From Candidatus Shapirobacteria bacterium CG_4_10_14_0_8_um_filter_39_15 (GTDB lineage: Bacteria; Patescibacteriota; Microgenomatia; UM-FILTER-39-15), in the NCBI GenBank assembly GCA_002784465.1, contig PFLE01000004.1, positions 8,494-72,493 on the forward strand: a stretch of DNA of 64,000 bases. The letters are read 5' to 3'. Positions 1 through 64,000 of the stretch are shown one piece after another. The notes below the pieces were generated by a model. That model was not told where the DNA came from. It did not search any database and worked only from the letters and a program-made list of their open reading frames with translations. Within the stretch, counting starts at the first letter, position 1; each line of letters starts with the position of its first letter. Made by a program: the position numbers and the translations under genes.

Positions 1-845
1 CATTTTATCCCTTGCGAAACGGGGTGATTGCTGATTTTGACGCAACCCAGGCAATGCTGGAATATTATATAAGAAAAGTTCACGAGACGCCGGGCTGGAT
101 TCCGAAAATTCCTAAACCAAAAGTTGTTATCGGCGTTCCTTCCGGCGTGACCGAAGTGGAAAGACGGGCGGTTCAAGAAGCAGCCTTGAGTGCCGGAGCA
201 CGAAGGGCTTATTTAATTGAAGAGCCAATGGCGGCGGCGATTGGTATCGGCTTGCCCATTAATGATCCGTCGGGAATTTTTATTTGCGATATTGGCGGGG
301 GGACTTCGGAAATTGCCATTATTTCTTTGGGGGGAATTGTGATCAACCGGTCGGTTCGAGTGGCCGGTACGGAAATGGATGAAGCGATTGTCAATTTTTG
401 CCGGCTGAAATATTCACTGCTGATTGGTTTGCCGACGGCCGAAGAAGTGAAAATTACTTTAGGCAGCGTCTATCCGAAAAAAGAAGAAACGCAAGCGGTC
501 GTTCGGGGGCGGGATTTGGGTACCGGCTTGCCCAGATCCGTCAGAATTTCTTCCTCCGAAATCCGTGAAGCCTTGTCGCCGATTGCTTCGCAAATCGTTT
601 CCCATATCCATGATGTTTTGGAAGAAACGCCGCCGGAATTGGTTTCCGATATTATTAATCGCGGCTTGATTTTATGCGGAGGAACAAGCCAAATTGACGG
701 GTTTGACAAATTAGTGGCCGAGGCGACCAAAATGCCGGTTTGGGTAGCTGATGATCCGGCAACCGCGGTGGTCAAGGGTTGCGGCAAGGTTTTAGAAAAT
801 ACCAAGTTATTAGAAAGAGTGAAGATAACGGGAGGATTAAAATGA
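1..845 (+). CDS. mreB: Rod shape-determining protein MreB (5' partial, gene starts upstream of window)
   Basis: The translation from position 12 (RNGVIADFDATQAMLEYYIRKV ... DIGGGTSEIAIISLGG) matches the middle and C-terminal actin-like MreB fold. There is no in-frame stop before position 12, so the N-terminus lies outside the window. Confidence 0.9.
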   Translation, partial: FYPLRNGVIADFDATQAMLEYYIRKVHETPGWIPKIPKPKVVIGVPSGVTEVERRAVQEAALSAGARRAYLIEEPMAAAIGIGLPINDPSGIFICDIGGGTSEIAIISLGGIVINRSVRVAGTEMDEAIVNFCRLKYSLLIGLPTAEEVKITLGSVYPKKEETQAVVRGRDLGTGLPRSVRISSSEIREALSPIASQIVSHIHDVLEETPPELVSDIINRGLILCGGTSQIDGFDKLVAEATKMPVWVADDPATAVVKGCGKVLENTKLLERVKITGGLK

Positions 846-850
846 CATCA

Positions 851-948
851 GTCATCCTGAACATAGTGAAGGATCTAGGCTGAAAGCCGTAAACGCTTCG
901 CCAAGTCAGACTTGGTTTTGCTAGATTCCTCGCTACGCTCGGAATGAC
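851..948. repeat. Hairpin repeat family R, copy 1 (termini GTCATCCTGAAC ... GCTCGGAATGAC)
   Basis: Imperfect approximately 98-bp palindrome with nested inverted repeats (GAAGGATCTAG/CTAGATTCCTC and CAAGTCAGACTTG), lying between mreB and mreC. Confidence 0.8.
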
Positions 949-959
949 AAAAGAAAAAA

Positions 960-1733
960 ATGGAAAATACAAATAAGTCACCCATAAAAATATTCCTGAT
1001 ATTAATTTCCTTAAGTTTACTGATTTTTTTAGCTGACCGAGTTGGTATGTTGTCTTCTACCAAGGGTGTTCTGGAAAATATTTTTGTTCCGATTGAACGT
1101 TTTGTTTACCAGAAGAAAATTTCCTTGACTGTTGATTCCTCATCAGAAATCGCCCAATTACAAAAGGAAAACCGGAAACTGGTTAATCTGGTTGTTCAGT
1201 TGGAAACTTGTCAAAAAGAAAATAACGATATGCGCCGCCTGCTAAATGCGCCGTTGCCGTCGGAGTGGAAATTTCTGCCGGCCAAAATAATCGGTTTTAA
1301 TGAAGGAACAATTTTATTGGATAAAGGGTCGAATCAAAAACTTGGAAGCGGATCGATAGCTGTTTATGAAAATATTTATGTTGGGAAAATTTCCTATTTG
1401 GGAGAAAATTTTTCTCGGCTGATAACCCCCTTAAGTCCGTATTCCAAAATTTTGGCCGTTGTCAAGGATCCCCAGCAATCCGGATTTATCGCCCGCGGCT
1501 TGCTCATTTCCCAAAACAATAAACTCTATCTTCAAAAAATTTTACTGGAGGTTCATCCGCAAGTTAATGATTTGGTTCTGACTGATATACAAGGAGGATT
1601 GCCGCCGGATTTGCCGATTGGTAAAATCACGAAAATCAATAAAAAAGATAACGATATTTTTCAGGAGGCGGAAATCGAGCCGCTGGTCGGTTATCAGCGA
1701 ATAAGCAATCTTTTTTTAACCAATTTTGATTGA
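960..1733 (+). CDS. mreC: Rod shape-determining protein MreC
   Basis: 257 aa with an N-terminal TM helix and a coiled-coil, immediately downstream of mreB in the canonical mreBCD order. Confidence 0.8.
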   Translation: MENTNKSPIKIFLILISLSLLIFLADRVGMLSSTKGVLENIFVPIERFVYQKKISLTVDSSSEIAQLQKENRKLVNLVVQLETCQKENNDMRRLLNAPLPSEWKFLPAKIIGFNEGTILLDKGSNQKLGSGSIAVYENIYVGKISYLGENFSRLITPLSPYSKILAVVKDPQQSGFIARGLLISQNNKLYLQKILLEVHPQVNDLVLTDIQGGLPPDLPIGKITKINKKDNDIFQEAEIEPLVGYQRISNLFLTNFD

Positions 1734-2078
1734 ATGAACGCCTTTCTGATTTTTTTACTTTTCTTGATCGCCTGGAAAATGCCGGAAAAAATTTCTTTGA
1801 TCCTGGCCTTTTTGAGCGGTTTGACAATTGATCTTTTGTCCGGAACAACTTTGGGTTTTTCCTCTTTTATTTTTACCGCCGGAGTTTTTTTGGTTCTTCA
1901 ATATCGGCGGAAATTCAGTTTTTCTCATCCGTTAATTTTGCTTATCTTTTTTATTTTATTTAATTTTTCTTTACAATTGACAACCGGCAGCAAATTTTCC
2001 CTAATCGAACTAATCTTATTTTCTGTGGTTATTCAAGTGATTAATTTAGTTTTTTACCAACCGGAGATTAGATTGTGA
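1734..2078 (+). CDS. mreD: Rod shape-determining protein MreD (small polytopic membrane protein)
   Basis: 114 aa hydrophobic protein between mreC and the PBP2 gene, consistent with mreBCD-mrdA synteny. Confidence 0.65.
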   Translation: MNAFLIFLLFLIAWKMPEKISLILAFLSGLTIDLLSGTTLGFSSFIFTAGVFLVLQYRRKFSFSHPLILLIFFILFNFSLQLTTGSKFSLIELILFSVVIQVINLVFYQPEIRL

Positions 2079-3631
2079 ACAAAAGATATCTGCTTTTTTA
2101 TTCTTTATTAATAATCGGTTTTTTGATTTTGGTTGGTCGATTGGTTCAATTGACAATTATCGAAGGAGCGGTTAATCGGGGATCGGCGGACAATCAAAGA
2201 TTGCGTTTAAGAAAAATTTCCGCCTTAAGGGGTATTATTTACGACCGAAATGGTAATTCATTAGTCAGAAACACGCCGGTTTTTAAAATTTGTTCCGGAC
2301 AGCCTAATCAATGCCGGGAAATTGATCAACTGAAAGCTTTGCAGATGGAAGCCGCCAATCAAGATGCCAATTTAGTTATTGATAACGGGCGGCAATATCT
2401 TTATGGGCAAGCAACAGCTCATTTGTTAGGATATTTAAGTGAAGCGTCGGAAACCGAAGTGAGAAATGGGACGCGTGATGCGGGACAGAAAATAGGAAGA
2501 AGCGGGATGGAACAGCAATATAACCAAACATTAAAAGGAACGGACGGCGGAGAATTGGTGGAAGTTAATACTAATGGAGAAACCTTACGGGCAATCGGGA
2601 AAAAAGAGCCGGTGGCCGGTAAAGATCTTTATTTAACGGTTGATGCCAATTTGCAAAAGGTTGCTTATCAGGCATTAGAAGGAAAAAAGGGAGCGGTGGT
2701 TGCTTCCAATCCGAAAACTGGAGAAATATTAGCTCTAGTTTCTTCGCCAAGTTTTGATTCGTCGCAAATCGCTCAAGGCTTAAATGATTCGAATCTGCCG
2801 CTTTTTAATCGAGCTATTGGCGGGGTTTATCCGCCCGGGTCAACTTTCAAAATTATTGTGGCGGCAGCCGGTTTGGAAAGCGGAACCATCAATAGTCAGA
2901 TTTTGATCAATGACCCGGGTATTATTAATGTCAATGGCTATCATTACAGTAATTGGTATTTTACTCAATACGGAAAAACGGAAGGGTTAATTAATATCAC
3001 CACCGCGTTAAAAAGATCAACCGATACCTTCTTTTATCAACTGGGGGAAATGACTGGGGCGCCAAAAATTATTGATTGGGCAAAAAAATTCGGCGTTGGA
3101 AATTATACCGGTATTGATTTGGACGGGGAAACCACCGGATTTATGCCCGACCCGCAAACCGGAACCTGGTTTTTGGGCAACACTTATCATTTGTCAATCG
3201 GCCAGGGAGCTTTGGGATTAACGCCATTGCAGGTAAATCAAATGACGTCAGTGATCGCATCGGGGGGAAAACTTTGTAAGCCGACATTAATTTCAGATAA
3301 CCAGAATACCAGACAATCAGACTGCCAGAATATCGGAATAAAACCGGAGACAATAAAAATAATCACTGAAGGAATGAAAGAAGCGTGTTCAACCGGAGGG
3401 ACGGCCTTTCCTTTATTTGGTTTTCAGCCGGAAGTTGCCTGTAAAACCGGGACCGCGGAATATGGCGATCCTCAAGGAAAAACTCATGCCTGGTTAACCG
3501 CTTTCGCGCCCGCTGACAAACCGGAAATTGCGGTGACGGTTTTGGTTGAAGGAGGAGGAGGCGGTGGTGAAGGATCAGCCGTGGCCGCCCCGATTGCCAA
3601 AAAGGTTCTGGAAGAATACTTCAGAAAATAG
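2075..3631 (+). CDS. mrdA: Penicillin-binding protein 2 (transpeptidase)
   Basis: Carries SxxK (GSTFKII), SxN-like (YHYSNW) and KTG (KTGTAEY) transpeptidase motifs, with an N-terminal membrane anchor and a Gly-rich C-terminus. Confidence 0.85.
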   Translation: MNKRYLLFYSLLIIGFLILVGRLVQLTIIEGAVNRGSADNQRLRLRKISALRGIIYDRNGNSLVRNTPVFKICSGQPNQCREIDQLKALQMEAANQDANLVIDNGRQYLYGQATAHLLGYLSEASETEVRNGTRDAGQKIGRSGMEQQYNQTLKGTDGGELVEVNTNGETLRAIGKKEPVAGKDLYLTVDANLQKVAYQALEGKKGAVVASNPKTGEILALVSSPSFDSSQIAQGLNDSNLPLFNRAIGGVYPPGSTFKIIVAAAGLESGTINSQILINDPGIINVNGYHYSNWYFTQYGKTEGLINITTALKRSTDTFFYQLGEMTGAPKIIDWAKKFGVGNYTGIDLDGETTGFMPDPQTGTWFLGNTYHLSIGQGALGLTPLQVNQMTSVIASGGKLCKPTLISDNQNTRQSDCQNIGIKPETIKIITEGMKEACSTGGTAFPLFGFQPEVACKTGTAEYGDPQGKTHAWLTAFAPADKPEIAVTVLVEGGGGGGEGSAVAAPIAKKVLEEYFRK

Positions 3632-3639
3632 ACAAATGC

Positions 3640-3873
3640 TCACAGAATACTTCCTCCCCCGTGATAGGGAAAAAGTCCCGGAATTTGTGTCATCATTTGT
3701 TCGGTTTCCAACTCAGTTCGAGCAACCTCATCTGGTGTGGGGGATCGTTTGAGAATATCCGCCAGAAACGCCTTGGTAACGTTATCTCTGAATCTGGCAT
3801 AGATCTTGATGCTACCGGTAACGATCAAACAGCTAACTGCAAAACAGATGATCCCAGTAATAATTAAAGCCAT
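3640..3873 (-). CDS. Hypothetical small membrane protein
   Basis: 77 aa ORF with one TM helix and no recognisable motif. Confidence 0.3.
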   Translation of the reverse strand: MALIITGIICFAVSCLIVTGSIKIYARFRDNVTKAFLADILKRSPTPDEVARTELETEQMMTQIPGLFPYHGGGSIL

Positions 3874-4548
3874 TTGTCCCTCCTCTTTAGAAATACCTTA
3901 ATTTTTTTGGGATATTTAGTTGACGAAATTGACGCTAATACCTATTCGGCGCAAATGCAAAGATTGCGAAACCAGGGTTGGTATCAGCGGTCAACGGTTC
4001 AATCAACCATTTCCCGATTGCTTTCGGTAGGGGATATCGAAAAGACAATTAAAAATGGAAGAAGCTATTATCGCTTGACTTCCAAAGGGTCAGAAAGAAT
4101 AAAAGAAGATGTTCCTTTATTGAAATTAGCCGAAAAATCTTGGGATGGGAAGTGGAGAATGGTTATTTTTGACATCAAAGAAAAATATCGACGCCAAAGG
4201 GAAGGCTTAAGAAGGAAACTTTTGTCATTAGGTTTTGGCATGTGGCAGGAATCAGTTTATATTACCCCCTTTGATATTGCCCAAGAAGTAAATCAGTATC
4301 TTCTTTCCCAAAAACTTTTTCCCCATGCGATTTGTCTGGTGGCCAAAAGGAATGAAGTGGGGGATGAAAAAATTCTGGCGAATTATATCTGGAAATTAGA
4401 TAAGGAGATATTGTTCTCCAATGCCCAAGGCCCCAGCAGAAGGCTGACGGCAATTTCGAGAAACGAGAGCTCCTCGGGGGGATTAAGAAAGAGCTTTTTC
4501 ACTTTTCACCTCCTTTTTTGCGACCAACTTCTTAAATTGCTGACTTAG
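3874..4548 (+). CDS. PaaX-like winged-helix regulator, paralog 1 (C-terminal part degenerate)
   Basis: Shares the core WDGKWRMVIFDIKEKYRRQREGLRRKLLSLGFGMWQESVYITPFD with four other ORFs in this window. It has an N-terminal wHTH-like segment but lacks the C-terminal DDPxLP..LLP..W.G motif seen in the other paralogs. Confidence 0.6.
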   Translation: MSLLFRNTLIFLGYLVDEIDANTYSAQMQRLRNQGWYQRSTVQSTISRLLSVGDIEKTIKNGRSYYRLTSKGSERIKEDVPLLKLAEKSWDGKWRMVIFDIKEKYRRQREGLRRKLLSLGFGMWQESVYITPFDIAQEVNQYLLSQKLFPHAICLVAKRNEVGDEKILANYIWKLDKEILFSNAQGPSRRLTAISRNESSSGGLRKSFFTFHLLFCDQLLKLLT

Positions 4549-4585
4549 ATTGTTATAATTGTTAGATTGTTATAATGTTAGAATG
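4548..4585. repeat. AT-rich TTGTTATA / TTGCTATA motif element (copy upstream of dprA)
   Basis: GATTGTTATAATTGTTAGATTGTTATAATGTTAGAATG. Related copies occur at 5676-5760, 31498-31586 and 53687-53731. Confidence 0.6.
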
Positions 4586-5670
4586 TGACGAATGAAGAGA
4601 AAAAATATTGGATTGGGTTTTCCTGCGTGCCGGGAATTGGGCCAAAGAAATTTAAAACTTTATTAAAATATTTCGGGTCGGCGGAGAAGGCCTGGAAAGG
4701 GGACTTACGGGAAGTTGGATTTAAGGAAGAATCCATTAGGAATTTTAATAATTTTAGAGAAAAGTTTGACTTTTCTTCGTATTTCCTTCGGTTAGAAAAA
4801 CTGGGTGTAAATAGCCTAATACTAGAGGATAAAAATTACCCAGAAAGTTTGAAACAGCTGGAGGATGCCCCCTTTGTGATTTACCTGTTGGGAGAAATTT
4901 TACCGTCTGATGAATTGGCAATTGGAATTGTGGGAACCAGAAAGATTACGGGCTATGGAAAACAGGTGACCGAGAGTTTGACGGCCGATTTAGTCAGTAA
5001 TGGTTTAACAATCGTTTCCGGTTTGGCCTATGGAGTGGATTACGCGGCTCACTCAACCGCATTGGAAATGGGCGGCCGAACCATCGGGGTTTGGGCCGGC
5101 GGTTTGGATACGGTTAATGATGGATTTAGAAAATCTTTGGTGGAAAAAATTTTGAAGCAAAAACAGGGAACGATTATTTCCGAATATCCTTTAGGTTTTG
5201 AGCCGCGGCGGACGACTTTTCCCCAAAGAAACCGAATTATTTCCGGCTTGTCATTGGGAGTTTTGGTCACTGAAGCAGCCGAGGACTCGGGTTCCCTAAT
5301 AACCGCCAAATGTGCCGTAGAACAAGGACGAAAAGTTTTTGCTGTCCCGGGTCCAATTACTTCCTCGTTAAGTGCCGGTACCGCGAAGCTTCTAAAAGAA
5401 AAAGCAATTTTAGTTTATAATGTTAAAGATATTCTGGATGAAATTAATATCGCGGTTAGGGAAAAGGGGCTAGCGGCGAGGGAGATATTACCAGAGAACG
5501 AGAACGAGGAAAAAATTCTGGCGTCGTTGAAAAATGAGAACCGAAACATTGACGAGATTGCTAAAATAACTAGAATAGAAATAAGCCAACTTTCAGGGAT
5601 AATGGCGATTCTGGAATTAAAAGGTATAGTGGTAAATTTAGGGGGATCCGTTTTTGGTTTAGGAAGATAG
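4585..5670 (+). CDS. dprA: DNA processing protein DprA (Smf)
   Basis: Rossmann-like DprA core (GIVGTRKITGYGKQ ... VSGLAYGVDYAAH ... AVPGPI) plus a C-terminal wHTH. Confidence 0.85.
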   Translation: MTNEEKKYWIGFSCVPGIGPKKFKTLLKYFGSAEKAWKGDLREVGFKEESIRNFNNFREKFDFSSYFLRLEKLGVNSLILEDKNYPESLKQLEDAPFVIYLLGEILPSDELAIGIVGTRKITGYGKQVTESLTADLVSNGLTIVSGLAYGVDYAAHSTALEMGGRTIGVWAGGLDTVNDGFRKSLVEKILKQKQGTIISEYPLGFEPRRTTFPQRNRIISGLSLGVLVTEAAEDSGSLITAKCAVEQGRKVFAVPGPITSSLSAGTAKLLKEKAILVYNVKDILDEINIAVREKGLAAREILPENENEEKILASLKNENRNIDEIAKITRIEISQLSGIMAILELKGIVVNLGGSVFGLGR

Positions 5671-5675
5671 AGGAT

Positions 5676-5760
5676 GATTGCTATATTGCTATATTGCTAT
5701 ATTGTTAGCCTGCGGGTAGAAAATAACAATATAACAATCGTAACAATATAACAATTATTG
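5676..5760. repeat. AT-rich TTGCTATA motif element forming a long imperfect inverted repeat (dprA-topA intergenic)
   Basis: GATTGCTATATTGCTATATTGCTATATTGTTAGCC, a loop, then AACAATATAACAATCGTAACAATATAACAATTATTG. Confidence 0.6.
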
Positions 5761-5761
5761 T

Positions 5762-7771
5762 ATGGATTTAATTATAGTAGAATCACCAACAAAAGCGCGA
5801 ACGTTATCAAGATTCCTGGGGTCTGATTATCAGATCGAAGCCACCATGGGCCATATCCGTGATTTGCCGCAAAAAAAGTTTGCCATTAAAACCGATAAGG
5901 ATTTTGAACCGGAATATGCGGTTGTTCCCGGAAAAGAAGAAACCATTAAAAGATTGCAAACCTTAGCCAAAAAGGCTGGTAAAATTTATCTGGCAACAGA
6001 CCCCGATCGCGAGGGAGAAGCAATCGCATGGCATGCTCGCATTGCCTGCGAAAATCCGAAATCCGAAGCACGAAATTCGAAATTTGTGAGAGCAACCTTT
6101 CACGAAATTACTAAGACGGCAATTGAACACGCGCTGAAAAACCCACGTGATATTGATATGGCCCTAGTTAATGCCCAGCAGGCGAGGAGAGTTTTGGATC
6201 GGATTGTCGGTTACAAACTCTCGCCTCTTTTGTGGTTTAAAATCCGCAAGGGTTTATCGGCAGGTAGAGTCCAAACTGTCGCGGTCCGTTTAATCGTCGA
6301 GCGGGAAAGAGAAATTGAAAAATTCATTACAGTAGAATATTGGGAAATTTTCGTGGGTTTGAAAAAACATTTGGGCGGGATGATGCCGGATGCCTCGATT
6401 TTTAATGCCAAACTAATTTCTGAAAACGGCCAAAAATTGGAATTGCATAATCAGCAAGAATCGGATATTCGGGTAAGTGAGTTAAATGACGCTGGTTATG
6501 AAGTCCAAAATATTGAGAAAAAACTGGCCAAAAGACCGCCGCCCCCGCCATTTACGACTTCGACTTTACAACAGCAAGCCGCCAATCGTTTGGGTTGGCC
6601 GGCTAAAAAAACGATGAGCGTTGCCCAAAGTCTTTATGAAAAAGGTTTAATTACTTATCACCGGACCGATTCGACTAATTTGGCAATGGAGGCGGTGATT
6701 GCCGCCAGAGAATTTATTAAACAAAAATACGGAGAGAATTTTTTACCCGAAAAACCAAGGTTTTACAAAACAAAATCAAAAGTAGCGCAGGAAGCGCATG
6801 AAGCGATACGTCCAACTGAAGTTGGGTGGGAAGCGGGAAGCGGGAAGCTGCTTGCCCTGAGCGGAGTCGAAGGGGAAGTTGGATACGATGAACAAAAATT
6901 ATACGATTTGATTTGGAAAAGATTTACGGCCTGTCAAATGAGCGAGGCAGTTTTTGATGAGACAAAGTTATCAGTCTTGGCTACATCTAAAACTAACCAT
7001 TATGATTTGGAAACCTTGGGAAGAATAATCAAATTTGCCGGCTGGTTAACTTTGTACGGTAAGGGCGAGAGTGACGAAGACGGGCAATTGCAACTACCAG
7101 AATTGTTTATCGGCGATGAATTAGATTTGGTGAAAGTGAACCCGCTACAGAAATTTACCAAACCGCCGGCGAGATATAACGAGGCTTCTTTAATTAAAAC
7201 TTTGGAAGAATACGGAATTGGCCGGCCGTCAACTTATGCCCCGACGATTTCCACAATTCAAGACCGGATGTATGTTGAAAAAACAGAGAATAAATTTTCC
7301 CCAACTTCCTTGGGAATAGCGGTTAATGATTTCCTGCTGGAATATTTTCCGGACATTTTTGATTATCAATTTACTGCCCACATGGAAGACGATTTGGATG
7401 AAATTGCCAACGGAAAAAAGGAATGGGTGCCGGTAATTAGAGAATTTTTCGAACCATTTAACACGAAGTTGACCAGTGTTTCCAAAGTTTCCGAAAGAGT
7501 GGCTGTCGAAACGGAAGTCACAGACGAAAAATGTCCGCAGTGCGGCGCGCCCCTGGTAGTTCGTTTAGGCCGTTATGGTAAATTTCTTTCCTGCTCAAAA
7601 TTCCCGGAATGTAAATTCACGAAACCTTTCATAAAAGAAGCCGGTTTTAATTGTCCAAAATGCGGCGCACCGGTGGTTTTAAGAAAAACTAAAAAAGGGA
7701 AAACTTTTTACGGTTGTTCCAAATGGCCTAAGTGTGATTTTGCCACCTGGCGTAAACCAAACGTCAACTGA
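5762..7771 (+). CDS. topA: DNA topoisomerase I
   Basis: Toprim N-terminus (IIVESPTKARTL), a catalytic domain, and two C-terminal zinc ribbons (CPQCGAPLVVRLGRYGKFLSCSKFPEC and CPKCGAPVVLRKTKKGKTFYGCSKWPKC). Confidence 0.92.
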   Translation: MDLIIVESPTKARTLSRFLGSDYQIEATMGHIRDLPQKKFAIKTDKDFEPEYAVVPGKEETIKRLQTLAKKAGKIYLATDPDREGEAIAWHARIACENPKSEARNSKFVRATFHEITKTAIEHALKNPRDIDMALVNAQQARRVLDRIVGYKLSPLLWFKIRKGLSAGRVQTVAVRLIVEREREIEKFITVEYWEIFVGLKKHLGGMMPDASIFNAKLISENGQKLELHNQQESDIRVSELNDAGYEVQNIEKKLAKRPPPPPFTTSTLQQQAANRLGWPAKKTMSVAQSLYEKGLITYHRTDSTNLAMEAVIAAREFIKQKYGENFLPEKPRFYKTKSKVAQEAHEAIRPTEVGWEAGSGKLLALSGVEGEVGYDEQKLYDLIWKRFTACQMSEAVFDETKLSVLATSKTNHYDLETLGRIIKFAGWLTLYGKGESDEDGQLQLPELFIGDELDLVKVNPLQKFTKPPARYNEASLIKTLEEYGIGRPSTYAPTISTIQDRMYVEKTENKFSPTSLGIAVNDFLLEYFPDIFDYQFTAHMEDDLDEIANGKKEWVPVIREFFEPFNTKLTSVSKVSERVAVETEVTDEKCPQCGAPLVVRLGRYGKFLSCSKFPECKFTKPFIKEAGFNCPKCGAPVVLRKTKKGKTFYGCSKWPKCDFATWRKPNVN

Positions 7772-7789
7772 CAAGGTTAGACCTTGTCA
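7769..7789. repeat. REP-like 21-bp perfect palindrome TGACAAGGTTAGACCTTGTCA (copy 1; overlaps the topA TGA stop and the RAYT stop)
   Basis: Exact palindrome read directly from the sequence. Confidence 0.9.
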
Positions 7790-8502
7790 CTAATAGTATC
7801 AGCGTTGTCGAGAGCGAATTTACCTAATAGTTCTTCAGAATTTCCCGCATAGTCTTCAATAAATTTTTTATAAGAATTTATTTCTTTAGGAATAAGAAGA
7901 TTGGTGGAATCGAAATAATCAAGAATAATTTTTGGCTTAATCCAATCGGCAGATTTATTGCCTAGATAATAATTATAACTGGAGTAGGGAGAATTGACAG
8001 GGTTAAATCCTTTATTCGATAGTTCTTTAGGATTGAGATGAATATATCGAGATAAATGTAATAGATAAGAATCTTCCTGAATTAAAGCTGCCTTAAAGGC
8101 TCCTTGGAAAAGATGCCCAACTCTTTTATATCGACTATTGAAATACATAGAATAAGTTGTTAAAAGTCTTCTTAGTAATTTAGTCATTCCGTCTAAGGTC
8201 AATTGTTGTATGAGTAAATGAAAATGGTTCGGCATAAGACAATAGGCTAGTAAGATAACTTCGTTTTTTAGATTTTGGAGCGGTCGTAATCTGACAGGGT
8301 TAAACCCTGTCAGGATAAGATTAGCAAGTGGGTGTTGTTTTTGGTCGTTTTTGGTTTGCTCGGAGAGATAATACTTTAGTAGATGTAAAAAAACTCGATA
8401 ATCTTGGTCATCTAAAAAAATGTTACGTTTTTCAACTCCTCGATTGTAAACATGGTAGAATCCGTTTTCCACATACTGCTTAATAATATTTCTGGAGGGC
8501 AT
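7777..8502 (-). CDS. REP-associated tyrosine transposase (RAYT; IS200/IS605 TnpA-like Y1 HUH enzyme)
   Basis: HUH motif (LMPNHFHLLIQ) and the catalytic-Tyr region (SRYIHLNPKE) match the RAYT signature (YIHxNPV). The gene is bracketed by two copies of the 21-bp palindrome TGACAAGGTTAGACCTTGTCA. Confidence 0.8.
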   Translation of the reverse strand: MPSRNIIKQYVENGFYHVYNRGVEKRNIFLDDQDYRVFLHLLKYYLSEQTKNDQKQHPLANLILTGFNPVRLRPLQNLKNEVILLAYCLMPNHFHLLIQQLTLDGMTKLLRRLLTTYSMYFNSRYKRVGHLFQGAFKAALIQEDSYLLHLSRYIHLNPKELSNKGFNPVNSPYSSYNYYLGNKSADWIKPKIILDYFDSTNLLIPKEINSYKKFIEDYAGNSEELLGKFALDNADTISDKV

Positions 8503-8518
8503 ATTACCTACATTTTAT

Positions 8519-8539
8519 TGACAAGGTTAGACCTTGTCA
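8519..8539. repeat. REP-like palindrome TGACAAGGTTAGACCTTGTCA (copy 2; 17 bp upstream of the RAYT start)
   Basis: Exact palindrome read directly from the sequence. Confidence 0.9.
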
Positions 8540-8600
8540 AGTGGCGAAGAAAAAAAAGAGCCCCCGGCTTTGGAAAATACACAAAGCTAATGGCTCCCCT

Positions 8601-8864
8601 TTATCCTCGCAAAGAAATAGCCAATACCTCTATTGCCACCATAGTTACAAAACTTATAACACGGCGGTTTTTAGAAGCAACATTCAGAGAGGCCGCAATA
8701 AAAATCAACAAGAGTTTGGTTTCTATAATTAAACTTTTGTTTGTTGCGTCCCCAGCCCCTAAGATGATAAAGAACTGGATTAACCAAATACCCAGAAACC
8801 ATTGCAGAACTTGCACAAGTCTAGAGGTTTTGCACCCGAACCATTTTTCGATTTTCCCAGGCAT
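8601..8864 (-). CDS. Hypothetical small membrane protein
   Basis: 87 aa hydrophobic ORF adjacent to the RAYT; there is no homology signal. Confidence 0.3.
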   Translation of the reverse strand: MPGKIEKWFGCKTSRLVQVLQWFLGIWLIQFFIILGAGDATNKSLIIETKLLLIFIAASLNVASKNRRVISFVTMVAIEVLAISLRG

Positions 8865-8883
8865 ATGCCACCTCCTTTGACGG

Positions 8884-9147
8884 TTACATTCCGGAATTCT
8901 TTTGAACTTGATTGGCGATTTCTTCTGCGATCCTATCCAAGACTTTCATCGCCATGTGTTTGGCGAGTAAGGACAAAACTAATTCAACAATCATCAGGAA
9001 AAATCCAATCAAAAAGGCGGTACTTGAAAACGTGCTCGGGAAGAGAAGGGCGATGGTTCCAGCAAGAATGGTTATTATGCCCCAGCCGGTGGCCACGGGA
9101 TTTGCCCCAATCTCCCTAAATTCGTTGGTTAAAAGGATAAAAAACAC
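8884..9147 (-). CDS. Hypothetical small membrane protein (GTG start)
   Basis: 87 aa with two predicted TM helices. Confidence 0.35.
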   Translation of the reverse strand: MFFILLTNEFREIGANPVATGWGIITILAGTIALLFPSTFSSTAFLIGFFLMIVELVLSLLAKHMAMKVLDRIAEEIANQVQKNSGM

Positions 9148-9346
9148 AAAAATTAGCCCGATCCATCTCGGAGGATAGACGATCGCCAGAAATAGAAATC
9201 CAATGACAATAACCCGGAGTCCGTCAAAGATCCAAATCCAACGCTATTGTTTCTTGTTCCAAATCCAGCCCAGGATGATTATTCCCAGGCCGACAAACCG
9301 AACAATTTGGATTTCCATTTGACCTCCTTATGACTGGCGATTTTAA

Positions 9347-10267
9347 TTGATAAACCGAATTGGAAATGTGCGCAAAAAGGATTATACTCTTTTTGTGAAG
9401 CCTTATCAAAAAATTCTGTTTTTTCTTTTTTTAATCTCTCTTGGGTTGGTGATTGGCATTTTGGTTCGTTCAAAAAATAGTTATCCGTCAACCAATCCAA
9501 TTGAAACGGGGCAACCCGTTGCCACCCAATCTGCTTTTTCTACCGCAGTTGAAGAAGCTCAAAAGAAAGAAGAAGAGAAACAACGTCAGCAGGAAGAAAC
9601 TAAAAAATTTATCGCGACTTATGGTCCGTGTCGTTTTGTCCCAGTTTTAATGTATCATCATGTTGCCAACAAATCCGGTTCTCTTTATGTCAGACCGGAT
9701 ATTTTTGCCAGCCAAATGAATTATTTAAACCAAAAAGGTTATACCTCGGTTACGTTGTCCGATGTGATGGAAAGCCTGATTTCCGGTAAACCATTGCCGG
9801 CAAAACCGGTGATAATCACTTTCGATGATGGTTATAAAGATATCTATCAAAATGCTTACGGAGTTCTTAATTTCAATAACCAAAAAGCGACACTCTTTAT
9901 TATCACTCAATTGTTGGGTGGTAGTGACTATCTGAATTGGGAAGAGTTGAGAGAAATGGCGGGCAATCCATTGATAACAGTTGGTGATCACACATTATCA
10001 CACCGCAGCCTTACTTTAATTACGGCAGCGGAAGTGAAGAATGAAATTGTTTCAGCTAAAAGCATCCTTGAAGCAAACCTGGGCGTGACAGTAAATACTT
10101 TTGCCTATCCATATGGAACATTTAATGGGGAAGCGGAACAAATTTTAAGTCAGTCAGGTTTTGCCGCCGCCGTGACCACTCACTACGGCTTAACCTGCGC
10201 CAAACTGCCCTTTGAAATTCCCCGTGTTCGGGTTGGTAATTCCCAGTTATCAGCTTACGGATTGTGA
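9347..10267 (+). CDS. Polysaccharide deacetylase (NodB-homology domain), membrane-anchored
   Basis: N-terminal TM helix, a KE-rich linker, and NodB motifs (ITFDDGYKD, TVGDHTLSHRSL). Confidence 0.75.
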   Translation: MINRIGNVRKKDYTLFVKPYQKILFFLFLISLGLVIGILVRSKNSYPSTNPIETGQPVATQSAFSTAVEEAQKKEEEKQRQQEETKKFIATYGPCRFVPVLMYHHVANKSGSLYVRPDIFASQMNYLNQKGYTSVTLSDVMESLISGKPLPAKPVIITFDDGYKDIYQNAYGVLNFNNQKATLFIITQLLGGSDYLNWEELREMAGNPLITVGDHTLSHRSLTLITAAEVKNEIVSAKSILEANLGVTVNTFAYPYGTFNGEAEQILSQSGFAAAVTTHYGLTCAKLPFEIPRVRVGNSQLSAYGL

Positions 10268-10281
10268 TTTAGCCTCTTTAC

Positions 10282-10302
10282 TGACAAGGTCTAACCTTGT
10301 CG
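10282..10302. repeat. REP-like palindrome variant TGACAAGGTCTAACCTTGTCG (copy 3; opposite orientation with a CTA centre)
   Basis: Read directly; lies downstream of the polysaccharide deacetylase gene. Confidence 0.85.
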
Positions 10303-10466
10303 TGCGCGGTGACGGACCCAAGTTGACCGGTCATTAATTTCTTTTGCCTGATTCGGGGTGACTGATTCCTGTTTTCTTGGGGTTTGGTCTAAGCCGGCTT
10401 CTTCTGAACTCATAATTTCATTTTACCATATTTACAAAATGAAATTTTCCTTTAAACTTAATAATA

Positions 10467-12035
10467 ATGGCAGGCAAAAGGACAATTGACTTTACGGTTT
10501 TGGTCGATCAATATCTCCATCATGATGGTTGGAAAGCTAAAGCGACTTCTAATTCCAATTATTCCCTGTCTGGTCTAATTTCTCATACTTCGGCTTCGGT
10601 CTTGGCAAATTATGCCTTACAGAATATTTATTCACCTGCTGCCCGTAAAGCTCACGAACAAGGGATAATTCATATTCATGATTTGGCTCACTCTTTAGTC
10701 GGTTATTGTGCCGGCTGGTCGCTACAAAAATTATTAATGCAGGGATTCGGCGGGGTTGACGGGCAAATTGAAACTAAACCGGCAGCCCATTTTTCCACGG
10801 CGGTTCAGCACGTAGTTTATTTTCTAAAATCGATGTATCAGGAATGGGCGGGAGCACAGGCTTTTTCTTCTTTTGACACGATAATGGCCCCGTTTATTTT
10901 TTATGATGAATTAACTTACTCGCAAGTTTACCAAGAAATCCAAAAACTGGTCTATTCTATTAATTTGCCTAACCGCTGGGGATTTGAAATGACTTTTTCC
11001 AATTTAACTTTTGACTGGATTGTTTCTAATGATTTGGCTGACCAGCCGGCAATTATTGGCGGAAAATTAATGAAGAAAAAATATAAGGAATTTCAGAAAG
11101 AAGCAGACATGATCAACCGGGCTTTTTTGGAAGTAATGCTGAAAGGTGATAAGAATGGCCGGCCGTTTACTTTCCCAATTCCGACTTACAATATTACCAA
11201 AGAGTTTTTTGAAACCAATGGCGACAATCAAAAATTATTATTTCAGGTGACAGCAAAATATGGCTTACCGTATTTTCAAAATTATATTGGGTCAGGTTTA
11301 GATCCTTCTTCTATCCGGGCGATGTGCTGCCGGTTAAATATGAATTTAAATGAATTAATGAAGCAGCCGGGGAATCTTTGGGCAAAAGGGGATTCAACCG
11401 GATCGGTGGGGGTAGTGACGATTAATTTGAACCGACTTGCCTGGGAAGGGGCTAGCGGCAAGGGGCGAGCGGCTAGGGAAGAAAATGCCAAAAAGAAATT
11501 TTTTAAGCTGCTCAAAAAATATATTAATATTTCTGCCGATTCGTTGGAGAAAAAAAGAGAAGTAATCGAAAAAAGTATGAAAGACGGTTTGATGCCTTAT
11601 TCTAAATATTATTTGGGAACTTTTAGAAATCATTTTTCCACTATTGGGGTTTGCGGCGGTAATGAGGCCTGTTTGAATCTTCTGGGTCAGGATTTGACGA
11701 CTCCGGAAGGACAGAAATTTATCCAGGAAACCTTGAATTTTATGAAAGAGGAGATGGTTAAAATACAAAAAAAGACTGGTCATTTGTATAATTTGGAAGC
11801 GACCCCGGCCGAATCAACCGCTTACCGTTTTGCCCTGTTGGACCAGAAACTTTGTTCAGGAATAAAACTGGCAGGATCTTCTGATTCACCTTATTTGACT
11901 AACTCAACTCAACTGCCGGTAGATTTTAGTTCAGATCTTTGGGAAGCTCTCAATTTACAAAATGAAATTCAGGCGGCTTATACCGGCGGGACAATTTTCC
12001 ATACATTTTTAGGAGAAGAAATGGAAGATTGGTAA
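10467..12035 (+). CDS. nrdD: Anaerobic ribonucleoside-triphosphate reductase NrdD (class III), main body, terminated by an in-frame TAA
   Basis: Class III RNR catalytic core. The ORF ends ...GEEMEDW with TAA at 12033-12035, and the glycyl-radical domain continues in the same frame 9 nt later. Confidence 0.8.
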   Translation: MAGKRTIDFTVLVDQYLHHDGWKAKATSNSNYSLSGLISHTSASVLANYALQNIYSPAARKAHEQGIIHIHDLAHSLVGYCAGWSLQKLLMQGFGGVDGQIETKPAAHFSTAVQHVVYFLKSMYQEWAGAQAFSSFDTIMAPFIFYDELTYSQVYQEIQKLVYSINLPNRWGFEMTFSNLTFDWIVSNDLADQPAIIGGKLMKKKYKEFQKEADMINRAFLEVMLKGDKNGRPFTFPIPTYNITKEFFETNGDNQKLLFQVTAKYGLPYFQNYIGSGLDPSSIRAMCCRLNMNLNELMKQPGNLWAKGDSTGSVGVVTINLNRLAWEGASGKGRAAREENAKKKFFKLLKKYINISADSLEKKREVIEKSMKDGLMPYSKYYLGTFRNHFSTIGVCGGNEACLNLLGQDLTTPEGQKFIQETLNFMKEEMVKIQKKTGHLYNLEATPAESTAYRFALLDQKLCSGIKLAGSSDSPYLTNSTQLPVDFSSDLWEALNLQNEIQAAYTGGTIFHTFLGEEMEDW

Positions 12036-12044
12036 TCGGCTAAA

Positions 12045-12290
12045 GTGTTAGTCAAAAAAATCGCCGAAACCACAAAAATTCCCTATTTTACCATTACCCC
12101 GACTTTTTCTGTTTGCAAAAAAGATGGTAGAATGAAAGGCAAAGTTGAGAAATGTCCCAAGTGCGGAGGCGAAACGGAAATCTACTCAAGAATAGTCGGC
12201 TACCTGCGTCCTTTAAACCGTTGGAATCCGGGCAAGGCGGAAGAATTTAAAGAAAGAAAAACGTTTGAGATTACGAGTCATTCTGAGTGA
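12045..12290 (+). CDS. nrdD: NrdD C-terminal glycyl-radical / zinc-ribbon domain (same frame as 10467..12035, separated by one TAA)
   Basis: Carries CPKCG and the RIVGYL glycyl-radical motif. Its last codons and the stop lie inside a GTCATTCTGAG hairpin repeat. Confidence 0.7.
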   Translation: MLVKKIAETTKIPYFTITPTFSVCKKDGRMKGKVEKCPKCGGETEIYSRIVGYLRPLNRWNPGKAEEFKERKTFEITSHSE

Positions 12291-12387
12291 CCCTTACAGG
12301 GGTAAACGAAGAATCTAGCAAGGTCAAGCTAAGCTTGACTAAGCGCGCTGCTAGATCCTTCTCCGGCAAAGCCGGATTAGGATGACT
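12277..12387. repeat. Hairpin repeat R, copy 2
   Basis: GTCATTCTGAGTGACCCTTACAGGGGTAAACGAAGAATCTAGC ... GCTAGATCCTTC ... GGATGAC. It supplies the last codons and stop of the nrdD C-terminal ORF. Confidence 0.75.
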
Positions 12388-12395
12388 AACAAAAT

Positions 12396-12818
12396 ATGTT
12401 AGTTAAATTTAAAAAACTAAAACCGGAAGCGTCATTGCCTAGATATGCTTACCCGGGAGATACAGGAATGGATATTTTTTCTGCCGAGGATTTTATTTTA
12501 AATCCCGGAGAATGGCATAGTTTTTCTACCGGTCTTGCTTCGGAAATTTCCCCGGGGTTTTTTATAAGATTTGCTCCCAAAAGCGGGTTGGCGGTTAAAC
12601 ACGGGGTTGATACTTTGGCGGGGGTAATTGATAGTACTTATCGAGGAGAATGGATGGTGGTTTTGGTTAATCATGGTAAAGAGCCAAAAGAATTTAAAAT
12701 TGGAGATAAACTTGCCCAGGCAATTCTGCAACGGTTTGAAATGACAGAAAGATTAGAAGTTAGCGAATTATCCGGCTCGCAACGCGGTCAAGGCGGGTTT
12801 GGAAGCACTGGTAAGTAA
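12396..12818 (+). CDS. dut: dUTP diphosphatase
   Basis: dUTPase motifs (GLAVKHGVDTLAGVIDSTYRGE ... SQRGQGGFGSTGK). Confidence 0.9.
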   Translation: MLVKFKKLKPEASLPRYAYPGDTGMDIFSAEDFILNPGEWHSFSTGLASEISPGFFIRFAPKSGLAVKHGVDTLAGVIDSTYRGEWMVVLVNHGKEPKEFKIGDKLAQAILQRFEMTERLEVSELSGSQRGQGGFGSTGK

Positions 12819-12834
12819 CGATAATAACTATAGG

Positions 12835-12855
12835 TGACAAGGTTAGACCTTGTCA
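12835..12855. repeat. REP-like palindrome TGACAAGGTTAGACCTTGTCA (copy 4; between dut and thyX)
   Basis: Exact palindrome read directly from the sequence. Confidence 0.9.
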
Positions 12856-12929
12856 ATAAAACACTTTAATTCCTCGAACATTTGTGATATAAACGCAGAG
12901 GACATTAACATTAAAAAAGGAGGCTTCAA

Positions 12930-13649
12930 GTGAAAATCCTAAAAGGACAGGGGAGTTTTGAGATATATGAAACTCCAGAAGAGTTGAGAGTTCAGTTGTT
13001 GAAGATCGAAAGGGTCGGCCGAACGTGTTATCAGTCAGAAAGAGAACCGATAACGATGGAAACAGCGATCAAGTTTAGCCGGATGTTGGCCAGTCGTCAT
13101 CACTATTCCCTATGGAATTTTGGATTTATGACCGTAAAGTTCGTGCATTGTTCGCGGGGGTTCACTCACGAGTTAGTTCGCCATCGTCTTGCCGCTTATG
13201 CACAGGAATCAACTAGATACGTGGATTATTCTGGTGGGGATGAACCAGATTTGAAGCATTTCGAGCTTAAGTGTATTGTTCCTCCGCATCATGACGAGAA
13301 TGAGAAAATCACACTTGATGATGGACGAATAATGACTTGTTTAGAGATGCTGGGGGAAACAGAAAGGTTCTATCGAGGATTACGTTCTGCTGGTTGGCTT
13401 CCTGATGCCGCGCGGCAGCTTTTACCAACTGCTATCAAGGCAGACATCTGGATCGAGACGAACTTTACCGAATGGCGGCACATTTTCGAAATGCGAACAC
13501 AGCTAGCCGCCCACTGGGAAATCCGTGCCGTCATGTGTGCCTTGCTTGAAGCGGTTCAAAAGATTATACCTGTCATATTCGATGATTTTGTTTTGGCCGG
13601 TACGGACAAGAATGGTCTGCGATATTACGAGCTGGCAAAACAGTCATGA
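12930..13649 (+). CDS. thyX: Flavin-dependent thymidylate synthase ThyX
   Basis: ThyX RHRxxxxxxxS signature (LVRHRLAAYAQESTRY). Confidence 0.9.
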   Translation: MKILKGQGSFEIYETPEELRVQLLKIERVGRTCYQSEREPITMETAIKFSRMLASRHHYSLWNFGFMTVKFVHCSRGFTHELVRHRLAAYAQESTRYVDYSGGDEPDLKHFELKCIVPPHHDENEKITLDDGRIMTCLEMLGETERFYRGLRSAGWLPDAARQLLPTAIKADIWIETNFTEWRHIFEMRTQLAAHWEIRAVMCALLEAVQKIIPVIFDDFVLAGTDKNGLRYYELAKQS

Positions 13650-13717
13650 AGTCTGCAATGCGCAGTAATTTTATAGATACTTATAAAGTTGCTGCGCTTT
13701 TTTATATAATAGTTAAA

Positions 13718-14383
13718 ATGAAAGGAATTTATCTTGCTTTTGAGGGAGGAGAAGGTTTTGGAAAATCAACTCAGGCAAAAATATTGTTTGAAAAACTAAA
13801 AGAGAAATTTCCCAAAAGAAAAATTATTTTAACTCGGGAGCCGGGAGGCAGTTCAATTGCCGAAGAAGTAAGAGAAATAATATTAACTTCAAGAAAAGAC
13901 GAGCAAATCCAATTATTAACTGAAGCCTATTTGTTTGCAGCTGCCAGAGCCCAATCGCTTCGGGAAAGTGTTGTTCCGGTTTTGGAGGAAGGCGGAATTG
14001 TAATTTCCGATCGTACTTTTTATTCCAGCATTGCCTACCAAGGTTTTGGCAGGGAATTAGGATGGAAAAAAGTCTGGAAAATTAATCAGGAAGCAGTCGG
14101 TAAAATAAAGCCTGATTTAGTTTATTTATTTGATGGTGACCCAAAAATTGGTTTAGATAGAATTTGCAAAAATAAAAGAGAAACAAATCGTTTAGATAAA
14201 GAAAAACTCGAATTTCATAAGCGGGTAAGAAAAGGATTTTTATTTTTATGCGATAAAGAACCAAAACGTTTTGTGACCATTGATGGTTGTTCAAGTATTG
14301 AGAAGCAATCCGAAATTATTTGGGCACAGTTTTGCAGATTTAATAGACGATCGGCGTATGATTCTGCAAAGATGGTACAATAA
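13718..14383 (+). CDS. tmk: Thymidylate kinase
   Basis: P-loop [15 protein letters not shown] and the LID/REPGG region. The start is placed at MKGIY; the ORF track extends upstream to 13646, overlapping the end of thyX. Confidence 0.85.
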
Positions 14384-14387
14384 TAAT

Positions 14388-15743
14388 ATGGAAAATAAAA
14401 TTTTGCAACTAATTAAAAAAGAAGAACAAAGACAAGCTGATACGCTTATGATGATTCCCTCGGAAAATTATACTTATCCGGAAGTCCGGCAGGCGGTTGG
14501 GTCGGTTTTAATGCATAAATATGCGGAAGGCCAGCCTGGAAGAAGATATTATCAAGGAAATTCGGTGGCGGACCAGGTGGAAAGCGAATGCGAGAGATTA
14601 GCCCTGGAAGCCTTTGGATTAAATTCCGATCAGTGGGGTGTTAATGTCCAACCCTATTCCGGCTGTCCGGCTAATCTGGCGGTTTATAACGGAATACTCG
14701 ATATTGGAGATCGGATATTGGCTATGTATCTGCCTGATGGCGGGCATTTATCCCACGGGTGGCAAACTCCGGAGAAAAAAATCACTTTTGTTTCCAAAAT
14801 CTGGCAGGTGGAATTTTATCATGTAGATCCGAAAACCAGAGTTTTTGATTATGACCAAATTGAAAAACAAGCTTTAAAATTTAAACCAAAATTAATTATT
14901 TCCGGCGGAACGGCTTATCCACGGGAAATTGACTATCAACGTCTGTCGGGAATTGCAAAGTCTGTCGGAGCGTATTATATGGCCGATATTGCCCATGAAG
15001 CCGGATTAATTGCCGGTGGAGCCAATAAATCTCCTTTCCCTTATGCTGATGTGGTGACCATGACAACCCATAAAACTTTACGCGGTCCAAGAGGAGCGAT
15101 TATTATTTGTAAAAAAGAATTATTGGAAGCAATTGATCAGTCAATATTTCCTGGGTTGCAGGGAGGACCGCATTTACACACGATCGCCGGAATCGCCATT
15201 GCTTTGGAAAAAACCAAAACACCCGAATTTAAAAATTATGCTTTCCAAACAGTTAAGAACGCTCAAAGATTAGCCCAAAGACTAACGATTAAAGACTATG
15301 ACGTCGTCAGCGGGGGAACGGACAAACACCTTGTCTTGCTTGATTTAAGAAATAAAAATATCAGCGGTTGGTTTGTGGCTTGGGCTTTGGAAAAAGCGGG
15401 AATTATTATGAACCGAAACACCGTGCCAAACGACACCGGTTCGCCATTTTATCCATCTGGTTTACGAATGGGAACACCGGTCTTGACGGTGAGGGGGATG
15501 CGCGAAAAGGAGATGGATTTAATCGCGAGGTGGATAGATGAAGTGATACAGCACCTGGGTCCGAGAGAAATGCCGGAGAAGCAGCCCGCCTTGCTCGCCT
15601 CGCGGCGAAGCGGGCGGCGAGGCAGGGAAGCGAGAAGTAAGATGCGGGAGGAATTTAAAAAAGAAATTGAAAAAGATGAGTTTTTAAATAATATTAGTCT
15701 TCAGGTCAAAGACCTCTGCAATAAATTCCCCATACCAGGATAA
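14388..15743 (+). CDS. glyA: Serine hydroxymethyltransferase
   Basis: SHMT N-terminus ([37 protein letters not shown]) and the PLP-lysine region ([12 protein letters not shown]). There is a C-terminal extension containing a GA-rich repeat, and the stop lies within a hairpin repeat. Confidence 0.9.
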
Positions 15744-15795
15744 GTCATCCTGAGTGTTTATTCTGTAAAGGGGAGCGAAGGATCTAGCGTCAGCG
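15744..15795. repeat. Hairpin repeat R, copy 3 (left half only)
   Basis: GTCATCCTGAGTG ... GCGAAGGATCTAGCG, located after glyA. Confidence 0.6.
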
Positions 15796-15819
15796 TTAAA
15801 TAACAATTATTATTTTATT

Positions 15820-16089
15820 GTGTTTGTTTATATTCTTACTAATTTTACCAATACGGTTTTGTATACGGGAGTAACGAATAATTTGGAGCGAAGAATTTGG
15901 GAGCATAAAAACCATCTTTTTAAGAACTCTTTTACTGATAAATATAAAATATATAAACTACTTTGGTATCAGGAATTTAATTCTCCGGAAGAAGCAATAA
16001 CCGCCGAAAAGAAAATAAAAGGTTGGACCAGACAAAAGAAGATAAATTTAATAATGGAATTAAATCCAGAATTTAAAGAATTAGGTTGA
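15820..16089 (+). CDS. GIY-YIG nuclease family protein (standalone, 89 aa)
   Basis: GIY-YIG core (VYILTN ... LYTGVTNNLERRIWEHK), flanked on both sides by GTCATYCTGAG-type hairpin repeats. Confidence 0.75.
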   Translation: MFVYILTNFTNTVLYTGVTNNLERRIWEHKNHLFKNSFTDKYKIYKLLWYQEFNSPEEAITAEKKIKGWTRQKKINLIMELNPEFKELG

Positions 16090-16092
16090 TAA

Positions 16093-16208
16093 AGAAGATT
16101 CTTCGTTACACTCTGAATGACCTAAAGAGAAGATTCTTCACTTTGTTCAGAATGACACCGATTCGTCATCCCGAGCACATTCGACAAGCTCAGTGCGAGG
16201 GATCTTCC
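16093..16208. repeat. Hairpin repeat R, copy 4 (rearranged: two right halves then one left half)
   Basis: Two ...CTGAATGAC / ...CAGAATGAC right halves followed by GTCATCCCGAGC ... GGGATCTTCC, between the GIY-YIG gene and folD. Confidence 0.65.
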
Positions 16209-16228
16209 AAATATGGTAAAATCAAAAG

Positions 16229-17092
16229 ATGGCCATTATTTTTGACGGAAAAAAATTAGCGGGAGAATTGGCAGAAAAATTAGATCGTGATGTTACTGAA
16301 TTTAAAGTTAAAACCGGAATTACTCCTAAATTGGTGAGTATTTTAGTGGGTGATGACCCAGCCTCGGTGCTTTATACCAAAATAAAACAAAAAAAGGCAG
16401 AGAGCGTGGGGATAGACTTTATTAAGAAAGAATTTCCGGAGAATGTTGAGCCGGAGGAATTGATTTCTGTTATAGAACAGCTAAACAAGGATAATTCAGT
16501 GCATGGAATTATGATTCAGCTTCCACTTCCCCGACAATCCGTAATTCGTAATTCGCAATCCGTAATCGTAGATACAATCAATCCTCAAAAAGACGTTGAT
16601 TGTTTGACTTCTGTAAATCTGGAATTGGTTAAACAAGGGAAACCTCGATTTCTTCCGGCGACCGTTCAAGCTATTTTTAAGATTATTAACCAAATACCCC
16701 GAGGTGCAGGTACGAATTCACCTTTAAGGTGTGAACGTAGTTATTGCGTAGTGGGATCGAGTGGAATGGTGGGGAAACCGCTGGCGGATTATCTGGAAAA
16801 TCAAGGATATCAGGTCAATCTTTGTGATGAATTTACCCCCGATATTTCCGTTTTTACCAAACAAGCCGATATTTTGATTTCTGCGACCGGAATTCCCAAT
16901 CTGATTAAAAAAGAAATGGTTAAGGCCGGTGTAGTTGTAATTGACGTTGGTTCGCCGGTAGGGGATGTGGATTTTGAAAATGTTAGTCAGGTGGCGTCAT
17001 TTATTACCCCTGTTCCTGGTGGTGTCGGGCCGTTAACCGTAATTTCGCTTCTTGAAAATACTCTTCAAGCATGCTATAATGCGCTTGCTTGA
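16229..17092 (+). CDS. folD: Bifunctional methylenetetrahydrofolate dehydrogenase / cyclohydrolase
   Basis: FolD motifs (VGDDPASVLYTKIK, HGIMIQLPLP, VVGSSGMVGKPLA). Confidence 0.88.
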   Translation: MAIIFDGKKLAGELAEKLDRDVTEFKVKTGITPKLVSILVGDDPASVLYTKIKQKKAESVGIDFIKKEFPENVEPEELISVIEQLNKDNSVHGIMIQLPLPRQSVIRNSQSVIVDTINPQKDVDCLTSVNLELVKQGKPRFLPATVQAIFKIINQIPRGAGTNSPLRCERSYCVVGSSGMVGKPLADYLENQGYQVNLCDEFTPDISVFTKQADILISATGIPNLIKKEMVKAGVVVIDVGSPVGDVDFENVSQVASFITPVPGGVGPLTVISLLENTLQACYNALA

Positions 17093-17290
17093 CAGAATCA
17101 ATAGCGATTCTGATTCTTGCAGCCCGTAAGGGCAGTAGAAAATTGTTAAGCCGCGTAGTTTAACGGCAAAACAACGAAAGTTATGTAGGTTCGAATCCTA
17201 TCACGGCTTAGCATTTAGCAAAAGATTACTCACACTCGATATTGCTCCCTGAAACCATAATCGAGTGGGGGAATAAGGGAGCATTTACAA

Positions 17291-18010
17291 ATGGAAATTA
17301 GTTTAAAAGAATTATTGGAAGCCGGTTGTCATTTTGGCCACCAAACCGTCCGTTGGAATCCAAAAATGAAGCCGTATATTTTTACGGCGCGCGAAGGCGT
17401 GCATGTTTTTGATTTGGTTAAAACAAAAGAAGGACTAGAGGCCGCCTGCGACATTGCCAAAACTACGGTGAGCCAAGGTGGATTGATTCTTTTTGTCGGT
17501 TCCAAAAGACAAGCCAGAGATATTGTCAGCGAGGTTTGTCAAAAAATTGGTATGCCTTATGTGACGCAAAGATGGATGGGGGGAATGATTACCAATTGGG
17601 ACCAAGTAAAAAAAAGCGTCGAAAAAATGGCCCAGTTAAAAGAAGGCCGGGAAAAAGGCGAATATAAAACCTATACTAAAAAAGAACAATTATTAATTGA
17701 CCGGCAAATTATGAAACTGGAAAAATTCTTTGGCGGCGTCGCCGGCTTGAAGGAATTGCCGCAAGCGCTTTTTGTGGTTGATGCCAAAAGGGAACTTTCC
17801 GCGGTGAAAGAAGCCAACCGCCGGGGAATTCCGGTTATTTCCATGGTTGATACTAATTCCGACCCCGATTTAATTAATTATGTCATCCCGGTTAATGACG
17901 ACGCAGTGGCGTCAATAAAATTGATTGTGGAAAAAATGGGAGAGTCTATTCAAGAGGGAATAAAATTAAACAAGGACAAGAAACCTGCAAACACTGAAAC
18001 ACTGAAATGA
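17291..18010 (+). CDS. rpsB: 30S ribosomal protein S2
   Basis: S2 N-terminus (LLEAGCHFGHQTVRWNPKM) in the rpsB-tsf order, with a C-terminal tail containing an AACACTGAA repeat. Confidence 0.92.
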   Translation: MEISLKELLEAGCHFGHQTVRWNPKMKPYIFTAREGVHVFDLVKTKEGLEAACDIAKTTVSQGGLILFVGSKRQARDIVSEVCQKIGMPYVTQRWMGGMITNWDQVKKSVEKMAQLKEGREKGEYKTYTKKEQLLIDRQIMKLEKFFGGVAGLKELPQALFVVDAKRELSAVKEANRRGIPVISMVDTNSDPDLINYVIPVNDDAVASIKLIVEKMGESIQEGIKLNKDKKPANTETLK

Positions 18011-18471
18011 TAACCGTATCCGTTGATTTAATAAAAAAATTAAGAGAAGAGACAAATGCGCCGGTGATGGAGTGTAAATCGGCGTTGCAGGAAGCCAATG
18101 GAGATATAGAAAAAGCTAAAGAAATTCTCAAGAAAAAAGGGATGGAAAGAGCCGATAAAAAAGCCAGCCGGGAAACCAAAGCTGGTCTTGTCGAATCTTA
18201 TACCCATAACAACGGCCGGGTCGGGGTGATGGTGGAGGTTTTTTGTGAAACGGATTTTGTCGCCAGAAATGAAGAGTTTAAAAAACTTTGCCACGAATTA
18301 GCCTTGCAAATCGCTTCAATGAATCCGGAATCGGTTGCCGATTTATTTGCTCAACCATGGATTCGGGATGAAAGCAAAACGATTGAACAGCTGGTAAAAG
18401 AAACAATCGGAAAACTGGGAGAAAATATTAAAGTGAACAGATTTGTGAGATTTGAGCTTGGAGTTGACTAG
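18007..18471 (+). CDS. tsf: Elongation factor Ts (short form)
   Basis: UBA-like N-terminus (LIKKLREETNAPVMECKSALQEANGDIEKAKEILKKKG) and a dimerisation core. Confidence 0.85.
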   Translation: MITVSVDLIKKLREETNAPVMECKSALQEANGDIEKAKEILKKKGMERADKKASRETKAGLVESYTHNNGRVGVMVEVFCETDFVARNEEFKKLCHELALQIASMNPESVADLFAQPWIRDESKTIEQLVKETIGKLGENIKVNRFVRFELGVD

Positions 18472-18541
18472 TCATTCTGAGCCGTAGGCGAAGAATCCAG
18501 CGAAGCGTTGCTTCTGGATCCTTCGTTGCACTCAGGATGAC
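18471..18541. repeat. Hairpin repeat R, copy 5 (compact, near-perfect)
   Basis: GTCATTCTGAGCcgtagGCGAAGAATCCAGcgaagcgttgcttCTGGATCCTTCGttgcaCTCAGGATGAC, between tsf and frr. Confidence 0.85.
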
Positions 18542-18554
18542 AGGATAAAGCATT

Positions 18555-19109
18555 ATGAACTTAACTGACATTCGTCCTAAAATGGAAAAAGCCCTGGAAA
18601 TTCTTCAGGGAGAATTATCTTCAATCCGCACCGGACGGGCTACTTCTTCACTGGTTGAAAATATTGTCTGTTCTGTATATGGAGGAGCCCAAAAATTAAA
18701 AGTGGTTGAGTTGGGAATGATTGGTGTTTTGGATGCCAGAACTATTACCATAACTCCTTGGGACAATTCCATTGTTGGAGAAATCCGTCAGGGAATTTTA
18801 GCGGCCAACGTTGGATTAATGCCGATTATTGACGGAGCGGTGATTCGGGTGGCGGTTCCGGCGTTAACTTTGGAACGGCGCCAGGAATACATAAAATTAT
18901 TATCAAGACAATTAGAAAATGGTAAAATTATGATCCGCCAGGTGAGACATGAGAAAATGGCGGATATTAAAAACAGTTTTGAGAATAAGGAAATGGGGGA
19001 AGATGAGAAATTCAGACTGGAAGAAGAATTACAGAAAGTGACTGATGAATTTGTTAATAAAATAGATGAGATAGGAAAGAAAAAAGAAGAAGAACTCCTT
19101 ACTGTATAA
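18555..19109 (+). CDS. frr: Ribosome recycling factor
   Basis: 184 aa with typical RRF sequence (MEKALEILQGELSSIRTGRA ... ). Confidence 0.88.
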   Translation: MNLTDIRPKMEKALEILQGELSSIRTGRATSSLVENIVCSVYGGAQKLKVVELGMIGVLDARTITITPWDNSIVGEIRQGILAANVGLMPIIDGAVIRVAVPALTLERRQEYIKLLSRQLENGKIMIRQVRHEKMADIKNSFENKEMGEDEKFRLEEELQKVTDEFVNKIDEIGKKKEEELLTV

Positions 19110-19221
19110 CAGTTAAACAGTAAAACGGTAAAACAGTATTCTGTTGATCGGTATGCTATCTTACTGACTTACTGACTACTGATTTACTGATATACCGTTT
19201 AACCAATTTACCGAAAAAGAC

Positions 19222-20400
19222 ATGTTATCAACCCTACTTATTTTTTTAATAATCCTTTCAATCTTGGTTCTAGTTCACGAGCTGGGTCATTTCCTGGTTG
19301 CTAAAAAAGCCGGGATCAAAGTTGAAGAATTTGGTTTTGGATTGCCGCCAAGAATTTGGGGAAAGAAAATTGGGGAGACAATATATTCCATTAATGTTTT
19401 ACCAATTGGAGGATTCGTAAAAATGTACGGGGAAGAAGGGGAGGTTGGGAAGCGGGAAGCAAGAAGCGAGAAGTTAGAAAGAGCATTCTATGCCAAATCT
19501 AAAAAAGTTAGATTAGCGGTAGTGGCGGCAGGCGTAACGATGAATTTTCTGTTGGCGGTGGGTATTTTTTCCTTTGTTTATGCCAAATTAGGGATTCCGG
19601 TAAAGACGAACCAAGTGAGAGTGGTGGAAATTGCTCCAAACTCTCCGGCATCGGTCAGCGGTTTACAATTAGACGATGTGATTATTAAAGCGGGTGAGGA
19701 AAAAATAGATGACGCCTCGAAATTTATCCAAGCTACGAAAAAATTCGCCGGCCAAAAAATGCCTTTGGAAATTGATCGGGTTAACAATCCCTGTAAGTCT
19801 AACGTAATGGGGGCGACTCCAGGTTTGGTGATTGCCTGTAAGGATGGAAACATGCTTTTTTATGTGACCCCCAGACTTAATCCACCGGCGAATGAAGGAC
19901 CGCTTGGAGTGGCAATTTCCCAAATAGAAAATAAATTTTATCCTTGGCCGGAGCAAATAGTCCGCGGTTCAATAGAAGGATTCAAGGAAGCCTTTGGTTG
20001 GATCCAGTTGATTCTTTCGGGTTTGGGAACAATGTTAAGTCAACTTTTCCACGGATCAGTGCCCAAAGATGTGGCCGGACCGATAGGGATTTTTCAAGTT
20101 ACCGGCGAAGTTTCCAAGGGAGGAATTTTATCTTTATTGCAATTTTTAGGAATTTTGTCGGTAAATTTGGCGGTTATCAACATTTTGCCCCTGCCGGCCT
20201 TAGATGGCGGACGGGTTTTGTTTATTGTAATAGAAACAATAACCAAAAGAAAAGTAAATCAGGAATTAGAAACCAAAATTCATAACATTGGAATGATAGT
20301 TTTACTCACCTTAATTCTTCTTATTACGATAAATGATATTTCCAGAATTTTAACAACTTTCGGTATCTTATCTCGTCTCCGTTCGCTTCTTCCATTATAA
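19222..20400 (+). CDS. rseP: RIP metalloprotease RseP (site-2 protease) with PDZ domain
   Basis: HExxH motif in a TM helix (VHELGHFLVAKKAG), a PDZ domain, and a C-terminal LDGG motif. Confidence 0.85.
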   Translation: MLSTLLIFLIILSILVLVHELGHFLVAKKAGIKVEEFGFGLPPRIWGKKIGETIYSINVLPIGGFVKMYGEEGEVGKREARSEKLERAFYAKSKKVRLAVVAAGVTMNFLLAVGIFSFVYAKLGIPVKTNQVRVVEIAPNSPASVSGLQLDDVIIKAGEEKIDDASKFIQATKKFAGQKMPLEIDRVNNPCKSNVMGATPGLVIACKDGNMLFYVTPRLNPPANEGPLGVAISQIENKFYPWPEQIVRGSIEGFKEAFGWIQLILSGLGTMLSQLFHGSVPKDVAGPIGIFQVTGEVSKGGILSLLQFLGILSVNLAVINILPLPALDGGRVLFIVIETITKRKVNQELETKIHNIGMIVLLTLILLITINDISRILTTFGILSRLRSLLPL

Positions 20401-20518
20401 CAAAGACAAGGAAACTACGTTCACACCTTAAAGGTGGACTAGATTCACACCTGGATATATGGTATAATCTTTTCACCTGCTACTATATTGAGATTCACAA
20501 GGATAAGGAGGAATTCAG

Positions 20519-20701
20519 ATGGGGAATCAGGGTTCTTTTACAAATAAGGCCTTGGATGAGGCAATGGACCAGTTGGTTGCCGTTTGGGTGGTGATTTTCA
20601 GCTTTGTTTGGATTTTCTATCGTAATAAATTCAATCCCTGGAATTTGGTACAGAGATTTCTACGTGATCTTTTCGATGGAATCGCGGGAATAAAAGGATA
20701 A
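20519..20701 (+). CDS. Hypothetical small membrane protein
   Basis: 60 aa with one TM helix, preceded by a TGGTATAAT -10-like box and direct repeats of TTCACACCT. Confidence 0.3.
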   Translation: MGNQGSFTNKALDEAMDQLVAVWVVIFSFVWIFYRNKFNPWNLVQRFLRDLFDGIAGIKG

Positions 20702-20761
20702 GGAGGAAGAGAATGTTGAGTGATGGAATTAGGGCGATCATTGCCAGAAAAGCACCTTCTG

Positions 20762-22025
20762 TAACAAGAAATCTCAATTTTGACACTTTTAGGAAATCTG
20801 AATTTTGAAAAACTGAAGGGCAGGTTAAACCTTCAGTCTGAATTGGTAAATGATTTTACCCATTGATTCCAAAGATACTTTATCTCCCCTCAGGTAAAGC
20901 CAAACCCGACATGCTATATATCCTGGTGGAATTTTGTATCGGATTCCAAACAAAGAGATGGTCGAGTCGGTATACACAAACCTCCTTACGGTAATGGTTA
21001 AAAGTTCTTGTAATTCTTGTTTGGATTTTGTCCGTTCCGATGGCTGGTAGACTTCGGCTGGAGTTCTTTTGTGCATCCCTAACCCCTCGGACTTGAATTC
21101 TTCATTGAACTTAATTTGCCACTCGAAGAATCTTTTGTTTAGCTCTTCAAAAAATCTGACATCAAGATTTTCCCTAACAAAATCCCTTTGTAAAAATCTC
21201 CAGAATCTCTCAATTTTCCCTTTGGTTTGGGCTTTATGGGCAAAGATTAACTGTATTCCCAACTGTTTAGCATAATCCTGGTAAGTTGCTTCACCTTTAA
21301 GGTTGGTTGACCGGTATTGTGATCCCTTGTCCTGCAAAATGGCTTTTGGTAAACCCCACTGAAAAAGACAATGAGACCAAACCCGAAAAACATTCATCTG
21401 TGTTTGTTTGGAAAACCACTTTCCTCCGAGAACGAATCGGGAGCAATCGTCAATATTCGCAATCAGATACGCCCAACAGCCAATCTCTTTAGTGTAGGAA
21501 TTAACAAGACACGGAAAGAATATCTTCCCCATAATGTCAGCTTGCCACAGATCATTGGGAGATTGAGCCACAAACCGAGTGATGGGCTTAAGTCTTTCAA
21601 TGTTTAGATGACTTAAACCTTCTTCGACAAAAATCTGGTTTACTCTTCTTTGGGTAATTTGTTTTATGCCGGTCAGCTCGAGTACTTTTCTGGCTGATCT
21701 GAAAGATTTCTCTCTTTTCCTGGAAATAATCTCTGATCTTTGCCCGAGAGTTATTTTACAGAAATTAGAATGCCTGCCGTCCCTTAATGCTCCCAGGCCA
21801 TCTTTAACTGATTTTTTCAGATAGTTGTAAATTGTTTGCCGGCTACAGCTAAGCTCTTTTGCGGCTTGGGTTGGGGTAATTTTTCTTTTTAAAACCCTAC
21901 CAATTGTTAGTTTTTTGTTTTCAAGTTCTAACTTCTTCACTTTTCTCACCTCCAATCATTTGGAAATGAGTTTAGCGTAAAAGTTGAGATTTCGTTTATA
22001 TGTAAAAGTTTAGATTTCTCTTAAC
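20762..22025. mobile_element. IS481-like insertion sequence (imperfect terminal inverted repeats around GAGATTTCTYG)
   Basis: Contains a single 376-aa HTH plus rve (DDE) transposase gene. The left end AAGAAATCTCAATTTTGACACTTTT matches, as an inverted repeat, the right end TAAAAGTTGAGATTTCG / TAAAAGTTTAGATTTCTC. Confidence 0.5.
20825..21955 (-). CDS. DDE transposase (integrase core / rve domain), IS481-family-like
   Basis: N-terminal HTH (TPTQAAKELSCSRQTIYNYLKK) and an rve core (WQADIMGK ... AHKAQTKGKIERFWRFLQRDF). Confidence 0.75.
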   Translation of the reverse strand: MEVRKVKKLELENKKLTIGRVLKRKITPTQAAKELSCSRQTIYNYLKKSVKDGLGALRDGRHSNFCKITLGQRSEIISRKREKSFRSARKVLELTGIKQITQRRVNQIFVEEGLSHLNIERLKPITRFVAQSPNDLWQADIMGKIFFPCLVNSYTKEIGCWAYLIANIDDCSRFVLGGKWFSKQTQMNVFRVWSHCLFQWGLPKAILQDKGSQYRSTNLKGEATYQDYAKQLGIQLIFAHKAQTKGKIERFWRFLQRDFVRENLDVRFFEELNKRFFEWQIKFNEEFKSEGLGMHKRTPAEVYQPSERTKSKQELQELLTITVRRFVYTDSTISLFGIRYKIPPGYIACRVWLYLRGDKVSLESMGKIIYQFRLKV

Positions 22026-22038
22026 ACCTTCACGGGAA

Positions 22039-22515
22039 TTGACAGAGGAACAGGTTATCGCGATGATTGAGAAAACGCCAGGGTGGAGGATTGCCCGGCC
22101 AGGCAGGTTCACTATTCGTGAACGTGCAATAAAAATATATCCTCCTGGTTCAACCGGGTGGGTTGTTGAGAAATACTTGGTTGTTGGTGAACCGGTACGA
22201 TTGGTTTGGAAATGGAATCAGGAAATCGAGGAATTGATTGGCGAAAGACGCTTAACATTGATTCCCATGATAAACTGGGATTCCTGGGTGTGTGAGATGT
22301 GGGTAGATTCTAAGCCCGTTCTTGAAGCCAACGGAATCAAACCCAAGATTTTGATTCTTGAAGAGCAAGTCGTAGAATTGCCAATTCCTGCTTATATTTC
22401 GCGGGGGGAGACAACCTGTTGCCTGGTTTCCGAGATCAATCAGTTTGTTGATCCTCTTGACCAACAACTACAGGCAATACGGGGGTTAATCGCTGCAAAT
22501 GTATCGAGAGGATAG
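22039..22515 (+). CDS. Hypothetical protein (IS-adjacent)
   Basis: 158 aa with no recognisable motif; likely a non-ATG start. Confidence 0.3.
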   Translation: MTEEQVIAMIEKTPGWRIARPGRFTIRERAIKIYPPGSTGWVVEKYLVVGEPVRLVWKWNQEIEELIGERRLTLIPMINWDSWVCEMWVDSKPVLEANGIKPKILILEEQVVELPIPAYISRGETTCCLVSEINQFVDPLDQQLQAIRGLIAANVSRG

Positions 22516-22645
22516 ATTAAGGCAACAAAACACCTGGAGATAGGGTAAAAATACAAAGTTATCCAATTCTCCAGGTTTCTTTTTGTACAATTAGGTGTTG
22601 CAAATTATACCCCGATCGTGGTAATAATAGTAATAGATAAAGAAA

Positions 22646-23386
22646 ATGGCAAAGAATTTAAGAATTAGAGACTTTGTTCTTTTAGGATTAGCGATCGCTG
22701 GTGATACTTTTAGTGAATTTACTCAATCGCCTTCAATAAAACTTGGAAAAATCAAAGGTACTCTTCCTCCTAATTATGGTGTTACCAATTTCACCTCGGC
22801 AGTTTCTAAAATGCTCAAAACCGGTCAGATTGAAAAAATTATTAAAAAAGGTGAACCATATTTAAGATTGACTAATAATGGCAAAAAAATTTTAATCAGG
22901 GATTTCCCGTTGTTTAAATTGAGAAATCAGAAATGGAATGGTAAATGGAGGTTGGTATTTTATGATATTCCGGAAAAAATGAGAACGAAAAGGGAGTATT
23001 TACAGACAAAATTAAAAGAATTGGGTTTTGGCATGATTCAGGAAAGCGTTTATTTAAGTCCTTTTGATCTGGCGGAAGATTTAGAAGAATTTATTATCAG
23101 TCAAGGATTGCAGGATTATGTTTTTATTCACGTTGGAAAACAAATCATAGCAGGTGAAATAAAATCGTTGGTTGAAAAGCTTTGGAAAATCGAGAGCTTG
23201 GACAAGAGATACGAAGAAATTTTACTAAAGATTAAATCCAGGAAGGAACAAAACGAGATTTTCAAAGAATACGAAGAAATTTTAAAAGACGATCCCTGTT
23301 TACCTCTGGATTTGTTACCGAATAACTGGGTAGGGGAAAGAGTGAGGAAAGAAATGGGGTTACTTTTTAAACCACGATCGGGGTAA
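22646..23386 (+). CDS. PaaX-like winged-helix regulator, paralog 2
   Basis: Has a wHTH, the core KWNGKWRLVFYDIPEKMRTKREYLQTKLKELGFGMIQESVYLSPFD, and the C-terminal motif DDPCLPLDLLPNNWVGE. It is bracketed by 25-bp direct repeats at 22610-22634 and 23372-23396. Confidence 0.7.
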   Translation: MAKNLRIRDFVLLGLAIAGDTFSEFTQSPSIKLGKIKGTLPPNYGVTNFTSAVSKMLKTGQIEKIIKKGEPYLRLTNNGKKILIRDFPLFKLRNQKWNGKWRLVFYDIPEKMRTKREYLQTKLKELGFGMIQESVYLSPFDLAEDLEEFIISQGLQDYVFIHVGKQIIAGEIKSLVEKLWKIESLDKRYEEILLKIKSRKEQNEIFKEYEEILKDDPCLPLDLLPNNWVGERVRKEMGLLFKPRSG

Positions 23387-23435
23387 AATTAGTAATATTG
23401 TCTTTTTAAAAAATTAATTGGTATAATTATTATTA

Positions 23436-24662
23436 ATGCGTTATTCACAACTTTTTGGTAAAACTTTAAGGCAAGTTCCTAAAGAAGCGGAAGCAATTTC
23501 TCACCAATTACTAACCCGCGGCGGATTTATTGATAGGCAACTTACCGCCGGAGTTTATTCACTTCTTCCTCTCGGCTGGCGGGTCTATAAGAAAATTGAA
23601 AATATTATTCGGGAGGAAATGAATGCTATTGGCGGTCAAGAATTATTTTTGCCGGCGTTACAACCAAAAGAACTTTGGCTGCGTTCTAATCGCTGGGACA
23701 ATATGGATCCGCCTTTGTTTAAGTTTAAAGACCGACACGAAAAGGAATTAACAATTGCGCCTACCCACGAAGAAGTGATTACCGATTTGGCCAGTCGGAT
23801 GATTAATTCCTATCGCGATTTGCCATTGGCAATTTACCAAATTCAAAATAAATTTCGTAATGAAATGCGGGTTAATGGCGGGCTATTGCGAGTTCGGGAA
23901 TTTATGATGAAGGATTTGTACTCTTTCCACAGTTCGGTTGAAGATCTTGATCAATATTATCTGGAAGTGATTGACGCTTACAAAAATATTTTCAGCCGTT
24001 GCGGATTTCATGCCAAAATTGTCGAGTCCAGTTCGGGAACAATCGGGGGAGATCAATCAAACGAATTTCAAATGATTTGCGAAACCGGCGAGGATACGAT
24101 CGTTTGCTGCAAAACCTGCGATTGGGCGGCCAATGTGGAAAAAAGCAATCCGGAGCGGTGTCCGAAATGCGGTTCGGATATCGAAAGAGTTCATTCAATT
24201 GAAAACGGTCACGCCTTTAAATTGGGAACAAAATATGCGGAAAGTATGGGCGCATTTTTTACCGACGAATCAGGACACAGAAAACCTTTAATAATGGGTT
24301 GTTACGGAATCGGTTTGGGACGATTAATGGCGACGGTGGTCGAAGAATATCACGACGAAAAAGGAATTCTTTGGCCTCAAAATATTGCTCCGTATTTAGT
24401 TGATTTGGTTGATTTGGGTTTGAAAGAACGCGGGGGAGAAATCTACAATACTTTAACTCGTTTTGGCGCTGAAGTATTATGGGATGATCGGGATGTCACT
24501 GCCGGTAATAAATTTGCCGATGCTGATTTAATCGGTTTACCAATCAGATTGGTAGTTTCGGAAAAATCCGGAGACTTGGTCGAAATAAAAAGACGCGATG
24601 AACAACAAACAGAACTCCTTGATATTGAACAAATAGTTACCCGCCTGCAAGCGATGAAATGA
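23436..24662 (+). CDS. proS: Prolyl-tRNA synthetase (compact form without the INS editing domain)
   Basis: Class II aaRS motifs and a ProRS N-terminus (MRYSQLFGKTLRQVPKEAEAISHQLL); the C-terminal anticodon-binding domain is present. Confidence 0.85.
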   Translation: MRYSQLFGKTLRQVPKEAEAISHQLLTRGGFIDRQLTAGVYSLLPLGWRVYKKIENIIREEMNAIGGQELFLPALQPKELWLRSNRWDNMDPPLFKFKDRHEKELTIAPTHEEVITDLASRMINSYRDLPLAIYQIQNKFRNEMRVNGGLLRVREFMMKDLYSFHSSVEDLDQYYLEVIDAYKNIFSRCGFHAKIVESSSGTIGGDQSNEFQMICETGEDTIVCCKTCDWAANVEKSNPERCPKCGSDIERVHSIENGHAFKLGTKYAESMGAFFTDESGHRKPLIMGCYGIGLGRLMATVVEEYHDEKGILWPQNIAPYLVDLVDLGLKERGGEIYNTLTRFGAEVLWDDRDVTAGNKFADADLIGLPIRLVVSEKSGDLVEIKRRDEQQTELLDIEQIVTRLQAMK

Positions 24663-25675
24663 AAAAGAAAAAGATTGTGGTTATCGGCGGCGGATCCGGA
24701 ACTTACCAGGTCCTTCTGGGTTTAAAAAAATTTCCTTTAGATCTAACGGCGGTGGTCACGATGTCCGATTCCGGCGGGTCTTCGGGACGATTAAGGAAAG
24801 ATTTGGGAATTCTGCCTCCGGGTGATGTCCGGCGGGCGCTTTTGGCTTTGTCTAACCTTCATATTAAGAAAAACACTTTAAAAAAACTTTTTGATTTTCG
24901 TTTTAATAACGGCGAATTGGCCGGTCATTCCATTGGTAATTTATTACTGGCCGCTTTAACGCAAATTACCGGCCGGCCGGATTTAGCCATTTCCGAAGCC
25001 CAAAAAATCTTGGAAGTTTCCGGGCAAGTTTTGCCGGTGACGGTTGACAACACGGATTTGGTTGCCCGATTAGAGGACGGAACCATTATTAGGGGCGAAC
25101 ACGATATTGACGTTCGGGAGATCAAGCCGGATATTCCGATTGCCGAAGTTTATCTTTCACCAAATGCAAAAGTTTTTCCCGGGGCGCAAAAGGCAATCTG
25201 CCAAGCAGACTTAATTGTTTTAGGTCCGGGGGATTTATACACTTCAATCATTCCCAATTTATTGGTAACGGGTGTTAGCGAAGCAATTAACAAGTCAAAA
25301 TCAAAACTGGTTTATGTGTGTAATTTAATGACTAAGCACGGAGAGACAGATAATTTTACCACTACTGATTTTGTCCGCGAAATCAAAAAATATTTAAAAT
25401 TAGACAAAAAAATTCTGGATTATTTGGTTGTCAATGAGCAAATAAAATTGCCGGTGTCGGTTTCTTCCTGGTATAAAAAATATCATTCGGTACCGGTTAA
25501 AATCGAGCCGGATAATTTGGAAGGAACAAAATTAATTAAAGGTTCTTTTGTCCAGCCGGGAAAATTAATCAGACATGACCCGGCCAAGTTAGCCAAGACG
25601 ATTATGAAAATAATAAAAGATGAACAGTTAATCAGCAAAACAGGGAAAGTATATCGGAGAATGGAAGATCAGTAA
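24659..25675 (+). CDS. YvcK / CofD-family (UPF0052) gluconeogenesis factor-like protein
   Basis: N-terminal GGGSGT motif (VVIGGGSGTYQVL ... MSDSGGSSGRLR) typical of the CofD/YvcK family. Confidence 0.75.
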   Translation: MKKKKIVVIGGGSGTYQVLLGLKKFPLDLTAVVTMSDSGGSSGRLRKDLGILPPGDVRRALLALSNLHIKKNTLKKLFDFRFNNGELAGHSIGNLLLAALTQITGRPDLAISEAQKILEVSGQVLPVTVDNTDLVARLEDGTIIRGEHDIDVREIKPDIPIAEVYLSPNAKVFPGAQKAICQADLIVLGPGDLYTSIIPNLLVTGVSEAINKSKSKLVYVCNLMTKHGETDNFTTTDFVREIKKYLKLDKKILDYLVVNEQIKLPVSVSSWYKKYHSVPVKIEPDNLEGTKLIKGSFVQPGKLIRHDPAKLAKTIMKIIKDEQLISKTGKVYRRMEDQ

Positions 25676-25724
25676 ACAGGAAACTAATCTCTAATCTCTG
25701 TTCTCTTATCCAGATTATACTGAT

Positions 25725-26591
25725 TTGCTGATATTCTATTCTATGGTAAAACTAATTGTTACCCATATAAATCCTGATCTAGATGCCTTATCCAGTATTT
25801 GGTTGATTAAGCGTTTTTTTCCGACCTGGGAAAAGGCTGATATGCAATTTGTTCCGGCGGGAAAAACTTTTCGGGGTGCACCTCCGGATGACGATCAAGA
25901 AATTATTCATGTTGATACCGGTTTTGGTAAATACGACCATCACCAAACCGCTAAATTTACCTGCGCGGCGGAATTGGTTTACAAGGAAGTAAAAAAAAGA
26001 CAAAAATTATCGGAAGACAACCAAAAAGCTTTGGAAAGATTTATCAAAGTTAATGTGGAATTGGATTCTGGTCGGGATATTAGTTGGGAAGATGCTCAAA
26101 ATGATCGATACGAATTTATGGTAAGTAATTTTATGGCTAGCATTAAGTTTTCCCAAGAAAAAAAAGATGAAGAAAAAGTCAATTATTTTTTACCGATTAT
26201 TGATGCTATTTTTCAAACAATAAAAAATAAAATTAAGGCAGAAAACGAAATTAAAAAAGGAAAAGAATTTGAAACTCTCTGGGGAAAGGGGATTGGAATG
26301 GAAACCGGTTTGGATGATGTTTTAACAGTTGGAGAGAAAATGGGCTATTCTTTGGTTGTCAAAAAAAATCCCAAGGATGGTCATGTCAGAATTTTTGGGC
26401 GTTGGGACAAAAAAATAGATTTAACCAAAGCTTTTGGAAAATTTCAGAAAAAAGATCCCATGGCCTCTTGGTATCTTCACCCAAGTAAGTGTTTGCTTTT
26501 AAACGGTTCCCGTTCAGATCCGGACATGGTTCCCACAAAACTTTCTTTGGAAGAAATTATTAAAATTGTGGGAAAGAAAAAACCGTCCTAA
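25725..26591 (+). CDS. DHH-family phosphoesterase
   Basis: DHH motifs (HINPDLDAL; VDTGFGKYDHHQ). Confidence 0.65.
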   Translation: MLIFYSMVKLIVTHINPDLDALSSIWLIKRFFPTWEKADMQFVPAGKTFRGAPPDDDQEIIHVDTGFGKYDHHQTAKFTCAAELVYKEVKKRQKLSEDNQKALERFIKVNVELDSGRDISWEDAQNDRYEFMVSNFMASIKFSQEKKDEEKVNYFLPIIDAIFQTIKNKIKAENEIKKGKEFETLWGKGIGMETGLDDVLTVGEKMGYSLVVKKNPKDGHVRIFGRWDKKIDLTKAFGKFQKKDPMASWYLHPSKCLLLNGSRSDPDMVPTKLSLEEIIKIVGKKKPS

Positions 26592-26619
26592 CGGTGGTTT
26601 GTTAGAACGGTTTAGTAGA

Positions 26620-27021
26620 TCAATCAAAACATCTTGAATTAAGATCATTGGTTGAACCGGTAATTCTCTGGAGCATCGGCGGATAGAACTGCTGACCAAC
26701 CGAAAAGGCCAGAGCTCGGAGCTGAAATTCCAGAGTGGTTGCCCAGTCCTGCTCGTCATGATCAAGGGTGAACAGTTCTGTGCTGATGGCATCTATCTTT
26801 CTGGCAACATTGCACAGATAGCGCCTTTTGTTTTCGGTTAATACGCGGGCATAATTCCGAATGTCCGCAGTAGCTCTTACAATTGAATCCCAGTTGTTAG
26901 GATCCATCTGGATAACAACATCCTCTTCAATGACTTTGAATCGGAATTCAATCAAACCAACGGCCGGGATTTGGTTCGGGGCTGCAATCGCTGCCCTCAA
27001 CAGACTCGGATTTACGTTCAT
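26620..27021 (-). CDS. Hypothetical protein (opposite strand to neighbours; visibly higher GC)
   Basis: 133 aa ORF with no recognisable motif. Its codon usage is richer in GCC/GGC than its neighbours. Confidence 0.35.
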   Translation of the reverse strand: MNVNPSLLRAAIAAPNQIPAVGLIEFRFKVIEEDVVIQMDPNNWDSIVRATADIRNYARVLTENKRRYLCNVARKIDAISTELFTLDHDEQDWATTLEFQLRALAFSVGQQFYPPMLQRITGSTNDLNSRCFD

Positions 27022-27132
27022 CTCCTGCCTCCTTTTGTTGATAAGTTAATCTTGCAACCGAATTCCTTGATTCTGGGTGATATTATAAGCCTCTGAACTT
27101 CCAAAAGCAAACCAAAATTTGTATGATATAAT

Positions 27133-27489
27133 ATGTCTATGGAAAACTGTGTTTTTTGTAAAATTATTGCGGGAGAGATGCCGGCAAAATTTGTTTATCA
27201 GGATGATTTGATAGTTGCTTTTCCAGATATCAAACCTTCGGCGCCGGTGCACATTTTAATTGTTCCCAAGAAACATACGGAATCTTTGAAAACCACCAGT
27301 GAGGAAGATCAGGTTTTGCTGGGAAAAATGTTGTTAATCGCCGGAAAGATTGCTAAAGACCTGGGAATTTCTGAATCCGGATTCAAAGTTGTAATCAATA
27401 ATGGACCGGACGCCGGACAATTAGTAAAACATTTGCATTTTCATTTACTTGGCGGATGGGCCAAGAACGAAGGGCGGGTGACTATTTAA
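27133..27489 (+). CDS. HIT-family (histidine triad) protein
   Basis: HxHxHxx motif (HLHFHLLGG). Confidence 0.85.
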   Translation: MSMENCVFCKIIAGEMPAKFVYQDDLIVAFPDIKPSAPVHILIVPKKHTESLKTTSEEDQVLLGKMLLIAGKIAKDLGISESGFKVVINNGPDAGQLVKHLHFHLLGGWAKNEGRVTI

Positions 27490-27492
27490 TTT

Positions 27493-27681
27493 ATGGCAAC
27501 CATTGTTAAGAAAAAACCAGGTCAAACCGACGATCAGTTAATTGCCCAATTTAAGAAAAAAGTTCTCTATGAAGAAATTATCGAAGAAGTGAGGGAAAGA
27601 GAATTCTATACCAAACCTTCCCGAAAAAGATATGAACGGGAAAGGGCGAATAAAAACAGAAAACCCTCTAGGTACTATTGA
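27493..27681 (+). CDS. rpsU: 30S ribosomal protein S21
   Basis: 62 aa basic protein (KPGQTDDQLIAQFKKKV ... RKRYERERANKNRKPS). Confidence 0.8.
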   Translation: MATIVKKKPGQTDDQLIAQFKKKVLYEEIIEEVREREFYTKPSRKRYERERANKNRKPSRYY

Positions 27682-27778
27682 TGGGTTAGGTTATTGGGTT
27701 AGGGTGAGGCAGTTGGTATGGTCATAAGGTAAGGTTAATAGGAATTTTCCACCTTACCATAACCATTTCCCAAACTAA

Positions 27779-28261
27779 TTGCTTAACCCTTACCTTGGCC
27801 AGAATAAATACAATATGCTACAAGAGCAACTCAAAACTGATCTAATAATTGCTATGAAAGCGAAAGACCCGGAAAGAGTTTCGACTTTACGGTTTTTGCT
27901 TTCGGCGATAAATAATAAACAGATTGAATTACAGCGGGATTTAACGGATGAGGATGTGGTAGGGGTAATTGGTCACCAAATTAAAGAAAGGAAAGAATCA
28001 ATTGAAGCGTTTACCGCCGGTAACCGTCAGGACTTGGTTGATAAAGAAAAACACGAAATGGAAATTTTGTCCGGCTATATGCCGGAACAGATGCCGGAAA
28101 GGGAACTGGAACAAGTTGTCAACCAAGTAATTAAAGAAACAGGAGCATCAAGCCCAGCTGATTTTGGAAAAGTAATGGGAATGGTGATGGCAAGAGTTAA
28201 GGGAAAAGCGGATGGGAATAAAGTAGGAGGAATTGTTAAGAAACAACTAAAGTCATTCTGA
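27779..28261 (+). CDS. GatB/YqeY domain protein
   Basis: YqeY-like sequence (LKTDLIIAMKAKDPERVSTLRFLLSAI ...). The stop codon lies inside a hairpin repeat. Confidence 0.7.
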   Translation: MLNPYLGQNKYNMLQEQLKTDLIIAMKAKDPERVSTLRFLLSAINNKQIELQRDLTDEDVVGVIGHQIKERKESIEAFTAGNRQDLVDKEKHEMEILSGYMPEQMPERELEQVVNQVIKETGASSPADFGKVMGMVMARVKGKADGNKVGGIVKKQLKSF

Positions 28262-28330
28262 GCCAGCAGGCGAAGAATCTAGCGAAGCGTGCGGCCTGCG
28301 GCCTAGATCCTTCACTTTATTCAGGATGAC
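28252..28330. repeat. Hairpin repeat R, copy 6
   Basis: GTCATTCTGAGCcagcagGCGAAGAATCTAG ... CCTAGATCCTTC ... TCAGGATGAC. It supplies the stop codon of the GatB/YqeY gene. Confidence 0.85.
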
Positions 28331-28353
28331 ATTTTTCTTATTGACAACTCTAC

Positions 28354-28725
28354 ATGATAAGCGTTTTAATATCTTCAGAGTCCCGATACCGGATTGATCG
28401 CCAGAAAATTAAAAAAGGTATTGAGGATTTCCTCGGGCAGGTAGGAATGAATGAAGTTGAAGTCAGTGTGGCAGTGGTCGGCGGCCGGAAAATCCGGTCT
28501 CTGAATAAAACCTACCGTCAGCTTGACGAGTCAACCGATGTTCTTTCCTTTCCTCAAGAAGGTTCCCGAGACCCGGATGGAATTTTAAGATTGGGTGATA
28601 TTCTGGTTTGTTATCCGCAAGCAATTGAACAGGCGGTTGAGGAAGATAAAATGGTGGATGAGAAGATTAATGAATTAGTGGAGCATGGATTAAGACATTT
28701 GTTGGGAATTCACCACCCTGAATAA
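28354..28725 (+). CDS. ybeY: rRNA maturation endoribonuclease YbeY
   Basis: C-terminal HxxxHxxGxxH-type motif (VEHGLRHLLGIHH). Confidence 0.7.
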   Translation: MISVLISSESRYRIDRQKIKKGIEDFLGQVGMNEVEVSVAVVGGRKIRSLNKTYRQLDESTDVLSFPQEGSRDPDGILRLGDILVCYPQAIEQAVEEDKMVDEKINELVEHGLRHLLGIHHPE

Positions 28726-28737
28726 TTTGAAATCCCT

Positions 28738-28798
28738 GTCATCCTGAGCAAAGCGAAGGATCTTCTCAAGAAGATTCCTCGACTGCGTCTCGGAATGA
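28738..28798. repeat. Hairpin repeat R, copy 7
   Basis: GTCATCCTGAGCaaaGCGAAGGATCTTCTcaaGAAGATTCCTCGactgcgtCTCGGAATGAC, between ybeY and dnaX. Confidence 0.8.
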
Positions 28799-28811
28799 CT
28801 ATTTTAAAAAC

Positions 28812-30344
28812 ATGTCAGATTTTACTGCCAAATACCGGCCACAAACAAATTCCGAATTGGATTTAACTTTTGCCCGCGAGCAGATCTCGAAGATCTTTTC
28901 TTCGGGAAAGGTTCCCCATGCTTTGTTATTTTCTGGCCCTCGTGGTATTGGCAAGACATCGGCGGCTCGGATTGTGGCGAAAACAGTGAATTGCCTGGAA
29001 CCGACAAAAGAAGGGGAACCCTGCAATAAATGCGATCAGTGTGTTTCGATTACCAACGGAAGTAACCTTGATATATTGGAAATTGACGCGGCCTCAAACA
29101 GGGGAATTGACGACATCCGCGATTTGAAAGAAAAGATTAAACTCGCCCCGACCAGAGCGAAATATAAAGTTTACATAATTGATGAGGTTCACATGTTAAC
29201 GACTGAAGCCTTTAATGCCTTGTTAAAAACTTTGGAGGAACCGCCGGAACACGCTATTTTTATTTTATGCACGACGGCGCCGGAAAAATTACCGGAAACG
29301 ATTACCTCCCGTTGTCTGCAAATAAATTTCAAAAGAGCCAGCGAAAAAGAAATTATTGAAAAATTGGAGAAAATTTCCAAGGAGGAAAAAATTGAAATCG
29401 AAAAAGAAGCTTTGGCTAAAATCGCAAAAGCAGTCAACGGCAGTTTCCGCGACGCGACGAAGATTTTGGAGCAGCTTTCTTTTGCCAAAGAGAAAATTAC
29501 GGTCGATTTCGTGGCGGAAATTTTAGGTCAGATAACCGGTTTGGGACCGGAAAAATTATTAGTTTTATTGGTGGATAAAGATACGGTTGACGGAATTAAA
29601 GAAATTGACCGGATTGTCGAAAGCGGGGGTAATCTGCGTGTTTATACTGAACAGCTTTTGGAATTATTGCGATTGGGAATGTTGGCAAAACTTGGTGTCA
29701 CAGATATCACTGAGATACAACAGATTACACTGAGTATTGAAGATTATAAAAGACTAATTGAGATTTTTGCTAAAGCCGGTTTGGAGTTGAAAGACGCAGT
29801 TATACCACAACTTCCATTAGAGATGGCGGTTGTTGAGTGGTGTGTAGAAGGACAAGAGAAGCGAGATGTTGGAAGCAAGAAGCGGGAAGAAGAGGACGAG
29901 AATCAGAAAAAAAAGGAACCAGAATCTCGCATCTCACCTCTCGCATCTCACCTCTCAACCGTATCATCATCCTCCAGTATTTCCTTAGAATCGATTCAAA
30001 ACAAATGGCCGGAGGTGCTGAAAGGGGTTAAGCCGAAAAATCACTCGGTTGAGGCGTTGCTGCGGGCGACCAGACCCTTGGAAGTCAAAAATAATTTTTT
30101 GATTCTGGAGGTTTTTTACAAATTTCATAAGGATAAATTGGAAAGCGAAAAATGCCGGCAGATTTTGGAAGATACAATCAATGAAGTTTACGGAGAACCA
30201 ATTCAAATCAGATGTGTTTTGGGAGAACGGAAACCTGCTAACACTGAATCACTGAAGGAAACTGAAACACTGAAAGATGCCGAAACACAGAATGATGATA
30301 TTATTAAATCGGCCGAAGAAATTTTTAGTGTTTCGGTAGAGTAA
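28812..30344 (+). CDS. dnaX: DNA polymerase III subunit gamma/tau
   Basis: AAA+ P-loop (GPRGIGKTSAARIVAK), a zinc module (CNKCDQC), and the clamp-loader SRC region. The linker carries in-frame tandem repeats. Confidence 0.9.
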   Translation: MSDFTAKYRPQTNSELDLTFAREQISKIFSSGKVPHALLFSGPRGIGKTSAARIVAKTVNCLEPTKEGEPCNKCDQCVSITNGSNLDILEIDAASNRGIDDIRDLKEKIKLAPTRAKYKVYIIDEVHMLTTEAFNALLKTLEEPPEHAIFILCTTAPEKLPETITSRCLQINFKRASEKEIIEKLEKISKEEKIEIEKEALAKIAKAVNGSFRDATKILEQLSFAKEKITVDFVAEILGQITGLGPEKLLVLLVDKDTVDGIKEIDRIVESGGNLRVYTEQLLELLRLGMLAKLGVTDITEIQQITLSIEDYKRLIEIFAKAGLELKDAVIPQLPLEMAVVEWCVEGQEKRDVGSKKREEEDENQKKKEPESRISPLASHLSTVSSSSSISLESIQNKWPEVLKGVKPKNHSVEALLRATRPLEVKNNFLILEVFYKFHKDKLESEKCRQILEDTINEVYGEPIQIRCVLGERKPANTESLKETETLKDAETQNDDIIKSAEEIFSVSVE

Positions 30345-30357
30345 GGAGGTGATTTAA

Positions 30358-30642
30358 TTGTTTGATAAATTTAAACAAATTTCGGAATTAAAAAGAATGC
30401 GCGATCAGGCCATGCGGATGCAAAAAGAGTTGGCATTGGAGGAAATTATTCATGAAGAAAACGGGATTAAAGTCGTGATGTCAGGCGATCAAAAAGTCCG
30501 CCAAATAATTATTGGCAGTCAAAATGACGAACGGATTGTCAAAGCGGTTAATAAAGCAATAGAAAAATCCCAGCAAGTGGCGGCTAAAAAAATCCAAAGT
30601 ATGGGAGGATTAGGGGGATTGGGAGGAATGCTGGGGAATTAG
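30358..30642 (+). CDS. ybaB: Nucleoid-associated protein YbaB/EbfC
   Basis: 94 aa; it sits immediately downstream of dnaX, the canonical dnaX-ybaB-recR neighbourhood, and has a Gly-rich C-terminus. Confidence 0.75.
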   Translation: MFDKFKQISELKRMRDQAMRMQKELALEEIIHEENGIKVVMSGDQKVRQIIIGSQNDERIVKAVNKAIEKSQQVAAKKIQSMGGLGGLGGMLGN

Positions 30643-30698
30643 AAAGAAGAACAGAAAATCTCGCATCTCGTTTCCCGCATCACGCACCCCTTGTTCAT

Positions 30699-31496
30699 AT
30701 GGGTAAAATTGATATAGCAGTTATCGGTGGTTCCGGATTTTACAATTTATTGAATAAGCCAGAATTAATTAAGGTGGAAACCCCCTATGGTCCGCCTTCG
30801 GCCAAACTAGCGGTTGGCAAGGTTGGTGAGAGAAAAGTCGTTTTTCTACCGCGGCATGGTTACGATCATGAGTTACCGCCAAGCCAGATTCCTTACAAAG
30901 CCAATTTATGGGCTTTTAAATCTTTAGGCGTGGAAAGAATAATTGCGATTACTGCTTGCGGTTCACTTCAGACCAAAATGAAAAGAGGAGATTTTGTAGT
31001 TGTTGACCAATTCGTGGACCGCACGCGCCATCGCGATGATACATTTTTCCAAGGTCCCCTGACAACTCATATTTCCAGCGCTTATCCGTATTGTGAACAA
31101 CTTTCAAAAATTGCTTACCAGACAGGAAGAAAACTCAATATCGGAATCCATCAAAATGGGACCTTAGTAATAATTGAAGGCCCCAGATTTTCTACCAAAG
31201 CGGAGAGTGAATGGTTTACCAAAATGGGTTGGGATATTATCAACATGACCGGTTATCCGGAAGTCACGCTGGCTAAAGAATTGGAACTTTGTTACTGCGC
31301 GATTGCTTTAGTAACTGATTATGATGTGGGAATCGTTACCAAAGAAAAAATTAAACCGGTTTCTATGGGTGAAATTACGAAAGTTTTTAAAGAAAATAAT
31401 CAAAAAGCGCAGAAATTGGTTTTGGAAATGATTAGGAAAATACCAGATGAAAGAAGTTGCGAATGTGGAAAAGTGTTGGAAGGAGCGAGAATATAA
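30699..31496 (+). CDS. Purine nucleoside / 5'-methylthioadenosine phosphorylase (PNP family 2)
   Basis: PNP/MTAP-like sequence (AVIGGSGF ... FLPRHG ... ITACGSL). Confidence 0.75.
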   Translation: MGKIDIAVIGGSGFYNLLNKPELIKVETPYGPPSAKLAVGKVGERKVVFLPRHGYDHELPPSQIPYKANLWAFKSLGVERIIAITACGSLQTKMKRGDFVVVDQFVDRTRHRDDTFFQGPLTTHISSAYPYCEQLSKIAYQTGRKLNIGIHQNGTLVIIEGPRFSTKAESEWFTKMGWDIINMTGYPEVTLAKELELCYCAIALVTDYDVGIVTKEKIKPVSMGEITKVFKENNQKAQKLVLEMIRKIPDERSCECGKVLEGARI

Positions 31497-31497
31497 A

Positions 31498-31586
31498 CAA
31501 TTGTTACATTGTTATATTGCTAGATTGCTAGAATGAAGACGACTGAAAACATTATAGCAATTTAACATTATAGCATTCTAACAATG
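31498..31586. repeat. AT-rich TTGTTATA motif element with inverted partner (upstream of apt)
   Basis: CAATTGTTACATTGTTATATTGCTAGATTGCTAGAATG, a spacer, then AACATTATAGCAATTTAACATTATAGCATTCTAACAATGG. Confidence 0.6.
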
Positions 31587-32009
31587 GAAAAAATCAATCT
31601 CAAAAATAAGATCGCCGATATTCCTAATTTCCCCAAAAAGGGGATTGTGTTTCGGGATATAACTCCTTTGCTGCTGGATTCTGTTTATTTTAATGAAACA
31701 ATAGAAAGAATGAAGTGGGAAGTGAGAAGTTTGAAAATAGAAGCGATTCTTGGGATAGAATCCAGAGGGTTTATATTCGGAGCAACATTAGCGCGTGAAT
31801 TGGGAGTCGGTTTCGTGCCGGTAAGAAAAATCAATAAACTGCTTCCCAGAAAAACCGTGGAACAAACTTATGATTTGGAATACGGGAAAGATGGCGTAAA
31901 AATTCACGCGGATTCGGTTCAACCTGGTCAGCGGGTTTTGATTGTGGAAAGGTCACTGCTTTTCTATTCCTCAACGAACTTTGCTATCTTCATCCCAGAA
32001 AGGCATTAA
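31584..32009 (+). pseudogene. apt: Adenine phosphoribosyltransferase, 3'-truncated
   Basis: The APRT N-terminus is intact up to GQRVLIV. The PRPP-binding loop (expected VDDLLATGGT) is then replaced by unrelated residues and an early stop, with no continuation in the other frames. Confidence 0.6.
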
Positions 32010-32109
32010 AAGGATATAAAGTCATATCTCTTGTAAAATATAGAAAATAAAAGCGGCCGTTTCTTGATTTTGTAATGCAATCAAGGCGTACCGCTTTATT
32101 GGTGGATCA

Positions 32110-32418
32110 TTAAGCCGACTCGAAATTGACGAATCGGATTCTGAAAGGGAATTGGTCACCCCAGAGTTGTCTGAGTTCATTCAGGAGATTTTTCCTTAAT
32201 GTCTTATCATTAAATTCCCCGTCGTGATAGATCACAATCATTCCTTGTCTTCCGGGGGTGAAGTTTCCAACTCGAACTGTTTCTACTCGAACGGGAATGA
32301 CTTGAACTACGATTTCATGCCTCCCTACACATAGTTGGATTGTTGCCAGTAATTCGTTGCACAACCTTACTTGTTTCAGAGGATCAATTTGGGAAAGTTG
32401 GACGTTAGCCAGAATCAT
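32110..32418 (-). CDS. Hypothetical protein (orphan, opposite strand)
   Basis: 102 aa with no recognisable motif, located in the island between the truncated apt and PaaX-like paralog 3. Confidence 0.3.
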   Translation of the reverse strand: MILANVQLSQIDPLKQVRLCNELLATIQLCVGRHEIVVQVIPVRVETVRVGNFTPGRQGMIVIYHDGEFNDKTLRKNLLNELRQLWGDQFPFRIRFVNFESA

Positions 32419-32550
32419 TCGATTCCTCCTTTTTGGAACTTATGGTAACGAGCGAATTACGGTAGGAGAATATTACCAGAATTGAATAGGAAAATCAATT
32501 ATTATAAGGTATTGCATATTTATATGCTGGAGCGTTAGAATATGTAATAT

Positions 32551-33285
32551 ATGGGGAAGAAATTAAGAATTAGAGATAAATTACTTCTTGGAGCGGCAAT
32601 GTCCGGTGATCTGTTTTTTGAATTTGTACAACCTATGTCGGTTCAGTTGGGGAAAATGAGAGGAGCACTGCCTCCTAATTATAAACTTACTAATTTTACG
32701 GTTTCGGTTTCCAGAATGTTGACAACCGGATATTTAGAGAAAGTGATAAAAAACGGGGAACCGTATTTAAGATTAACAGGAAGAGGGCAAAAAGCATTGG
32801 TAAGAGATTATCCAATGTTTAGTTTTAAAAACAAAAGGTGGGATGAAAAATGGAGAATTGTATTTTATGATATTCCTGATACCAAGAAGGGTATTAGAGA
32901 TAGTTTAAAATCAAAACTAAAAGAATTGGGATTGGGGATGATTCAGGAAAGTATTTATATTACGCCATATGATATTGCGCAAGATTTAAAAGAGTTTATC
33001 GAGGCACAAAAGCTTGAAAAATATGTGTTTGTAGGTGAAATTAATAACCTATTGATAGGGGATCAAGAAGCTCTTGCGGAACAAATTTGGAAGGTGAAAG
33101 AAATAAACAATAAATATTATGATTTAATGGACAAAATAAATACTAAACAGTCAAAGAGCGAAATCCTTTCAGACTATGAAGTAATTTTAAAAGAAGATCC
33201 TTGCTTGCCAAAAGAACTGCTTCCAAGCAATTGGTTAGGGGATAATGTTTACAAAGAAGTAAAACAGTTATTAACGAGAGATTAA
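32551..33285 (+). CDS. PaaX-like winged-helix regulator, paralog 3
   Basis: Close paralog of 22646..23386, with the core KRWDEKWRIVFYDIPDTKKGIRDSLKSKLKELGLGMIQESIYITPYD and C-terminal EDPCLPKELLPSNWLGD. It is bracketed by approximately 45-bp direct repeats. Confidence 0.7.
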   Translation: MGKKLRIRDKLLLGAAMSGDLFFEFVQPMSVQLGKMRGALPPNYKLTNFTVSVSRMLTTGYLEKVIKNGEPYLRLTGRGQKALVRDYPMFSFKNKRWDEKWRIVFYDIPDTKKGIRDSLKSKLKELGLGMIQESIYITPYDIAQDLKEFIEAQKLEKYVFVGEINNLLIGDQEALAEQIWKVKEINNKYYDLMDKINTKQSKSEILSDYEVILKEDPCLPKELLPSNWLGDNVYKEVKQLLTRD

Positions 33286-33720
33286 TTATTGCATATTTAT
33301 ATGCTGGAGCGTGAGATTATGTAATATTGAAGAATAAAAACGAGGTGGTGGTTTCTCGAATTGGTATTGCAATCGAGGCCGTTCCGCCTTTCTAAATCAT
33401 TCTTGTTTGCTGCGGCGCCTGGCTCGAAGGAGGTCACAAATCTTGAAGTACTCGTGAAAGGTCCAAATCAACACACATGTGGGTTTGTTTCGTCGGTGCG
33501 GTAACCACAAAATGAATAGAACATGATAGAAAAGGTTTAAGCAGATTGAGAATCCAGATTCTCCAGATCATGGGAAGTTCTTTCTCTGTTTCCAAAATGA
33601 CTAACGACCCATCGCCCCAGGAAGAAATGAAACTTACCTTCTTCCCGAGAGCTTCAAGGTATCGGTCGAGCTTGGGTGAAGTAACCCCTACACCTTAATC
33701 GTATTGATCATCTTTCCTCC

Positions 33721-33936
33721 TTATGGATCGAATGGAGCTAGACCTAGAAAAAGCAGAAGAATACTCACCAAAAGGAGAGTCACGCCTGGGCTAGAGATCA
33801 TTTCTCCTTTATTGTCAAACCAAATTCTCCACAATCCTAGTTTTTCCACAAACAACAGGCGATAGAGAGCGATTACCCAAAAGATAGCCGCACCAACCAG
33901 ATATGGTGTGGAACTATCCCAAAATTCCCAATTCAT
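33721..33936 (-). CDS. Hypothetical small membrane protein
   Basis: 71 aa with two TM helices. Confidence 0.3.
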   Translation of the reverse strand: MNWEFWDSSTPYLVGAAIFWVIALYRLLFVEKLGLWRIWFDNKGEMISSPGVTLLLVSILLLFLGLAPFDP

Positions 33937-34025
33937 ACTTCCTCCTTGTATGTTAAGGTACTAAGGTTCTGGAGCAGTTTTATTGCAGGCATCCAGATTT
34001 TATCACAATTTGGTATAATTTATTA

Positions 34026-34658
34026 ATGAATCTTCCTAGGCCAATCAGAAAATTGATTGAATCTTTTGAAAAATTACCGGGGATTGGGCCGAAAAGCGCA
34101 GCCAGGCTGACTTTCTACCTGCTTCATGTGCCTCAAGAGCAACTGGATGAATTTGCCAATTCATTGACCGGGTTAAAAAAGAATACGGTTTTATGTTCCA
34201 CCTGTTTTAATGTTTCCGAAGCTGATCCTTGTCCAATATGTTCTGATTCTTCCCGTGATCAAAGTATTATTTGTGTGGTGGAACAACCCCTGGATGTTTT
34301 GGCTATCGAGAAAACAGGTCGGTATAAAGGGTTATATCATGTGTTACATGGCGTTATTTCCCCGCTGGATAATATTGGCCCTGATGAATTATATATAAAA
34401 CAGTTGTTGGATCGACTGACAAGGTCTAACCTTGTCAACGAAGTGATCCTGGCAATGAACCCAAATATGGAAGGGGAAGCGACCTCGATGTACCTTGCCA
34501 AAAAGGTAAAAGGGCACTTACAGGGTAAACAAGAAGGCGAGAGAGCAGGAGGGATAAAAATTACTAGGTTGGGACAGGGGTTGCCGATAGGAGGGGATTT
34601 GGAGTATGCTGATGAAGTGACACTTACTCGCGCTTTAGAGGGAAGGCGAGAGTATTAA
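34026..34658 (+). CDS. recR: Recombination protein RecR
   Basis: HhH N-terminus (LIESFEKLPGIGPKSAARL), a C4 zinc finger (CSTCFNVSEADPCPIC), and a Toprim domain. A REP-like palindrome is embedded in-frame. Confidence 0.9.
   Translation: MNLPRPIRKLIESFEKLPGIGPKSAARLTFYLLHVPQEQLDEFANSLTGLKKNTVLCSTCFNVSEADPCPICSDSSRDQSIICVVEQPLDVLAIEKTGRYKGLYHVLHGVISPLDNIGPDELYIKQLLDRLTRSNLVNEVILAMNPNMEGEATSMYLAKKVKGHLQGKQEGERAGGIKITRLGQGLPIGGDLEYADEVTLTRALEGRREY
34427..34447. repeat. REP-like palindrome TGACAAGGTCTAACCTTGTCA (copy 5; in-frame inside recR, encoding RLTRSNLV)
   Basis: Exact palindrome with a CTA centre, located inside a CDS. Confidence 0.9.
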
Positions 34659-34756
34659 TAATTTAAAAGTCAAAAGGCAAAATGTAAAAGTGTGGTCAGC
34701 ACTTCGTGCTGGAATTGATAATTTTTACTTTTGACTTGTAATTTTGAATTTCAACG

Positions 34757-35212
34757 ATGCCTAATCCATTACCACAAGCATTTCTAAATCAAATCAAACA
34801 AACCGCTCAAGATTCGGTTGAAACGGTTAAGCAAACCGTAGATAGCGGTATGGAACAAATTGGTTTACAAACTCGTCCGCTTTCGCAGGCAAAATTACTT
34901 TTTCCTGATCAATATGGTCAACCAACCGACGGTCTTCCTCAAAAAGAGAAAAACGACTTTAAACGGATGGTTGAAATTGGTCAGTTGCAAAAAAAGTTGA
35001 ATGCTGAAATTGCTAATGCGCAACAACAGAGAACAAAAGAATTACAACAAAGAAGAGAACCCCCAAAACAGACGCCGCAAATAAAGGAAATGACGCCGAC
35101 GATTGAAACCAGCGCGCCGCAAAAGGGAAAGCCTGGAGCCAATAATAGGAAAGTTGAAGCAGCTAAAAAACAGTCACAGCCGGAAACGTCGGGACAAAGA
35201 CAATCAGGTTAA
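34757..35212 (+). CDS. Hypothetical Q/K-rich low-complexity protein
   Basis: 151 aa, flanked by AT-rich inverted repeats. Confidence 0.35.
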   Translation: MPNPLPQAFLNQIKQTAQDSVETVKQTVDSGMEQIGLQTRPLSQAKLLFPDQYGQPTDGLPQKEKNDFKRMVEIGQLQKKLNAEIANAQQQRTKELQQRREPPKQTPQIKEMTPTIETSAPQKGKPGANNRKVEAAKKQSQPETSGQRQSG

Positions 35213-35324
35213 GTCAAAAATCAAAAGTTAAAAATTAAAATTTCAAGTTAAAATCCAAAAGTTTAGAACTCAATTTTGACTTTTGAATTGTATTTTTGAA
35301 TTTTGCCTTTTGCATTTTGAATTT

Positions 35325-36770
35325 ATGCTTAAACTATACAATACTTTATCGCATAAACTGGAAGAATTTAAACCAATAAATCCTGATCAAATAGGTGTCT
35401 ATTCTTGCGGCCCGACAGTTTATTGGAACCAGCATATTGGCAATATGTATGCTTTTGTTCAATGGGACGCGATGGTTCGGTTTCTGCGTTTTCTTGGTTG
35501 GAATGTTAAATGGGTAATGAATATTACGGATGTTGGTCATATGACTTCCGACGAAGATTCCGGTGAGGATAAAATGGAAAAAGGGGCCAAAAGAGAAGGA
35601 ATGACTCCTTGGGAAATCGCCGATAAATATTTAGGTCAATTTAAAGAGAGCATTGATTTATTGAACATTAAGCCAGATTTGTTGCCGAGAGCTACAGAAC
35701 ATATACAAGAGCAAATTGATTTGATTAAGAAAATAGAGGATCGAGGTTTTGCTTATAAAACAAAAACCGGATTGGTTTTCAATACGGCTAAATTTCCGGG
35801 TTACGCGGATTTTGCGCGATTAGATCTTTCAAAACAAGAAGCCGGTTCTCGGGTTGAAGTTGATCCGGAAAAGAAAAACCCCTGGGATTTTCTTCTTTGG
35901 GTAACAAATCAGCCTAATCATATTATGCTTTGGGATTCACCGTGGGGAAAAGGTTTTCCGGGTTGGCACATTGAATGCACGGCAATGTCAACGAAATATT
36001 TAGGAGAAACTTTTGACATTCATACCGGCGGCAAAGAGCATATTCCGGTTCACCATACTAATGAAGTGGCCCAAGGATTCGGCGCGTTTGGTCATCAAAC
36101 CGCTAATTTCTGGCTTCATAATGAGTGGTTGTCAATAAAGGGAGAAAAAGCAAGCAAGAGTTCGGGAAATTTTTATTTGGTAACTGACTTAGTGGAAAAA
36201 GGATATGATCCGTTAGCTTTTCGCTATTTGGTTTTAACTTCGCAATATCATTCCGGATTGGATTTTTCATTCGAGGCGTTAACCGGCGCGCAAACCACAT
36301 TATTCCGTTTGCGGGATCTGGTCGTTGGATGGAAACAGACCAAAGATGAAACCGGTTTTTCCCGGGAAACAATCGATAAGACGCAAGATTACCGCCAGAA
36401 ATTTATTGACGCGGTGAGCAACGATTTGAACTTTCCGGCCGGATTGGCCGTGGTTTGGGAAATGGCCAAATCGAATATCAATAGCGAAGACAAGCTGGAT
36501 TTAATACTGGAATTTGATAAAGTTATGGGATTAAGACTGGCAGAAGCAGGAAGCGAGAAGCGGGAAACATCGTCGGAAGTTGAGGAACTGGCGCAGAAAA
36601 GGGAAGTATTGAGAAAGCAAAAAAAATGGGAAACGGCGGATGAGGTACGGAAAGAGATTGAAAAGCTGGGTTACACGATAGAAGATAAAGCTGACGGATA
36701 CGTTTTAAAACATTGTCATTCCGAGCTTGTTTACACTGAGCGAAGCGAATGTGATTCAGAATCTATATAG
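35325..36770 (+). CDS. cysS: Cysteinyl-tRNA synthetase
   Basis: HIGH (HIGNMYA) and KMSKS (KSSGN variant KASKSSGN) motifs plus zinc-binding Cys residues. The C-terminal tail runs into a hairpin repeat. Confidence 0.88.
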
Positions 36771-36808
36771 ATTCCCGCTTTCCCTTACAGGGTAAACGCG
36801 GGAATGAC
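36715..36808. repeat. Hairpin repeat R, copy 8 (translated as the CysS C-terminal tail)
   Basis: GTCATTCCGAGC ... CCCTTACAGGGTAAACGCGGGAATGAC. Confidence 0.75.
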
Positions 36809-37472
36809 AGAGAAATCAAATTTATATATGCCTGACCGTCTACTTAAATTACTCCCTCAAATTTTAATTACAATAATTATTGTCAATGTTGTCTTTTTGG
36901 ATTTTTATTTAGGCGCCATAAGAAAGACAGAAACACCGGCGGAATCTTTGGTTCCGGTTGTTCAACCGACAGCGATACCGATTCAAGCAACCGAGAATTG
37001 TTCTTCCTGCCAGGCAATTGTTGAAAAAGAAGTTGCCAAACAAATTTCTTTGATTCCCAGTCCTACTTTGACTAAAACCCCAACGCCAACTTTAACTTTC
37101 GTAAATAGTCCAAAGGTTTTTTATATTCCTTTAGTTAACACCGGCTCGACTGTTTTAACCGAGTGGACTGATATTCCAGGGTCTGATTTTTATTTTAATT
37201 TGACTGATTATTCCGGCGCAAAAAGCGTTCAATGGGAAGCTTCTCTAAAGTCGGTAAACAGTCCGGCACGGGCAATGGTGAGATTGTATGATGTAACCAA
37301 TAAGAGAGGAGTAGATTATAGTGAATTACAAACGCAATCCATTACATATGCTTTGCTTCAATCTTCAGCAATCACCATTTGGAGGGGAAATAATCTATAT
37401 CGAGTCCAATTAAAAGCGGATAACGGTACCCAGGCGGATTTGGGAGCGGGAAGATTAAAGATAATATATTGA
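36804..37472 (+). CDS. Hypothetical membrane-anchored extracytoplasmic protein
   Basis: N-terminal TM helix, a Pro/Thr linker, and a beta-rich C-terminus. Confidence 0.35.
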   Translation: MTEKSNLYMPDRLLKLLPQILITIIIVNVVFLDFYLGAIRKTETPAESLVPVVQPTAIPIQATENCSSCQAIVEKEVAKQISLIPSPTLTKTPTPTLTFVNSPKVFYIPLVNTGSTVLTEWTDIPGSDFYFNLTDYSGAKSVQWEASLKSVNSPARAMVRLYDVTNKRGVDYSELQTQSITYALLQSSAITIWRGNNLYRVQLKADNGTQADLGAGRLKIIY

Positions 37473-37499
37473 TTTTTTTCTCTTGACAAATTATTATAA

Positions 37500-37796
37500 T
37501 TGTATTATTTTGGTAATATGAATAGAACAGTTTTGCAGATACCGGTTTCAAAAAATTTAAGAATAAAAGCCGAGGAAGCGGCATTAGCTTATGGTTTTTC
37601 TTCTTTACAGGAAGTTCTTAGGGTTTTTATGAATCGGTTGGCAAATAAATCGGTTGAGGTTTCTTTCCAGCCGATTATCAATCTTTCTACTGCGTCAGCC
37701 GCCAGACTAGAGAAGATGGACAAGGACTTTGAGGATAATAAAAATATTTTTATTGCCAAGGATTTAGATGATTTGAAAAGAAAACTTGCTAAATGA
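37500..37796 (+). CDS. Hypothetical protein, possible antitoxin partner of the downstream RelE/ParE remnant
   Basis: Approximately 93 aa (probable start at MNRTV) and 4-bp overlap with a degraded RelE/ParE-like ORF. Confidence 0.3.
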   Translation: MYYFGNMNRTVLQIPVSKNLRIKAEEAALAYGFSSLQEVLRVFMNRLANKSVEVSFQPIINLSTASAARLEKMDKDFEDNKNIFIAKDLDDLKRKLAK

Positions 37797-37993
37797 GAAT
37801 CGTTTATCATAAGCTATTTGAAAAGCACTTCAAAGAGAGGATTGCTTCGAATAAAAAGTTACGGGAGAAATTTTTTCAATGCTTGGATCTATTAATCGAA
37901 AATCCCCAAGATGAAATTTTAAGATGCCATCAACTTAGAGGATGAAACATTGTTTTTGTATGACATTGGTTCCCATGCCCAGGTATATTAACT
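37793..37993 (+). pseudogene. RelE/ParE-family toxin remnant (frameshifted and internally deleted)
   Basis: MRIVYHKLFEKHFKERIASNKKLREKFFQCLDLLIENPQDEILRCHQLRG then stops. A second frame continues DETLFLYDIGSHAQVY, which resembles a RelE/ParE C-terminus. Confidence 0.4.
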
Positions 37994-38029
37994 CTTGTTA
38001 TCTCTTGCTTCTTTTTGTATAATATTGCC

Positions 38030-38311
38030 ATGAGGAAATATGAATTGACCGTGATTTTGCCTGCTGATCTAGAAAAGGAAGATAACGAAAAACTACTGGG
38101 GAAAATAAAAAAAGCCATCGAAGACGGCAAGGGAAAAATTGAAAAAGCCGACGATTGGGGAAAGAAAGATTTTGCCTACGAAATTAAGAAATTAAAAGAA
38201 GGTAATTATTATTATTGGGAATTTTCGGTTGAACCTTCGCAATTATTCGATATTGATCGTAAAATAAAAGCAGAAGAAAAAATACTAAGATATCTTTTAG
38301 TTAAAGTCTAA
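38030..38311 (+). CDS. rpsF: 30S ribosomal protein S6
   Basis: S6-like sequence (MRKYELTVILPADLEKEDNEKLLGKIKKAIEDGKGKIEKADDWGKKDFAYEI) in the rpsF-ssb-rpsR order. Confidence 0.88.
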   Translation: MRKYELTVILPADLEKEDNEKLLGKIKKAIEDGKGKIEKADDWGKKDFAYEIKKLKEGNYYYWEFSVEPSQLFDIDRKIKAEEKILRYLLVKV

Positions 38312-38332
38312 GAAAACAATCTAAGCAAATAT

Positions 38333-38881
38333 ATGTCAACCAGATCGTTAAATAAAGTTCAATTAATCGGGAACATGACTCGGGATCCGGAATTGCGGTA
38401 TACGCCCCAAGGAACAGCTGTCTGTACTTTTGGATTAGCCACCAATCGGTCTTGGATAACCGATAACGGTGAGAAAAAAGAAGAAACCGAATTTCACAAG
38501 ATTGTCGTTTGGAATAAACTGGCCGAACTTTGTTCTCAATTGCTTTTTAAAGGCCGGAGGATTTATGTTGAAGGGCGATTGCAAACCCGATCGTGGACCG
38601 GTCAAGACGGAGTTGCTCATCAAACAACGGAAATTGTTATTTCTGATATGCTGATTCTGGATAATAAGCGGGCCGAAGGAGTTGGGGGAGCGGGGGCGGT
38701 TGTACCAGAAGCCGAAGAGGTTGTTGAACCTGTGGTAGCAGAATCGGTTGAGAAGCGAGAGGCGGGAAGCGAGAAAAAGACGGAAAAGGCCAAAAAAGAG
38801 GAAAAGCCCGAAAAATCGGAAGAACAACCTAAGGAAACAGAAGAAGGCGAAACTGTCAAAAAAGAAGACATTCCTTTTTGA
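38333..38881 (+). CDS. ssb: Single-stranded DNA-binding protein
   Basis: OB fold (VQLIGNMTRDPELRYTPQGTAVCTFGLATNRSW) and a long charged tail ending DIPF. Confidence 0.9.
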   Translation: MSTRSLNKVQLIGNMTRDPELRYTPQGTAVCTFGLATNRSWITDNGEKKEETEFHKIVVWNKLAELCSQLLFKGRRIYVEGRLQTRSWTGQDGVAHQTTEIVISDMLILDNKRAEGVGGAGAVVPEAEEVVEPVVAESVEKREAGSEKKTEKAKKEEKPEKSEEQPKETEEGETVKKEDIPF

Positions 38882-39126
38882 GATATATGATAAGACGAAA
38901 AACCATCAGACGTTTAAAATCAACCGAAAAATGTTATTTTTGCGTGGATAAATCTCTGCCTGATTATAAAAAGCCGGAAATTCTTGGTAAATTTATCAGC
39001 GATCGGGGAAAAATCCACAGCCGGAATCGGACCGGAATTTGTGCAAAGCATCAGAGAAAACTGGCGACCCAAATGAAACGAGCCCGCCACCTGGCATTTC
39101 TTCCGTTTATCACGCAAGTGCAATGA
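38878..39126 (+). CDS. rpsR: 30S ribosomal protein S18
   Basis: S18-like sequence (YFCVDKSLPDYKKPEILGKFISDRGKIHSRNRTGICAKHQRKLATQMKRARHLAFLPF). Confidence 0.88.
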   Translation: MRYMIRRKTIRRLKSTEKCYFCVDKSLPDYKKPEILGKFISDRGKIHSRNRTGICAKHQRKLATQMKRARHLAFLPFITQVQ

Positions 39127-39842
39127 ATTCAAATTTTCAGCCTGCCAACTTTAAGTTGAAAATTCCCATTTTTACGGGTGATAATATTTTAGTCAAGGTT
39201 GGGGAAAAAGTTAAACCCGAGCAACTTCTTTTTTCCGGTGACAGACAGGGTCCTTTGGTCGAAATCAACTTAGATGATAAAACATTAACCAGCCCTTTGG
39301 GTTCTAAAGTGGTTAAAGACCAGGTGATTGTCAAAACAAAATCGTTTTTAGGTGGAGGAAAAGAAATGAAAAGCCCATCCGACGGATTTCTGGAATCATT
39401 AACCGAAAGCGGAATATTAAAAATCAGAACCAAGGGTGAGCAGGAAAATTACCGTTGTCCGGCCGAAGGAAAAATTGAAGAAATCAGTGAGGCGATTTTA
39501 ATTGAATTCAAAGGTGTTAAGTTGGAAGCAGCTGACGGCTGGGGAAAGGGCAATTGGGGAATTTTGAAATTTCAAAAAGATATTTCGGTTGATGATCAGG
39601 GAGCAATTTTGGCGGTTCGGGAAAAACCGGATTTGGTTTTTTGTAATAAGGCTGAAGCCATTGAAGCCGGCGGTTTAATTTGTGGTAAAATAGCCGAAGG
39701 GCAAGGGAAAGATTTATCCTGTTTGATAATGGGTAGTGAAGAAGGCATAATTCCGGCAGAAATTTGGGAAGAATTGAAAAAATTTGAAGGCCAAAATGTC
39801 TATCTTGGCGGGAAAGAAAAAATTTTGTTTATTCCAAAATGA
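39123..39842 (+). CDS. Hypothetical protein (in the position where rplI often follows rpsR; not L9-like)
   Basis: Approximately 239 aa from MNSNFQ, with no recognisable motif. Confidence 0.3.
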   Translation: MNSNFQPANFKLKIPIFTGDNILVKVGEKVKPEQLLFSGDRQGPLVEINLDDKTLTSPLGSKVVKDQVIVKTKSFLGGGKEMKSPSDGFLESLTESGILKIRTKGEQENYRCPAEGKIEEISEAILIEFKGVKLEAADGWGKGNWGILKFQKDISVDDQGAILAVREKPDLVFCNKAEAIEAGGLICGKIAEGQGKDLSCLIMGSEEGIIPAEIWEELKKFEGQNVYLGGKEKILFIPK

Positions 39843-41083
39843 AAATTAAAATGTCCTTATCACAAATTAAGAAATTCATCATTTATTTAGCGGTTGTGGT
39901 TTTGGCAATTGGTTTTGGATATCGGTTGGGTCAATCCAAGGTTACGGTTTCGCTTAATTCCGGAAAATCTCTAATTAAAATTGATAGCAATCTTCCGGCG
40001 GATAAATCCAACATTGATTTTTCTTTATTTTGGCAGGTTTGGGATCGTTTGGAAGCAAATTATTTGCGGAAGGAAGGTCTAGACCCGCAAAAAATGATTT
40101 ATGGAGCAATTTCCGGCATGGCTTCCGCTTTAGGTGATCCATATACGGTTTTCTTGCCCCCGACAGAACAAAACTTATCAAAAGCCGATCTTGCCGGCAC
40201 TTTTGACGGCGTGGGGATTGAACTTGGTTATAAAGAGAGCAAGCTTGCGGTTGTTTCACCGCTTAAAGATTCGCCGGCGGAAAAAGCCGGCGTTAAGTCC
40301 GGTGATTTTATTGCTTGGATTAAAGATAGTCAGAAAAAAATTGATAAAACGACCCAAGGAATGACTTTGCCGGAGGCGGTTGAAATTATTCGGGGGGTTT
40401 CAGGATCTGAAGTAATTTTAACTTTGGTCCGGGATCAAGTCGAGAAACCTTTGGAAGTGACTTTAAAAAGAGCGCCGATTGTGGTTAAAAGCATTGAGTT
40501 AAGTTTTGATGATGATAAACAAATTGCCAAAATTAAGCTAATGCGTTTCGGCGAGCAAACCAATCGGGGGTGGGATTCAGAGGTGACGGCCATCTTAGGT
40601 CATAGTCCGCAAGTTAAGGGCATTGTTTTGGATTTAAGAAACAATCCGGGAGGATTTCTCCAGGGAGCAATTTATATTGCCAGCGAATTTATTGCTGATG
40701 GACCGGTGGTAAAGCAGGAAAATGCCGGTAATCGGGGAACTGATGTCTATAACGTTGATCGGAAAGGATTATTGACCAAAATACCCTTGGTGGTTCTTAT
40801 AAATGAAGGCTCTGCTTCTGCCTCGGAGATTTTATCAGGGGCCTTAAGAGAAAGGGTTAAAGCAAAATTAGTTGGTCAAAAATCGTTCGGCAAGGGAACG
40901 GTTCAGGAAGCGGAAGAATTTCCCGGCGGTTCTGGTTTACACATTACCATTGCCCGTTGGCTGCTGCCAAGCGGTAAATCAATTGACAAAGAAGGGATTA
41001 CTCCGGATTATTTAGTGGCGATGGACGATAAGGACTCAACGAAAGATCCGCAAATGGATAAAGCCATCGAATTATTAAGGTAA
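39839..41083 (+). CDS. ctpA: Carboxyl-terminal processing protease (S41) with PDZ domain
   Basis: N-terminal TM helix, a PDZ domain, and the S41 catalytic region (LDLRNNPGGFLQGAIYIASEF ... GSASASEI). Confidence 0.8.
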   Translation: MKIKMSLSQIKKFIIYLAVVVLAIGFGYRLGQSKVTVSLNSGKSLIKIDSNLPADKSNIDFSLFWQVWDRLEANYLRKEGLDPQKMIYGAISGMASALGDPYTVFLPPTEQNLSKADLAGTFDGVGIELGYKESKLAVVSPLKDSPAEKAGVKSGDFIAWIKDSQKKIDKTTQGMTLPEAVEIIRGVSGSEVILTLVRDQVEKPLEVTLKRAPIVVKSIELSFDDDKQIAKIKLMRFGEQTNRGWDSEVTAILGHSPQVKGIVLDLRNNPGGFLQGAIYIASEFIADGPVVKQENAGNRGTDVYNVDRKGLLTKIPLVVLINEGSASASEILSGALRERVKAKLVGQKSFGKGTVQEAEEFPGGSGLHITIARWLLPSGKSIDKEGITPDYLVAMDDKDSTKDPQMDKAIELLR

Positions 41084-41135
41084 TTCTCAGAATTAAGTAA
41101 TAAATTTTAATCATTGTCATCATAACAAACTAATT

Positions 41136-42317
41136 ATGAACAGGTTTAAAAGATTATTAACTATTTCAGCCTTGGTGATTGTTCTGGTTGTAGCGATTTT
41201 AGGCGGGGCAATTTCTGATCGGATTTTCGGTTATCGGGTTTTGGATCGGATTTTTCCGCGATCGAATTCCAGCAACTTATCTCAATTGCCATTTAGTCAA
41301 AAGGTTGTTAATGAAGAATCAGTGGTGATCGATGTGGTTGATAGAGTTTCTCCCAGCGTAGTTACCATTAATTTGAGTACAACTCAAACTACACCCGATC
41401 TCTCGCAATTTTTTGGTTTACCTTTTTCTTTTGGCTTTCCGCAAAATACTCAACCGCAGAATGTCACCCAAGACATTGCTACAGGATTTATTGTTTCAAA
41501 AGACGGTTTGATTGTTACCAATAAGCATGTGGTTTCGGATACGAGTGGAAAATATAAGGTCATTACTAAAGATAATAAATCCTATGATGTTCAAAAAATT
41601 TACCGCGATCCGGCCAATGACACCGCGATTTTAAAAATAAACCCTTCGATAAGCTCAGGGCAAGCGCTTATACCAGTGGAAATGGGGGATTCGTCAAAGT
41701 TGAAAGTTGGCCAGTTTGTAATTGCCATTGGAACAGCCTTGGGTGAGTTTCGCAATACGGTGACAACTGGAGTAGTTTCTGGTATTGGTCGTTCCATTAC
41801 CGCCGGATCTCCTTATCAAGGAACAGCCGAACAACTTGACAATGTAATTCAGACCGATGCGGCGATCAACCCAGGCAATTCCGGTGGTCCTTTGATTAAC
41901 TCTTCCGGCCAGGTGATTGGTGTTAATGCCGCGGTTTCCCAAGGCAGCCAAAATATTGGCTTTGCGCTCCCAATTAATTTAATAAAAGACTCGCTCAATA
42001 ATTTTAATAAAACTGGTCAATTCTCCCGACCTTTCTTGGGAATTCGTTACCAAATGATCAGTAAGGAAGTAGCGATAATGAATGAGGTTCCGGAGGGGTC
42101 TTATGTGATTGAAATTGTTTCCGGCTCACCTTCAGAAAAAGCCGGTTTAAAAAGAGGGGATATTATTACCAAAATGGATGGTCAGAAATTATCCGATACG
42201 GTAAGCATTGCTGATTTAATTAGCAAAAAGAAAGTTGGGGATACCGTAGAACTAAATATTTGGCGCAATAATCAGAACCAAACCGTTAAGGTTATTTTGG
42301 AAGAAGTAAGTCAATAA
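41136..42317 (+). CDS. HtrA/DegP-family serine protease with PDZ domain
   Basis: Catalytic triad context (TNKHVV; DTAILKI; GNSGGPLINSSGQVIGVN) plus a C-terminal PDZ domain. Confidence 0.85.
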   Translation: MNRFKRLLTISALVIVLVVAILGGAISDRIFGYRVLDRIFPRSNSSNLSQLPFSQKVVNEESVVIDVVDRVSPSVVTINLSTTQTTPDLSQFFGLPFSFGFPQNTQPQNVTQDIATGFIVSKDGLIVTNKHVVSDTSGKYKVITKDNKSYDVQKIYRDPANDTAILKINPSISSGQALIPVEMGDSSKLKVGQFVIAIGTALGEFRNTVTTGVVSGIGRSITAGSPYQGTAEQLDNVIQTDAAINPGNSGGPLINSSGQVIGVNAAVSQGSQNIGFALPINLIKDSLNNFNKTGQFSRPFLGIRYQMISKEVAIMNEVPEGSYVIEIVSGSPSEKAGLKRGDIITKMDGQKLSDTVSIADLISKKKVGDTVELNIWRNNQNQTVKVILEEVSQ

Positions 42318-42406
42318 TAACTTCCCAATCTTCAAGAAACTTTCTTACCAAAATTTAGGATATCCATAAAATTGTCATTGTTATTTAAATGTGATATGGT
42401 ATTTGT

Positions 42407-43066
42407 ATGGAAGACGAAAAAATAAGTGAACTGGCGGAAAAATTAAAAATCACTTTGGAGGAAGAGCAGAAAAAAGATTTTATAGATAAAACAAAAGAAA
42501 TTCTAAAATATCCTAAAGTTAAACTGGTTTTGGCCTTATTGGGTGTTGGTAGTGTCGTAGTGTTGGCCGTAGTTGCTCCCGGCGTTGGGTTGGCATTCAA
42601 AGGTGCTAGCAAAATTCTTGAGGACCAAAGCGATAAAGAATGGAAAAAATATAATCAGGGATTATTGCGTCGAACTCTTGATCGGCTTAATAAAAGAAAA
42701 ATGGTGGAATATGATCAGCAAGGGGACAAGGTGATTGTTAAATTAACCGAAGCGGGAAAGAAAATGATTCTTAAATATTCCCTTGATAATCTTGAGATTA
42801 AACGGCCGAAAATTTGGGATAAGCAATGGCGTTTGATTATTTATGATGTCCCTTATGGCAAAAGAAGGTGGGCTGATATTTTTGGGCGATGGCTGAAAAA
42901 TCTAGGGATGTATCGGATACAGAAAAGTGTTTTTCTTTACCCGTTTCCGTGTGATAATGAAGTTCAATTTCTAAGGGAATATTTAGGAATAGGGAAGCAT
43001 GTTTGGTTAATGAAAGTAACCAAGATGGAAAACGAATCGGTTCTTAAAGAATATTTTGGTCTGTAA
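42407..43066 (+). CDS. PaaX-like regulator, paralog 4 (with a predicted N-terminal TM helix)
   Basis: Core KIWDKQWRLIIYDVPYGKRRWADIFGRWLKNLGMYRIQKSVFLYPFP. It is bracketed by the direct repeat AATTTAGGATATCCAYRAAATTG. Confidence 0.6.
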   Translation: MEDEKISELAEKLKITLEEEQKKDFIDKTKEILKYPKVKLVLALLGVGSVVVLAVVAPGVGLAFKGASKILEDQSDKEWKKYNQGLLRRTLDRLNKRKMVEYDQQGDKVIVKLTEAGKKMILKYSLDNLEIKRPKIWDKQWRLIIYDVPYGKRRWADIFGRWLKNLGMYRIQKSVFLYPFPCDNEVQFLREYLGIGKHVWLMKVTKMENESVLKEYFGL

Positions 43067-43164
43067 ATTACGACAGAATTTAGGATATCCACGAAATTGG
43101 TAATGTAATAATTACAAAATATAAAAAAATAAAAACGGTTGGAAAAAAATTCTCTCTTAAATTT

Positions 43165-43422
43165 TTAAATCACTAGAAGGGAGTAGTGATTTTGTAAAGT
43201 TTTTCTCATCCTTGGCCGCTTGTGGTTCAATTCCTTTAGTTTCTCAACGATGATCTCAAGAGTCATTGTTTGTTCGGCGAGAAGTACTGGGTAGCCGGTT
43301 TCCAGAATTTCACCAGAGACGACAACTGCCCTTACTTGATTGGCAACATCCTGATTTGCACACATCAAGTGGATAAACTCTTTGGTGCTTTGCTCCAGGG
43401 GTTTGGAATAGAGGAAGTCCAT
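43165..43422 (-). CDS. Hypothetical protein
   Basis: 85 aa with no recognisable motif. Confidence 0.25.
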   Translation of the reverse strand: MDFLYSKPLEQSTKEFIHLMCANQDVANQVRAVVVSGEILETGYPVLLAEQTMTLEIIVEKLKELNHKRPRMRKTLQNHYSLLVI

Positions 43423-43559
43423 TCAAAGATGGCAACTGAGCCATCGGTTAAAAGGAACCCCCTTGCTTCGCAATCATATGGATTTCGGTTAGGTGAAAAG
43501 ACAAAGATCGCAATTTTTACTAAATGAAACTATACCATACGATAAGGCTAATTTCAAAT

Positions 43560-44258
43560 TTACAATGAAGAAGATTGAAGAAGGGATAGAATCGGTTGAA
43601 GGTTACCCTCAATAATTTTATCCAAATTATGCCAAGATTTATTAAGACGGTGATCAGTTACCCGGTTTTGTGCATAATTATACGTGCGAATTTTTTCAGC
43701 TCTCATGCCCCTGCCAATAGGCGAGCGGTAGCCGGCTTGGGTAGTTTCTTTTTCCAATTCCGATTTTTCCCAAAGTTTGGATCTTAAAATGGCCATCGCC
43801 AATTCGCGGTTTCGTTCTTGAAACCTTTCCTGCTGGGCCTGAACAACAATGCCGCTTGGAATATGGCGCAGTCGAACAGCCGTTGAAACCTTCTGGACAT
43901 TGTGACCACCGTGAGAAGAAGCGCGGTAAAATTCCCAAGCAATGTCCGCCGGGTTAATTTGAATCTCCTGTTCGCTGATTTCCGGCAGGACCGCAACGGT
44001 TGCTGTTGAGGTATGAATTCGGCCATAGCGTTCGGTTTGAGGAACCCGTTGGACACGATGAACACCCGATTCATGCTGCAACAACACAAAAGCGTTGGTT
44101 CCCTGGATTTTTATTACTCCGTCATCAATATCAAAAACTTTCCATCCTTGGGAATTGGCATATCTGGTATACATGCGCAGAAGATCATCTGCCCAGATTT
44201 TGGCTTCATCACCGCCGGTTCCGGGTCTGGCTTCAATGATGGCAACATCGGTTTTCAC
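43560..44258 (-). CDS. prfA: Peptide chain release factor 1-like protein lacking domain 1, with GGH in place of GGQ (possible pseudogene)
   Basis: Strong RF1 similarity ([29 protein letters not shown] with a PxT-type motif PQT; [15 protein letters not shown]). The catalytic motif reads SSHGGHNVQ (codon CAC). The ORF begins at the domain 2 equivalent, and the upstream part of the gene is in the rpmE reading frame. Confidence 0.7.
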
Positions 44259-44572
44259 TGTTTCTTTTCAAACAAACCTCGAAGATTTTGTGGTCTTTCT
44301 TTTTCTTTTGCTTCTTCTTCCAAGCGGCGCAATCTTCTTTTTTCAACTTTTTTGACGATTTTGGTGGTTGAGGCCTTGCTTTGTCTGGCTTGAAATTTTT
44401 CTACCATGCCGGCCGTATCAATTAATTTCATTTCCCCGGTAAAGAACGGATGGCACTTTGAACAGACATCAACATGAATTTCCGGCTTGGTTGAACCGAC
44501 GGTAAAAGTATTCCCGCAAATGCAGGTAATTTTAGCATCAGGATACCATTTGGGATGGATATCTTTTTTCAT
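44255..44572 (-). CDS. rpmE: 50S ribosomal protein L31 with an approximately 38-aa C-terminal extension resembling the end of RF1 domain 1
   Basis: The L31 core ([46 protein letters not shown]) is followed by ...[24 protein letters not shown], which resembles the RF1 motif ELREAKEK...LLLPKDP. Confidence 0.75.
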
Positions 44573-44584
44573 TTGAAGATAATT

Positions 44585-45847
44585 TTACAACATTGAGAGT
44601 TCTTTTACAAGCTCGTCTGAGGGTATAGTTTTTTGAGTTCTTGATTTTAAGTCTTTTAGGGTTACTTGATTGGATTGAATTTCATCAGGACCAAGAATAA
44701 TCGCATACGGAATATTTTTCTGATCTGCGTATTTAAGTTGCTTATCTAATTTGGTTTCAGGGATAAGATAAACTTCAGTATTAATAGAATTTTGGCGCAG
44801 TTGATTTGCTATTTCCAGGGATTTATCAAACAAATTAGCAGAAAAAACAGTGACTAAGATTTTTGTAACAGAATCAAAATTGGGTAGTAAATTAAGTTCT
44901 TCAAGGGCTTCTAGTGTTCGGTCAAATCCGAAAGCAATTCCTGTAGCGGGAATATCTTTACCGGTAATTCTTTTGAACATACCATCATATCTTTCGCCTC
45001 CACCAACTGAGCCGGCAAAAGTATTGGTTGAATAACCGGAAATTGTCATTTCCCAAATAGGTCCTTCTGAATAGGACAATGACCGGCAAAGTGTTGGTTC
45101 GAATCGATAATAAGATTCATCAAGTCCGGCATTTTTTAGGTAATCAAAAATAATCTTTATTTTTTCATCCGGTTTAAGATTTTCTACCTTGTTTAAATAT
45201 TCCAAAGCCATTTTTTTAGAAATTCCTTTCTTTTGCATAACCTCAATTACACCATCTTTTCCAATTTTTTTAAGCTGGTCAATGGCCGCGATTGCAGGAT
45301 AGGGGATTCCCGCCAGTAAATCTCGATTATTTATAATTGCCACGGGTTGTTTGAAACCTAACGATTTGTACAAATCAATACTGACGGCAATACATTCGGC
45401 ATCGGCAATCGGTGATTTAATTCCATAAATGTCAATATCGGCTTGGGTAAATTCTCGATAGCGACCTTTTTGGGGTTTTTCTGCTCGGAAAGTTGATTGA
45501 ATTTGATAACGGCGAAAAGGAAAAGTAATTTCGTCTGCGTATTGGCCAACAACACGGCAAGATGGAACGGTTTGGTCATAGCGTAAAGCCACTTTTCGTC
45601 CGCCCGGATCTTCGAATTTGAAAAATAATTTTTCATCTTCGCCAATTTCCCCCTCAAAAAGTTCTAAAGATTCAACCGTAGGACTTTCCAAAGGTTCATA
45701 CCCCCATTTTTCAAATACTTTGACCATTTGGTCTTCTAACCACTGTCTTTTCTGAGCCTCCTCGGGTAAAAAATCCCGGAAGCCTTTTAATGGTTGTAGT
45801 TTGGTATCCATATTTGTAATCATATCATTCATGTTATTGGTTAACAA
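44585..45847 (-). CDS. hisS: Histidyl-tRNA synthetase
   Basis: Class II motifs and the HisRS N-terminus (LKGFRDFLPEEAQKRQWLEDQMVKVFEKWGYEPLESPTVE). Confidence 0.9.
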   Translation of the reverse strand: MLTNNMNDMITNMDTKLQPLKGFRDFLPEEAQKRQWLEDQMVKVFEKWGYEPLESPTVESLELFEGEIGEDEKLFFKFEDPGGRKVALRYDQTVPSCRVVGQYADEITFPFRRYQIQSTFRAEKPQKGRYREFTQADIDIYGIKSPIADAECIAVSIDLYKSLGFKQPVAIINNRDLLAGIPYPAIAAIDQLKKIGKDGVIEVMQKKGISKKMALEYLNKVENLKPDEKIKIIFDYLKNAGLDESYYRFEPTLCRSLSYSEGPIWEMTISGYSTNTFAGSVGGGERYDGMFKRITGKDIPATGIAFGFDRTLEALEELNLLPNFDSVTKILVTVFSANLFDKSLEIANQLRQNSINTEVYLIPETKLDKQLKYADQKNIPYAIILGPDEIQSNQVTLKDLKSRTQKTIPSDELVKELSML

Positions 45848-46245
45848 CCGAGAGCAACTACTTTTGCCGAAACTCTTATTTTATTTTGCTTATTTTCCAC
45901 ATAAATTGATTCACCCGTTGGTTGGATAATTTTATTGATACCCAAAATAATATTTGTAGCGATACTTGCTGATCCGCAAGCAGTCTCTTTGAACAAAGAA
46001 TTAGTTTGTTTTACATACACATAGGGTTCAATCCTGTTTTCATCTGTTAATACAATTCCAAAAGCCGGAAGTCTATACTCGTTTGTAAGTTCCAACAAAC
46101 TCCTTCTAGTAATTCTAATTTTTTCCTTAGTAACTAAAAAACCTATTCCGGACAATAAAACAAAACCATTACAAAACCGATTTGTTCGACCGATCCTAAG
46201 TAGTTTTTTACTAAATTCTTTCTTTGACTTAACGGACAATTCCAC
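45841..46245 (-). CDS. DapF-like (diaminopimelate epimerase C-terminal domain-like) fragment
   Basis: 134 aa with an ACGSASIA motif resembling the DapF second-domain Cys motif. It is about half the length of DapF. Confidence 0.3.
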   Translation of the reverse strand: MELSVKSKKEFSKKLLRIGRTNRFCNGFVLLSGIGFLVTKEKIRITRRSLLELTNEYRLPAFGIVLTDENRIEPYVYVKQTNSLFKETACGSASIATNIILGINKIIQPTGESIYVENKQNKIRVSAKVVALGC

Positions 46246-46333
46246 ACTAAAAGAGTAGAGTTACCCCCAGCGATTAAAAATTTTTAAGCCTGAGTTTGTT
46301 TATCATAGTTTTTTAATGATATTTGCATTATTT

Positions 46334-46408
46334 TGGGTGGCTGACGGGAATTGAACCCGCAACATCCAGTTCCACAAACTGGCGCTCTGCCATTGAGCTA
46401 CAACCACC
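46334..46408 (-). tRNA. tRNA-His (anticodon GTG) with the G-1 extra 5' nucleotide
   Basis: Reverse complement is G-GTGGTTG TA GCTC AATGGC AGAGC G CCAGT TTGTGGA ACTGG ATGTT GCGGG TTCAATT CCCGT CAGCCAC C. The cloverleaf folds with one G-U pair in the acceptor stem, and G-1 is paired with C73. Confidence 0.85.
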
Positions 46409-46927
46409 ACGTAAAATTTCTTCGAAAATTAACGTGGTTAGTCGCGTTTAAATCTTAAAGACTTATTACACGACACCATCCTTGACAACATCCTCCGCAT
46501 CTTAGCACTCAGCTTTTCAGTATTATTCATACACGCTTCGTGTTGCGATTGCTGGAGGATTGGATCTTCATGCGACAAACTTTTCGTTATTAACTCCAGT
46601 TTGTCTGGAAGATCACAAAAAAACCTCTCGTTCTTTGCATTTGTCGACAATGACAAAAACAAGGAACGAGAGGCCTTCGACTTACCCGCCCATCCTTATT
46701 CCCTGTACCGTTACTGGTACGGGGCTCTCAGGTCGGCTCTACTTTGCGGTGACACCGACTGTTGGATTTTACGGTTCAACTTCCGTCGAGTATTTGGCTC
46801 GCTGCCCGTGGATCGTGACTCCACTTAACGCTTTCTAAATATTAAACTTGTATTATTATACAAGAAATAATTTTAATGTCAAATTTACATATTTGACAAA
46901 CGGCCGCTAAGGAAGTATTGTAAAAAT

Positions 46928-47707
46928 ATGGGTAGGAATAGAACGACGAAAGAGAAAGTTGAGGAGTTTTCCAAAGGAGTTTTGGAAACGTCGATGGATA
47001 TGAGTTTGTTTATTGTTGGTTTGGGAATTCAAAGCTATAGTATTAGTTCTGGAAGAACCGATTTTTTCAAGGCGCTGGAAAATTCTGGAGATTTTGTTAA
47101 ATCTGTTAAGAAAAATTATTTACGAAGGGGAGTTTATTCTGCCACTCAAAAAAAGTATTTAGAGAAAAACGAAAATGGTTGGCAGTTAACAAATGAAGGA
47201 CAAATAAGATTAGACGAGATATTGCCTAAATATCATCGCAAACGACTTTGGGATGGAAAAATATATCTTATTACTTATGATGTTCCTGAAAGTAAACGAA
47301 AAGATAGAGATTTATTAAGAGGTTATCTTAAAAGAATTGGTTGCGGTATGTTTCAGGCTTCTGTTTGGTTAACTCCTTACGATCCAGCAGAACAACTCAC
47401 CCGTTTTATAAAAGATTTTCGAATTTCAGGTTTTATCGCTGTATCAAATATTGGGCGCGATGGAAATGTTGGTCGTATGTCTGTAAAGGATTTAGTCCAG
47501 AGTGTATATTGTTTGGATCGTCTAAATGAAAGATACCGATATTTTTTAATCGAAAGCCAGAAACAAAGAATGACGCTGATTGAAACAAATTTCCATTTCC
47601 TCTCAATTCTTAAAGATGACCCGCAACTTCCTTTTTCTTTATTACCTGATGGTTGGTTAGGGGATAAAGCTTTTAATGTTTACAATACTTTAATAGCGGC
47701 CGCATAA
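46928..47707 (+). CDS. PaaX-like winged-helix regulator, paralog 5
   Basis: Core RLWDGKIYLITYDVPESKRKDRDLLRGYLKRIGCGMFQASVWLTPYD and C-terminal DDPQLPFSLLPDGWLGDK. Confidence 0.65.
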   Translation: MGRNRTTKEKVEEFSKGVLETSMDMSLFIVGLGIQSYSISSGRTDFFKALENSGDFVKSVKKNYLRRGVYSATQKKYLEKNENGWQLTNEGQIRLDEILPKYHRKRLWDGKIYLITYDVPESKRKDRDLLRGYLKRIGCGMFQASVWLTPYDPAEQLTRFIKDFRISGFIAVSNIGRDGNVGRMSVKDLVQSVYCLDRLNERYRYFLIESQKQRMTLIETNFHFLSILKDDPQLPFSLLPDGWLGDKAFNVYNTLIAAA

Positions 47708-48000
47708 AAAGTATCGTAATTTTGATTATCGGGTATATAGCGGTTGTAAAAGGTTCCAAAGACTATCTTGTGTACTTATGAGCAGACAAATAAGGATTAC
47801 TGTAAACATTTTGTTGCCGTGGCGATAATATGAGACAAACAAAGACATTTTTCCCTTCCGTCTTCGGATGAAATTAAGAATTTATGTTGAGTGTGTTGAA
47901 AGAGATTTGACATCACTAACTTGTTGTTAGGATTATTTTCCAGGATTTCTTTACAACGGCTATCATTCCTGGTGTGTACGAACGTAAATGATCTTAAAAA

Positions 48001-48780
48001 TTATTCCGTTGGAGTTGGGGTAGCCTTGGGGGATTTTGTCGGAGTTGGTGTTGAATTTGATAAACCCGGGATAATATGAATCCTGGTAGCTGTTAATATT
48101 CCGTTATCGGTTTTTTGAATTCCGATCGCCGTAACCCAATCATTTACACCAATTTTGTCAAAAGTAATTGGGGTTATTTTTCCATTGACCATTTGGGTAA
48201 TAATCGTTGACGTTCCCACCTGAATTTTGATTGCCAGATTTGGGTTGGGTTTGGTAATGGTTACAATCTTAGTGCCTTTCTCGATTTTGGTTATCGGTCC
48301 GGAAAGGGCATTTCTGGTCAGTGACGGTTTGGGGGCAGTTGCCAAAACAATAATTCTTTTTCCGTCGAGGTTGCCGTTTTCCTGCCAAAGCCCTAAAGCA
48401 ATTAGATAGTTGCCAATTTCCAAATCGTTAATTTTAACCGCTTTTTTATTCGTCGTTAGAAAAGCTGTTGAGGAATCGGTTTTAATTCTTTTTTCTCCAT
48501 CAGTTGAATCAAGAATCAAAGTTGCGTTTGTTATATTTTTTAAAGTTCCCCAAAAAGCTTTTTGCTGGCTTTCGGTTGCCAGATTATTAATTCTTTCCTG
48601 AACCTTTTGCTTAATATTTTCCGCCGGGGTCGAAGTAGGGGTTAGGGGAGGAGTAGACGTTACCGCCAGAACTGGCGTCACGAAGAAACTTAAAAACACA
48701 AAACCTAAAATAATTTTGCATTTTGCATTTTGCATTTTGATTTTCGTATTAGATTCCTTCCTTTGAATAAACCAGGCCAA
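48001..48780 (-). CDS. Hypothetical secreted protein with Pro/Thr-rich linkers
   Basis: Signal/TM N-terminus, TPPLTPTSTP and TPTPTKSPKATPTPTE segments, and a beta-rich core. Confidence 0.4.
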   Translation of the reverse strand: MAWFIQRKESNTKIKMQNAKCKIILGFVFLSFFVTPVLAVTSTPPLTPTSTPAENIKQKVQERINNLATESQQKAFWGTLKNITNATLILDSTDGEKRIKTDSSTAFLTTNKKAVKINDLEIGNYLIALGLWQENGNLDGKRIIVLATAPKPSLTRNALSGPITKIEKGTKIVTITKPNPNLAIKIQVGTSTIITQMVNGKITPITFDKIGVNDWVTAIGIQKTDNGILTATRIHIIPGLSNSTPTPTKSPKATPTPTE

Positions 48781-49225
48781 TTTTTTTTGTCACTTGATTA
48801 CCATTTTGGCTATAAACCGTGACGGAAATATCGTTGACTCCGGAAATCAAGCTGACTTCATCGTCAAAATTCCCGGCAGAATCGCTTTGAATAATATCTT
48901 CTCCATTTTCCCAAATGAGCACTACCGGGAGGTTGGGCAAAGTATTGCCGGAAACAACAATCTGATTAGTATTACTGATGCTTTGATTTTCCGGTTTAAT
49001 AATCGTTAAAAAGAAAGGTGATAAGGTTGGCGTTGGGCTGACATTCACTAGCGGTTGAGATTTACTATTGATCTTTGGATTTTTTCCTTTCTGGAGATTC
49101 AGGGCATTGTTGGCGGTCCAAACACCACCCGTGATGACTAACCCTAAAATAAAACTGCCAAGGATTACCACCAAGAGTTCTTTTTTCATCGGTTTGACTA
49201 TAGCTAAAAATAGTTGTCTTGTCAA
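48749..49225 (-). CDS. Hypothetical membrane-anchored or secreted protein
   Basis: N-terminal TM helix followed by a beta-rich extracytoplasmic domain. Confidence 0.35.
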   Translation of the reverse strand: MTRQLFLAIVKPMKKELLVVILGSFILGLVITGGVWTANNALNLQKGKNPKINSKSQPLVNVSPTPTLSPFFLTIIKPENQSISNTNQIVVSGNTLPNLPVVLIWENGEDIIQSDSAGNFDDEVSLISGVNDISVTVYSQNGNQVTKKIGLVYSKEGI

Positions 49226-49253
49226 GGAAAACGTTTTTTGATATGATGCCTGT

Positions 49254-49766
49254 ATGGAAATTGTTTATTATGGTTGTTTATCTTTTCGCATAAAAGGCAA
49301 AAATGTTTCAATCGCGACCGATCTTTTGGGAAAAGTGGAAGTTGAGGATAGTGGTTCTGTTTTTCCGATTCAGCATCCGGGAGAATACGAAATTAAAGGC
49401 GCTTCGATTTTTGGATTTAGCACTTCGGAAAATAATATTTGCTACCTGTTCGAGTTGGAAGGTTTGCGGCTTTTTCATTTAGGTAATATCAAGGGAAAAT
49501 TGACGGATAAGCAATTGGGGGAAATCGGTGAGGTTGATGTTCTTTTTGTTCCGGTTGGTGGAAAAGATACTTTGGTACCAAAAGAAGCGATGGAAGTGAT
49601 TTCCCAAGTCGAACCAAAAATCGTAATTCCGATGAATTTTGACTCGCTGGACGAATTCTTAAAGGAAGAAGGGGATGGCGCGGAAACCTTGCCGAAATTA
49701 ACGATTTCGAAATTGGATTTGCCGATCGAAACAAAAACCGTTATTTTAGAAAGAAAAAGTGGCTGA
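49254..49766 (+). CDS. Hypothetical protein
   Basis: 170 aa with no recognisable motif. Confidence 0.25.
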   Translation: MEIVYYGCLSFRIKGKNVSIATDLLGKVEVEDSGSVFPIQHPGEYEIKGASIFGFSTSENNICYLFELEGLRLFHLGNIKGKLTDKQLGEIGEVDVLFVPVGGKDTLVPKEAMEVISQVEPKIVIPMNFDSLDEFLKEEGDGAETLPKLTISKLDLPIETKTVILERKSG

Positions 49767-52332
49767 AACTCGTATTCCTCCGCATTCAGACGAGGCGGAA
49801 AAATCCGTTCTCGGCGCCTGCCTGATTGATAAAGACGCTATTATTGACGTAGCGGAGTTTTTGCGGCCGGAACATTTTTACAGTGATGCCCACGGGGATA
49901 TTTTTAAAGCGATTTTGAGTTTATACGAAAACCGGTTGCCGGTGGATTTGGTGACCTTGGCAGATAAGCTTCGGAAACAAAAAGATTTAGAGAAAGTCGG
50001 CGGGGCGGCTTATCTTTCTGAACTGGCTTCAATGGTGCCGACGGCGGCCAATGTCGCGCATTACGGACAAATTATTAAAGATTCTTATATCAAGCGGATG
50101 TTAATTTCTTCGGCCGGTAAAATTTCCGAAATGGCTTTCGATGAAGGCAATGAGGCGTCTTTTATTTTAGATAAAGCCGAACAAAATATTTTCAGTTTAT
50201 CCCAATCTCATTTAAAGCAGGTTTTTATCCCGATCAGCGCTGCTTTGGCCGAAAGTTTTGACCGTTTGGACGAATTATACAAAAAGGCTGGCGGATTAAG
50301 AGGGGTGCCGACCGGATTTAAAGATTTGGATAATATGCTGGCCGGATTCCAGCAGTCAAATTTAATCGTTCTGGCGGCTCGTCCGGGTATCGGGAAAACC
50401 GCCCTGGCTTTAAATATGGCCAGACATATTGCCGTTGAAGAAAAAATGACGGTGGGGATGTTTTCCTTGGAAATGAGTAAGGAAGAATTATTAGACCGTT
50501 TGTTGATTACCCAAGCCGATATTGACGCTTGGAAATTGAAGACCGGAAAACTAGATGAAGAAGACTTTACCCGGCTTTCCGATGCCATGGGAATTCTAAA
50601 CGAAGCACCGTTTTTTATTGACGATACACCGGCCATTTCGGTTTTGGAAATGAGAACCAAAGCCAGAAGATTACAGGTGGAACACGATTTAAAATTAATT
50701 ATTATCGATTATATGCAGTTGGTCCGCGGACGAAATTTGGAAAACCGTGTTCAGGAAGTTTCGGAAATTTCTCAAGGCTTAAAAAATTTGGCTAGAGAAT
50801 TAAAAATTCCGGTCATTGCCGTTTCCCAGTTAAATCGGTCGGTTGAAGTCCGCGGGGGAGCCAGACCAAGATTAGCGGATTTGCGGGAAAGCGGCTGTCT
50901 TGTGGGGGAAACGTTAATAATGCGGGTTGATACGGGAGAACTGGTGACAATTAAGCAATTGGCAGAATCTGGAGGAAAAATTCCCGTTTTTGCCATGGAT
51001 AATAATTTGAAACTGAAAGTTTGTCCAATGGTGAAAGCTTTTTCGAGCGGAAAGAAAAAGATTTATCGTTTATCTTTGCGTTCTGGCAGGGAAATAAGAG
51101 CTTCTTCTAATCATAAATTTTATACTTTGTTTGGGTGGACAAGTCTGGACAAACTTAAAATTAACGAAAGGTTAGCTGTTCCGAGAATTATTCCCTTTTT
51201 CCAAAAATTAATTAATTTTTCTGAAGATAAATTAATCCTATTGGCTCATTTTATTGGGGATGGTTGTTATTTAAAAAACCAACCTCTTCATTATACGAGT
51301 GGTAGTCTTGCCAATTTATCGGCAGTGGAAAAAGCGGCCAAGGGTGGTTTTGGATTATCCGGACGAAGAGTAAAACAAGAGAATTGGTATCATATTTACT
51401 TTTCCGGTAATCAAAAAGAGGGTCTCAAAAACCCGATTTCCCAGTGGTTCAAAGAATTGGGGATTTTTAATCAAAGGTCTTACGAAAAAGAGATCCCCAA
51501 AATAATTTTTACTCTTCCTAATTCCCAGCTTTCAATTTTTTTAAGTCATCTTTGGGCAACCGATGGAAATTTTAGCAAAGCATCGGAAGGCGGATATGCG
51601 ATTTATTACGCATCTACCAGTTTTAAATTGGTTAAAGGAGTTCAACATCTTCTTTTAAGATTTGGAATTTTGTCGCAAATTCGCAAGACAAAAAAGGAAG
51701 GTTATCGGGGTGGATTTATCGTTGATATTTCAGGAAAAGTTAATCAATCAGTTTTTCTTAAAATAATTAGTGTTTATGGTCGAGAAAACGAAGGCAAAAA
51801 AGCTTTGGAAAAACTGGAAATTATTAAAGAAAATCCCAACCTTGATGTTATTCCTAAAGAGGTTTGGGAATTAATTGAAAAACAAAGAGAAAAACAGGGA
51901 TTGTCAACCAGAGAGTTTCATCAGAAATTGGACTGGGCATATAGCGGGACACAAAGGCATAAAAATGGAGTTAGTAGAGAAAGATTAAACCACATATTGC
52001 AGGTGTTAGAAAACCAGACGCTTAAGAATTTGGCTAATTCAGATTTATATTGGGATGAAATTCTGAAAATAGAGGAAGAGGGCATAGAGGAAGTTTACGA
52101 TGCGACGGTTGAAAGTTCCCATAACTTTTTGGCTAATGATATTATTGTTCATAATAGTATTGAGCAAGATGCCGACGTGGTGATTTTTCTTTATAAGGAA
52201 GATGAGGATAATCCGGAAAATATTACCGCGGAAATTGCCAAACACCGCAACGGTCCGACTGGTTTTCTAAAATTGAGATTTGTTCCCAACCGAATTTCTT
52301 TCTTCGGAGTGGAAACTAAAAGAAAAGAATAG
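49759..52332 (+). CDS. dnaB: Replicative DNA helicase DnaB containing a 420-aa intein
   Basis: DnaB N-domain, Walker A (ARPGIGKTALALN) and Walker B (LIIIDYMQLV). The conserved RPRLADLRESG / SIEQDADVV element is split by a Cys...His-Asn insertion. Confidence 0.92.
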   Translation: MAETRIPPHSDEAEKSVLGACLIDKDAIIDVAEFLRPEHFYSDAHGDIFKAILSLYENRLPVDLVTLADKLRKQKDLEKVGGAAYLSELASMVPTAANVAHYGQIIKDSYIKRMLISSAGKISEMAFDEGNEASFILDKAEQNIFSLSQSHLKQVFIPISAALAESFDRLDELYKKAGGLRGVPTGFKDLDNMLAGFQQSNLIVLAARPGIGKTALALNMARHIAVEEKMTVGMFSLEMSKEELLDRLLITQADIDAWKLKTGKLDEEDFTRLSDAMGILNEAPFFIDDTPAISVLEMRTKARRLQVEHDLKLIIIDYMQLVRGRNLENRVQEVSEISQGLKNLARELKIPVIAVSQLNRSVEVRGGARPRLADLRESGCLVGETLIMRVDTGELVTIKQLAESGGKIPVFAMDNNLKLKVCPMVKAFSSGKKKIYRLSLRSGREIRASSNHKFYTLFGWTSLDKLKINERLAVPRIIPFFQKLINFSEDKLILLAHFIGDGCYLKNQPLHYTSGSLANLSAVEKAAKGGFGLSGRRVKQENWYHIYFSGNQKEGLKNPISQWFKELGIFNQRSYEKEIPKIIFTLPNSQLSIFLSHLWATDGNFSKASEGGYAIYYASTSFKLVKGVQHLLLRFGILSQIRKTKKEGYRGGFIVDISGKVNQSVFLKIISVYGRENEGKKALEKLEIIKENPNLDVIPKEVWELIEKQREKQGLSTREFHQKLDWAYSGTQRHKNGVSRERLNHILQVLENQTLKNLANSDLYWDEILKIEEEGIEEVYDATVESSHNFLANDIIVHNSIEQDADVVIFLYKEDEDNPENITAEIAKHRNGPTGFLKLRFVPNRISFFGVETKRKE
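50896..52155 (+). mobile_element. DnaB intein with LAGLIDADG homing-endonuclease domain
   Basis: Begins CLVGETLIMRVD at Cys380 and ends IIVHN, followed by +1 Ser. Two LAGLIDADG-like blocks are present (LLAHFIGDGCYL and LSHLWATDGNFS). Removing it restores a DnaB of about 437 aa. Confidence 0.88.
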
Positions 52333-52493
52333 TTAGGGGGTTAGGGTGAGGCAGTTGGTATGGTGAGGAGGTAAAGGTAATGGGGAAGCGGAAAGAGATT
52401 TACCCTGAGCGAATGGTGAGCGTAGTCGAACCAGAGTCGAGGGGAAAAACATGGCCACAGAAGAGCAAGAATAATTTTCTGTGGCCAAGTATG

Positions 52494-52832
52494 TTATTTC
52501 TTAGGTGGACAGCGTTCTGACCAGAAATCAGCCCCTGATTCATATTCATAGACAGAAAGGAATTCGAGACGGGATGGACTATTCGATGTAGGGTAAGCTA
52601 CATAGATTCCTCCGGTTATTGACGGATTAACGCTGATACTTACGTGTGGTGAGCAGTCCCAATCAGGCAGATAGTTCTTTACCGATACGGATGGTTGGGA
52701 TAATTGGTGGAATATCTGATTACTCCTGGTGACCAACATATAAGCCCCTATCAACATGAGTATCACGATGAGTGTCATAATTAAGGCTAAGATCTTTTTT
52801 TCCCAATCTGTCGTAGGTAGAAAACGTTTCAT
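52494..52832 (-). CDS. Hypothetical membrane protein
   Basis: 112 aa with one TM helix. Confidence 0.3.
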   Translation of the reverse strand: MKRFLPTTDWEKKILALIMTLIVILMLIGAYMLVTRSNQIFHQLSQPSVSVKNYLPDWDCSPHVSISVNPSITGGIYVAYPTSNSPSRLEFLSVYEYESGADFWSERCPPKK

Positions 52833-52974
52833 TTAGAACCTCCTTATAATAAAGTGAAAGAACAACGATTTTTGTGATTCTGAGAAGAAGTATACCAGAA
52901 AAGGGCGAGAAGTCAAGAAGGCCCTTCGACTACTCAGGGTAAACAAGAGAGCAGAAAGGAAGAGAATGATTTTG

Positions 52975-53056
52975 TGCCAAAGGGGAGACTCGAACTCCCA
53001 AGCCTTGCGGCACACGATTTTGAGTCGTGCGTGTTTACCAATTTCACCACATTGGC
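52975..53056 (-). tRNA. tRNA-Leu (anticodon CAA), type II with long variable arm
   Basis: Reverse complement is GCCAATG TGGTGAAATTGGTAAACAC GCACGA CTCAAAA TCGTGTG CCGCAAGGC TGGGAG TTCGAGT CTCCC CTTTGGC A. The anticodon loop is CTCAAAA, the T-arm is GGGAG/CTCCC, and there is one mismatch in the acceptor stem. Confidence 0.75.
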
Positions 53057-53118
53057 ATTAAAACAAGTTTATCATCTTCAGCCTTGTTTTTCAAGGCAAA
53101 AATGAATATAATAAAATC

Positions 53119-53682
53119 CTGACGATTTCTGTTAATGAATTAAAAAACGGGGCGACATTTAAATTTGATAACCAGCCGTTTATTGTTTTGAATTATGAAC
53201 ACATAAAGCTTGGCCGCGGTTCGGCGTGGATTAAAGTCAAAATCCGTAATCTTTTGACCGGTTCGGTGACCGAGAAAAGCTTTATTTCCGGAAACCGGGT
53301 TGAACCAATTGAAACCTCTAGAAAGAAATACCAATACTTGTATCACGACAGCACCGGATATGTATTCATGGAACCAAAAACTTTTGAACAGATATCTTTG
53401 GTCTCGCAGGTTCTGGCTGACCAGGTCGGATATCTCAAAGATGGGGTAACCGCGGATATTCTTTTTTTGGATGACAAACCGTTAACAATTGAATTACCTC
53501 AAAAAATGGAATTTTTGGTTAAGGAAGCTGATCCTGGTGTAAAAGGCGATTCCGCCAGCAACTTTTTGAAAGACGCGGTTTTAGATAACGGCTTGAAAGT
53601 CAGGGTTCCGCTTTTTATTGAAGAAGGAGAGAAAATTATTATTAATACGAAAAACGGGGAATATGTGGAACGGGTAAAATAA
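53119..53682 (+). CDS. efp: Elongation factor P (start codon uncertain; probably non-ATG)
   Basis: EF-P homology (ISVNELKNGATFKFDNQPFIVLNYEHIKLGRGSAWIKVKIRNLLTGSV) begins about 20 codons upstream of the TTG at 53188 used by the ORF track. There is no in-frame ATG, so the candidate starts are ATC 53116, CTG 53119 and ATT 53125. Confidence 0.75.
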   Translation: MTISVNELKNGATFKFDNQPFIVLNYEHIKLGRGSAWIKVKIRNLLTGSVTEKSFISGNRVEPIETSRKKYQYLYHDSTGYVFMEPKTFEQISLVSQVLADQVGYLKDGVTADILFLDDKPLTIELPQKMEFLVKEADPGVKGDSASNFLKDAVLDNGLKVRVPLFIEEGEKIIINTKNGEYVERVK

Positions 53683-53686
53683 AACT

Positions 53687-53731
53687 AATTGTTATATTGT
53701 TATATTGTTAGATTGCTATAATGTTAAGATG
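53687..53731. repeat. AT-rich TTGTTATA motif element (downstream of efp)
   Basis: AATTGTTATATTGTTATATTGTTAGATTGCTATAATGTTAAGATG, which includes a TATAAT box. Confidence 0.6.
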
Positions 53732-54224
53732 ATAGGAGCCAGAAGCAGAGAATGACCACGACGACTTGGGTTAAAACTCCCCAGGGAAGATCCAAATTCC
53801 ACTGTAATTTCTTTTGAACATGCATTAATTTGCTTAGATATTTATTTTTAATCCCAAAAAAGAAATAAGGTGATTCAAATAAATCCGGTAGAACGCCAAG
53901 AAAACATCCCAGCAAAACCACCATTGTTTTTTGAACATTCGGTAAAAAATGGGTGGCGATAATTGAGCCGACAATCAGGGAAATAAATGTATCTACCAAA
54001 ATAAATCTTCTTGTACCCGATCGTAAATGGTTTTCGGTTTCCATTTCCTGGGTGATCTGCGGATTCCAATGGGGAAGTAGATCGGCCGCGAAATGGGACA
54101 AAAAAGCTAAAGGTAAAGCTAACCAGGGAGATCCAATTTTGGCGGCGATGGTGGCGCCGACGATCGTGTGAGGTAATAAAAGCATATAGTTAAAAAGTAT
54201 ATTATGATATACTAAACATGTCAA
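53724..54224 (-). CDS. Hypothetical polytopic membrane protein
   Basis: 166 aa with four predicted TM helices. Confidence 0.35.
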   Translation of the reverse strand: MTCLVYHNILFNYMLLLPHTIVGATIAAKIGSPWLALPLAFLSHFAADLLPHWNPQITQEMETENHLRSGTRRFILVDTFISLIVGSIIATHFLPNVQKTMVVLLGCFLGVLPDLFESPYFFFGIKNKYLSKLMHVQKKLQWNLDLPWGVLTQVVVVILCFWLLSS

Positions 54225-54946
54225 TGCTGCCTTATATTTTAGAAATCGATTCTCTAAAAATATCGACCTTTGGTTTTTTTGCCGCTTTAGCCTTTTTTGC
54301 GGCTTCGTTTTTGCTTTGGAAACAGCTTCGGGACGATTATTCGGAAGAAGATATTTTGACTTTTACGATTGATCTTTTCTTAGCAGGAATAATTGGCGCC
54401 CGATTACTATTTGTTTTGGAAAATATTTCCTATTTTGGAATAAATTTTATTCATTGGTTTCTTTGGGGAAAATACCCCGGATTTACTCTTCCGGGAGCGA
54501 TTTTAGGCGCGGCCGCTTTTTGTTATTATTGGGCAAAGAAAAAAAATTGGGATTTATGGTTGACGGCGGATAAAATGGTAATCGTTTTTTTTCTGGTTCA
54601 GGCAATTGGGGGAATCGGATTGGTTTTATCAACCGGTAATCATTTTGATTTAGTTCGCCTTATAATTAGTTTTGTCTTTCTGCCGATCAGTGTTCTCCTT
54701 GCTAAAAATTATCGAAAATTTCTCTGGTATAAAAGCGGCAAGGTTGGTTTTGTTGCCGGATCCAGTTTTGGTTTCTATTTCCTGCTTTTAGGACTACTTG
54801 AATTTCTTAAAACAAATAGTATATACTTAGATCGAATCCTATACTTTCTTTTTTCCTTGATTTGTTTTTATTTGATTTATAAACGGTCGGAGAGAAACTG
54901 GAAGGAGGACTTAACTAATGCTAAAACAAAATTTATTTCCCGCTAA
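54218..54946 (+). CDS. Hypothetical polytopic membrane protein
   Basis: 242 aa with multiple TM helices. Confidence 0.35.
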   Translation: MSMLPYILEIDSLKISTFGFFAALAFFAASFLLWKQLRDDYSEEDILTFTIDLFLAGIIGARLLFVLENISYFGINFIHWFLWGKYPGFTLPGAILGAAAFCYYWAKKKNWDLWLTADKMVIVFFLVQAIGGIGLVLSTGNHFDLVRLIISFVFLPISVLLAKNYRKFLWYKSGKVGFVAGSSFGFYFLLLGLLEFLKTNSIYLDRILYFLFSLICFYLIYKRSERNWKEDLTNAKTKFISR

Positions 54947-55289
54947 TATTTTAAAGCCAATTGCTCGCTTTCTTCATTTGGAAGAAAAAAAGTTGGAGGA
55001 AAGAAAGAAAACTTTTGAAAAAGAAGATCCATTTTCCAATTCCGATCGGGTATCGGATAACGCGGCGATTGATACGGATGCGGCCGAGCAGTTTGATCAC
55101 TCCCGCATGGAGGCGATGAAAAAGGAAATTGATCGGAAATTGATTGGAATTAAAAAGGCATTAGCAATGATTAAAATTGGTAAGTATGGGATTTGTGAAT
55201 CCTGTGGAAAGATGATTGACACCGATCGGTTGATGATTAAGCCGGAAGCGACGTTGTGCGTTAAGTGCGAAAAAGAGAAAGAGAAATAA
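54918..55289 (+). CDS. DksA/TraR-family C4 zinc-finger protein
   Basis: C-terminal CxxC-17-CxxC finger (CESCGKMIDTDRLMIKPEATLCVKC) after a coiled-coil. Confidence 0.75.
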   Translation: MLKQNLFPANILKPIARFLHLEEKKLEERKKTFEKEDPFSNSDRVSDNAAIDTDAAEQFDHSRMEAMKKEIDRKLIGIKKALAMIKIGKYGICESCGKMIDTDRLMIKPEATLCVKCEKEKEK

Positions 55290-55376
55290 AACCATTGTTA
55301 TTTCGAGCGAAGCGAGAAACAAGCTTTGCTTATATTGCTAAAACCGCCAGGAGCGGTTTTTTGATACAATAAATAT

Positions 55377-56123
55377 ATGGAGCCAAAGATTATTTTTGAA
55401 GATGATTATCTGCTTGTTTTGGACAAACCTTCTGGTTGGGTAGTTAATGATGCGGAAACTACTAAAGGGCAAAAAACTGTACAGGACTGGCTTCGCCAGA
55501 ATTTTCAATTTTCAATTTTCAGTTTTCAAGAAATGCGGAATGGAATTGTGCATCGTTTAGATAAGGAAACTTCTGGAATATTGCTGGTTGCCAAAACACC
55601 GGAAGCATTTGTGGAACTCCAACGCCAATTCAAGGAAAGAATTGTCAAAAAAACCTATTTTGCTTTGGTGCATGGGAAGGTTGAACCGGCTGAAGGGGAA
55701 ATCAACGCGCCGGTAGGCAGAACTTCTTGGAATCGCGAGCGGTTTGGTATTACCTTGGAAGGAAAAGAAGCCAAGACAAAGTATAAAGTTCTATCCCGCT
55801 TCACGCGTCTTGTTTACCCTGTAAGGGCTTCTTGTTTCTCTTTAGTTGAGCTTTATCCCGAGTCAGGAAGAACACATCAGATACGGGTTCATATGCAATA
55901 CCGCGGTTATCCGCTGGTCGGCGATGAATTTTATGCCGGAAAAAAAACCGCGGCCGAAGACCGGAAATGGTGCCCGAGAGTTTTTCTCCATGCCGCCAAG
56001 ATTTCTTTCTTGAATCCAAAAACTGGTAAACCAGTTGAATTTAAATCGTCATTACCAGAGGAATTGGAAAACGTCTTGTCGTCATTCCGAGTGAAATCCT
56101 TACAGGGTAAACGAGGAATCTAA
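55377..56123 (+). CDS. RluA-family pseudouridine synthase
   Basis: Catalytic HRLDKETSGILLVAK motif. The C-terminal tail is encoded by a hairpin repeat, and an in-frame AATTTTC x3 repeat encodes NFQFSIFSFQ. Confidence 0.85.
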   Translation: MEPKIIFEDDYLLVLDKPSGWVVNDAETTKGQKTVQDWLRQNFQFSIFSFQEMRNGIVHRLDKETSGILLVAKTPEAFVELQRQFKERIVKKTYFALVHGKVEPAEGEINAPVGRTSWNRERFGITLEGKEAKTKYKVLSRFTRLVYPVRASCFSLVELYPESGRTHQIRVHMQYRGYPLVGDEFYAGKKTAAEDRKWCPRVFLHAAKISFLNPKTGKPVEFKSSLPEELENVLSSFRVKSLQGKRGI

Positions 56124-56184
56124 CGAAGTCAAGTCAGACTTGGCGAAGCGTTGCCACTAGATCCTTCGCTACGCCCAGGATGAC
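56081..56184. repeat. Hairpin repeat R, copy 9 (translated as the RluA C-terminal tail)
   Basis: GTCATTCCGAGTGAAATCCTTACAGGGTAAACGAGGAATCTAACG ... CAAGTCAGACTTGG ... CTAGATCCTTCGCTACGCCCAGGATGAC. It shares modules with copies 1, 2 and 8. Confidence 0.8.
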
Positions 56185-56231
56185 ATTACTCTGATTGACT
56201 GCTTGCTTGATCTGGTTTAGTATAGTATTTA

Positions 56232-57926
56232 ATGCCCGATACGGTTCTTGCTTTTAATCTTCTGGCGATTTTGATATTAGCCTTAATCGGCGGCTTGATT
56301 GCCAAAAAAATCCGCCAACCGCTAATTTTAGGTTATGTTCTTTCCGGAATTCTGTTGGGCGGATTAATTATTCGGACGGCTCAAGGTCAGCAGGCGATTG
56401 GCAGCTTGGCGGAAATCGGCGTTGCCCTATTAATGTTTTCCATTGGGGTTGAATTCTCTTTTTCCCGCTTAAGCAAAGTTAGAAACATTGCCTTTTGGGG
56501 TGCCTTAATTCAAATTTTACTGACAATTTTGTTTGGTGTGGTGGTTTTTCCAAAATTTGGTTTTGATTTTTATACCTCATTATTTTTAGGGTCTTGTTTT
56601 TCCCTTTCCTCAACGGCGATCGTGACCAAAATTCTGGCCGAAAAGGGCGAGTTGGATACCTTACCCGGGGAAATTATGATTGGTTGGTTGTTAGTTCAAG
56701 ATTTAGCGGTTTTGCCAATGGTTTTAATATTACCCCAGATTTTCGCTCTGGGAAGTCTTGGTTTGAGTAATATTCTTTTGACAATTGGAAAAATTATTTT
56801 TTTGTTGGGTTTATGTTTAGTTTTAGGCCGGGCTTTAATTCCTCGATTGATGGACAAGGTAGCGGCGGTTAATTCAAGAGAAATTCTTATTTTGACGGTT
56901 GTCACTTTATGCCTACTTTCCGCTTTCGGGACTTCCGTTTTGGGTTTGTCTTTCGCTCTGGGAGCGTTTTTGGCCGGTATATTAATTTCCGAATCGGCCC
57001 AAAATCACGCGGTTTTTTCCGAAATTCGGCCATTGCGGGATGTTTTTTCGATTGTCTTTTTTGTTTCTTTGGGCCTGATGCTGACCCCGTCGTTTTTTCT
57101 GGCCAATTTACGATTGATTTTGGGACTGGCTTTAATGATAATCTCGGTGAAGTTTGTTATTTGTTTGATCGTCTCTCTCTTTTTAGGCTATCACTTTAAA
57201 GTTTCCTTTCTGGTGGCCGCCGGATTGGTCCAAATCGGAGAATTTTCCTTTGTTTTGGGCCGGCTCGGGTTGGGGCAAAATTTAATTTCAACGGAAACCT
57301 ATTCACTGATAATTTCCGTGGCCTTAGTTACCATTACCCTCACGCCGTTTATTTTTAATTGGGCGCCGAAAATTTACAGATATTTAATCAAATCCCGCTT
57401 CCGGCCTTATCTTTTGAAAAACGATTGCGGGAGTTTAGGAGACCAGCTTCAATTGGAAAACCATATTGTCATTTGCGGCTACGGCCGGGTAGGGGGTTGG
57501 CTGGGAAGAGCCTTGATGCTTTGCCAAATTCCTTTTGTGGTGGTTGATTATAATCACGAAGTCGTAAAAGATTTGAGAAATAAAGGTGTACCGGTTGTTT
57601 ATGGCGATCCGGTGGATATCGAAGTTTTGAATTATGCTCGGGTCGATCGGGCAAGAGTGGTTGTCATTGCAATCCCGGATCAACATACTCAAGAGATGGT
57701 GGTGGTGAATGCTCTTGGGTTAAACCCGAAAATTAAAATCGTTTGCCGGACCCACCATCAGGAAAATCGGAATCGGCTTAAGGCTTTGGGAGTGCAAACC
57801 ATTATTCAACCGGAATTTGAGGCTTCTTTGTCGATTATTCATCGGATTGTTCAGGATATGGGATATACCAGCGAGGAAGTTTCCGGCAAAATTAAACGGA
57901 TCAGGTTGGAATATTCTTCCGAATGA
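56232..57926 (+). CDS. Kef-type (CPA2) monovalent cation:proton antiporter with C-terminal RCK/TrkA-N domain
   Basis: About 12 TM helices followed by a Rossmann GxGxxG motif (IVICGYGRVGGWLGRAL). Confidence 0.8.
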   Translation: MPDTVLAFNLLAILILALIGGLIAKKIRQPLILGYVLSGILLGGLIIRTAQGQQAIGSLAEIGVALLMFSIGVEFSFSRLSKVRNIAFWGALIQILLTILFGVVVFPKFGFDFYTSLFLGSCFSLSSTAIVTKILAEKGELDTLPGEIMIGWLLVQDLAVLPMVLILPQIFALGSLGLSNILLTIGKIIFLLGLCLVLGRALIPRLMDKVAAVNSREILILTVVTLCLLSAFGTSVLGLSFALGAFLAGILISESAQNHAVFSEIRPLRDVFSIVFFVSLGLMLTPSFFLANLRLILGLALMIISVKFVICLIVSLFLGYHFKVSFLVAAGLVQIGEFSFVLGRLGLGQNLISTETYSLIISVALVTITLTPFIFNWAPKIYRYLIKSRFRPYLLKNDCGSLGDQLQLENHIVICGYGRVGGWLGRALMLCQIPFVVVDYNHEVVKDLRNKGVPVVYGDPVDIEVLNYARVDRARVVVIAIPDQHTQEMVVVNALGLNPKIKIVCRTHHQENRNRLKALGVQTIIQPEFEASLSIIHRIVQDMGYTSEEVSGKIKRIRLEYSSE

Positions 57927-58840
57927 AAAAGAATTATCGGTTTTTGTTTTGGATTATTATTGCGCTTATCTTGGTGCCCTTGGGTTTGAAAATATTTTAT
58001 TCGTTTTCCCGCAGCGTGTGGGATGGTAAACAAAGAATTAATTTCGTAATCGAAAATTCGCGAATAAACCTTGTTTCCTATTCACCAACCAATCAAGAAT
58101 TGACATTGATTACTCTTCCGGACGAACTTTTATTAAATGTGCCTCGGGGTTATGGTGAATTTACCGCCAGAGCTTTGCCAAAGTTGGTGAGTCAGGAAAA
58201 AAGGCCGGAATTATTAAAAGAAACAATTCAAGAAAATTTTGCCGTTCCGGTTGACGGCTGGATAAATGTTAGTAATTTTGGAAAAGAAAATAATCCCAGA
58301 AATCGTGTCACCGATGCTTTTATAGCGGCGCTGAAATTAAACGGATTGACAAATCTATCAGATTGGGACCTGATTAGGTTTTGGTGGGCAGCTCGGGCGG
58401 TCAGAAGCAGTAATATTCAATCGATCGACCTTTCGGATTACCGATGTTTGGTGGAAGGAAAACTTCCGGATGGCACGCCGATTTTTAAATTGAATCAGGA
58501 AATGCTTGACTCGGTGATTCAAAAATATTTTCCGGATGATTCCCTGCGCGCCTCTAACTTAACCGTTCAGATTTTAAACGGAACTGATCATTCCGGTTTG
58601 GGTCAATCGGCCTCAAGAATTCTTACCAATATGGGAATAAAGATTATTGATGTTGGCAATATGGGGAACGGAATTGAGAAGTGCGAAGTGAGAGGCGGGG
58701 AGGAATTAAAGAATTCTTATATCGTCAAAAAAATATCGGGAATATTTAATTGCGACTGGTTGGAGTTAACCGAAAAAGGCCGGTCGGATATTATCGTTGT
58801 TATTGGTGAAAATTATTGGAGAAAATTAAATATCAAATAA
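57923..58840 (+). CDS. LytR-CpsA-Psr (LCP)-family protein with LytR_C-like C-terminal domain
   Basis: N-terminal TM helix, a LCP-like core, and a C-terminal NLTVQILNGTDHSGLGQSASRILTNMGIKI segment. Confidence 0.45.
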   Translation: MKKNYRFLFWIIIALILVPLGLKIFYSFSRSVWDGKQRINFVIENSRINLVSYSPTNQELTLITLPDELLLNVPRGYGEFTARALPKLVSQEKRPELLKETIQENFAVPVDGWINVSNFGKENNPRNRVTDAFIAALKLNGLTNLSDWDLIRFWWAARAVRSSNIQSIDLSDYRCLVEGKLPDGTPIFKLNQEMLDSVIQKYFPDDSLRASNLTVQILNGTDHSGLGQSASRILTNMGIKIIDVGNMGNGIEKCEVRGGEELKNSYIVKKISGIFNCDWLELTEKGRSDIIVVIGENYWRKLNIK

Positions 58841-59668
58841 CTATTCTTCCAAATTATGGTCCAGCGGTTCTTCTTCAGGCGTTTCATCATTTTTGTCGTC
58901 ATCGGTTTTTTCATCACTGCCTTCAGCATCGGCCATTTCCGGTCGGGTTTCGTGTACCAGGTCAGGTGGGACGAAAGCGGAATAAGCAATTTCCTGGGGA
59001 GGAAACGAGGATAAATTGACGAATTTTTTTGAGCGAAAAATTTCCCGAATGAAAATTTTTATTTCTCCGGGTTCGATTGATTTGATATTCACTTCGTATT
59101 TGTTTCCACCCTTTAAGAAAGAAATCAACCTTAAGGATAAGTCGTCGGCCAATTTGCCCAAATAAACGCCTTTTTTGGTGGTGGCAACAATCGTTCTTTT
59201 TTTGGGGACAATTTCAATTTCATCGCCGATTGAAAGAGAAAGAACAATTTCTTTTTCGGCGATTTCAACCAAAGAAGTAGTTTTCGTTTTCCCGGGATCT
59301 TCCAAAAAGAGATTGGGATTTAAAGGCGCTTTGGATTCGCATTTGGAGAATTTTTTTGTGGCGATCGTCAATAAGTTTTTTTGAGCAATTTGATTATAAG
59401 GATCTAGTTTCAGAACCTTGTTGAAATATTTTTTGGCGGTTTCGGCCTTGCCCAATTCCAGGTAAGCATGACCGAGGCGATTCAAAGCCTCAATATTTTC
59501 CGGATTGGCTTTAACGATTTGTTCGTTACATTTAACCGCTTCTTTCCAATCCTGAACTAAAGCGGCGGTGATGGCTTGTTGCGTTAGGTCGTCAGTCATA
59601 TTAATTAAGCTAGTTAATTTTATAAGGGTTGTCAAGCCCGAATTTCGGTAATTATCCCTTGACATCAT
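58841..59668 (-). CDS. TPR-repeat protein with acidic C-terminal tail
   Basis: TPR units (EALNRLGHAYLELGKAETAKKYFNKVLKLDPYNQIAQ) and a C-terminal DDDKNDETPEEEP tail. Confidence 0.55.
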   Translation of the reverse strand: MMSRDNYRNSGLTTLIKLTSLINMTDDLTQQAITAALVQDWKEAVKCNEQIVKANPENIEALNRLGHAYLELGKAETAKKYFNKVLKLDPYNQIAQKNLLTIATKKFSKCESKAPLNPNLFLEDPGKTKTTSLVEIAEKEIVLSLSIGDEIEIVPKKRTIVATTKKGVYLGKLADDLSLRLISFLKGGNKYEVNIKSIEPGEIKIFIREIFRSKKFVNLSSFPPQEIAYSAFVPPDLVHETRPEMADAEGSDEKTDDDKNDETPEEEPLDHNLEE

Positions 59669-59673
59669 GTAAT

Positions 59674-60375
59674 ATGAAAGATAAATTTAGCCTCGGTGGT
59701 TTTCTTAAGAAATATAGAAATGATGAGGTTTGTTTAGAGTATCTTGTTAAGATTAAACATCCTTCCGGAATCTTTTGTAAGAAGTGTCAAAAAATAACAA
59801 ATTTTACTAAGGTTAAAGACAGACCGGTTTATCAATGTTCCTGCGGGTATCAAATATCTCCTCTTTCTGGAACTATCTTTGAAAAGACAACCACTCCTCT
59901 TCAGTATTGGTTCTATGCCATATTTATTATGAGTGTAACAAGGTCGGGGGTATCAGCTAAACAATTACAAAGAGAATTAGGAGTAACATATAAAACTGCG
60001 TGGAGAATCTTTAAAATGAAATACCAAAGGAAGTAGTCATGGGGATGATAAAAAGATCGAATACCGGGAAGGGTGGAGAAAAAGCATACCTTAAACATAT
60101 TCCCAATACAGGCAAATGGTTTCTTCTTCAGCAAATTAAAGATCATATAGACCCTAAGGCCAGAGTTATCACTGATGAATATTACGGATATACCCAACTT
60201 AAAAGATACGGATACAATCAATGGAGTATATAGAGTTGTTTCTAAAAAGTATTTACAGGCATATATTGATAAGTATAGTTGGAGATACAATAACAGAATG
60301 TTTAAAGACAGAATGTTTGAAAGGTTACTTGGTGAAATCGTAAATGTTAAAGCTTTTCCAGTAAGAATTATTTAA
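59674..60375 (+). pseudogene. IS1595-family (ISXO2-like) transposase, frameshifted into three ORFs and internally shortened
   Basis: N-terminal zinc-ribbon/HTH (EVCLEYLVKIKHPSGIFCKKCQK ... CSCGYQISPLSGTIF ... LQRELGVTYKTAWRIFKMK), an RVITDEYYGY block, and the C-terminal YIDKYSWRYNNR motif typical of IS1595 transposases. These are spread over 59674..60036, 60039..60233 and 60175..60375. Confidence 0.6.
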
Positions 60376-60451
60376 TTTACATGTTCTTATATTTATATAA
60401 GAATGAAGAATCTGTATTTTTATCATAATTGGCTTCAAAAACATTAATTTT

Positions 60452-62014
60452 TTGTACCCACACGTAGGTACTATTTGCTTCTTAACTTTTTGTTTGATAC
60501 ACTTAAATTTGAGACATATGGAAGAAGAGAATATTAATCAAGAACAATTAGTAGTGAATCAGGTTAGGGATCAAGGGAATCAAACAATTTCTTTAAAAAA
60601 AAGAGGATATCTTTTCCTGATTGTTAGTCTAATATTAGTTTCGTTTCTTATTGGTGGTGCATATTATTTAGGAATGAATAATACCAAACAAACGCCAACT
60701 TCATTTTCTTCCTTTAATCAAAGTACCCCACAACCCACAGTTAATCAGTTACCACAAGGGTCAAAAATATTAATTCAGGAAGGAAATGGACCATCGGGCA
60801 ATTCAACATTTTCTATACTTGATTTGGAAACAAAACAAAAAAGCCTAATTATACCTTCGGATTTATCCCCTAATAATCAGCAAGAACCAAGTTTTGTAAT
60901 TTCTCCCGATAAAAGATACGTAGGAGTAATGACAAGTACAAGTACGTCAAAAACTCAAGAATCTGATCTATATATTTTCTCATTAATCGATCATAGTTCT
61001 AAAAAATTGGCAAGCAATTTAAATCCTCCACCTTTTGATATTGTCTTTACCAATGGCATGACTGTATATTCTGGTCTTACCTGGTCACCAGATAGCCATA
61101 AAATTGTATTTTTATCTGGGGTAACGAGAAAACCAGAGTTGTGGATGGTTGATATTGATGGAAATAATTTAAAACGGATAACGAATGATGGTACATTTAA
61201 AGTTAATTTACAGTGGTCACCGGATGGTACAAAAATTTTATATAGATCTCTCGCAAACAACAATTTAACCGGAACGGTTTATCTATATGATGTTAACACT
61301 GGAAATAATACCCAACTGAATGTGAGTTCTAATAGTTTTCTTCAAAAGCTGTTGAAAGATGATAATGATTATCGAATACCTTATATATGGATAGATTCTG
61401 ACACTTTATTGATTACTGTTCCTTCCTTTTCTGTTAATCAAAAAGCAGATCTTCAAGGATTATGGCTTTTAACAGTTTCAACTGTTCAGACCAAAAGGAT
61501 AGTTTCGAAACCATTATCCCCGAATGATCAGTTGTATATTAGTCCTGATAAAAAACAAGTAGTTTTTGTTAGAAACGAAGAAAAAACCGGAGCGATAGGT
61601 ATGACATATAACAGTTGGTTGTCCAATTTAGACGGGACAGGACTTACCGATTTAGGAGTAAGAATAAATTCTGTGAGTTGGTCGCCAGACAGTAACTCTT
61701 TTGTTTATGCTACTACCCCAAATAATAACATGATAGGTTTGTGGATTTACAATATTGCTACAAAAAACACAAATAAAATTTTGGGGTTAGATGGCATGAA
61801 GAGTACATATCTGTCTAATATTACTTGGTCACCTGACTCAAAGAGATTATTGCTCCAAGAGATTGTGGTGACAGGAGAAGGTTCTAATGGACCAAGTATA
61901 TCTCAAGAAGAAAATGACAAGCAAGGAGTTTGGTTAGTAAATAACGATGGAACGAATCTACAAAAGATTACAGATTTCGGAAATACCTTAATAACTCCCT
62001 TACTTTGGTATTGA
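60452..62014 (+). CDS. WD40-like (TolB-type PD40) beta-propeller repeat protein with N-terminal TM helix
   Basis: Repeated WSPD motifs (LTWSPDSHKIVF, LQWSPDGTKILY, VSWSPDSNSFVY, ITWSPDSKRLLL). The gene is very AT-rich. Confidence 0.65.
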   Translation: MYPHVGTICFLTFCLIHLNLRHMEEENINQEQLVVNQVRDQGNQTISLKKRGYLFLIVSLILVSFLIGGAYYLGMNNTKQTPTSFSSFNQSTPQPTVNQLPQGSKILIQEGNGPSGNSTFSILDLETKQKSLIIPSDLSPNNQQEPSFVISPDKRYVGVMTSTSTSKTQESDLYIFSLIDHSSKKLASNLNPPPFDIVFTNGMTVYSGLTWSPDSHKIVFLSGVTRKPELWMVDIDGNNLKRITNDGTFKVNLQWSPDGTKILYRSLANNNLTGTVYLYDVNTGNNTQLNVSSNSFLQKLLKDDNDYRIPYIWIDSDTLLITVPSFSVNQKADLQGLWLLTVSTVQTKRIVSKPLSPNDQLYISPDKKQVVFVRNEEKTGAIGMTYNSWLSNLDGTGLTDLGVRINSVSWSPDSNSFVYATTPNNNMIGLWIYNIATKNTNKILGLDGMKSTYLSNITWSPDSKRLLLQEIVVTGEGSNGPSISQEENDKQGVWLVNNDGTNLQKITDFGNTLITPLLWY

Positions 62015-62606
62015 AGTTTCAAAATAATTAATCAGCTATTTATTGAGACTTATTTCTTCTTATCAAATGGTTTATGTTTTGTACTTTCCTTTATTAGCTT
62101 ATTAAAATCACTTCTTTCTATTTCTTTTGTTTCGATGATTTTGTGTAATTTATTGTCCTTAGGATTATTTTTATGTCTTTGTAGAATTCCTTTTAATGTG
62201 AGTGGTTTCAGTTTGATCATATTGTTATTATATCAAATTTAACTTTCTTAAATCTTTCCCCTCCTTATATATAAGGATATAGAAGTAAGACTTTTTGCTC
62301 ATTTAGCTTCATTTTTGGTCCAAAACAGTACAAACACGCTTGTACTAAATATCTGGTTATTTTACATGACGTTTAGGGATACGTGTCCGAATTTCTGTGT
62401 AGCAGAAACGCGGGCGTAGACCCCGTAGACACGCCCTTGCGATGCGTGGATGTAAACCACGGGAGCAAGAAAGTATTCTACTGGGGTCAAGGGGTATTAG
62501 TTTTCTGGTTGGTTGGTTTACTGGTTATCTGGTTATTTTTTCTACCAGAATGCCAGACAACCAGCCAACTAGATAACTAAGTAATTTTCTGGTAAAATAA
62601 TAGATT

Positions 62607-63338
62607 ATGTCGGGACATTCAAAATGGGCAACCATTCATCGCGATAAAGAAATCACCGATGCCAAAAAAGGTCAAGCTTGGACGCGGATTACCAACGCGA
62701 TTATTGTCGCGGTTAGGGAATCCGGCGGCATGACCGATCCGGAAAAGAATTTTAAATTAAGATTAGCCATGGACAAGGGCCATGAAGTAAATATGCCCAA
62801 AGATAATATTGATCGGGCAATTGCTCGTGGAAGTGGAGAAGTGGGAAGTGAGAAGTGGGAAGAAGTTACGTACGAGGGTTATGGTCCCGGTGGAGTAGCG
62901 ATTATGATAGAGACAACCACGGATAATAAAAACCGGACGGCTCAAGAAGTTAAAAATATTTTTGAACGGGGCGGGGGATCATTGGCCAGCCGCGGGGCGG
63001 TAGCTTTTCAATTTGCTTCCAAAGGGTATATCGTTTTGGAAAAACCGGCTAATTCCGAAGAAGCGATTTTAAAAATTATGGATTTAGGGGTGGAGGATGT
63101 GGAGGAAGAGGATGACGCGATTGAAATTTATACTCAACCGGAAGATCTGCAAAAAATTAAAGCCGGTTTGCTGGAAGCTGGTTATCAAGTGAAAAGCTAT
63201 GAATTGGCTTTAAAACCAACGGTTGTGGTTCCCATAAGCGATCAAGCTACGTCTGCTAAAATTTTGACCCTGATGGAAAACTTAGAGAGCCAAAGTGACG
63301 TTCAAAAAGTCTACGCCAATTTTGATATCATCGGTTAG
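62607..63338 (+). CDS. yebC: YebC/PmpR-family transcriptional regulator
   Basis: MSGHSKWATIHRDKEITDAKKGQAWTRITNAIIVAVRESGGMTDPEKNFKLRLAMDKG matches the YebC N-terminus. A GA-rich in-frame repeat sits in a loop. Confidence 0.88.
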   Translation: MSGHSKWATIHRDKEITDAKKGQAWTRITNAIIVAVRESGGMTDPEKNFKLRLAMDKGHEVNMPKDNIDRAIARGSGEVGSEKWEEVTYEGYGPGGVAIMIETTTDNKNRTAQEVKNIFERGGGSLASRGAVAFQFASKGYIVLEKPANSEEAILKIMDLGVEDVEEEDDAIEIYTQPEDLQKIKAGLLEAGYQVKSYELALKPTVVVPISDQATSAKILTLMENLESQSDVQKVYANFDIIG

Positions 63339-63345
63339 ATCCTCA

Positions 63346-64000
63346 TGTCCAAAAGACAAAAATTTATTTTAACTTCGGCGATTCTTTCTTTGGGAATGTT
63401 TTTTGTTCAGGAAATTGACATTAATTTCCGTTATCTGGTTATTTTTATCCTTTCGGGATTGGGGATTGGGTTGACTTTCTGGTCTTTAGCTGAAGCTTTA
63501 TCTGGCATTAGTTGGTTGACAACCGTGATTTTGCCAACACTTTTTACCGCCGGCGTCGGTTATTTTTATTTTTTGCTTCCACAAAATTTACTAGCAAGAA
63601 TTGTTATTTCAATTCTTTACGCGGTCGGTATTTATGCCCTTCTTTTGACAGAAAATATTTTTTCAGTGGCGGCGATTAGAACCATTCAGCTTTTCCGGGC
63701 AGCTCAAGCAGTTGGCTTTATTTTGACTCTTTTTACTTTCTTTTTAATCACCGATACTATTTTTTCTTTAGGACTTAATTTTTATGATAATTTTTTCCTG
63801 GTATTTCTATTTAGTTTCCCGCTATTTATCCAAGGGTTGTGGAGCATCAATTTAGAAAATCATTTATCAAAGAAAATCATTGTTTATGGTTTATTTCTGG
63901 CTCTGGCTGTGGCCCAAATAGCCGTGGTTCTATCTTTTTGGCCTTTAACGATTACCATCAGGGCAGTGGGAGTGACGACTTTGGCATACGTGCTTTTGGG
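63346..64000 (+). CDS. Hypothetical polytopic membrane protein (3' partial, runs off window)
   Basis: The ORF from ATG 63346 (MSKRQKFILTSAILSLGMFF...) has no stop before the window end and contains multiple TM helices. Confidence 0.4.

Follow-up and report, generated by a model that had tools for sequence, protein, structure and literature searches.

Hairpin repeat dimers and a GIY-YIG nuclease gene in a Candidatus Shapirobacteria genome: a probable Ssn/SRM system

The REP/REPIN-RAYT systems, reportedly described by Nunvar in 2010, by Bertels and Rainey in 2011 and by Ton-Hoang in 2012, combine the gene of a nuclease specific for single strands, bordered by hairpin repeats of its own, with many gene-less inverted doublets elsewhere. 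The superfamily of CGTC-tagged REPs, which includes dRS3 of Neisseria and RPE-4 and RPE-6 of Rickettsia, is characterised by an unpaired tag, CGTC or alternatively TGTC/CCTC, in front of 8-9-bp stems whose first bases are AT; loops measure 4-5 nt and tails 3 nt (Di Nocera et al., BMC Genomics 2013, PMC3733652). The pairing of the nuclease Ssn with a hairpin repeat was first described in 2025 in Neisseria (Chenal et al., Nat Commun 2025, PMC11893778). Ssn binds its hairpin exclusively when the DNA is single-stranded and cleaves a short way 5' of the hairpin; in N. meningitidis the GTC is most important for cutting and the C after the stem for SsnA binding, and mutation of Y6, Y17 or E64 abolishes SsnA activity (PMC11893778). 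Characterised enzymes come from Neisseria, N. elongata, N. wadsworthii and Wolbachia (PMC11893778). The recognition motif of Ssn, the Ssn-related motif (SRM), is an inverted repeat of 20-50 nt with a hairpin fold, and is equivalent to the NTS-like or CGTC-tagged REP unit.

The window analysed here, a stretch of 64,000 nucleotides from a Candidatus Shapirobacteria MAG of the candidate phyla radiation (CPR; Patescibacteria), very probably holds an Ssn/SRM system, in which the gene at 15820-16089 encodes an Ssn-family nuclease and the repetitive elements join two oppositely oriented units of the motif that this enzyme recognises. Its features are named below on that identification:

851..948: inverted SRM dimer in the mreB/mreC gap (units 851-875, forward, and 924-948, reverse, with a structured spacer between them)
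7777-8502: Y1 transposase gene, whose 241-aa product belongs to PF01797 and carries HUH and Y motifs
12277..12386: inverted SRM dimer in the nrdD/dut gap (forward unit 12277-12315 with a CCCTTACAGGGGTAAAC module inside its loop, reverse unit 12354-12386)
15744..15784, plus strand: forward SRM unit 35 nt 5' of ssn, with stem ATCCT/AGGAT and a long loop; the earlier "copy 3"
15820..16089, plus strand: ssn homologue in the glyA/folD gap, an 89-aa single-domain GIY-YIG nuclease (from ORF, Pfam and structure)
16097..16121, minus strand: reverse SRM unit beginning 8 nt past the ssn stop, with one mismatch in its 5-bp stem; first part of the earlier "copy 4"
16132..16156, minus strand: second reverse SRM unit 3' of ssn
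16165..16204, plus strand: forward SRM unit immediately 5' of folD, with stem ATCCC/GGGAT
18471..18541: inverted SRM dimer in the tsf/frr gap (units 18471-18497 and 18517-18541)
28252..28330: inverted SRM dimer in the yqeY/ybeY gap (units 28252-28279 and 28306-28330)
28738..28799: inverted SRM dimer in the ybeY/dnaX gap (units 28738-28762 and 28773-28799)
36715..36808: inverted SRM dimer forming the C-terminal codons of cysS (forward unit 36715-36763, degenerate; reverse unit 36770-36808, whose stem ATTCCCGC/GCGGGAAT is NTS-like)
about 52874..52945: probable decayed SRM dimer beside tRNA-Leu, GTGATTCTGAG ... CTTCGACTACTCAGGGT, found by eye only
56081..56184: inverted SRM dimer that provides rluA with its C-terminal tail (units 56081-56120 and 56160-56184)

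The initial annotation had reported a repeat family at 851, 12277, 15744, 16093, 18471, 28252, 28738, 36715 and 56081, and an element is indeed present at all nine sites, each with the described ends, inner repeats (GAAGRATCYAG / CTRGATYCTTC) and common modules. The elements are 62-110 nt long, and the window contains 11 exact matches to GTCATYCYGAG against 0.01 expected from shuffles. One extra unit lies about 4.5 kb past the right end (L169 15838-15861), so that the family extends beyond the window. An empty site was found among relatives, as the yqeY/ybeY position (28252..28330) is without an element in L173 and L088. In L173 the ybeY-dnaX gap, which holds the 28738..28799 element in our window, is just 17 nt long, and in relatives whose YbeY is 63-72% identical elements are absent at both sites flanking ybeY. 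The window's own strains are 99.9% identical, and recent gain or loss could therefore not be seen.

The pairing that defines the element is located inside each half and not between the two ends. Local pairing within each half gives 84 Watson-Crick pairs out of 85 in the 5-bp stems of 17 units, while end-to-end pairing of the same blocks gives 42 Watson-Crick pairs, 9 GT pairs and 9 mismatches out of 60. The stem variants ATTCT, ATCCT, ATTCC and ATCCC are each matched by their own partner, and the inner pairs are compensatory (GC/GC, GT/AC, AC/GT, GCC/GGC, GAC/GTC, GCAC/GTGC). The earlier description of "terminal inverted repeats" accordingly stands for the sequence of the ends, but not for a single end-to-end repeat, because each of these ends is the outer half of a hairpin unit of its own. 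Seventeen units in the window follow one order: GTC, the 5-bp stem, a GA, between 1 and 6 inner pairs (usually 2-3), the loop, a second GA, the other arm of the stem and C. An unpaired GTC 5' of the stem, which gives the unit its orientation, and a C directly after the stem occur in every one of them, and the base preceding GTC is mostly A or T (C in 2/17). The stems are AT-first and reach 9-10 positions only when both G·A pairs are counted; short units have loops of 3-4 nt, inserted modules extend the loop to as much as 19 nt in others, and the tail after the hairpin is CYA/CTT. The tags face outward in 6 of 7 adjacent unit pairs, and each of the six intact dimers combines two units that differ in stem variant. 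On the opposing side, thermodynamic folding of entire dimers favoured the extended hairpin, with z-scores from -0.9 to -4.8, modest for some. Both this anatomy and the covariation are observed directly.

The ssn ORF is flanked by one forward unit on its 5' side and by two reverse units and one forward unit on its 3' side, all within 120 nt. The "half element" (copy 3) and the "rearranged" element (copy 4) of the initial annotation are instead these flanks of the 89-aa GIY-YIG ORF, which that annotation had overlooked; since both belong to an SRM-ssn-SRM cassette, they provide no evidence of rearrangement. The protein matches Pfam PF01541 with E 2e-16 (profile positions 3-78 of 78, protein residues 2-76), its AlphaFold model (pLDDT 94) adopts a GIY-YIG fold, and the closest folds in the PDB are those of UPF0213, Slx1, UvrC-N and I-TevI. 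An NCBIfam search with the protein returned no specific family (the CDD model for Ssn is cd10448). Homology to Neisseria SsnA, measured via a gonococcal ORF, amounts to 42% identity over 86 aa (E 5e-22); this ORF is the only match in N. gonorrhoeae and lies in a 3.2-kb stretch that contains 9 canonical copies of the NTS. Residues Y4, Y15 and E63 align with Y6, Y17 and E64 of SsnA and are invariant across 19 homologues.

The association of gene and repeat recurs in 80 homologous loci from CPR, Proteobacteria, Clostridia, Bacteroidota, Planctomycetota, Verrucomicrobiota, Chloroflexota and Cyanobacteria. A forward unit lies within 150 nt upstream of the homologue in 60 of these loci and an inverted unit downstream in 56, against a per-flank expectation of about 4.4% from the loci's own background; 47 loci have units on both flanks. 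Among 120 ssn-proximal units the C after the stem is present in 117, the (T/C)GTC tag in 109 and the GA..GA step in 94. The C-terminal tails of homologues (e.g., DPSQAQDD, DSSLRSE) are reverse units in translation, and TGTCATTCCCGCGAAGGCGGGAATCC, in essence the NTS consensus, comes after a homologue in L071 whose best tblastn segment is 53% identical. Gene-repeat association and homology are likewise direct observations, and it is on the flanking of homologues by units, together with the match to a gonococcal gene embedded in NTS repeats, that we base the identification as an Ssn/SRM system. The initial annotation did not recognise the elements as any described family; this does not hold, as they show features that define NTS/Ssn-related motifs (PMC11893778) and resemble CGTC-tagged REPs (PMC3733652), and the gene of the probable cognate nuclease lies in the window.

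The characterisation of the elements as REP-like holds, as they form a genuine modular palindromic family at the 3' ends of genes, sometimes translated as C-terminal tails. The 12277..12386 element provides the final nrdD codons and stop (...TSHSE*), the glyA stop adjoins an element, the tsf stop shares 1 nt with another, the yqeY TGA is part of GTCATTCTGAG in the 28252..28330 element, and the final 18 codons of cysS and 14 of rluA are translated from elements. An RNA-level role is known for some E. coli REPs, and elements that abut or overlap stop codons of co-directional genes must be transcribed. The elements could act mainly as RNA, as hairpins at transcript 3' ends that terminate transcription or guard the mRNA against 3' exonucleases. 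Stem covariation would equally fit an RNA hairpin, and many REPs are argued to be transcribed and perhaps to work as RNA (PMC3733652). We nevertheless consider this explanation improbable. No T tract follows any element, none of the elements in 11000-30000 was called terminator-like, and terminator-like calls number 21 against 20.5 expected. The next co-directional gene begins 9-25 nt 3' at 7 of 8 inter-gene sites, within operons such as rpsB-tsf-frr, where termination would be harmful (the gap after the 56081 element is 47 nt). The terminator role proposed in the initial annotation is therefore unlikely, and an effect on mRNA stability, though conceivable, finds no support. Furthermore, both orientations to transcription are equally frequent, so that half of the units give the complementary sequence in RNA, an Rfam search found no family match even at E<=1, and Neisseria SsnA does not bind RNA (PMC11893778). 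A role in RNA likewise leaves unexplained why an unpaired GTC and C are conserved and why the units accompany a nuclease gene.

Mobile elements of other kinds offer two further explanations, both with apparent candidates in the window. The Y1 gene at 7777-8502 and the doublet architecture, similar to that of REPINs, would suit classical REPs/REPINs moved by a Y1 (RAYT / IS200-like) transposase, and a further Y1 gene is located about 4 kb past the right window end. However, the gene within the window is bounded by another hairpin, GACAAGGTTAGACCTTGTC, at 7770-7788 and 8520-8538, no SRM unit comes within 3.7 kb of it, the tag is GTC and not GTAG, and an association of CGTC repeats with the flanks of a Y1 gene was not found in any species by Di Nocera et al. 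(PMC3733652). A RAYT-associated REP/REPIN was rejected on the lack of a GTAG-type tag and of units flanking the Y1 gene, and mobilisation by Y1 appears very improbable. Still less credible is an origin as MITEs, i.e., remnants left by deletion within a conventional DDE insertion sequence whose transposase moves them in trans, to which the initial annotation had likened the elements. Inverted ends, small size, several copies and intergenic sites agree with it, and the window contains an rve-type IS at 20760-22026 and IS1595 fragments near 59.6-60.3 kb. Yet the terminal repeats of the IS (TGTAACAAGAAATCTCAATTTTGACAC...) are unrelated to the GTCAT ends, no IS with matching ends was found, target-site duplications are absent from the flanks of all copies, and the internal covariation indicates that each half is selected as a hairpin, a property not required of MITE ends.

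For the Ssn/SRM system we propose a cleavage chemistry in the Shapirobacteria host by homology with the characterised Neisseria and Wolbachia enzymes. An SRM unit would fold when its strand becomes single-stranded, as in incoming transforming DNA or in replication and repair intermediates; Ssn would bind the hairpin and the 3' C and then cut the same strand a few nt 5' of the GTC tag, and would not act on duplex DNA, RNA or the opposite strand. DprA is encoded in the window at 4585-5670, which suggests at least some machinery for handling incoming single-stranded DNA. Possible biological roles are the restriction of recombination by self-like single-stranded DNA and/or a selfish spread of the SRM-ssn-SRM cassette, of which the gene-less dimers would be non-autonomous copies. 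More speculatively, and with considerable doubt, the units with a GA step and their ssn might represent a distinct and very widespread Ssn specificity class, dominant in CPR, Clostridia and Bacteroidota and outside the published SRM motif, and the cassette might still be an active selfish element in this streamlined CPR genome, its gene-less heterodimers inserting at gene 3' ends via single-strand breaks made by Ssn. If true, Ssn would be the long-missing mobilising enzyme of the CGTC-type REPs, beyond a modulator of transformation.

The system shares with REP/REPIN-RAYT the logic of a nuclease gene with its own hairpins and dispersed gene-less doublets, but differs in the fold of the nuclease (GIY-YIG versus HUH/Y1) and in the tag (GTC versus GTAG); Ssn is not known to catalyse strand transfer. 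Much closer are the similarities to the Ssn/SRM system that Chenal et al. (2025) described: a GIY-YIG protein of some 90 aa with one domain and conserved catalytic Y, Y and E, an SRM-ssn-SRM layout with oriented hairpins on both sides of the gene, a GTC tag 5' of the stem, a C directly after it and a YRG-like tail, and dispersed, almost entirely intergenic repeats. In contrast, the stem consists here of 5 bp, a tandem G·A and a few pairs instead of the 8-bp ATTCCCGC stem, the dimers combine different stem variants, and several overlap gene ends. The host MAG belongs to the Patescibacteria (CPR), which go unmentioned in the main text of that paper. The published SRM string HGTCWYN(0-2)YYVSBRHN(0-5)WNVSBRGN(0-2)RNCYNB has no match in the window and a match within 1 kb of the gene in 3 of the 80 loci, and by a hand check it matches the Neisseria NTS consensus. 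This string is a search heuristic from 29 genomes which leaves out the G·A step (PMC11893778); as it misses the window units, their membership rests on architecture and gene homology and not on the authors' operational motif. What is added here is a probable Ssn/SRM system in a CPR bacterium and a tandem G·A unit variant missed by that string. The units resemble the CGTC-tagged REPs (PMC3733652), as compared by description, in the unpaired tag, AT-first stems, loops that are short in some units and a 3-nt tail, and share with them the prevalence of inverted dimers, often with structured or conserved spacers, the position 3' of genes with occasional translation, and the lack of association with a Y1 transposase. 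They differ in the base before GTC, rarely C here, and in their longer loops; and whereas CGTC-tagged REPs were said to "lack a dedicated transposase", their partner gene is now ssn, which is present here.

The 64-kb window contains 11 exact matches to GTCATYCYGAG, where dinucleotide-preserving shuffles predict 0.01; with one mismatch allowed, 21 matches stand against 6.2 expected. Direct reading of the nine sites listed in the initial annotation (851, 12277, 15744, 16093, 18471, 28252, 28738, 36715 and 56081) bears out the repeat family described there. The sites have in common the element ends and the inner repeats GAAGRATCYAG / CTRGATYCTTC, and the modules said to be swapped between copies recur (CCTTACAGGGTAAACG three times, CAAGTCAGACTTGG and GCGAAGCGTTGC twice each) and sit in loops. 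The elements likewise lie at or over stop codons, or form C-terminal tails, as had been claimed: NrdD ends in ...TSHSE* at its element, one element directly adjoins the glyA stop, another has one base in common with the tsf stop, the GTCATTCTGAG of a further one contains the yqeY TGA, and element sequence provides the final 18 codons of cysS and the final 14 of rluA. For annotation, identifying the repeats accounts for unusual C-terminal tails (HSE, SLRSG-like and similar) and for spurious small ORFs. The longest ORF after cysS has its start ATG inside the terminal GGAATGAC of the element (36804-36808), with an alternative ATG about 24 nt downstream, and the repeat may have misled the annotation of its start. 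Restriction of the repeats to the window had been named in advance as a finding that would count against the family; they are not so restricted, as the approximately 18 kb of flanking sequence hold one further unit, though only one. With 18 units in the 64 kb, the local density is thus uneven.

Each half of an element is a separate hairpin, here called a unit; the initial description of terminal inverted repeats enclosing a core does not hold. A unit consists, in order, of GTC, a 5-nt stem arm beginning with AT, GA, one to six inner pairs (usually two or three), a loop of 3 to 19 nt, the partners of the inner pairs, GA, the second stem arm and C; 17 units in the window fit this description. 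The four stem variants (ATTCT, ATCCT, ATTCC and ATCCC) each complement the partner arm in their own half, where 84 of 85 stem pairs are Watson-Crick, whereas end-to-end pairing of the same blocks yields 42 Watson-Crick pairs, 9 G-T pairs and 9 mismatches out of 60. Inner pairs are compensatory (GC/GC, GT/AC, AC/GT, AT/GT, GCC/GGC, GAC/GTC, GCAC/GTGC and TCCGGC/GCCGGA). In the full element, a forward and then a reverse unit, GTC tags outward, enclose a short spacer that is palindromic or structured (CTAG...CTAG, CCAG...CTGG or CTTC...GAAG); in each of the six intact dimers the two units differ in stem variant. When whole dimers are folded as DNA, the extended hairpin is favoured; z-scores range from -0.9 to -4.8 and are weak for some dimers. 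For deciding the structure we weighted covariation above thermodynamic folding, and covariation shows that the within-half hairpin is what has been conserved. A solitary unit, GTCATTCTGAACTTGATTCAGAATC, about 4.5 kb past the right end of the window (contig L169, 15838-15861), carries Watson-Crick pairs in place of the G·A step, which gives an 8-bp perfect stem; it is placed between a small ORF and gyrA, and a second, weak Y1_Tnp gene lies approximately 640 nt away.

The sites at 15744 and 16093, previously read as a half element and a rearranged copy, are both flanks of a small gene that had been missed:

15820-16089: 89-aa ORF with a full-length GIY-YIG domain (PF01541, E 2e-16), filed as an ssn homologue
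35 nt upstream of this ORF: one forward unit
Within 120 nt downstream of this ORF: two reverse units and one forward unit

An AlphaFold model of the 89-aa protein, built on 19 homologues, has a pLDDT of 94, and the solved structures that it resembles most are UPF0213 BH0048, Slx1, the N-terminal domain of UvrC and I-TevI. Sequence searches with the protein returned from the PDB only weak UPF0213 matches, without a solved Ssn structure among them, and from NCBIfam only a sub-threshold match to a group-I-intron endonuclease. In a tblastn search of a plasmid collection, two included Neisseria gonorrhoeae chromosomes gave a single match in each. The gonococcal ORF lies among nine canonical copies of the Neisseria repeat NTS in 3.2 kb and shares 42% identity with the window protein across 86 residues (E 5e-22). 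Residues Y4, Y15 and E63 of the window protein align with residues whose mutation inactivates SsnA, and TGTCATTCCCGCGAAGGCGGGAATCC, which is essentially the NTS consensus, follows a homologue in another genome (locus L071; 53% identical in its best tblastn segment). On the basis of this homology, the aligned residues and the NTS-like repeat, we file the gene as a homologue of Ssn, a single-domain GIY-YIG nuclease, and the elements as dimers of Ssn-related motifs (SRMs).

Homologues of the window protein number 2149 (E<=1e-5), and several of them end in C-terminal tails such as DPSQAQDD, DSSVADSLRMT and DSSLRSE, which are translated reverse units. Screening one genome per species gave 80 homologous loci, drawn from CPR groups, Gamma-, Delta- and Alphaproteobacteria, Clostridia, Bacteroidota, Ignavibacteriota, Planctomycetota, Verrucomicrobiota, Chloroflexota and Cyanobacteria. 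Under a strict definition of the unit (GTC plus a perfect 5-bp stem), a forward unit lies within 150 nt upstream in 60 loci, a reverse unit downstream in 56 and both in 47, against a rate per flank of approximately 4.4% expected from the loci's own background. Among 120 gene-proximal units, C directly follows the stem in 117, T or C precedes GTC in 109 and the GA..GA step is present in 94, while the stem varies by lineage (ATTCT, ATCCT, ATTCC, ATGCT, ATTGC, ATCCC, ATTTC and others). Two Bacteroidales MAGs carry the ssn homologue twice per genome on separate contigs (L078 and L082; L068 and L084), with flanks near-identical well past the repeats, which suggests that ssn there rides a larger duplicated or mobile segment.

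The elements had been interpreted as probable terminators or RNA stabilisers. The terminator reading was tested and is rejected: T tracts were not found after the elements, terminator-like calls are as frequent as expected (21 against 20.5) with no element called in 11000-30000, and at seven of eight inter-gene sites, within operons, 9-25 nt separate the element from the start of the next gene (47 nt for the element at 56081). Units moreover occur in both orientations and have no Rfam match. A side effect of the elements on mRNA may nevertheless exist. Mobilisation as RAYT-type REPs might be considered, as a 241-aa Y1 transposase (IS200/RAYT-like, PF01797) is encoded in the window at 7777-8502 on the minus strand, but the hairpin on either side of its gene is a different one, of 19 nt, and more than 3.7 kb lie between the gene and the nearest SRM, so that this origin is rejected as well. 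The same applies to derivation as a MITE from the resident insertion sequence (20760-22026), which encodes an HTH + rve integrase (20825-21955, minus strand): its 47-nt imperfect terminal inverted repeats are unrelated to the elements, and no target-site duplications were found flanking them. The Y1 gene belongs to a second, unrelated hairpin-repeat system (region 7770-8538), in which two copies of the palindrome GACAAGGTTAGACCTTGTC in the same orientation form the flanks; three solitary copies and one variant occur elsewhere (10283-10301, 12836-12854, 34418-34436 and 8293-8311), and its search gave 11 strand-hits against 0.01 expected.

Empty sites, which the initial annotation had proposed to seek in related genomes, exist at both ybeY-flanking positions. 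Six contigs with the window's genes, 99.9% identical, all carry the elements and show no empty sites. The order yqeY-ybeY-dnaX is kept in more distant relatives; in two of them (L088 and L173, YbeY 63-72% identical) both gaps are short and contain no element (in L173 they measure 53 and 17 nt), and the ybeY/dnaX gap of the window without its 62-nt element comes to 24 nt. Two others (L171 and L172, 78-80% identity) hold quite different AT-rich palindromic inserts at these sites. It follows that the SRM dimers were gained in the lineage of the window, at sites tolerating palindromic insertions. That relatives have nothing or different palindromes there bears on the question whether the repeats still move. 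In a CPR relative with a YbeY 50% identical, an SRM dimer with a different kind of stem (GTCATGCTGAA...CAGCATC with GTCATCCCGAA...CGGGATC) lies approximately 1.2 kb downstream of ybeY (L090, 4000-4068; L091, 2007-2075).

Several other loci were noted. Between dprA and topA (5680-5757) there is a third family of palindromes, in the form of an AT-rich inverted repeat composed of ATTGCTATATTG / CAATATAACAAT units; a similar element occupies the yqeY/ybeY gap of L171 (1616-1721), and other AT-rich palindromes the ybeY/dnaX gap of L171 and L172. A tRNA-like sequence between folD and rpsB (17149-17209, plus strand) has acceptor, D and T arms and only 7 nt at the position of the anticodon arm; it scores 39 bits with the Rfam tRNA model (gathering score 29) and is not called by ARAGORN. 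In this assembly, an in-frame TAA (12033-12035) divides the 607-aa nrdD into 522 and 85 codons. The codon reads CAA (Gln) in the near-identical contig L001, and the difference may reflect strain polymorphism, a pseudogene or an error in sequencing. In folD, 21 nt are tandemly duplicated in frame (approximately 16535-16555, QSVIRNS/QSVIV), a duplication that L001 lacks.

SsnA binds its hairpin only when the DNA is single-stranded, and its cut falls a few nucleotides 5' of the hairpin; cutting depends on the three bases that precede the palindrome and binding on the C that follows it, and in N. meningitidis SsnA lessens transformation by NTS-bearing DNA (Chenal et al. 2025, PMC11893778). Our data demonstrate the anatomy and covariation of the units, the pan-bacterial association of gene and repeat and the homology to this characterised enzyme family. 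By homology, the units would be single-stranded-DNA hairpin sites bound by the encoded Ssn, which would nick a few nucleotides 5' of GTC. More speculatively, the system might limit recombination of incoming single-stranded DNA (DprA is encoded in the window), or be a selfish cassette with gene-less copies.

The initial annotation had not recognised the element as one of any described repeat family. Literature searches by motif strings retrieved only primers and unrelated sequences, and Rfam contains no family for the elements, at gathering score or E<=1. The assignment to Ssn/SRM connects an unexplained CPR repeat family with a system of known biochemistry and removes a false novelty lead. The CGTC-tagged REPs, among them Neisseria dRS3 and Rickettsia RPE-4/6, carry an unpaired CGTC/TGTC tag, AT-first stems, short loops and a 3-nt tail, are for the most part arranged as inverted dimers whose spacers are often structured, occur downstream of genes and sometimes within them, and according to the authors "lack a dedicated transposase" (Di Nocera et al. 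2013, PMC3733652). NTS (CGTCATTCCCGCGMAVGCGGGAATCYRG) and SRMs are known to flank single-domain GIY-YIG genes (Ssn, cd10448), and the arrangement NTS-ssnA-NTS was noted to resemble an insertion sequence (PMC11893778). Patescibacteria are absent from the main text of that study; at least 11 of our 80 loci, besides the window itself, belong to them, which extends the Ssn/SRM pairing to this group as a small addition to the published picture. The published degenerate SRM search string matches the Neisseria NTS consensus (checked by hand), but none of the window units, and has a match within 1 kb of the gene in 3 of the 80 loci. As it is a heuristic built from 29 genomes (PMC11893778), we treat the mismatch as a missed variant and not as exclusion from the family, and genome censuses using the published motif probably undercount the system. 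The window units, and the hairpins used by most close relatives of the protein, carry a tandem G·A step, which the string excludes; the window system is a new member of the known Ssn/SRM kind and brings to it a motif variant worth noting.

Follow-up and report, generated by a model that had tools for sequence, protein, structure and literature searches.

PaaX of E. coli and Pseudomonas is a phenylacetyl-CoA-responsive repressor (PDB 8a39; Pfam PF07848, PF20803 and PF08223) that consists of a winged helix–turn–helix (wHTH) domain, a Cas2-like middle domain and a helical C-terminal domain. Pfam's own title for PF20803 is 'PaaX protein central Cas2-like domain', and in solved PaaX-type structures the middle region is described as a dimerization motif. 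The binding site of E. coli PaaX is TGATTC-N27-GAATCA; the protein represses its own promoter, and phenylacetyl-CoA releases it (PMC9493321). A survey of 6,536 complete genomes reported paaX rarely outside the paa context (PMC13186573). Two orphan PaaX-like proteins from other phyla, Rv0674 of M. tuberculosis (3kfw) and a Jannaschia protein (3l09), combine the same three domains in short chains of 234–250 residues, a format shared by the proteins described here. The window that we analyzed is a stretch of 64,000 nucleotides from a Candidatus Shapirobacteria contig.

A Microgenomates branch of the PaaX family

A sequence-only reading of the window had noted five plus-strand open reading frames, starting at 3874, 22646, 32551, 42407 and 46928, and had proposed for them a wHTH plus Cas2-like, PaaX-like architecture. 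All five frames are present, and all share the core W-D-x-K/Q-W/I-R/Y-x-V/I-x-Y/F-D-I/V ... L-G-x-G/Y-x-x-Q-x-S-V/I. Searched with an HMM in all six frames, the window returned precisely these five copies and nothing further at E<1. Each matches Pfam PaaX_M with E values from 6e-14 to 2e-22, a likeness well above chance. A 60-sequence family profile matches E. coli PaaX 8a39 at 5e-16 (positions 54–246) and Rv0674 3kfw at 9e-11, both matches extending over all three domains. The AlphaFold model of paralog 2 (pLDDT 83) runs from a wHTH through a beta-alpha-beta-beta-alpha-beta unit into helices, and its best Foldseek matches are 8a39 (2.5e-11), 3kfw and 3l09. PaaX is therefore the best match by sequence profile and by fold, with 3kfw the best length-normalized fold match (TM 0.57/0.60), and the proposed architecture is borne out. 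Classification as PaaX orthologues was rejected, the scores of 25–76 bits lying below the 264.6-bit equivalog cut-off.

Pairwise identity among the five copies is 25–51%, which marks them as old paralogues rather than products of a recent burst. The N-terminal domains are 17–33% identical for most pairs, as against 27–51% for the middle domain. The family comprises 462 to 8043 clusters at 50% identity in Microgenomates, and several other MAGs likewise carry multiple copies. The five genes are old paralogues in a Microgenomates-specific branch of the PaaX transcription-regulator family.

Domain order and the C-terminal DPxLPxELLPxxW motif are shared with PaaX, which at 316 residues is longer than the proteins here (~245). 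The middle domain has the ferredoxin-like fold of Cas2 (SSO8090 3exc; Cas2 of Cas1–Cas2 integrases, 5xvn and 8q2n), with Foldseek probabilities of 0.99–1.0 over ~80–90 columns, and carries the Cas2 signature: Y-D-I/V after strand 1, then R..L...L..LG...Q.S. E. coli PaaX lacks this YDIP/QxSV signature and Rv0674 lacks the YDI aspartate (aligned 'IVTSIG'); its retention in the window family accounts for the NCBI name 'CRISPR-associated endonuclease Cas2'. Unlike in Cas2, the domain sits between a wHTH and a helical domain; Cas2 chains align with it alone, the sequence scores are borderline and partial, and cas1 and CRISPR are absent. PadR/AspA/TubR-type winged-helix binders match only the N-terminal domain (AspA 4rs8, TM 0.75–0.78 on target) and lack the Cas2-like and PaaX_C domains; this likeness is that of a generic wHTH.

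Five genes, their flanking repeats and their neighborhoods

Repeats flank paralogs 2–5, with CGRYCG cores at 2 and 5 only. Paralog 1 (3874..4548, plus strand; TTG start, 224 residues; PaaX_M E 1.4e-21) lies between mrdA (PBP2) and dprA-topA. It retains the wHTH and Cas2-like domains, whereas PaaX_C is replaced by 46 unrelated residues. Its orthologue at the same position, L062, is 67% identical over residues 1–178 and retains the C-terminal motif 'KDPHLPKELLPVDWLG'; in the window, similarity ends at residue 178 in every frame, and the loss in paralog 1 is secondary. No upstream copy and no recognizable site could be detected at this gene. A degenerate downstream remnant (GAATGTGACG, 4581..4590, plus strand), identified by alignment to the L062 site GATGGAAyGTGACGCGGTCGCAACC, overlaps the dprA start.

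Paralog 2 (22646..23386, plus strand; 246 residues; PaaX_M 1.9e-22, PaaX_C 25.6 bits) is full length, with wHTH, Cas2-like and PaaX_C domains, and lies upstream of proS-cofD, close to an rve-type IS at 20825–21955. Its upstream operator-like repeat (TTATACCCCGATCGTGGTAATAATAGTAATA, 22605..22635, plus strand) has a CGATCG core at 22613–22618. The center of this core falls 30 nt short of the ATG, and a TTGCAA hexamer read by hand precedes it by 18 nt. The downstream repeat (23367..23397, plus strand) is identical at 26 of 31 positions; its CGATCG core (23375–23380) overlaps the last codons, and the repeat stops at the −35 element of the predicted proS promoter (23398–23427).

Paralog 3 (32551..33285, plus strand; 244 residues; PaaX_M 1.7e-21, PaaX_C 27.6 bits), also full length, is located between apt and recR-cysS; the apt gene ahead of it is short (141 residues versus 173 in a relative). 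A 41-nt repeat, present in just two copies in the window, ends at the ATG (32510..32550, plus strand; palindrome GCATATTTATATGC) and begins again 2 nt past the stop codon (33287..33327, plus strand; 39/41 identical). The CGATCG core of the orthologue L070 (CATATTTTTATGCGATCGC) is degenerate in the upstream repeat.

Paralog 4 (42407..43066, plus strand; 219 residues; PaaX_M 6.4e-14) has a charged N-terminus, a hydrophobic helix (residues 36–58), a wHTH, a Cas2-like domain and a short tail. The transmembrane helix reported for it corresponds to a strongly hydrophobic stretch at residues 38–56 (Kyte–Doolittle 19-residue mean 2.67) and is conserved in 17 homologues that share the whole architecture and form a distinct subfamily; confidence in its AlphaFold model begins only at residue ~85. 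The entire subfamily lacks the PaaX_C region. The C-terminal DDPxLPxxLLPxxW motif, said to be missing from paralog 1, is indeed absent there, though not from paralog 1 alone: paralog 4 lacks it too, and the helical PaaX_C domain is found in three of the five copies (paralogs 2, 3 and 5). The upstream repeat of paralog 4 (TTACCAAAATTTAGGATATCCATAAAATTG, 42345..42374, plus strand) contains the palindrome GGATATCC, within the spacer of a promoter-like TTACCA-16-TAAAAT, and the downstream repeat (43068..43099, plus strand) begins 2 nt past the stop codon. As at paralog 3, neither copy has a CGRYCG core.

Paralog 5 (46928..47707, plus strand; 259 residues; PaaX_M 5.2e-17, PaaX_C 21.7 bits), full length yet divergent, follows tRNA-His and clusters with L058 and L060. 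Its promoter and predicted operator occupy 46893..46923 (plus strand): TTGACA-17-TATTGT, with a CGGCCG core at 46901–46906 in the spacer, stops 6 nt short of the ATG, as would suit a leaderless transcript. The downstream repeat (CGGCCGC..AAGTATCGTAA, 47697..47719, plus strand) overlaps the stop and the codons just before it. A simple promoter scanner missed the promoters read by hand at paralogs 2 and 3, so that palindrome and promoter overlap securely only at paralogs 4 and 5 and in the TTGACA-bearing clade.

The positions of the genes are conserved. One collinear relative has copies at the positions of paralogs 1, 2 and 3, with orthologues ~59–67% identical in protein sequence, and the position of paralog 3 is kept in L010, L023, L051 and L070. 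Homologues from Levy-, Shapiro-, Woese-, Roizman- and Blackburnbacteria recur in two contexts, mreB-mreC-mrdA-[X]-dprA-topA and dnaX-recR-[X]-cysS (the dnaX-ybaB-recR-cysS cluster); further repeated neighbors are glycosyltransferases, ATP synthase, GalT and PPDK. The sequence-only reading had placed every copy at an accessory junction. The IS, short apt and tRNA-His neighbors that it named are correct, but the junction interpretation fails, since other genomes conserve at least three of the five. That reading had also set, as its own counterargument, a well-characterized single-function regulator family in conserved genomic context; the conserved neighborhoods bring this argument partly into force, although the family is not a well-characterized single-function regulator. 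As it had stated, Pfam-annotated gene lists and a repeat scan reveal no paa gene, cas gene or CRISPR-like array in the window. In contrast to paaX, rarely reported outside the paa context, these genes appear to be local, vertically inherited regulators set in the housekeeping clusters mre/mrdA-dprA-topA, proS-cofD, apt/recR-cysS and ctpB-htrA.

A CGRYCG-centered palindrome beside the genes

Among the homologues, 51 of 61 have a CGRYCG hexamer 10–70 nt ahead of the start codon; the background density is 0.84 sites per kb. This hexamer is the center, 20–51 nt before the start codon, of a palindrome that is often repeated just after the stop. Perfect palindromes that are built on CGRYCG and measure 12 bp or more are enriched 72-fold upstream (Poisson 5e-26) and 48-fold downstream (Poisson 1e-16). 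The upstream-versus-downstream repeat score reaches or exceeds the control maximum at 14 or more of 51 loci, and the independently fetched locus L083 displays the same repeat pattern. Measured over 51 upstream and 31 downstream sites, symmetry around the hexamer is 80–87% at the first flanking position, 35–58% at positions 2–7 and 61–90% at positions 8–16, falling to background beyond; 431 unrelated CGRYCG sites are at background at every position. The palindrome measures ~38 bp, with two 9-bp outer half-sites whose centers are ~29 bp apart. Of the upstream copies, 22/51 have a −35-like hexamer 5′ of the core, as against 0/31 of the downstream copies and 5% of other sites. The downstream copy is seldom promoter-placed: the gene that follows either lies on the plus strand at a distance of 70–315 nt or is convergent.

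No motif is common to all upstream regions. The CGRYCG center is constant across clades, whereas the outer half-sites are specific to paralogue or clade and vary with the protein, half-site groups agreeing with recognition-helix groups (Mantel r 0.26, p≤0.0005; control DNA 18 nt further upstream, −0.03). Half-site identity correlates equally with the Cas2-like domain (r 0.25), so the co-variation reflects co-evolution with the protein rather than specific helix contacts. Together with the divergent N-terminal domains, half-sites that change with the protein fit the earlier suggestion of diversified DNA-binding specificities. A constant core across clades with differing helices is atypical of a wHTH operator and calls for an explanation of its own.

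Proposed autoregulation and its alternatives

The palindrome is probably the binding site of its regulator, and we favor, with reasonable though not full confidence, a reading in which these proteins are dimeric, autoregulating local repressors of paired palindromic operators. Each protein would bind as a dimer, perhaps joined through its Cas2-like domain, to the ~38-bp bipartite palindrome, the two wHTH domains presumably reading the 9-bp outer half-sites. The upstream copy of this predicted operator would lie over the gene's own promoter, often directly 3′ of a −35 hexamer, so that the protein would repress its own transcription. The frequent second copy straight after the stop codon may loop with the first or gate transcription into downstream genes. 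PaaX, too, represses itself and uses a long palindrome whose half-sites are set far apart; the conserved CGRYCG center and 9-bp half-sites of the operator predicted here are not PaaX features.

The sequence-only reading had raised the idea of a mobile regulatory cassette. In its most specific form, gene and palindrome would insert by site-specific recombination at CGRYCG-centered palindromes, the flanking copies being the junctions. The genes are indeed bracketed by 23–54-nt repeats; at paralog 2 and L020 the two imperfect cores are reciprocal hybrids (CCCCGATCGTGG versus CCACGATCGGGG), resembling attL/attR; depending on the genome, the gene fills one or another of three slots in the mreB-topA cluster; and an rve-type IS adjoins paralog 2 and L046. 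However, any imperfect palindrome, when inverted, also looks like a reciprocal hybrid, the symmetry resides in outer half-sites, which change along with the protein, and −35 hexamers occur in upstream but not downstream copies. Positions 1–3 are kept in a relative with orthologues just 59–67% identical, and contexts recur in several candidate phyla. Ten population contigs carry paralog 3 with no empty-site variant among them, lone 'empty' palindromes are rare, a relative occurs in one of 2.9 million viral contigs, and there is no linked recombinase. We consider mobility improbable.

More doubtful still is that the palindromes are RNA hairpins (5′/3′ stem-loops or terminators) on which the protein acts via its Cas2/VapD-like domain. 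Several perfect palindromes of 34–44 nt would fold into stable hairpins, the arms vary around a constant center as in loop-recognized hairpins, and a 3′ copy that extends over the last codons must be transcribed. Yet complementarity of 35–58% at positions 2–7 against up to 90% at 8–16 is the opposite of a loop-closing stem, no U-tracts follow the sites, and a terminator scan is negative. The upstream copies contain −35 hexamers and end 1–34 nt before the starts of apparently leaderless genes, and are thus probably not transcribed. Least credible is that these are stand-alone Cas2-type nucleases or a remnant of CRISPR adaptation, as the NCBI name implies: TIGR01573 cas2 scores 21.3–27.9 bits (cut-off 24.5, reached by four of five), Pfam Cas2 scores 21–24 bits (23.8), the YDIP aspartate and QxSV serine are invariant in 60 sequences and align with the signature in 3exc, and the middle domain draws Foldseek matches from several Cas2 chains, but the Cas2 sequence matches span just ~40 of 96 model positions, PaaX_M scores 52–80 bits, the whole protein aligns with PaaX, the proteins are wHTH fusions of 219–259 residues, and neither cas1, other cas genes nor CRISPR arrays occur in the window or 59 related loci.

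For the autoregulating repressors that we favor, phenylacetyl-CoA is an unlikely effector. What is new here is the CGRYCG-centered paired palindromes around these genes, and they allow a first, testable look at how genes are regulated in uncultured candidate-phyla-radiation (Shapirobacteria) bacteria.

A family of five PaaX-like paralogues

The window encodes exactly five members of the family, all on the plus strand: paralog 1 (3874–4548), paralog 2 (22646–23386), paralog 3 (32551–33285), paralog 4 (42407–43066) and paralog 5 (46928–47707). A six-frame HMM search of the window with a profile built from the five returned no additional or decayed copies with E < 1, and none was found one step past each end. 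Pairwise identities of 25–51% identify the five genes as old paralogues. The middle domain is the best-conserved region (27–51% identity), and the N-terminal domains are 17–33% identical, paralogs 2 and 3 (62%) being the exception. Contigs identical to the window are found in the NCBI assemblies GCA_002793655 and GCA_002778865 (Candidatus Shapirobacteria, Crystal Geyser) and in ENA assemblies.

All five proteins pass the Pfam model for the central Cas2-like domain, PaaX_M (52.3–79.6 bits; GA 24). The Pfam model of the PaaX N-domain matches paralog 1 only, and weakly (20 bits); the family profile aligns with the E. coli PaaX and M. tuberculosis Rv0674 structures from their position 48–54. PaaX_C scores 25.6 bits in paralog 2, 27.6 bits in paralog 3 and 21.7 bits in paralog 5 (GA 22); this domain, with its DPxLPxxLLPxxW motif, is absent from paralogs 1 and 4. 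A 60-sequence family profile matches E. coli W PaaX (8a39; E 5e-16) over a stretch that begins at the recognition helix and extends to the DPxLPxELLPxxW motif at the C-terminus; it also matches Rv0674 (3kfw; E 9e-11), and reaches Cas2 chains only at E 0.01–0.09. The AlphaFold model of paralog 2 (pLDDT 83) contains a winged helix at residues 7–75, built as helix-helix-helix-wing and matched by wHTH structures, a β-α-β-β-α-β domain at residues 101–164 and four C-terminal helices. Foldseek ranks 8a39, 3kfw and the Jannaschia protein 3l09 highest for this model; Cas2 and VapD structures align to the middle domain alone, and AspA/TubR/PadR-type proteins to the wHTH alone. The five proteins therefore belong to the broad PaaX family, which bears out the wHTH plus Cas2-like, PaaX-like architecture proposed in the sequence-only reading. 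In a crude neighbour-joining tree, homologues from mre contexts form a large clade, paralogs 2 and 3 belong to a recR-context clade, and paralogs 1, 4 and 5 each branch separately.

Only Trp97, Asp107 and Ser134 are invariant in 60 family members. Asp107, in the YDIP motif, directly follows strand 101–106 of the β-α-β-β-α-β domain, which aligns to 3exc; this position at the end of strand 1 is that of the metal-binding aspartate of Cas2. The pattern YDIPxxxRxxRxxLxxxLxxLGxGxxQxSV aligns residue for residue with SSO8090, a Sulfolobus Cas2-like RNase. The aspartate is lost in E. coli PaaX ('LLLS--EGLD') and in Rv0674 ('IVTSIGTD'), whereas the window family has kept it.

Run against 1.84 billion proteins, the family profile matched the representatives of 8043 clusters (50% identity) at E 1e-3, of 5188 at E 1e-10 and of 462 at E 1e-30, the weaker matches probably including PaaX-family proteins of other lineages. 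This PaaX-derived family is abundant in Microgenomates. A single peptide pattern, which recognises just two of the five window copies, retrieved 59 related loci from a set with one genome for each species. Records with a taxonomic name come from Shapiro-, Levy-, Gottesman-, Woese-, Roizman- and Blackburnbacteria, with some labelled simply as Patescibacteria; many others bear a placeholder, for example 'uncultured Gammaproteobacteria'. From each of several MAGs came 2–4 of the loci. Because only 2/59 loci include another copy within 6 kb, the density of five copies in 64 kb is high, as had been claimed, and clustering of copies is not a general property of the family.

Two copies depart from the common architecture. 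Paralog 1 lacks PaaX_C and its flanking sites are degenerate, and its orthologue at the related locus L062 retains both; paralog 1 looks like a decaying or re-purposed copy. A frameshift does not account for its odd C-terminus, since the motif occurs in no frame and a tblastn alignment with the orthologue ends at residue 178. The proposed loss of the C-terminal motif in paralog 1 thus stands, with the addition that the whole paralog 4 subfamily (at least 17 clusters) is also without PaaX_C. Members of this subfamily have, in order, a Lys/Glu-rich N-terminus, a hydrophobic 20-residue helix (VLALLGxGSFLxLxVxxPS), a wHTH, the Cas2-like domain and a short conserved tail; in the structure model of paralog 4, residues 1–81 have pLDDT < 50. 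The helix is conserved and very hydrophobic, and is plausibly a membrane anchor; however, it aligns with helix 1 of the wHTH in the other paralogs and may instead be that helix.

Palindromes at the regulator genes and their predicted role

A repeat scan revealed a 41-nt direct repeat on either side of paralog 3 (32510–32550 and 33287–33327; 39/41 identical) and a flanking repeat of ~30–36 nt on both sides of paralog 4 (42407–43066). Targeted alignment recovered further pairs at paralog 2 (22605–22635 and 23367–23397; 26/31 identical) and paralog 5 (46901–46923 and 47697–47719). When the 160 nt upstream were locally aligned with the 400 nt downstream, at least 14 of 51 related loci scored 38–96; ~300 mismatched control pairs averaged 19 (99th percentile, 30) and none exceeded 38. 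Nearly every repeated unit is a palindrome with CGATCG, CGGCCG or CGGTCG at its centre, as in the related locus L011 (AACAAATTACTATGGCGATCGCCATAGTAATTTGTT). A CGRYCG-type core lies 10–70 nt before the start in 51/61 homologues (background, 0.84 per kb), and the palindrome centre is found 20–51 nt upstream of the start codon. Palindromes that are perfect over at least 12 bp around this core occur at 2.44 per kb upstream, 1.62 downstream and 0.034 elsewhere, corresponding to 17 observed versus 0.24 expected upstream (Poisson 5e-26) and 12 versus 0.25 downstream (Poisson 1e-16). The independently fetched MAG contig L083 repeats the pattern: its two PaaX_M genes, 5 kb apart (462–1139, minus strand, and 6001–6690), are each flanked by their own palindrome, whose centre is GCGATCGC at one gene and CACGTG/TACGTA, between G+C-rich arms, at the other. 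No hexamer arm recurs in more than 2 of 54 upstream regions, which excludes an inverted-repeat arm common to the family; the shared element is the palindrome centre, and the arms differ.

Symmetry around the core was averaged over 51 sites upstream and 31 downstream. Counting outwards from the core, base 1 is complementary in 80–87% of sites, bases 2–7 in 35–58% and bases 8–16 in 61–90%, with a peak of 90% at base 13; past base 17, symmetry falls to background (~26%). At 431 unrelated CGRYCG sites, symmetry is at background at every position. The site is bipartite: two 9-bp half-sites, with centres ~29 bp apart, flank a conserved centre over a span of ~38 bp. Since bases 2–7 are poorly symmetric and bases 8–16 strongly so, there is no continuous stem, which disfavours a hairpin.

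A −35-like hexamer lies directly 5′ of the core in 22/51 upstream copies, in 0/31 downstream copies and in 5% of sites elsewhere; the site of one clade reads ATTTAACTA-TTGACAR-CGRYCG-N7-TAGTTAAAT. The core of paralog 5 falls inside the spacer of TTGACA-17-TATTGT, a promoter that ends 6 nt before the ATG, and the palindrome of paralog 4 lies inside the spacer of TTACCA-16-TAAAAT. A consensus promoter scanner supports the promoters of paralogs 4 and 5 and of proS, and leaves those of paralogs 2 and 3, read by hand, uncalled.

Back-to-back with the promoter region of paralog 5 is a 12/12 consensus promoter on the minus strand (TTGACA-16-TATAAT, 46882 to 46855). The ~240 nt behind it have a folding z of −4.35 against shuffles and end in a long hairpin and U-run before tRNA-His. 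This minus-strand stretch (46600–46882) is a candidate for an unknown small RNA; neither it nor the GC-richer stretch before paralog 5 has an Rfam match at E ≤ 1.

The half-sites fall into groups that match those of the recognition helices: ATTTAACTA goes with HLVWRSLKxGYIEK, TGTAkkTTG...TAACmTACA with NFSRVVxRxLxTGxIEK, and CTTG...CAAG with SYxSxVSRxLSTGNI. The more alike two helices are, the more alike their half-sites tend to be (Mantel r 0.26, p ≤ 0.0005); for control DNA 18 nt farther upstream, r is −0.03. The Cas2-like domain correlates with the half-sites as well as the helix does (r 0.25), so the signal is one of co-evolution with the whole protein. The suggestion of diversified DNA-binding specificities gains support from this co-variation at the predicted operators and from the N-terminal divergence of all paralogs save 2 and 3.

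PaaX combines a wHTH with a dimerisation motif and a C-terminal domain; its operator is TGATTC-N27-GAATCA, its own promoter is repressed and phenylacetyl-CoA releases it (PMC9493321). The predicted operators of the window family are likewise long palindromes with widely spaced half-sites over the promoter (6+27+6 bp in PaaX), and the sequences are unrelated. By homology with PaaX, the family proteins would be expected to act as dimeric repressors, with the pair of wHTH domains reading the outer half-sites in the long palindrome over the regulator's own promoter. Because the centre is constant across clades, and helices and half-sites differ, a conserved part of the protein is suggested to contact it; the Cas2-like dimer would be the obvious candidate. 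The downstream copy is generally not positioned as a promoter for the following gene, with the exception of paralog 2, where it adjoins the −35 of the predicted proS promoter. The simplest proposals for this second copy would be that the two sites loop together, or that bound protein forms a roadblock and so gates read-through into genes farther downstream.

We consider it rather improbable that an Asp-retaining Cas2-like dimer contacts or processes the CGRYCG centre and acts on the flanking ~36–38-bp palindromes by looping, nicking or recombination. If it did, the family would be a living intermediate between repeat-flanked, DNA-handling Cas2 proteins and the purely regulatory PaaX, and would bear on the origin of Cas2 or PaaX.

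Conserved genomic positions

Paralog 1 is located between mrdA and dprA-topA, and 18/59 loci place a homologue within the mreB-mreC-mrdA-dprA-topA cluster. Three slots in this cluster are used: mrdA/dprA, mreB/mreC and dprA/topA. Paralog 3 has apt on one side and recR-cysS on the other, and the dnaX-ybaB-recR-cysS context is common to five loci. The assembly GCA_049322615 is collinear with the window and has orthologues of paralogs 1–3 that are 59–67% identical; a single 51-kb contig of it carries mreB-mreC-mrdA-[X]-dprA-topA, ProRS-[X]-CofD and apt-[X]-recR-cysS. Homologues also recur beside genes for glycosyltransferases, GalT, PPDK, an O-antigen-ligase-like protein and subunits of ATP synthase.

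The sequence-only reading had placed the copies at accessory junctions, as possible mobile regulatory cassettes. Flanking repeats do exist, as noted for all but paralog 1, but a cassette of the integron or dif-module type is rejected: positions are conserved, with those of paralogs 1–3 collinear in GCA_049322615, no empty sites were seen, and no recombinase adjoins the genes. Ten contigs from different samples include no variant without paralog 3. 'Empty' palindromes at other mre-cluster slots are not borne out: of 16 CGRYCG palindromes outside the gene-flank windows, several lie upstream of a copy or inside coding sequence. A phage association is rejected as well, IMG/VR yielding a single weak relative. 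Given the conserved positions, the retention of paralog 3 in the ten contigs and the lone IMG/VR match, the IS beside paralog 2 is incidental.

Other features of the window were recorded alongside these genes. The nrdD gene for the anaerobic ribonucleotide reductase (10467–12290) has an in-frame TAA at 12033–12035 in the window and in contig L008, giving products of 522 aa and 81 aa; contigs L007 and L009 have CAA (Gln) and one 607-aa ORF. The population is polymorphic for this nonsense codon, which lies shortly ahead of the C-terminal part. The 700 nt that separate paralog 3 from recR (33328–34025) are without a convincing plus-strand ORF, and this gap has no Rfam match to an RNA gene at E ≤ 1. 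On its minus strand, a 71-aa hydrophobic ORF (33721–33936) is called in some contigs, and the related contig L070 has a 119-aa gene there. A minus-strand release-factor gene with PCRF and RF-1 domains (43560–44258) abuts rpmE; its 232 aa are short for a class-I release factor. DnaB (49759–52332) contains an intein with a LAGLIDADG endonuclease domain (Pfam annotation of an identical contig). A 61-nt tRNA-like sequence (17149–17209; Rfam 39 bits, not called by ARAGORN) may be a truncated or unusual tRNA.

Several repeats are also present. The 21–25-nt palindrome TGACAAGGTTAGACCTTGTCA occurs in six copies, at 7767, 8290, 8517, 10280, 12833 and 34415; three are around the gene for a Y1 (IS200/IS605-type) transposase (7777–8502) and one is inside recR, and they resemble REP-like or transposon-end hairpins. 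A repeat of ~29–43 nt (..GATCCTTCG..CTCAGGATGACA) at 907–949, 16093–16156, 18500–18542, 28289–28331 and 56143–56185 lies 10–70 nt 5′ of mreC, folD (two tandem copies), frr, ybeY and a gene at 56232. Intergenic tandem octamer arrays (ATTGTTAT / ATTGCTAG) are found immediately 5′ of dprA, topA and apt (4548–4593, 5667–5712 and 31490–31535) and once more at 53.7 kb (53678–53731). Purine-rich GGGAAGCGGGAAGC-type repeats at 6824, 11439, 15621, 19443, 29866, 36544, 38746 and 62839 are inside the housekeeping ORFs topA, nrdD, glyA, rseP, dnaX, cysS, ssb and yebC, and are probably low-complexity inserts. A 53-nt G-rich intergenic sequence has two copies (27690–27742 and 52332–52384; 85% identical), one directly after the dnaB stop.

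Relation to PaaX and Cas2

None of the five proteins is orthologous to PaaX proper, which represses the phenylacetate operon. They score 25.5–76.3 bits against the TIGR02277 PaaX equivalog (NCBIfam), whose cut-off is 264.55, and paa genes are missing from ~84 kb around the window and from the 59 related loci, in agreement with the claim that no phenylacetate catabolic genes are nearby. For cultured bacteria, a 2026 survey of 6,536 complete genomes reports paaX to be rare outside a paa context (PMC13186573). Unlike PaaX proper, the family is short, multi-copy and embedded among housekeeping genes, retains the Cas2 signature and has its own predicted operator design.

Membership in Cas2 fails on context and architecture, though the fold and the signature aspartate are present. 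Pfam Cas2 gives 21.1–23.8 bits (threshold 23.8) for the five paralogs; against the TIGR01573 cas2 equivalog (cut-off 24.5), four score 24.5–27.9 bits and paralog 4 scores 21.3, the matches covering only ~35–46 of 96 model positions. Neither cas1, other cas genes nor CRISPR arrays occur in the window or related loci, as had also been observed earlier.

Databases already list the family, variously as 'Cas2', 'PaaX' or 'hypothetical', and its proteins are ordinary regulators. Paralog 2 is the 'CRISPR-associated endonuclease Cas2' of NCBI because a PaaX_M stretch of ~40 residues carries its TIGR01573 match past the cut-off; its relatives in JGI are called 'PaaX'. That so short a stretch triggers the equivalog model flags what is likely a systematic misannotation in Patescibacteria. 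A search of the available literature found no paper joining PaaX with Cas2 or with Patescibacteria.

Candidate-phyla-radiation bacteria cannot be grown alone and, to our knowledge, almost nothing is known about their gene regulation. The family described here is embedded in core clusters whose genes serve cell shape and DNA processing or encode aminoacyl-tRNA synthetases, and offers a readable candidate operator code in which a constant centre and variable half-sites are paired with a co-varying protein. With operators predicted in this way, gene regulation in Microgenomates that have not been cultured can be put to a direct test.

Follow-up and report, generated by a model that had tools for sequence, protein, structure and literature searches.

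The window, which is the whole 64,000-nucleotide stretch of DNA analysed here, carries a gene for a Y1 HUH protein together with a set of short palindromes at both of its ends, within it and farther away. The initial annotation described this as a RAYT-type transposase bracketed by a REP-like palindrome that is dispersed in the window. The features are as follows (hairpins are given without strand).

7769 to 7789: 3' cognate hairpin, common to the convergent topA and RAYT-like genes, with both stop codons inside it.
7777 to 8502, minus strand: RAYT-like class-2 Y1 HUH gene, an ORF of 241 aa with NHFHLL and YIHLNP.
7995 to 8015: internal hairpin 2, decayed, TGACAGGGTTAAATCCTTTAT, with the left arm intact and 3 mismatches; reads KGFNPVN.
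8291 to 8313: internal hairpin 1, CTGACAGGGT-TAA-ACCCTGTCAG, in-frame in the coding sequence; reads LTGFNPV.
8512 to 8540, minus strand: predicted sigma-70-like promoter, 11 of 12 matches in the scan, which overlaps the 5' hairpin.
8518 to 8540: 5' cognate hairpin, TTGACAAGGT-TAG-ACCTTGTCAA, with 15 nt between it and the ATG downstream (16 nt from its 21-nt core, 8519-8539).
10282 to 10302: solo hairpin with a 20/21 match, 15 nt past the polysaccharide-deacetylase stop codon and upstream of nrdD.
12835 to 12855: solo hairpin, exact, 17 nt past the dut stop codon and upstream of thyX.
34417 to 34437: hairpin in the recR coding sequence, exact (recR is 34026-34658, plus strand); reads LTRSNLV.

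The open reading frame and its two motifs were found as first annotated. The protein, 100% identical to a Ca. Shapirobacteria protein, has its HUH motif NHFH at aa 92-95, the catalytic Tyr153 in YIHLNP (aa 153-158), an LFQG motif and a YSSY tail, and the residues N92, H93, H95 and Y153 are invariant among 67 homologues. It matches Pfam Y1_Tnp (PF01797) over aa 79-155 with 35.5 bits against a cut-off of 23 (E 1.2e-8). A PDB sequence-profile search gave no match. For the AlphaFold model (pLDDT 80.6), the best PDB match is 4er8_A (E 1.5e-6), the E. coli RAYT with a REP hairpin, followed by the IS608, ISDra2 and IS200 TnpA structures. Motifs and predicted fold support the assignment of the ORF to the Y1 HUH tyrosine enzymes, RAYT-like class 2. 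The tyrosine motif Y---NP is that of class 2 in Table 1 of PMC6006769, and in a comparison of motifs only with the same table, NHFH, LFQG, YIHLNP, YSSY and the length of 241 aa fit TnpAY1 subclass 2.1. The name RAYT-type transposase is therefore kept only in this broader sense, as the score against NCBIfam REP_Tyr_transpos (NF047646), the RAYT equivalog, is 38.5 bits and lies below the 80-bit cut-off. The tail (aa 170-234) is predicted to be helical in the model, and Pfam at E <= 0.1 detected no HTH-like C-terminal domain (Bac_DnaA_C, HTH_23, HTH_28) in the protein.

The exact sequence TGACAAGGTTAGACCTTGTCA occurs in the 64 kb at 7769-7789, 8519-8539 and 12835-12855 on the plus strand and at 34417-34437 in minus strand reading, while the chance expectation for an exact 21-mer is 0.00 in 100 dinucleotide-preserving shuffles. 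The perfect palindrome at both gene ends is thus as initially annotated. Three further exact copies had been listed; of these, the one at 12835 is exact, the one at 10282 matches in 20 of 21 positions, with CGACA... on its matching strand, and the last starts at 34417 instead of 34427. The asymmetric centre, TAG or CTA, was seen in all five copies, and the two flanking, the two solo and the recR copies have the same A:T stem variant and TAG/CTA loop in common. One window copy lies within recR and one within the coding sequence of the RAYT-like gene itself. As single-stranded DNA, the window hairpins fold with -9 to -11 kcal/mol (z about -6), and no other short perfect hairpin in the window comes near the six of this set in strength. 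Copies are few (7 in 82 kb, concentrated near the RAYT-like gene), and all window copies are singletons. Across 74 copies, no conserved bases were found outside the 19-21-nt palindrome, including any flank that might indicate where cleavage occurs.

A generic element, unrelated to the Y1 protein, could in principle have such a distribution, either as an RNA element (a terminator, as was considered from the start, or an mRNA-stabilising 3' hairpin) or as a DNA-uptake signal. Uptake sequences (USS/DUS) are motif copies written into coding sequences without insertion, and the copies inside coding sequences here resemble them; CPR bacteria also carry competence genes, and dprA adjoins topA in the window. 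Three of the five window copies lie 0-17 nt past a stop codon, as many REPs do (PMC3733652). Nevertheless, this explanation is very improbable. No copy is followed by a T-run (the tails are CTAATA, AGTGGC, GTGCGC, ATAAAA and ACGAAG) and none was called terminator-like, copies are also found upstream of the gene and within coding sequences, the loop orientation relative to transcription is mixed, and no Rfam family matches the palindrome. The half-site GACAAGGT alone is not enriched (about 2 are expected in 64 kb, and 3 occur in isolation), and the density is far below one per kb. A generic element also leaves unexplained the lineage-specific pairing of palindromes with Y1 genes described below.

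The hairpins are closely fitted into the gene. At the 3' end, the 7769 copy begins with the TGA stop codon of topA, and the TAA of the RAYT-like ORF spans its stem-loop junction, so that the protein ends in ...DKV*. At the 5' end, the -35 box TTGACA (8540-8535) of the predicted promoter is an arm of the hairpin, followed by a 17-nt spacer, the -10 box TAAAAT (8517-8512) and 9 nt to the ATG, a distance which would imply a leaderless or near-leaderless mRNA. The homologous loci L072, L073 and L074 share this geometry, and L014, L016, L061, L067, L053 and L077 have a TATAAT box 6-9 nt upstream of the start codon; the segment would function as a promoter. The internal relatives of the palindrome were also reported in the initial annotation. 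The first is real and lies at 8292-8312 instead of 8291-8311, with a perfect stem over 8291-8313 in which a G:C pair takes the place of the A:T pair of the flanking copies. The second was called a half-site and is more than that; it comprises the left arm GACAGGGT at 7996 and, after it, the decayed remains of a right arm. In the model, internal hairpin 1 encodes an unstructured, lower-pLDDT loop between helix 32-46 and strand 82-89, which sets the N-terminal strand apart from the remainder of the protein, while internal hairpin 2 encodes a low-pLDDT linker past the catalytic-Tyr helix.

When the homologous genes in several CPR lineages were examined, each of the 16 had a palindrome of its own, at the 5' end, at the stop codon or at both, and many had a further one in-frame at +166 to +189 (9 genes) and/or at +466 to +497. 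The 5' copies lie at -23 to -71, the same place as the 5' hairpin here, and a hairpin is at or overlaps the stop codon in every locus that includes the 3' end of the gene. The hairpin at +466 to +497 is intact in L072, L074, L075, L077 and L080 and has 2 mismatches in L073. The architecture thus has hairpins 5' of the gene and at the stop codon, with one or two more in-frame between them, and is conserved down to about 33% protein identity. The internal relatives belong to it as conserved homologous parts and are not chance look-alikes, and the bracketing by repeats is likewise part of it rather than the mark of a mobile unit that was inserted recently.

Six unrelated palindromes fill these positions, namely TGACA[AG]GG..., TGTTAAACAC..., AGCTTCGCAAGG..., AGGCACGCAAGGCG..., TCAGGCC.GGCCTGA and CATTCC.GGAATG, and the sequence changes with the protein lineage. 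Since each homologue examined is flanked by its own palindrome, which covaries with the protein lineage, we take the palindrome to be the cognate dispersed hairpin of the protein. In most loci, the stem variant and the loop are uniform across copies (for example, CGC in L074 and ACGGA in L075), with L072 and L073 as partial exceptions. Four of the nine stem pairs changed on both sides (13 cells), which none of 500 shuffles reached; of 118 copies, 73 have Watson-Crick pairing at the outermost position of the stem, and all four pair types are used. The frame of internal hairpin 1 also differs in L014, L050 and L053, where it reads RQGLTLS. The frame differences and the paired stem changes point to selection on the DNA rather than on the protein. 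As symmetric double-stranded sites for a dimeric protein would give the same compensatory pattern, hairpin formation is the probable rather than the only reading of it.

The gene itself is supported as chromosomal, of single or low copy number and vertically inherited. Its neighbourhood of topA, deacetylase and nrdD is the same in L072 and L073, and the identity of the RAYT-like protein, 68-69%, is equal to or above that of the flanking housekeeping genes. This bears on the explanation that the gene and its two flanking hairpins are an active IS200/IS605-type insertion sequence, the dispersed hairpins being solo ends or miniature derivatives. With their identical sequence and shared orientation, the two end hairpins recall the subterminal ones of IS608, and the fold and chemistry appear from the model to be those of IS608 and ISDra2 TnpA, with recognition of single-stranded-DNA hairpins presumed. 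Moreover, the intergenic slot of the 10282 solo hairpin is occupied in L073 by the RAYT-like gene itself. However, IS200/IS605 elements have a Y---Q motif, occur as multi-copy near-identical elements, frequently carry tnpB and are present on plasmids, none of which was seen here. The window has one gene copy, and the 82 kb add only a divergent paralogue, 3 kb outside the window, with a different palindrome; no tnpB was found among the neighbours, and the family is essentially absent from phage and plasmid collections and PHROGs. Together with the synteny, the housekeeping-like divergence and the hairpins conserved over promoter, stop codon and coding sequence, these observations leave the insertion-sequence explanation hardly credible.

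The copies inside housekeeping genes raise a different alternative. Many CPR copies lie within long ORFs. The recR site has a hairpin at the same codons in five genomes (the window and four related ones) with compensatory, genome-specific variants, and the copy adds only one residue when compared to solved RecR structures. In recR, ligA and transketolase, the hairpin takes the place of existing codons without an insertion (0 or +1 residue), an outcome that ordinary cut-and-paste or copy-and-paste insertion would not give. In transketolase, UvrC and the M1 peptidase, the sites are at orthologous codons although third-position identity is only 0.45-0.51, and in L059 uvrC contains two hairpin families. 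With synonymous sites near saturation, copies at orthologous codons fit selection on fixed sites better than ongoing transposition. The hairpins could then be functional chromosomal sites, by the logic of parS/ParB or matS/MatP, which a domesticated HUH protein would bind or nick in the service of the host, for example in regulation or in single-stranded-DNA processing at particular genes; they would be selected position by position with no ongoing mobility, and the need to go on matching the protein would make them change in concert. The few copies clustered near a syntenic gene that is as conserved as housekeeping genes agree with this, as does the number of host genes acting on DNA (recR, ligA, uvrC, an Xer-like gene and the topA 3' end), but this set of genes points to no nameable function. 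Stepwise joint change of many separate sites by point mutation alone is also hard to picture, and the orthologous-codon cases came from a motif search and are thus ascertained. From the comparison with related genomes, the recR site is retained in five, but more distant RecR orthologues are without it, and the orthologous junctions of L072 and L073 are without the solo copies of 10282 and 12835. The 10282 hairpin is absent from L072, and the dut/thyX junction of L073 has no hairpin, so the 12835 copy is a lineage-specific gain or loss. We consider fixed sites without mobility unlikely.

Among the closest known systems is the E. coli REP/RAYT system (TnpAREP, REPtron, subclass 2.2), with a single-copy, chromosomal, housekeeping-like Y1 HUH gene with Y---NP, flanked by its own dispersed palindrome, often just past stop codons, and with 4ER8, the best structural match of our model. 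E. coli, however, has DHLH and WE in place of NHFH and FQ; the protein here has an 80-aa C-terminal tail and scores below the NCBIfam equivalog cut-off; and the palindrome is a perfect 9+3+9 one without bulges or the canonical foot GT[AG]G, its own foot, TGAC, lying within the stem. Extragenic inverted high-copy REP/REPIN doublets were not found in the window, copies number tens at most against hundreds in E. coli, and some lie in housekeeping coding sequences without insertion. This is not a canonical RAYT/REP pair, and the term REP-like used earlier holds for the palindrome only as being cognate and dispersed.

Subclass 2.1, with Bertels group 1 and TIRYT (Quentin et al. 2018, PMC6006769; Di Nocera et al. 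2013, PMC3733652), shares NH[YF]H, FQ, Y[IV]HLNP and the 'SS' tail motif, a median length of 238 aa against 241 here, and a low copy number. No REPs are reported for subclass 2.1 (PMC6006769); the group is described as lacking REP-like sequences or else as carrying long terminal inverted repeats (GGGGWSAS), whereas the hairpins here are short, self-complementary and dispersed, and the gene is flanked not by such long repeats but by identical 21-mers in the same orientation. There the tail has an HTH/DnaA_C-like domain, and none was detected by Pfam here. CPR genomes were not in these surveys (PMC6006769, PMC3733652). In subclass 2.4 (Cyanobacteria/Bacteroidetes), the cognate repeat also lies within the coding sequence of the enzyme with the frame intact, at the protein surface and clear of the active site, but it is a long 'double-foot' GTAG REP at a variable place between the HUH and Tyr motifs, while here the repeats keep fixed places, one ahead of the HUH strand and one past the Tyr helix, with conservation from lineage to lineage and differences in reading frame. 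Intragenic REPs and RPEs are likewise palindromic repeats tolerated in-frame in housekeeping genes, often of DNA repair. However, intragenic REP dimers add 20-30 aa or more, and RPEs (Rickettsia palindromic elements) are roughly 100-150 bp, whereas the 19-21 nt here replace codons at a site conserved among related genomes.

RAYT/REP systems are the standard example of a transposase that has been 'tamed' and coexists with its repeats. In the present case we account for the observations, with a probability of about 0.7, by a domesticated, vertically inherited class-2 Y1 HUH enzyme of the RAYT/TIRYT kind, for which the 19-21-nt perfect palindrome is the recognised hairpin. Like E. coli TnpAREP and IS608 TnpA, the enzyme would bind its hairpin where this is extruded in single-stranded DNA, and would then cut and rejoin beside or within it. 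This activity may seed new copies and keep existing ones identical to the master copies at the gene, and the spread and uniformity of the copies would follow from it. With one arm of the 5' copy forming the -35 box of the promoter for a probably leaderless mRNA, the protein may also regulate its own expression. The coding-sequence copies would persist because they lie in tolerant loops, where they read as harmless TR[SFL]NLV or [RG]QGLTLS. A more far-reaching but doubtful proposal is that the hairpins are conserved chromosomal sites across CPR, kept uniform by a non-insertional 'copy-over', in which the enzyme would cut on both sides, ligate in the master hairpin and overwrite about 21 nt in place, even in essential genes such as recR, ligA and uvrC.

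The system described here extends the REP/RAYT kind to a new lineage, the CPR with their tiny genomes, in an unusual form, and it indicates that subclass 2.1-like proteins, reported without REPs, can have cognate hairpins. The very small genomes, the bare 21-nt hairpin, the few copies at fixed positions and the six covarying hairpin families are useful features for study, as are the copies held at the same housekeeping-gene codons while their sequence tracks the current variant of the genome. The 7-residue motifs TR[SFL]NLV and [RG]QGLTLS provide a simple annotation signature in CPR proteins. How repeats are copied and kept uniform, and whether they are retained because they benefit the host, could be tested with oligonucleotides (TGACAAGGTCTAACCTTGTCA, both strands) and one purified protein of 241 aa. 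If the copy-over proposal is true, it would mean that a transposase relative can homogenise sequences in a new way, and would add a rare case of DNA-structure sites conserved within coding sequence.

The window belongs to a Candidatus Shapirobacteria (CPR) genome. The ORF at 7777-8502 on the minus strand encodes 241 amino acids and carries the motifs NHFHLL and YIHLNP. Its Pfam Y1_Tnp match is above the cut-off and restricted to residues 79-155, whereas the NCBI RAYT equivalog model gives 38.5 bits, well below its 80-bit cut-off; the initial annotation of a RAYT-type Y1 HUH protein thus stands for the Y1 domain and the HUH and tyrosine motifs, but not for the strict equivalog. All 67 aligned homologues share N92, H93 and H95 of the HUH motif as well as Y153. 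When the AlphaFold model of the product (pLDDT 80.6) was used in a fold search, the best solved structure was 4ER8 (E 1.5e-6), a complex of the E. coli RAYT with a REP hairpin; the IS608, ISDra2 and IS200 transposases ranked next. By sequence profile alone the product has no match in the PDB, and PHROGs gave none either. Members of the family abound in CPR metagenomes (7880 matches among the 8000 candidates scored) and are essentially absent from the phage and plasmid collections. Judged by its motif set (NHFH, LFQG, YIHLNP, YSSY) and its length, the product appears closest to TnpAY1 subclass 2.1 (Quentin et al. 2018, PMC6006769), which is Bertels group 1 and the TIRYT of Di Nocera et al. (PMC3733652).

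The window hairpin is a 21-nt perfect palindrome (9+3+9), TGACAAGGTTAGACCTTGTCA, of which 0 copies are expected in shuffled sequence. The copies and the relatives considered here are as follows.

7769, plus strand: exact 21-mer, in which both convergent genes have their stop codons
7996, inside the ORF: decayed internal hairpin 2
8292, inside the ORF: relative with 3 mismatches, retaining the G:C pair found in relatives
8519, plus strand: exact 21-mer
10282: 20/21 match, solo
12835, plus strand: exact 21-mer, solo, after dut
34417, read on the minus strand: exact 21-mer, inside recR

Five 21-mer copies had been claimed initially; the 10282 copy proved inexact, the last had been placed at 34427, and the relative inside the coding sequence, which does exist, had been placed slightly off at 8291. 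In the 7769 copy, the topA TGA forms the first three bases and the TAA of the ORF spans the stem-loop junction. Similarity among the window copies ends at the palindrome edges. Folded as single strands of DNA, the copies reach about -9 to -11 kcal/mol, with a z of about -6. A 9-kb extension at either end, to 82 kb in total, adds one imperfect copy, giving 7 GACA-family copies (6 exact or near-exact 21-mers or variants and the imperfect one), 4 of which lie in or beside the gene. Loop orientation is 3 versus 3 in the window and extension, with no strand bias. The added copy, GGACAAGGTCTAACCCTGTCA, has one A·C / G·T mismatch and sits within a Phage_integrase (Xer-like) gene at 12899-12919 of L090, about 1.5 kb past the right end; L090 matches window 52607-64000 at 100% identity. 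As a clue to the folding strand, G·T versus A·C mismatches are too scarce to decide, since they occur in a handful of imperfect copies, namely this one, the 5' copy of L073 (a syntenic relative) and the recR copy of L087. A perfect 7+3+7 hairpin, GTCAAGC-TAA-GCTTGAC, occupies the nrdD-dut spacer at 12323-12339 and is unrelated in sequence to the hairpin family.

Two generic readings of the palindrome were poorly supported. No T-runs follow the copies, which speaks against a terminator, and the palindrome matches no Rfam family. An uptake signal finds little backing, as the isolated half-site GACAAGGT is not enriched in the window. GC skew stays positive along the whole window, which therefore includes neither origin nor terminus and says nothing for or against origin-proximal, parS-like clustering.

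We compared 16 homologous genes of 33-77% identity from Shapirobacteria-like contigs, Paceibacterota, Nomurabacteria, Saccharibacteria and other CPR bins. In all 16, a cognate palindrome lies 20-70 nt upstream of the start codon, on the stop codon or no more than about 25 nt from it, or at both ends, as in most of them; many have an additional in-frame palindrome at +166..+189 (internal hairpin 1) and/or +466..+497 (internal hairpin 2). Across lineages, these positions are filled by six unrelated palindromes.

Palindrome families at the enzyme genes
Family 1: TGACA[AG]GG-N3-5-CC[CT]TGTCA
Family 2: TGTTAAACAC-N3-GTGTTTAACA
Family 3: AGCTTCGCAAGG-N5-CCTTGCGAAGCT
Family 4: AGGCACGCAAGGCG...
Family 5: TCAGGCC-N-GGCCTGA
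Family 6: CATTCC-N-GGAATG

In most loci the copies share the loop as well (L074 has CGC and L075 has ACGGA, for instance); the exceptions to uniformity are L072, where the loop varies, and L073, where the stem varies. Internal hairpin 1 is translated as LTGFNPV in the window and, in another frame, as RQGLTLS in L014, L050 and L053, which indicates that the DNA palindrome is conserved and not the peptide. In the AlphaFold model both hairpin-encoded peptides are predicted to be lower-confidence unstructured loops, one between helix 32-46 and the HUH strand and the other directly after the catalytic-tyrosine helix. Since the internal hairpins hold fixed positions in homologues, the relatives at 8292 and 7996, reported initially as internal relatives of the palindrome, are homologous parts of this architecture. 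No cleavage or guide motif was found conserved in the flanks of 74 oriented copies.

The 16 genes include a divergent second Y1 class-2 paralogue (224 aa, THFH and YIHLNP) at L090:14522-15196 on the minus strand, about 3.1 kb past the right end of the window. On both sides it has a 13-bp palindrome of its own, CATTCC[G/C]GGAATG, at L090:14479 and 15243; this palindrome is not dispersed in the window. Tandem duplicates of one hairpin arm adjoin intact hairpins at L072:3795-3860 (TTGACAGGGTCTTA three times), in the 5' regions of L074 and L053, and in the recR codons of L086 (CTGACAGGA-CTGACAGGG); slippage, or cleavage and rejoining at the hairpin, may have left them behind.

A scan of 185,579 species genomes, the source species not among them, with the pattern GACAAGGT-YWR-ACCTTGTC found 71 loci, comprising 45 in named CPR lineages, 5 in MAGs labelled only as bacterium and 21 in other phyla; we estimate about 17 loci by chance, which is near the count for other phyla. 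The loop of the CPR copies is mostly TAA or TTA. A homologue of the ORF is present at 7 of the 71 loci, and its cognate hairpin is the scanned palindrome in six of them and a different one in L016. A metagenome scan with the exact window variant gave 10 loci, with the source organism not represented.

Many CPR copies lie within long ORFs, where they are translated as TR[FL]NLV or [RG]QGLTLS, with DKVKP as a rare reading; translation in the third frame gives the stop DKV*, as used by the enzyme's own gene. The host genes include NAD-dependent DNA ligase, UvrC, a split transketolase C-terminal subunit, Asp/Glu racemase, M1 peptidase, P-type ATPase and TGT, together with recR and the Xer-like recombinase gene in the window and its extension. 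DNA-repair genes recur: the UvrC gene of L059 (2693-3901) has hairpins of two families, TGTTAAACAC... and GACAAGGT..., at 3056 and 3711, and UvrC is hit again in L018 at another position. Against solved homologues, transketolase and LigA align gap-free across the motif, with no insertion, and RecR has one additional residue. The CPR hairpins thus replace codons, whereas the intragenic REPs and RPEs of the literature add residues.

Orthologous genes of different Paceibacteria-type genomes, in cases found by motif search, carry the motif on the same codons at a third-position identity of 0.45-0.51. For recR, homologues were gathered by protein similarity, independently of the motif. Those 78-90% identical have the hairpin on the same codons and more distant ones have none, and at the DNA level the variant differs genome by genome.

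Hairpin variants in recR of the window and of related genomes
Window: TGACAAGGT-CTA-ACCTTGTCA
L086 and L089: TGACAGGG-ACGGA-CCCTGTCA, the variant flanking the enzyme gene in L075
L088: TGACAGGAT-CAG-ATCCTGTCA
L087: TGACAAGG-ATGAA-CCCTGTCA, with one A·C mismatch (G·T on the other strand)

Over 18 distinct variants, 4 of the 9 stem pairs change on both sides, and none of 500 shuffles matches the observed covariation. At the outermost position 73 of 118 copies have a Watson-Crick pair, and each of the four pair types occurs. Symmetric double-stranded binding sites would yield the same pattern as hairpins. Simple insertion is a poor fit, given that copies in coding sequences replace codons and that some sites are fixed in position while their sequence tracks the genome's variant. 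Two readings may account for these features, each of low probability and not told apart by the present data: the enzyme would overwrite hairpin-forming stretches with a master copy, or each site would be under selection of its own for a host function, co-evolving with the protein.

In L072 the enzyme gene (69% identity) has the same neighbours as in the window, the polysaccharide-deacetylase gene on one side and topA-dprA on the other, and in L073 (68%) it lies one gene further on, between nrdD and the deacetylase gene. The solo hairpin at 10282 marks exactly this junction occupied in L073, and the one at 12835 is absent there. At 68-69% the enzyme is as conserved as its neighbours (topA 62-71%, dprA 50-58%, deacetylase 41-60%, dut 51%, nrdD 77%). 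There is one copy of the gene in the 82 kb, and its sole paralogue is divergent with a different palindrome. Housekeeping-like behaviour has been reported for RAYTs, and the gene behaves in this way. An active insertion sequence is a poorly supported reading: the gene has a single copy in 82 kb, and the family is essentially absent from plasmids. Elsewhere in the window, short ORFs at about 59674-60375 (L090 7068-7769) with weak matches to an IS1595 zinc ribbon and DDE transposase are probably a decayed IS1595-family element. In nrdD, an in-frame TAA at 12033-12035 separates ORFs 10467-12035 and 12045-12290 (...FLGEEMEDW* SAKVLVKKIAETTKIPYFT...); the glycyl-radical C-terminus resumes in the same frame, and the L073 orthologue has Glu there and reads through. 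A nonsense mutation or pseudogene, a gene split in two or an error of assembly might explain this.

In the window, the 5' hairpin provides with its arm a perfect -35 box TTGACA, followed by 17 nt, TAAAAT, 9 nt and ATG (11/12 matches). The same geometry is found in L072, L073 and L074, and distant loci have a TATAAT-like box 6-9 nt ahead of the start codon. This suggests a leaderless mRNA and, as the promoter overlaps the hairpin, putative autoregulation of the enzyme gene. The solo hairpin at 12835 also yields a strong promoter-like match (12827-12856, minus strand, TTGACA-18-TATAGT, 11/12), antisense into dut.

The CPR system works like REP/RAYT, yet falls outside the strict RAYT equivalog. 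For subclass 2.1 (TIRYT), nearest by motifs, the published survey found no REP-like sequences and CPR genomes were unsampled (PMC6006769), whereas the CPR genes have cognate hairpins. CPR lie outside both Y1-protein surveys, and a literature search for RAYT, REP or IS200 in CPR/Patescibacteria returned nothing relevant and no description of this system. The CPR hairpins also depart from canonical REPs, which carry a GTAG foot, occur as doublets outside genes and are numerous. Subclass 2.4 also has repeats in-frame within the enzyme's own gene, but at different, variable positions.

There is strong evidence that enzyme and hairpin form a cognate pair of the RAYT/REP kind, in which the hairpin would be recognised by the protein. 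By analogy with TnpAREP and IS608 TnpA, recognition would take place in single-stranded DNA, and the hairpin DNA would be cleaved and then rejoined. The evidence also supports the view that hairpin and protein have changed specificity jointly several times, with the flanking and dispersed copies kept alike within a genome.
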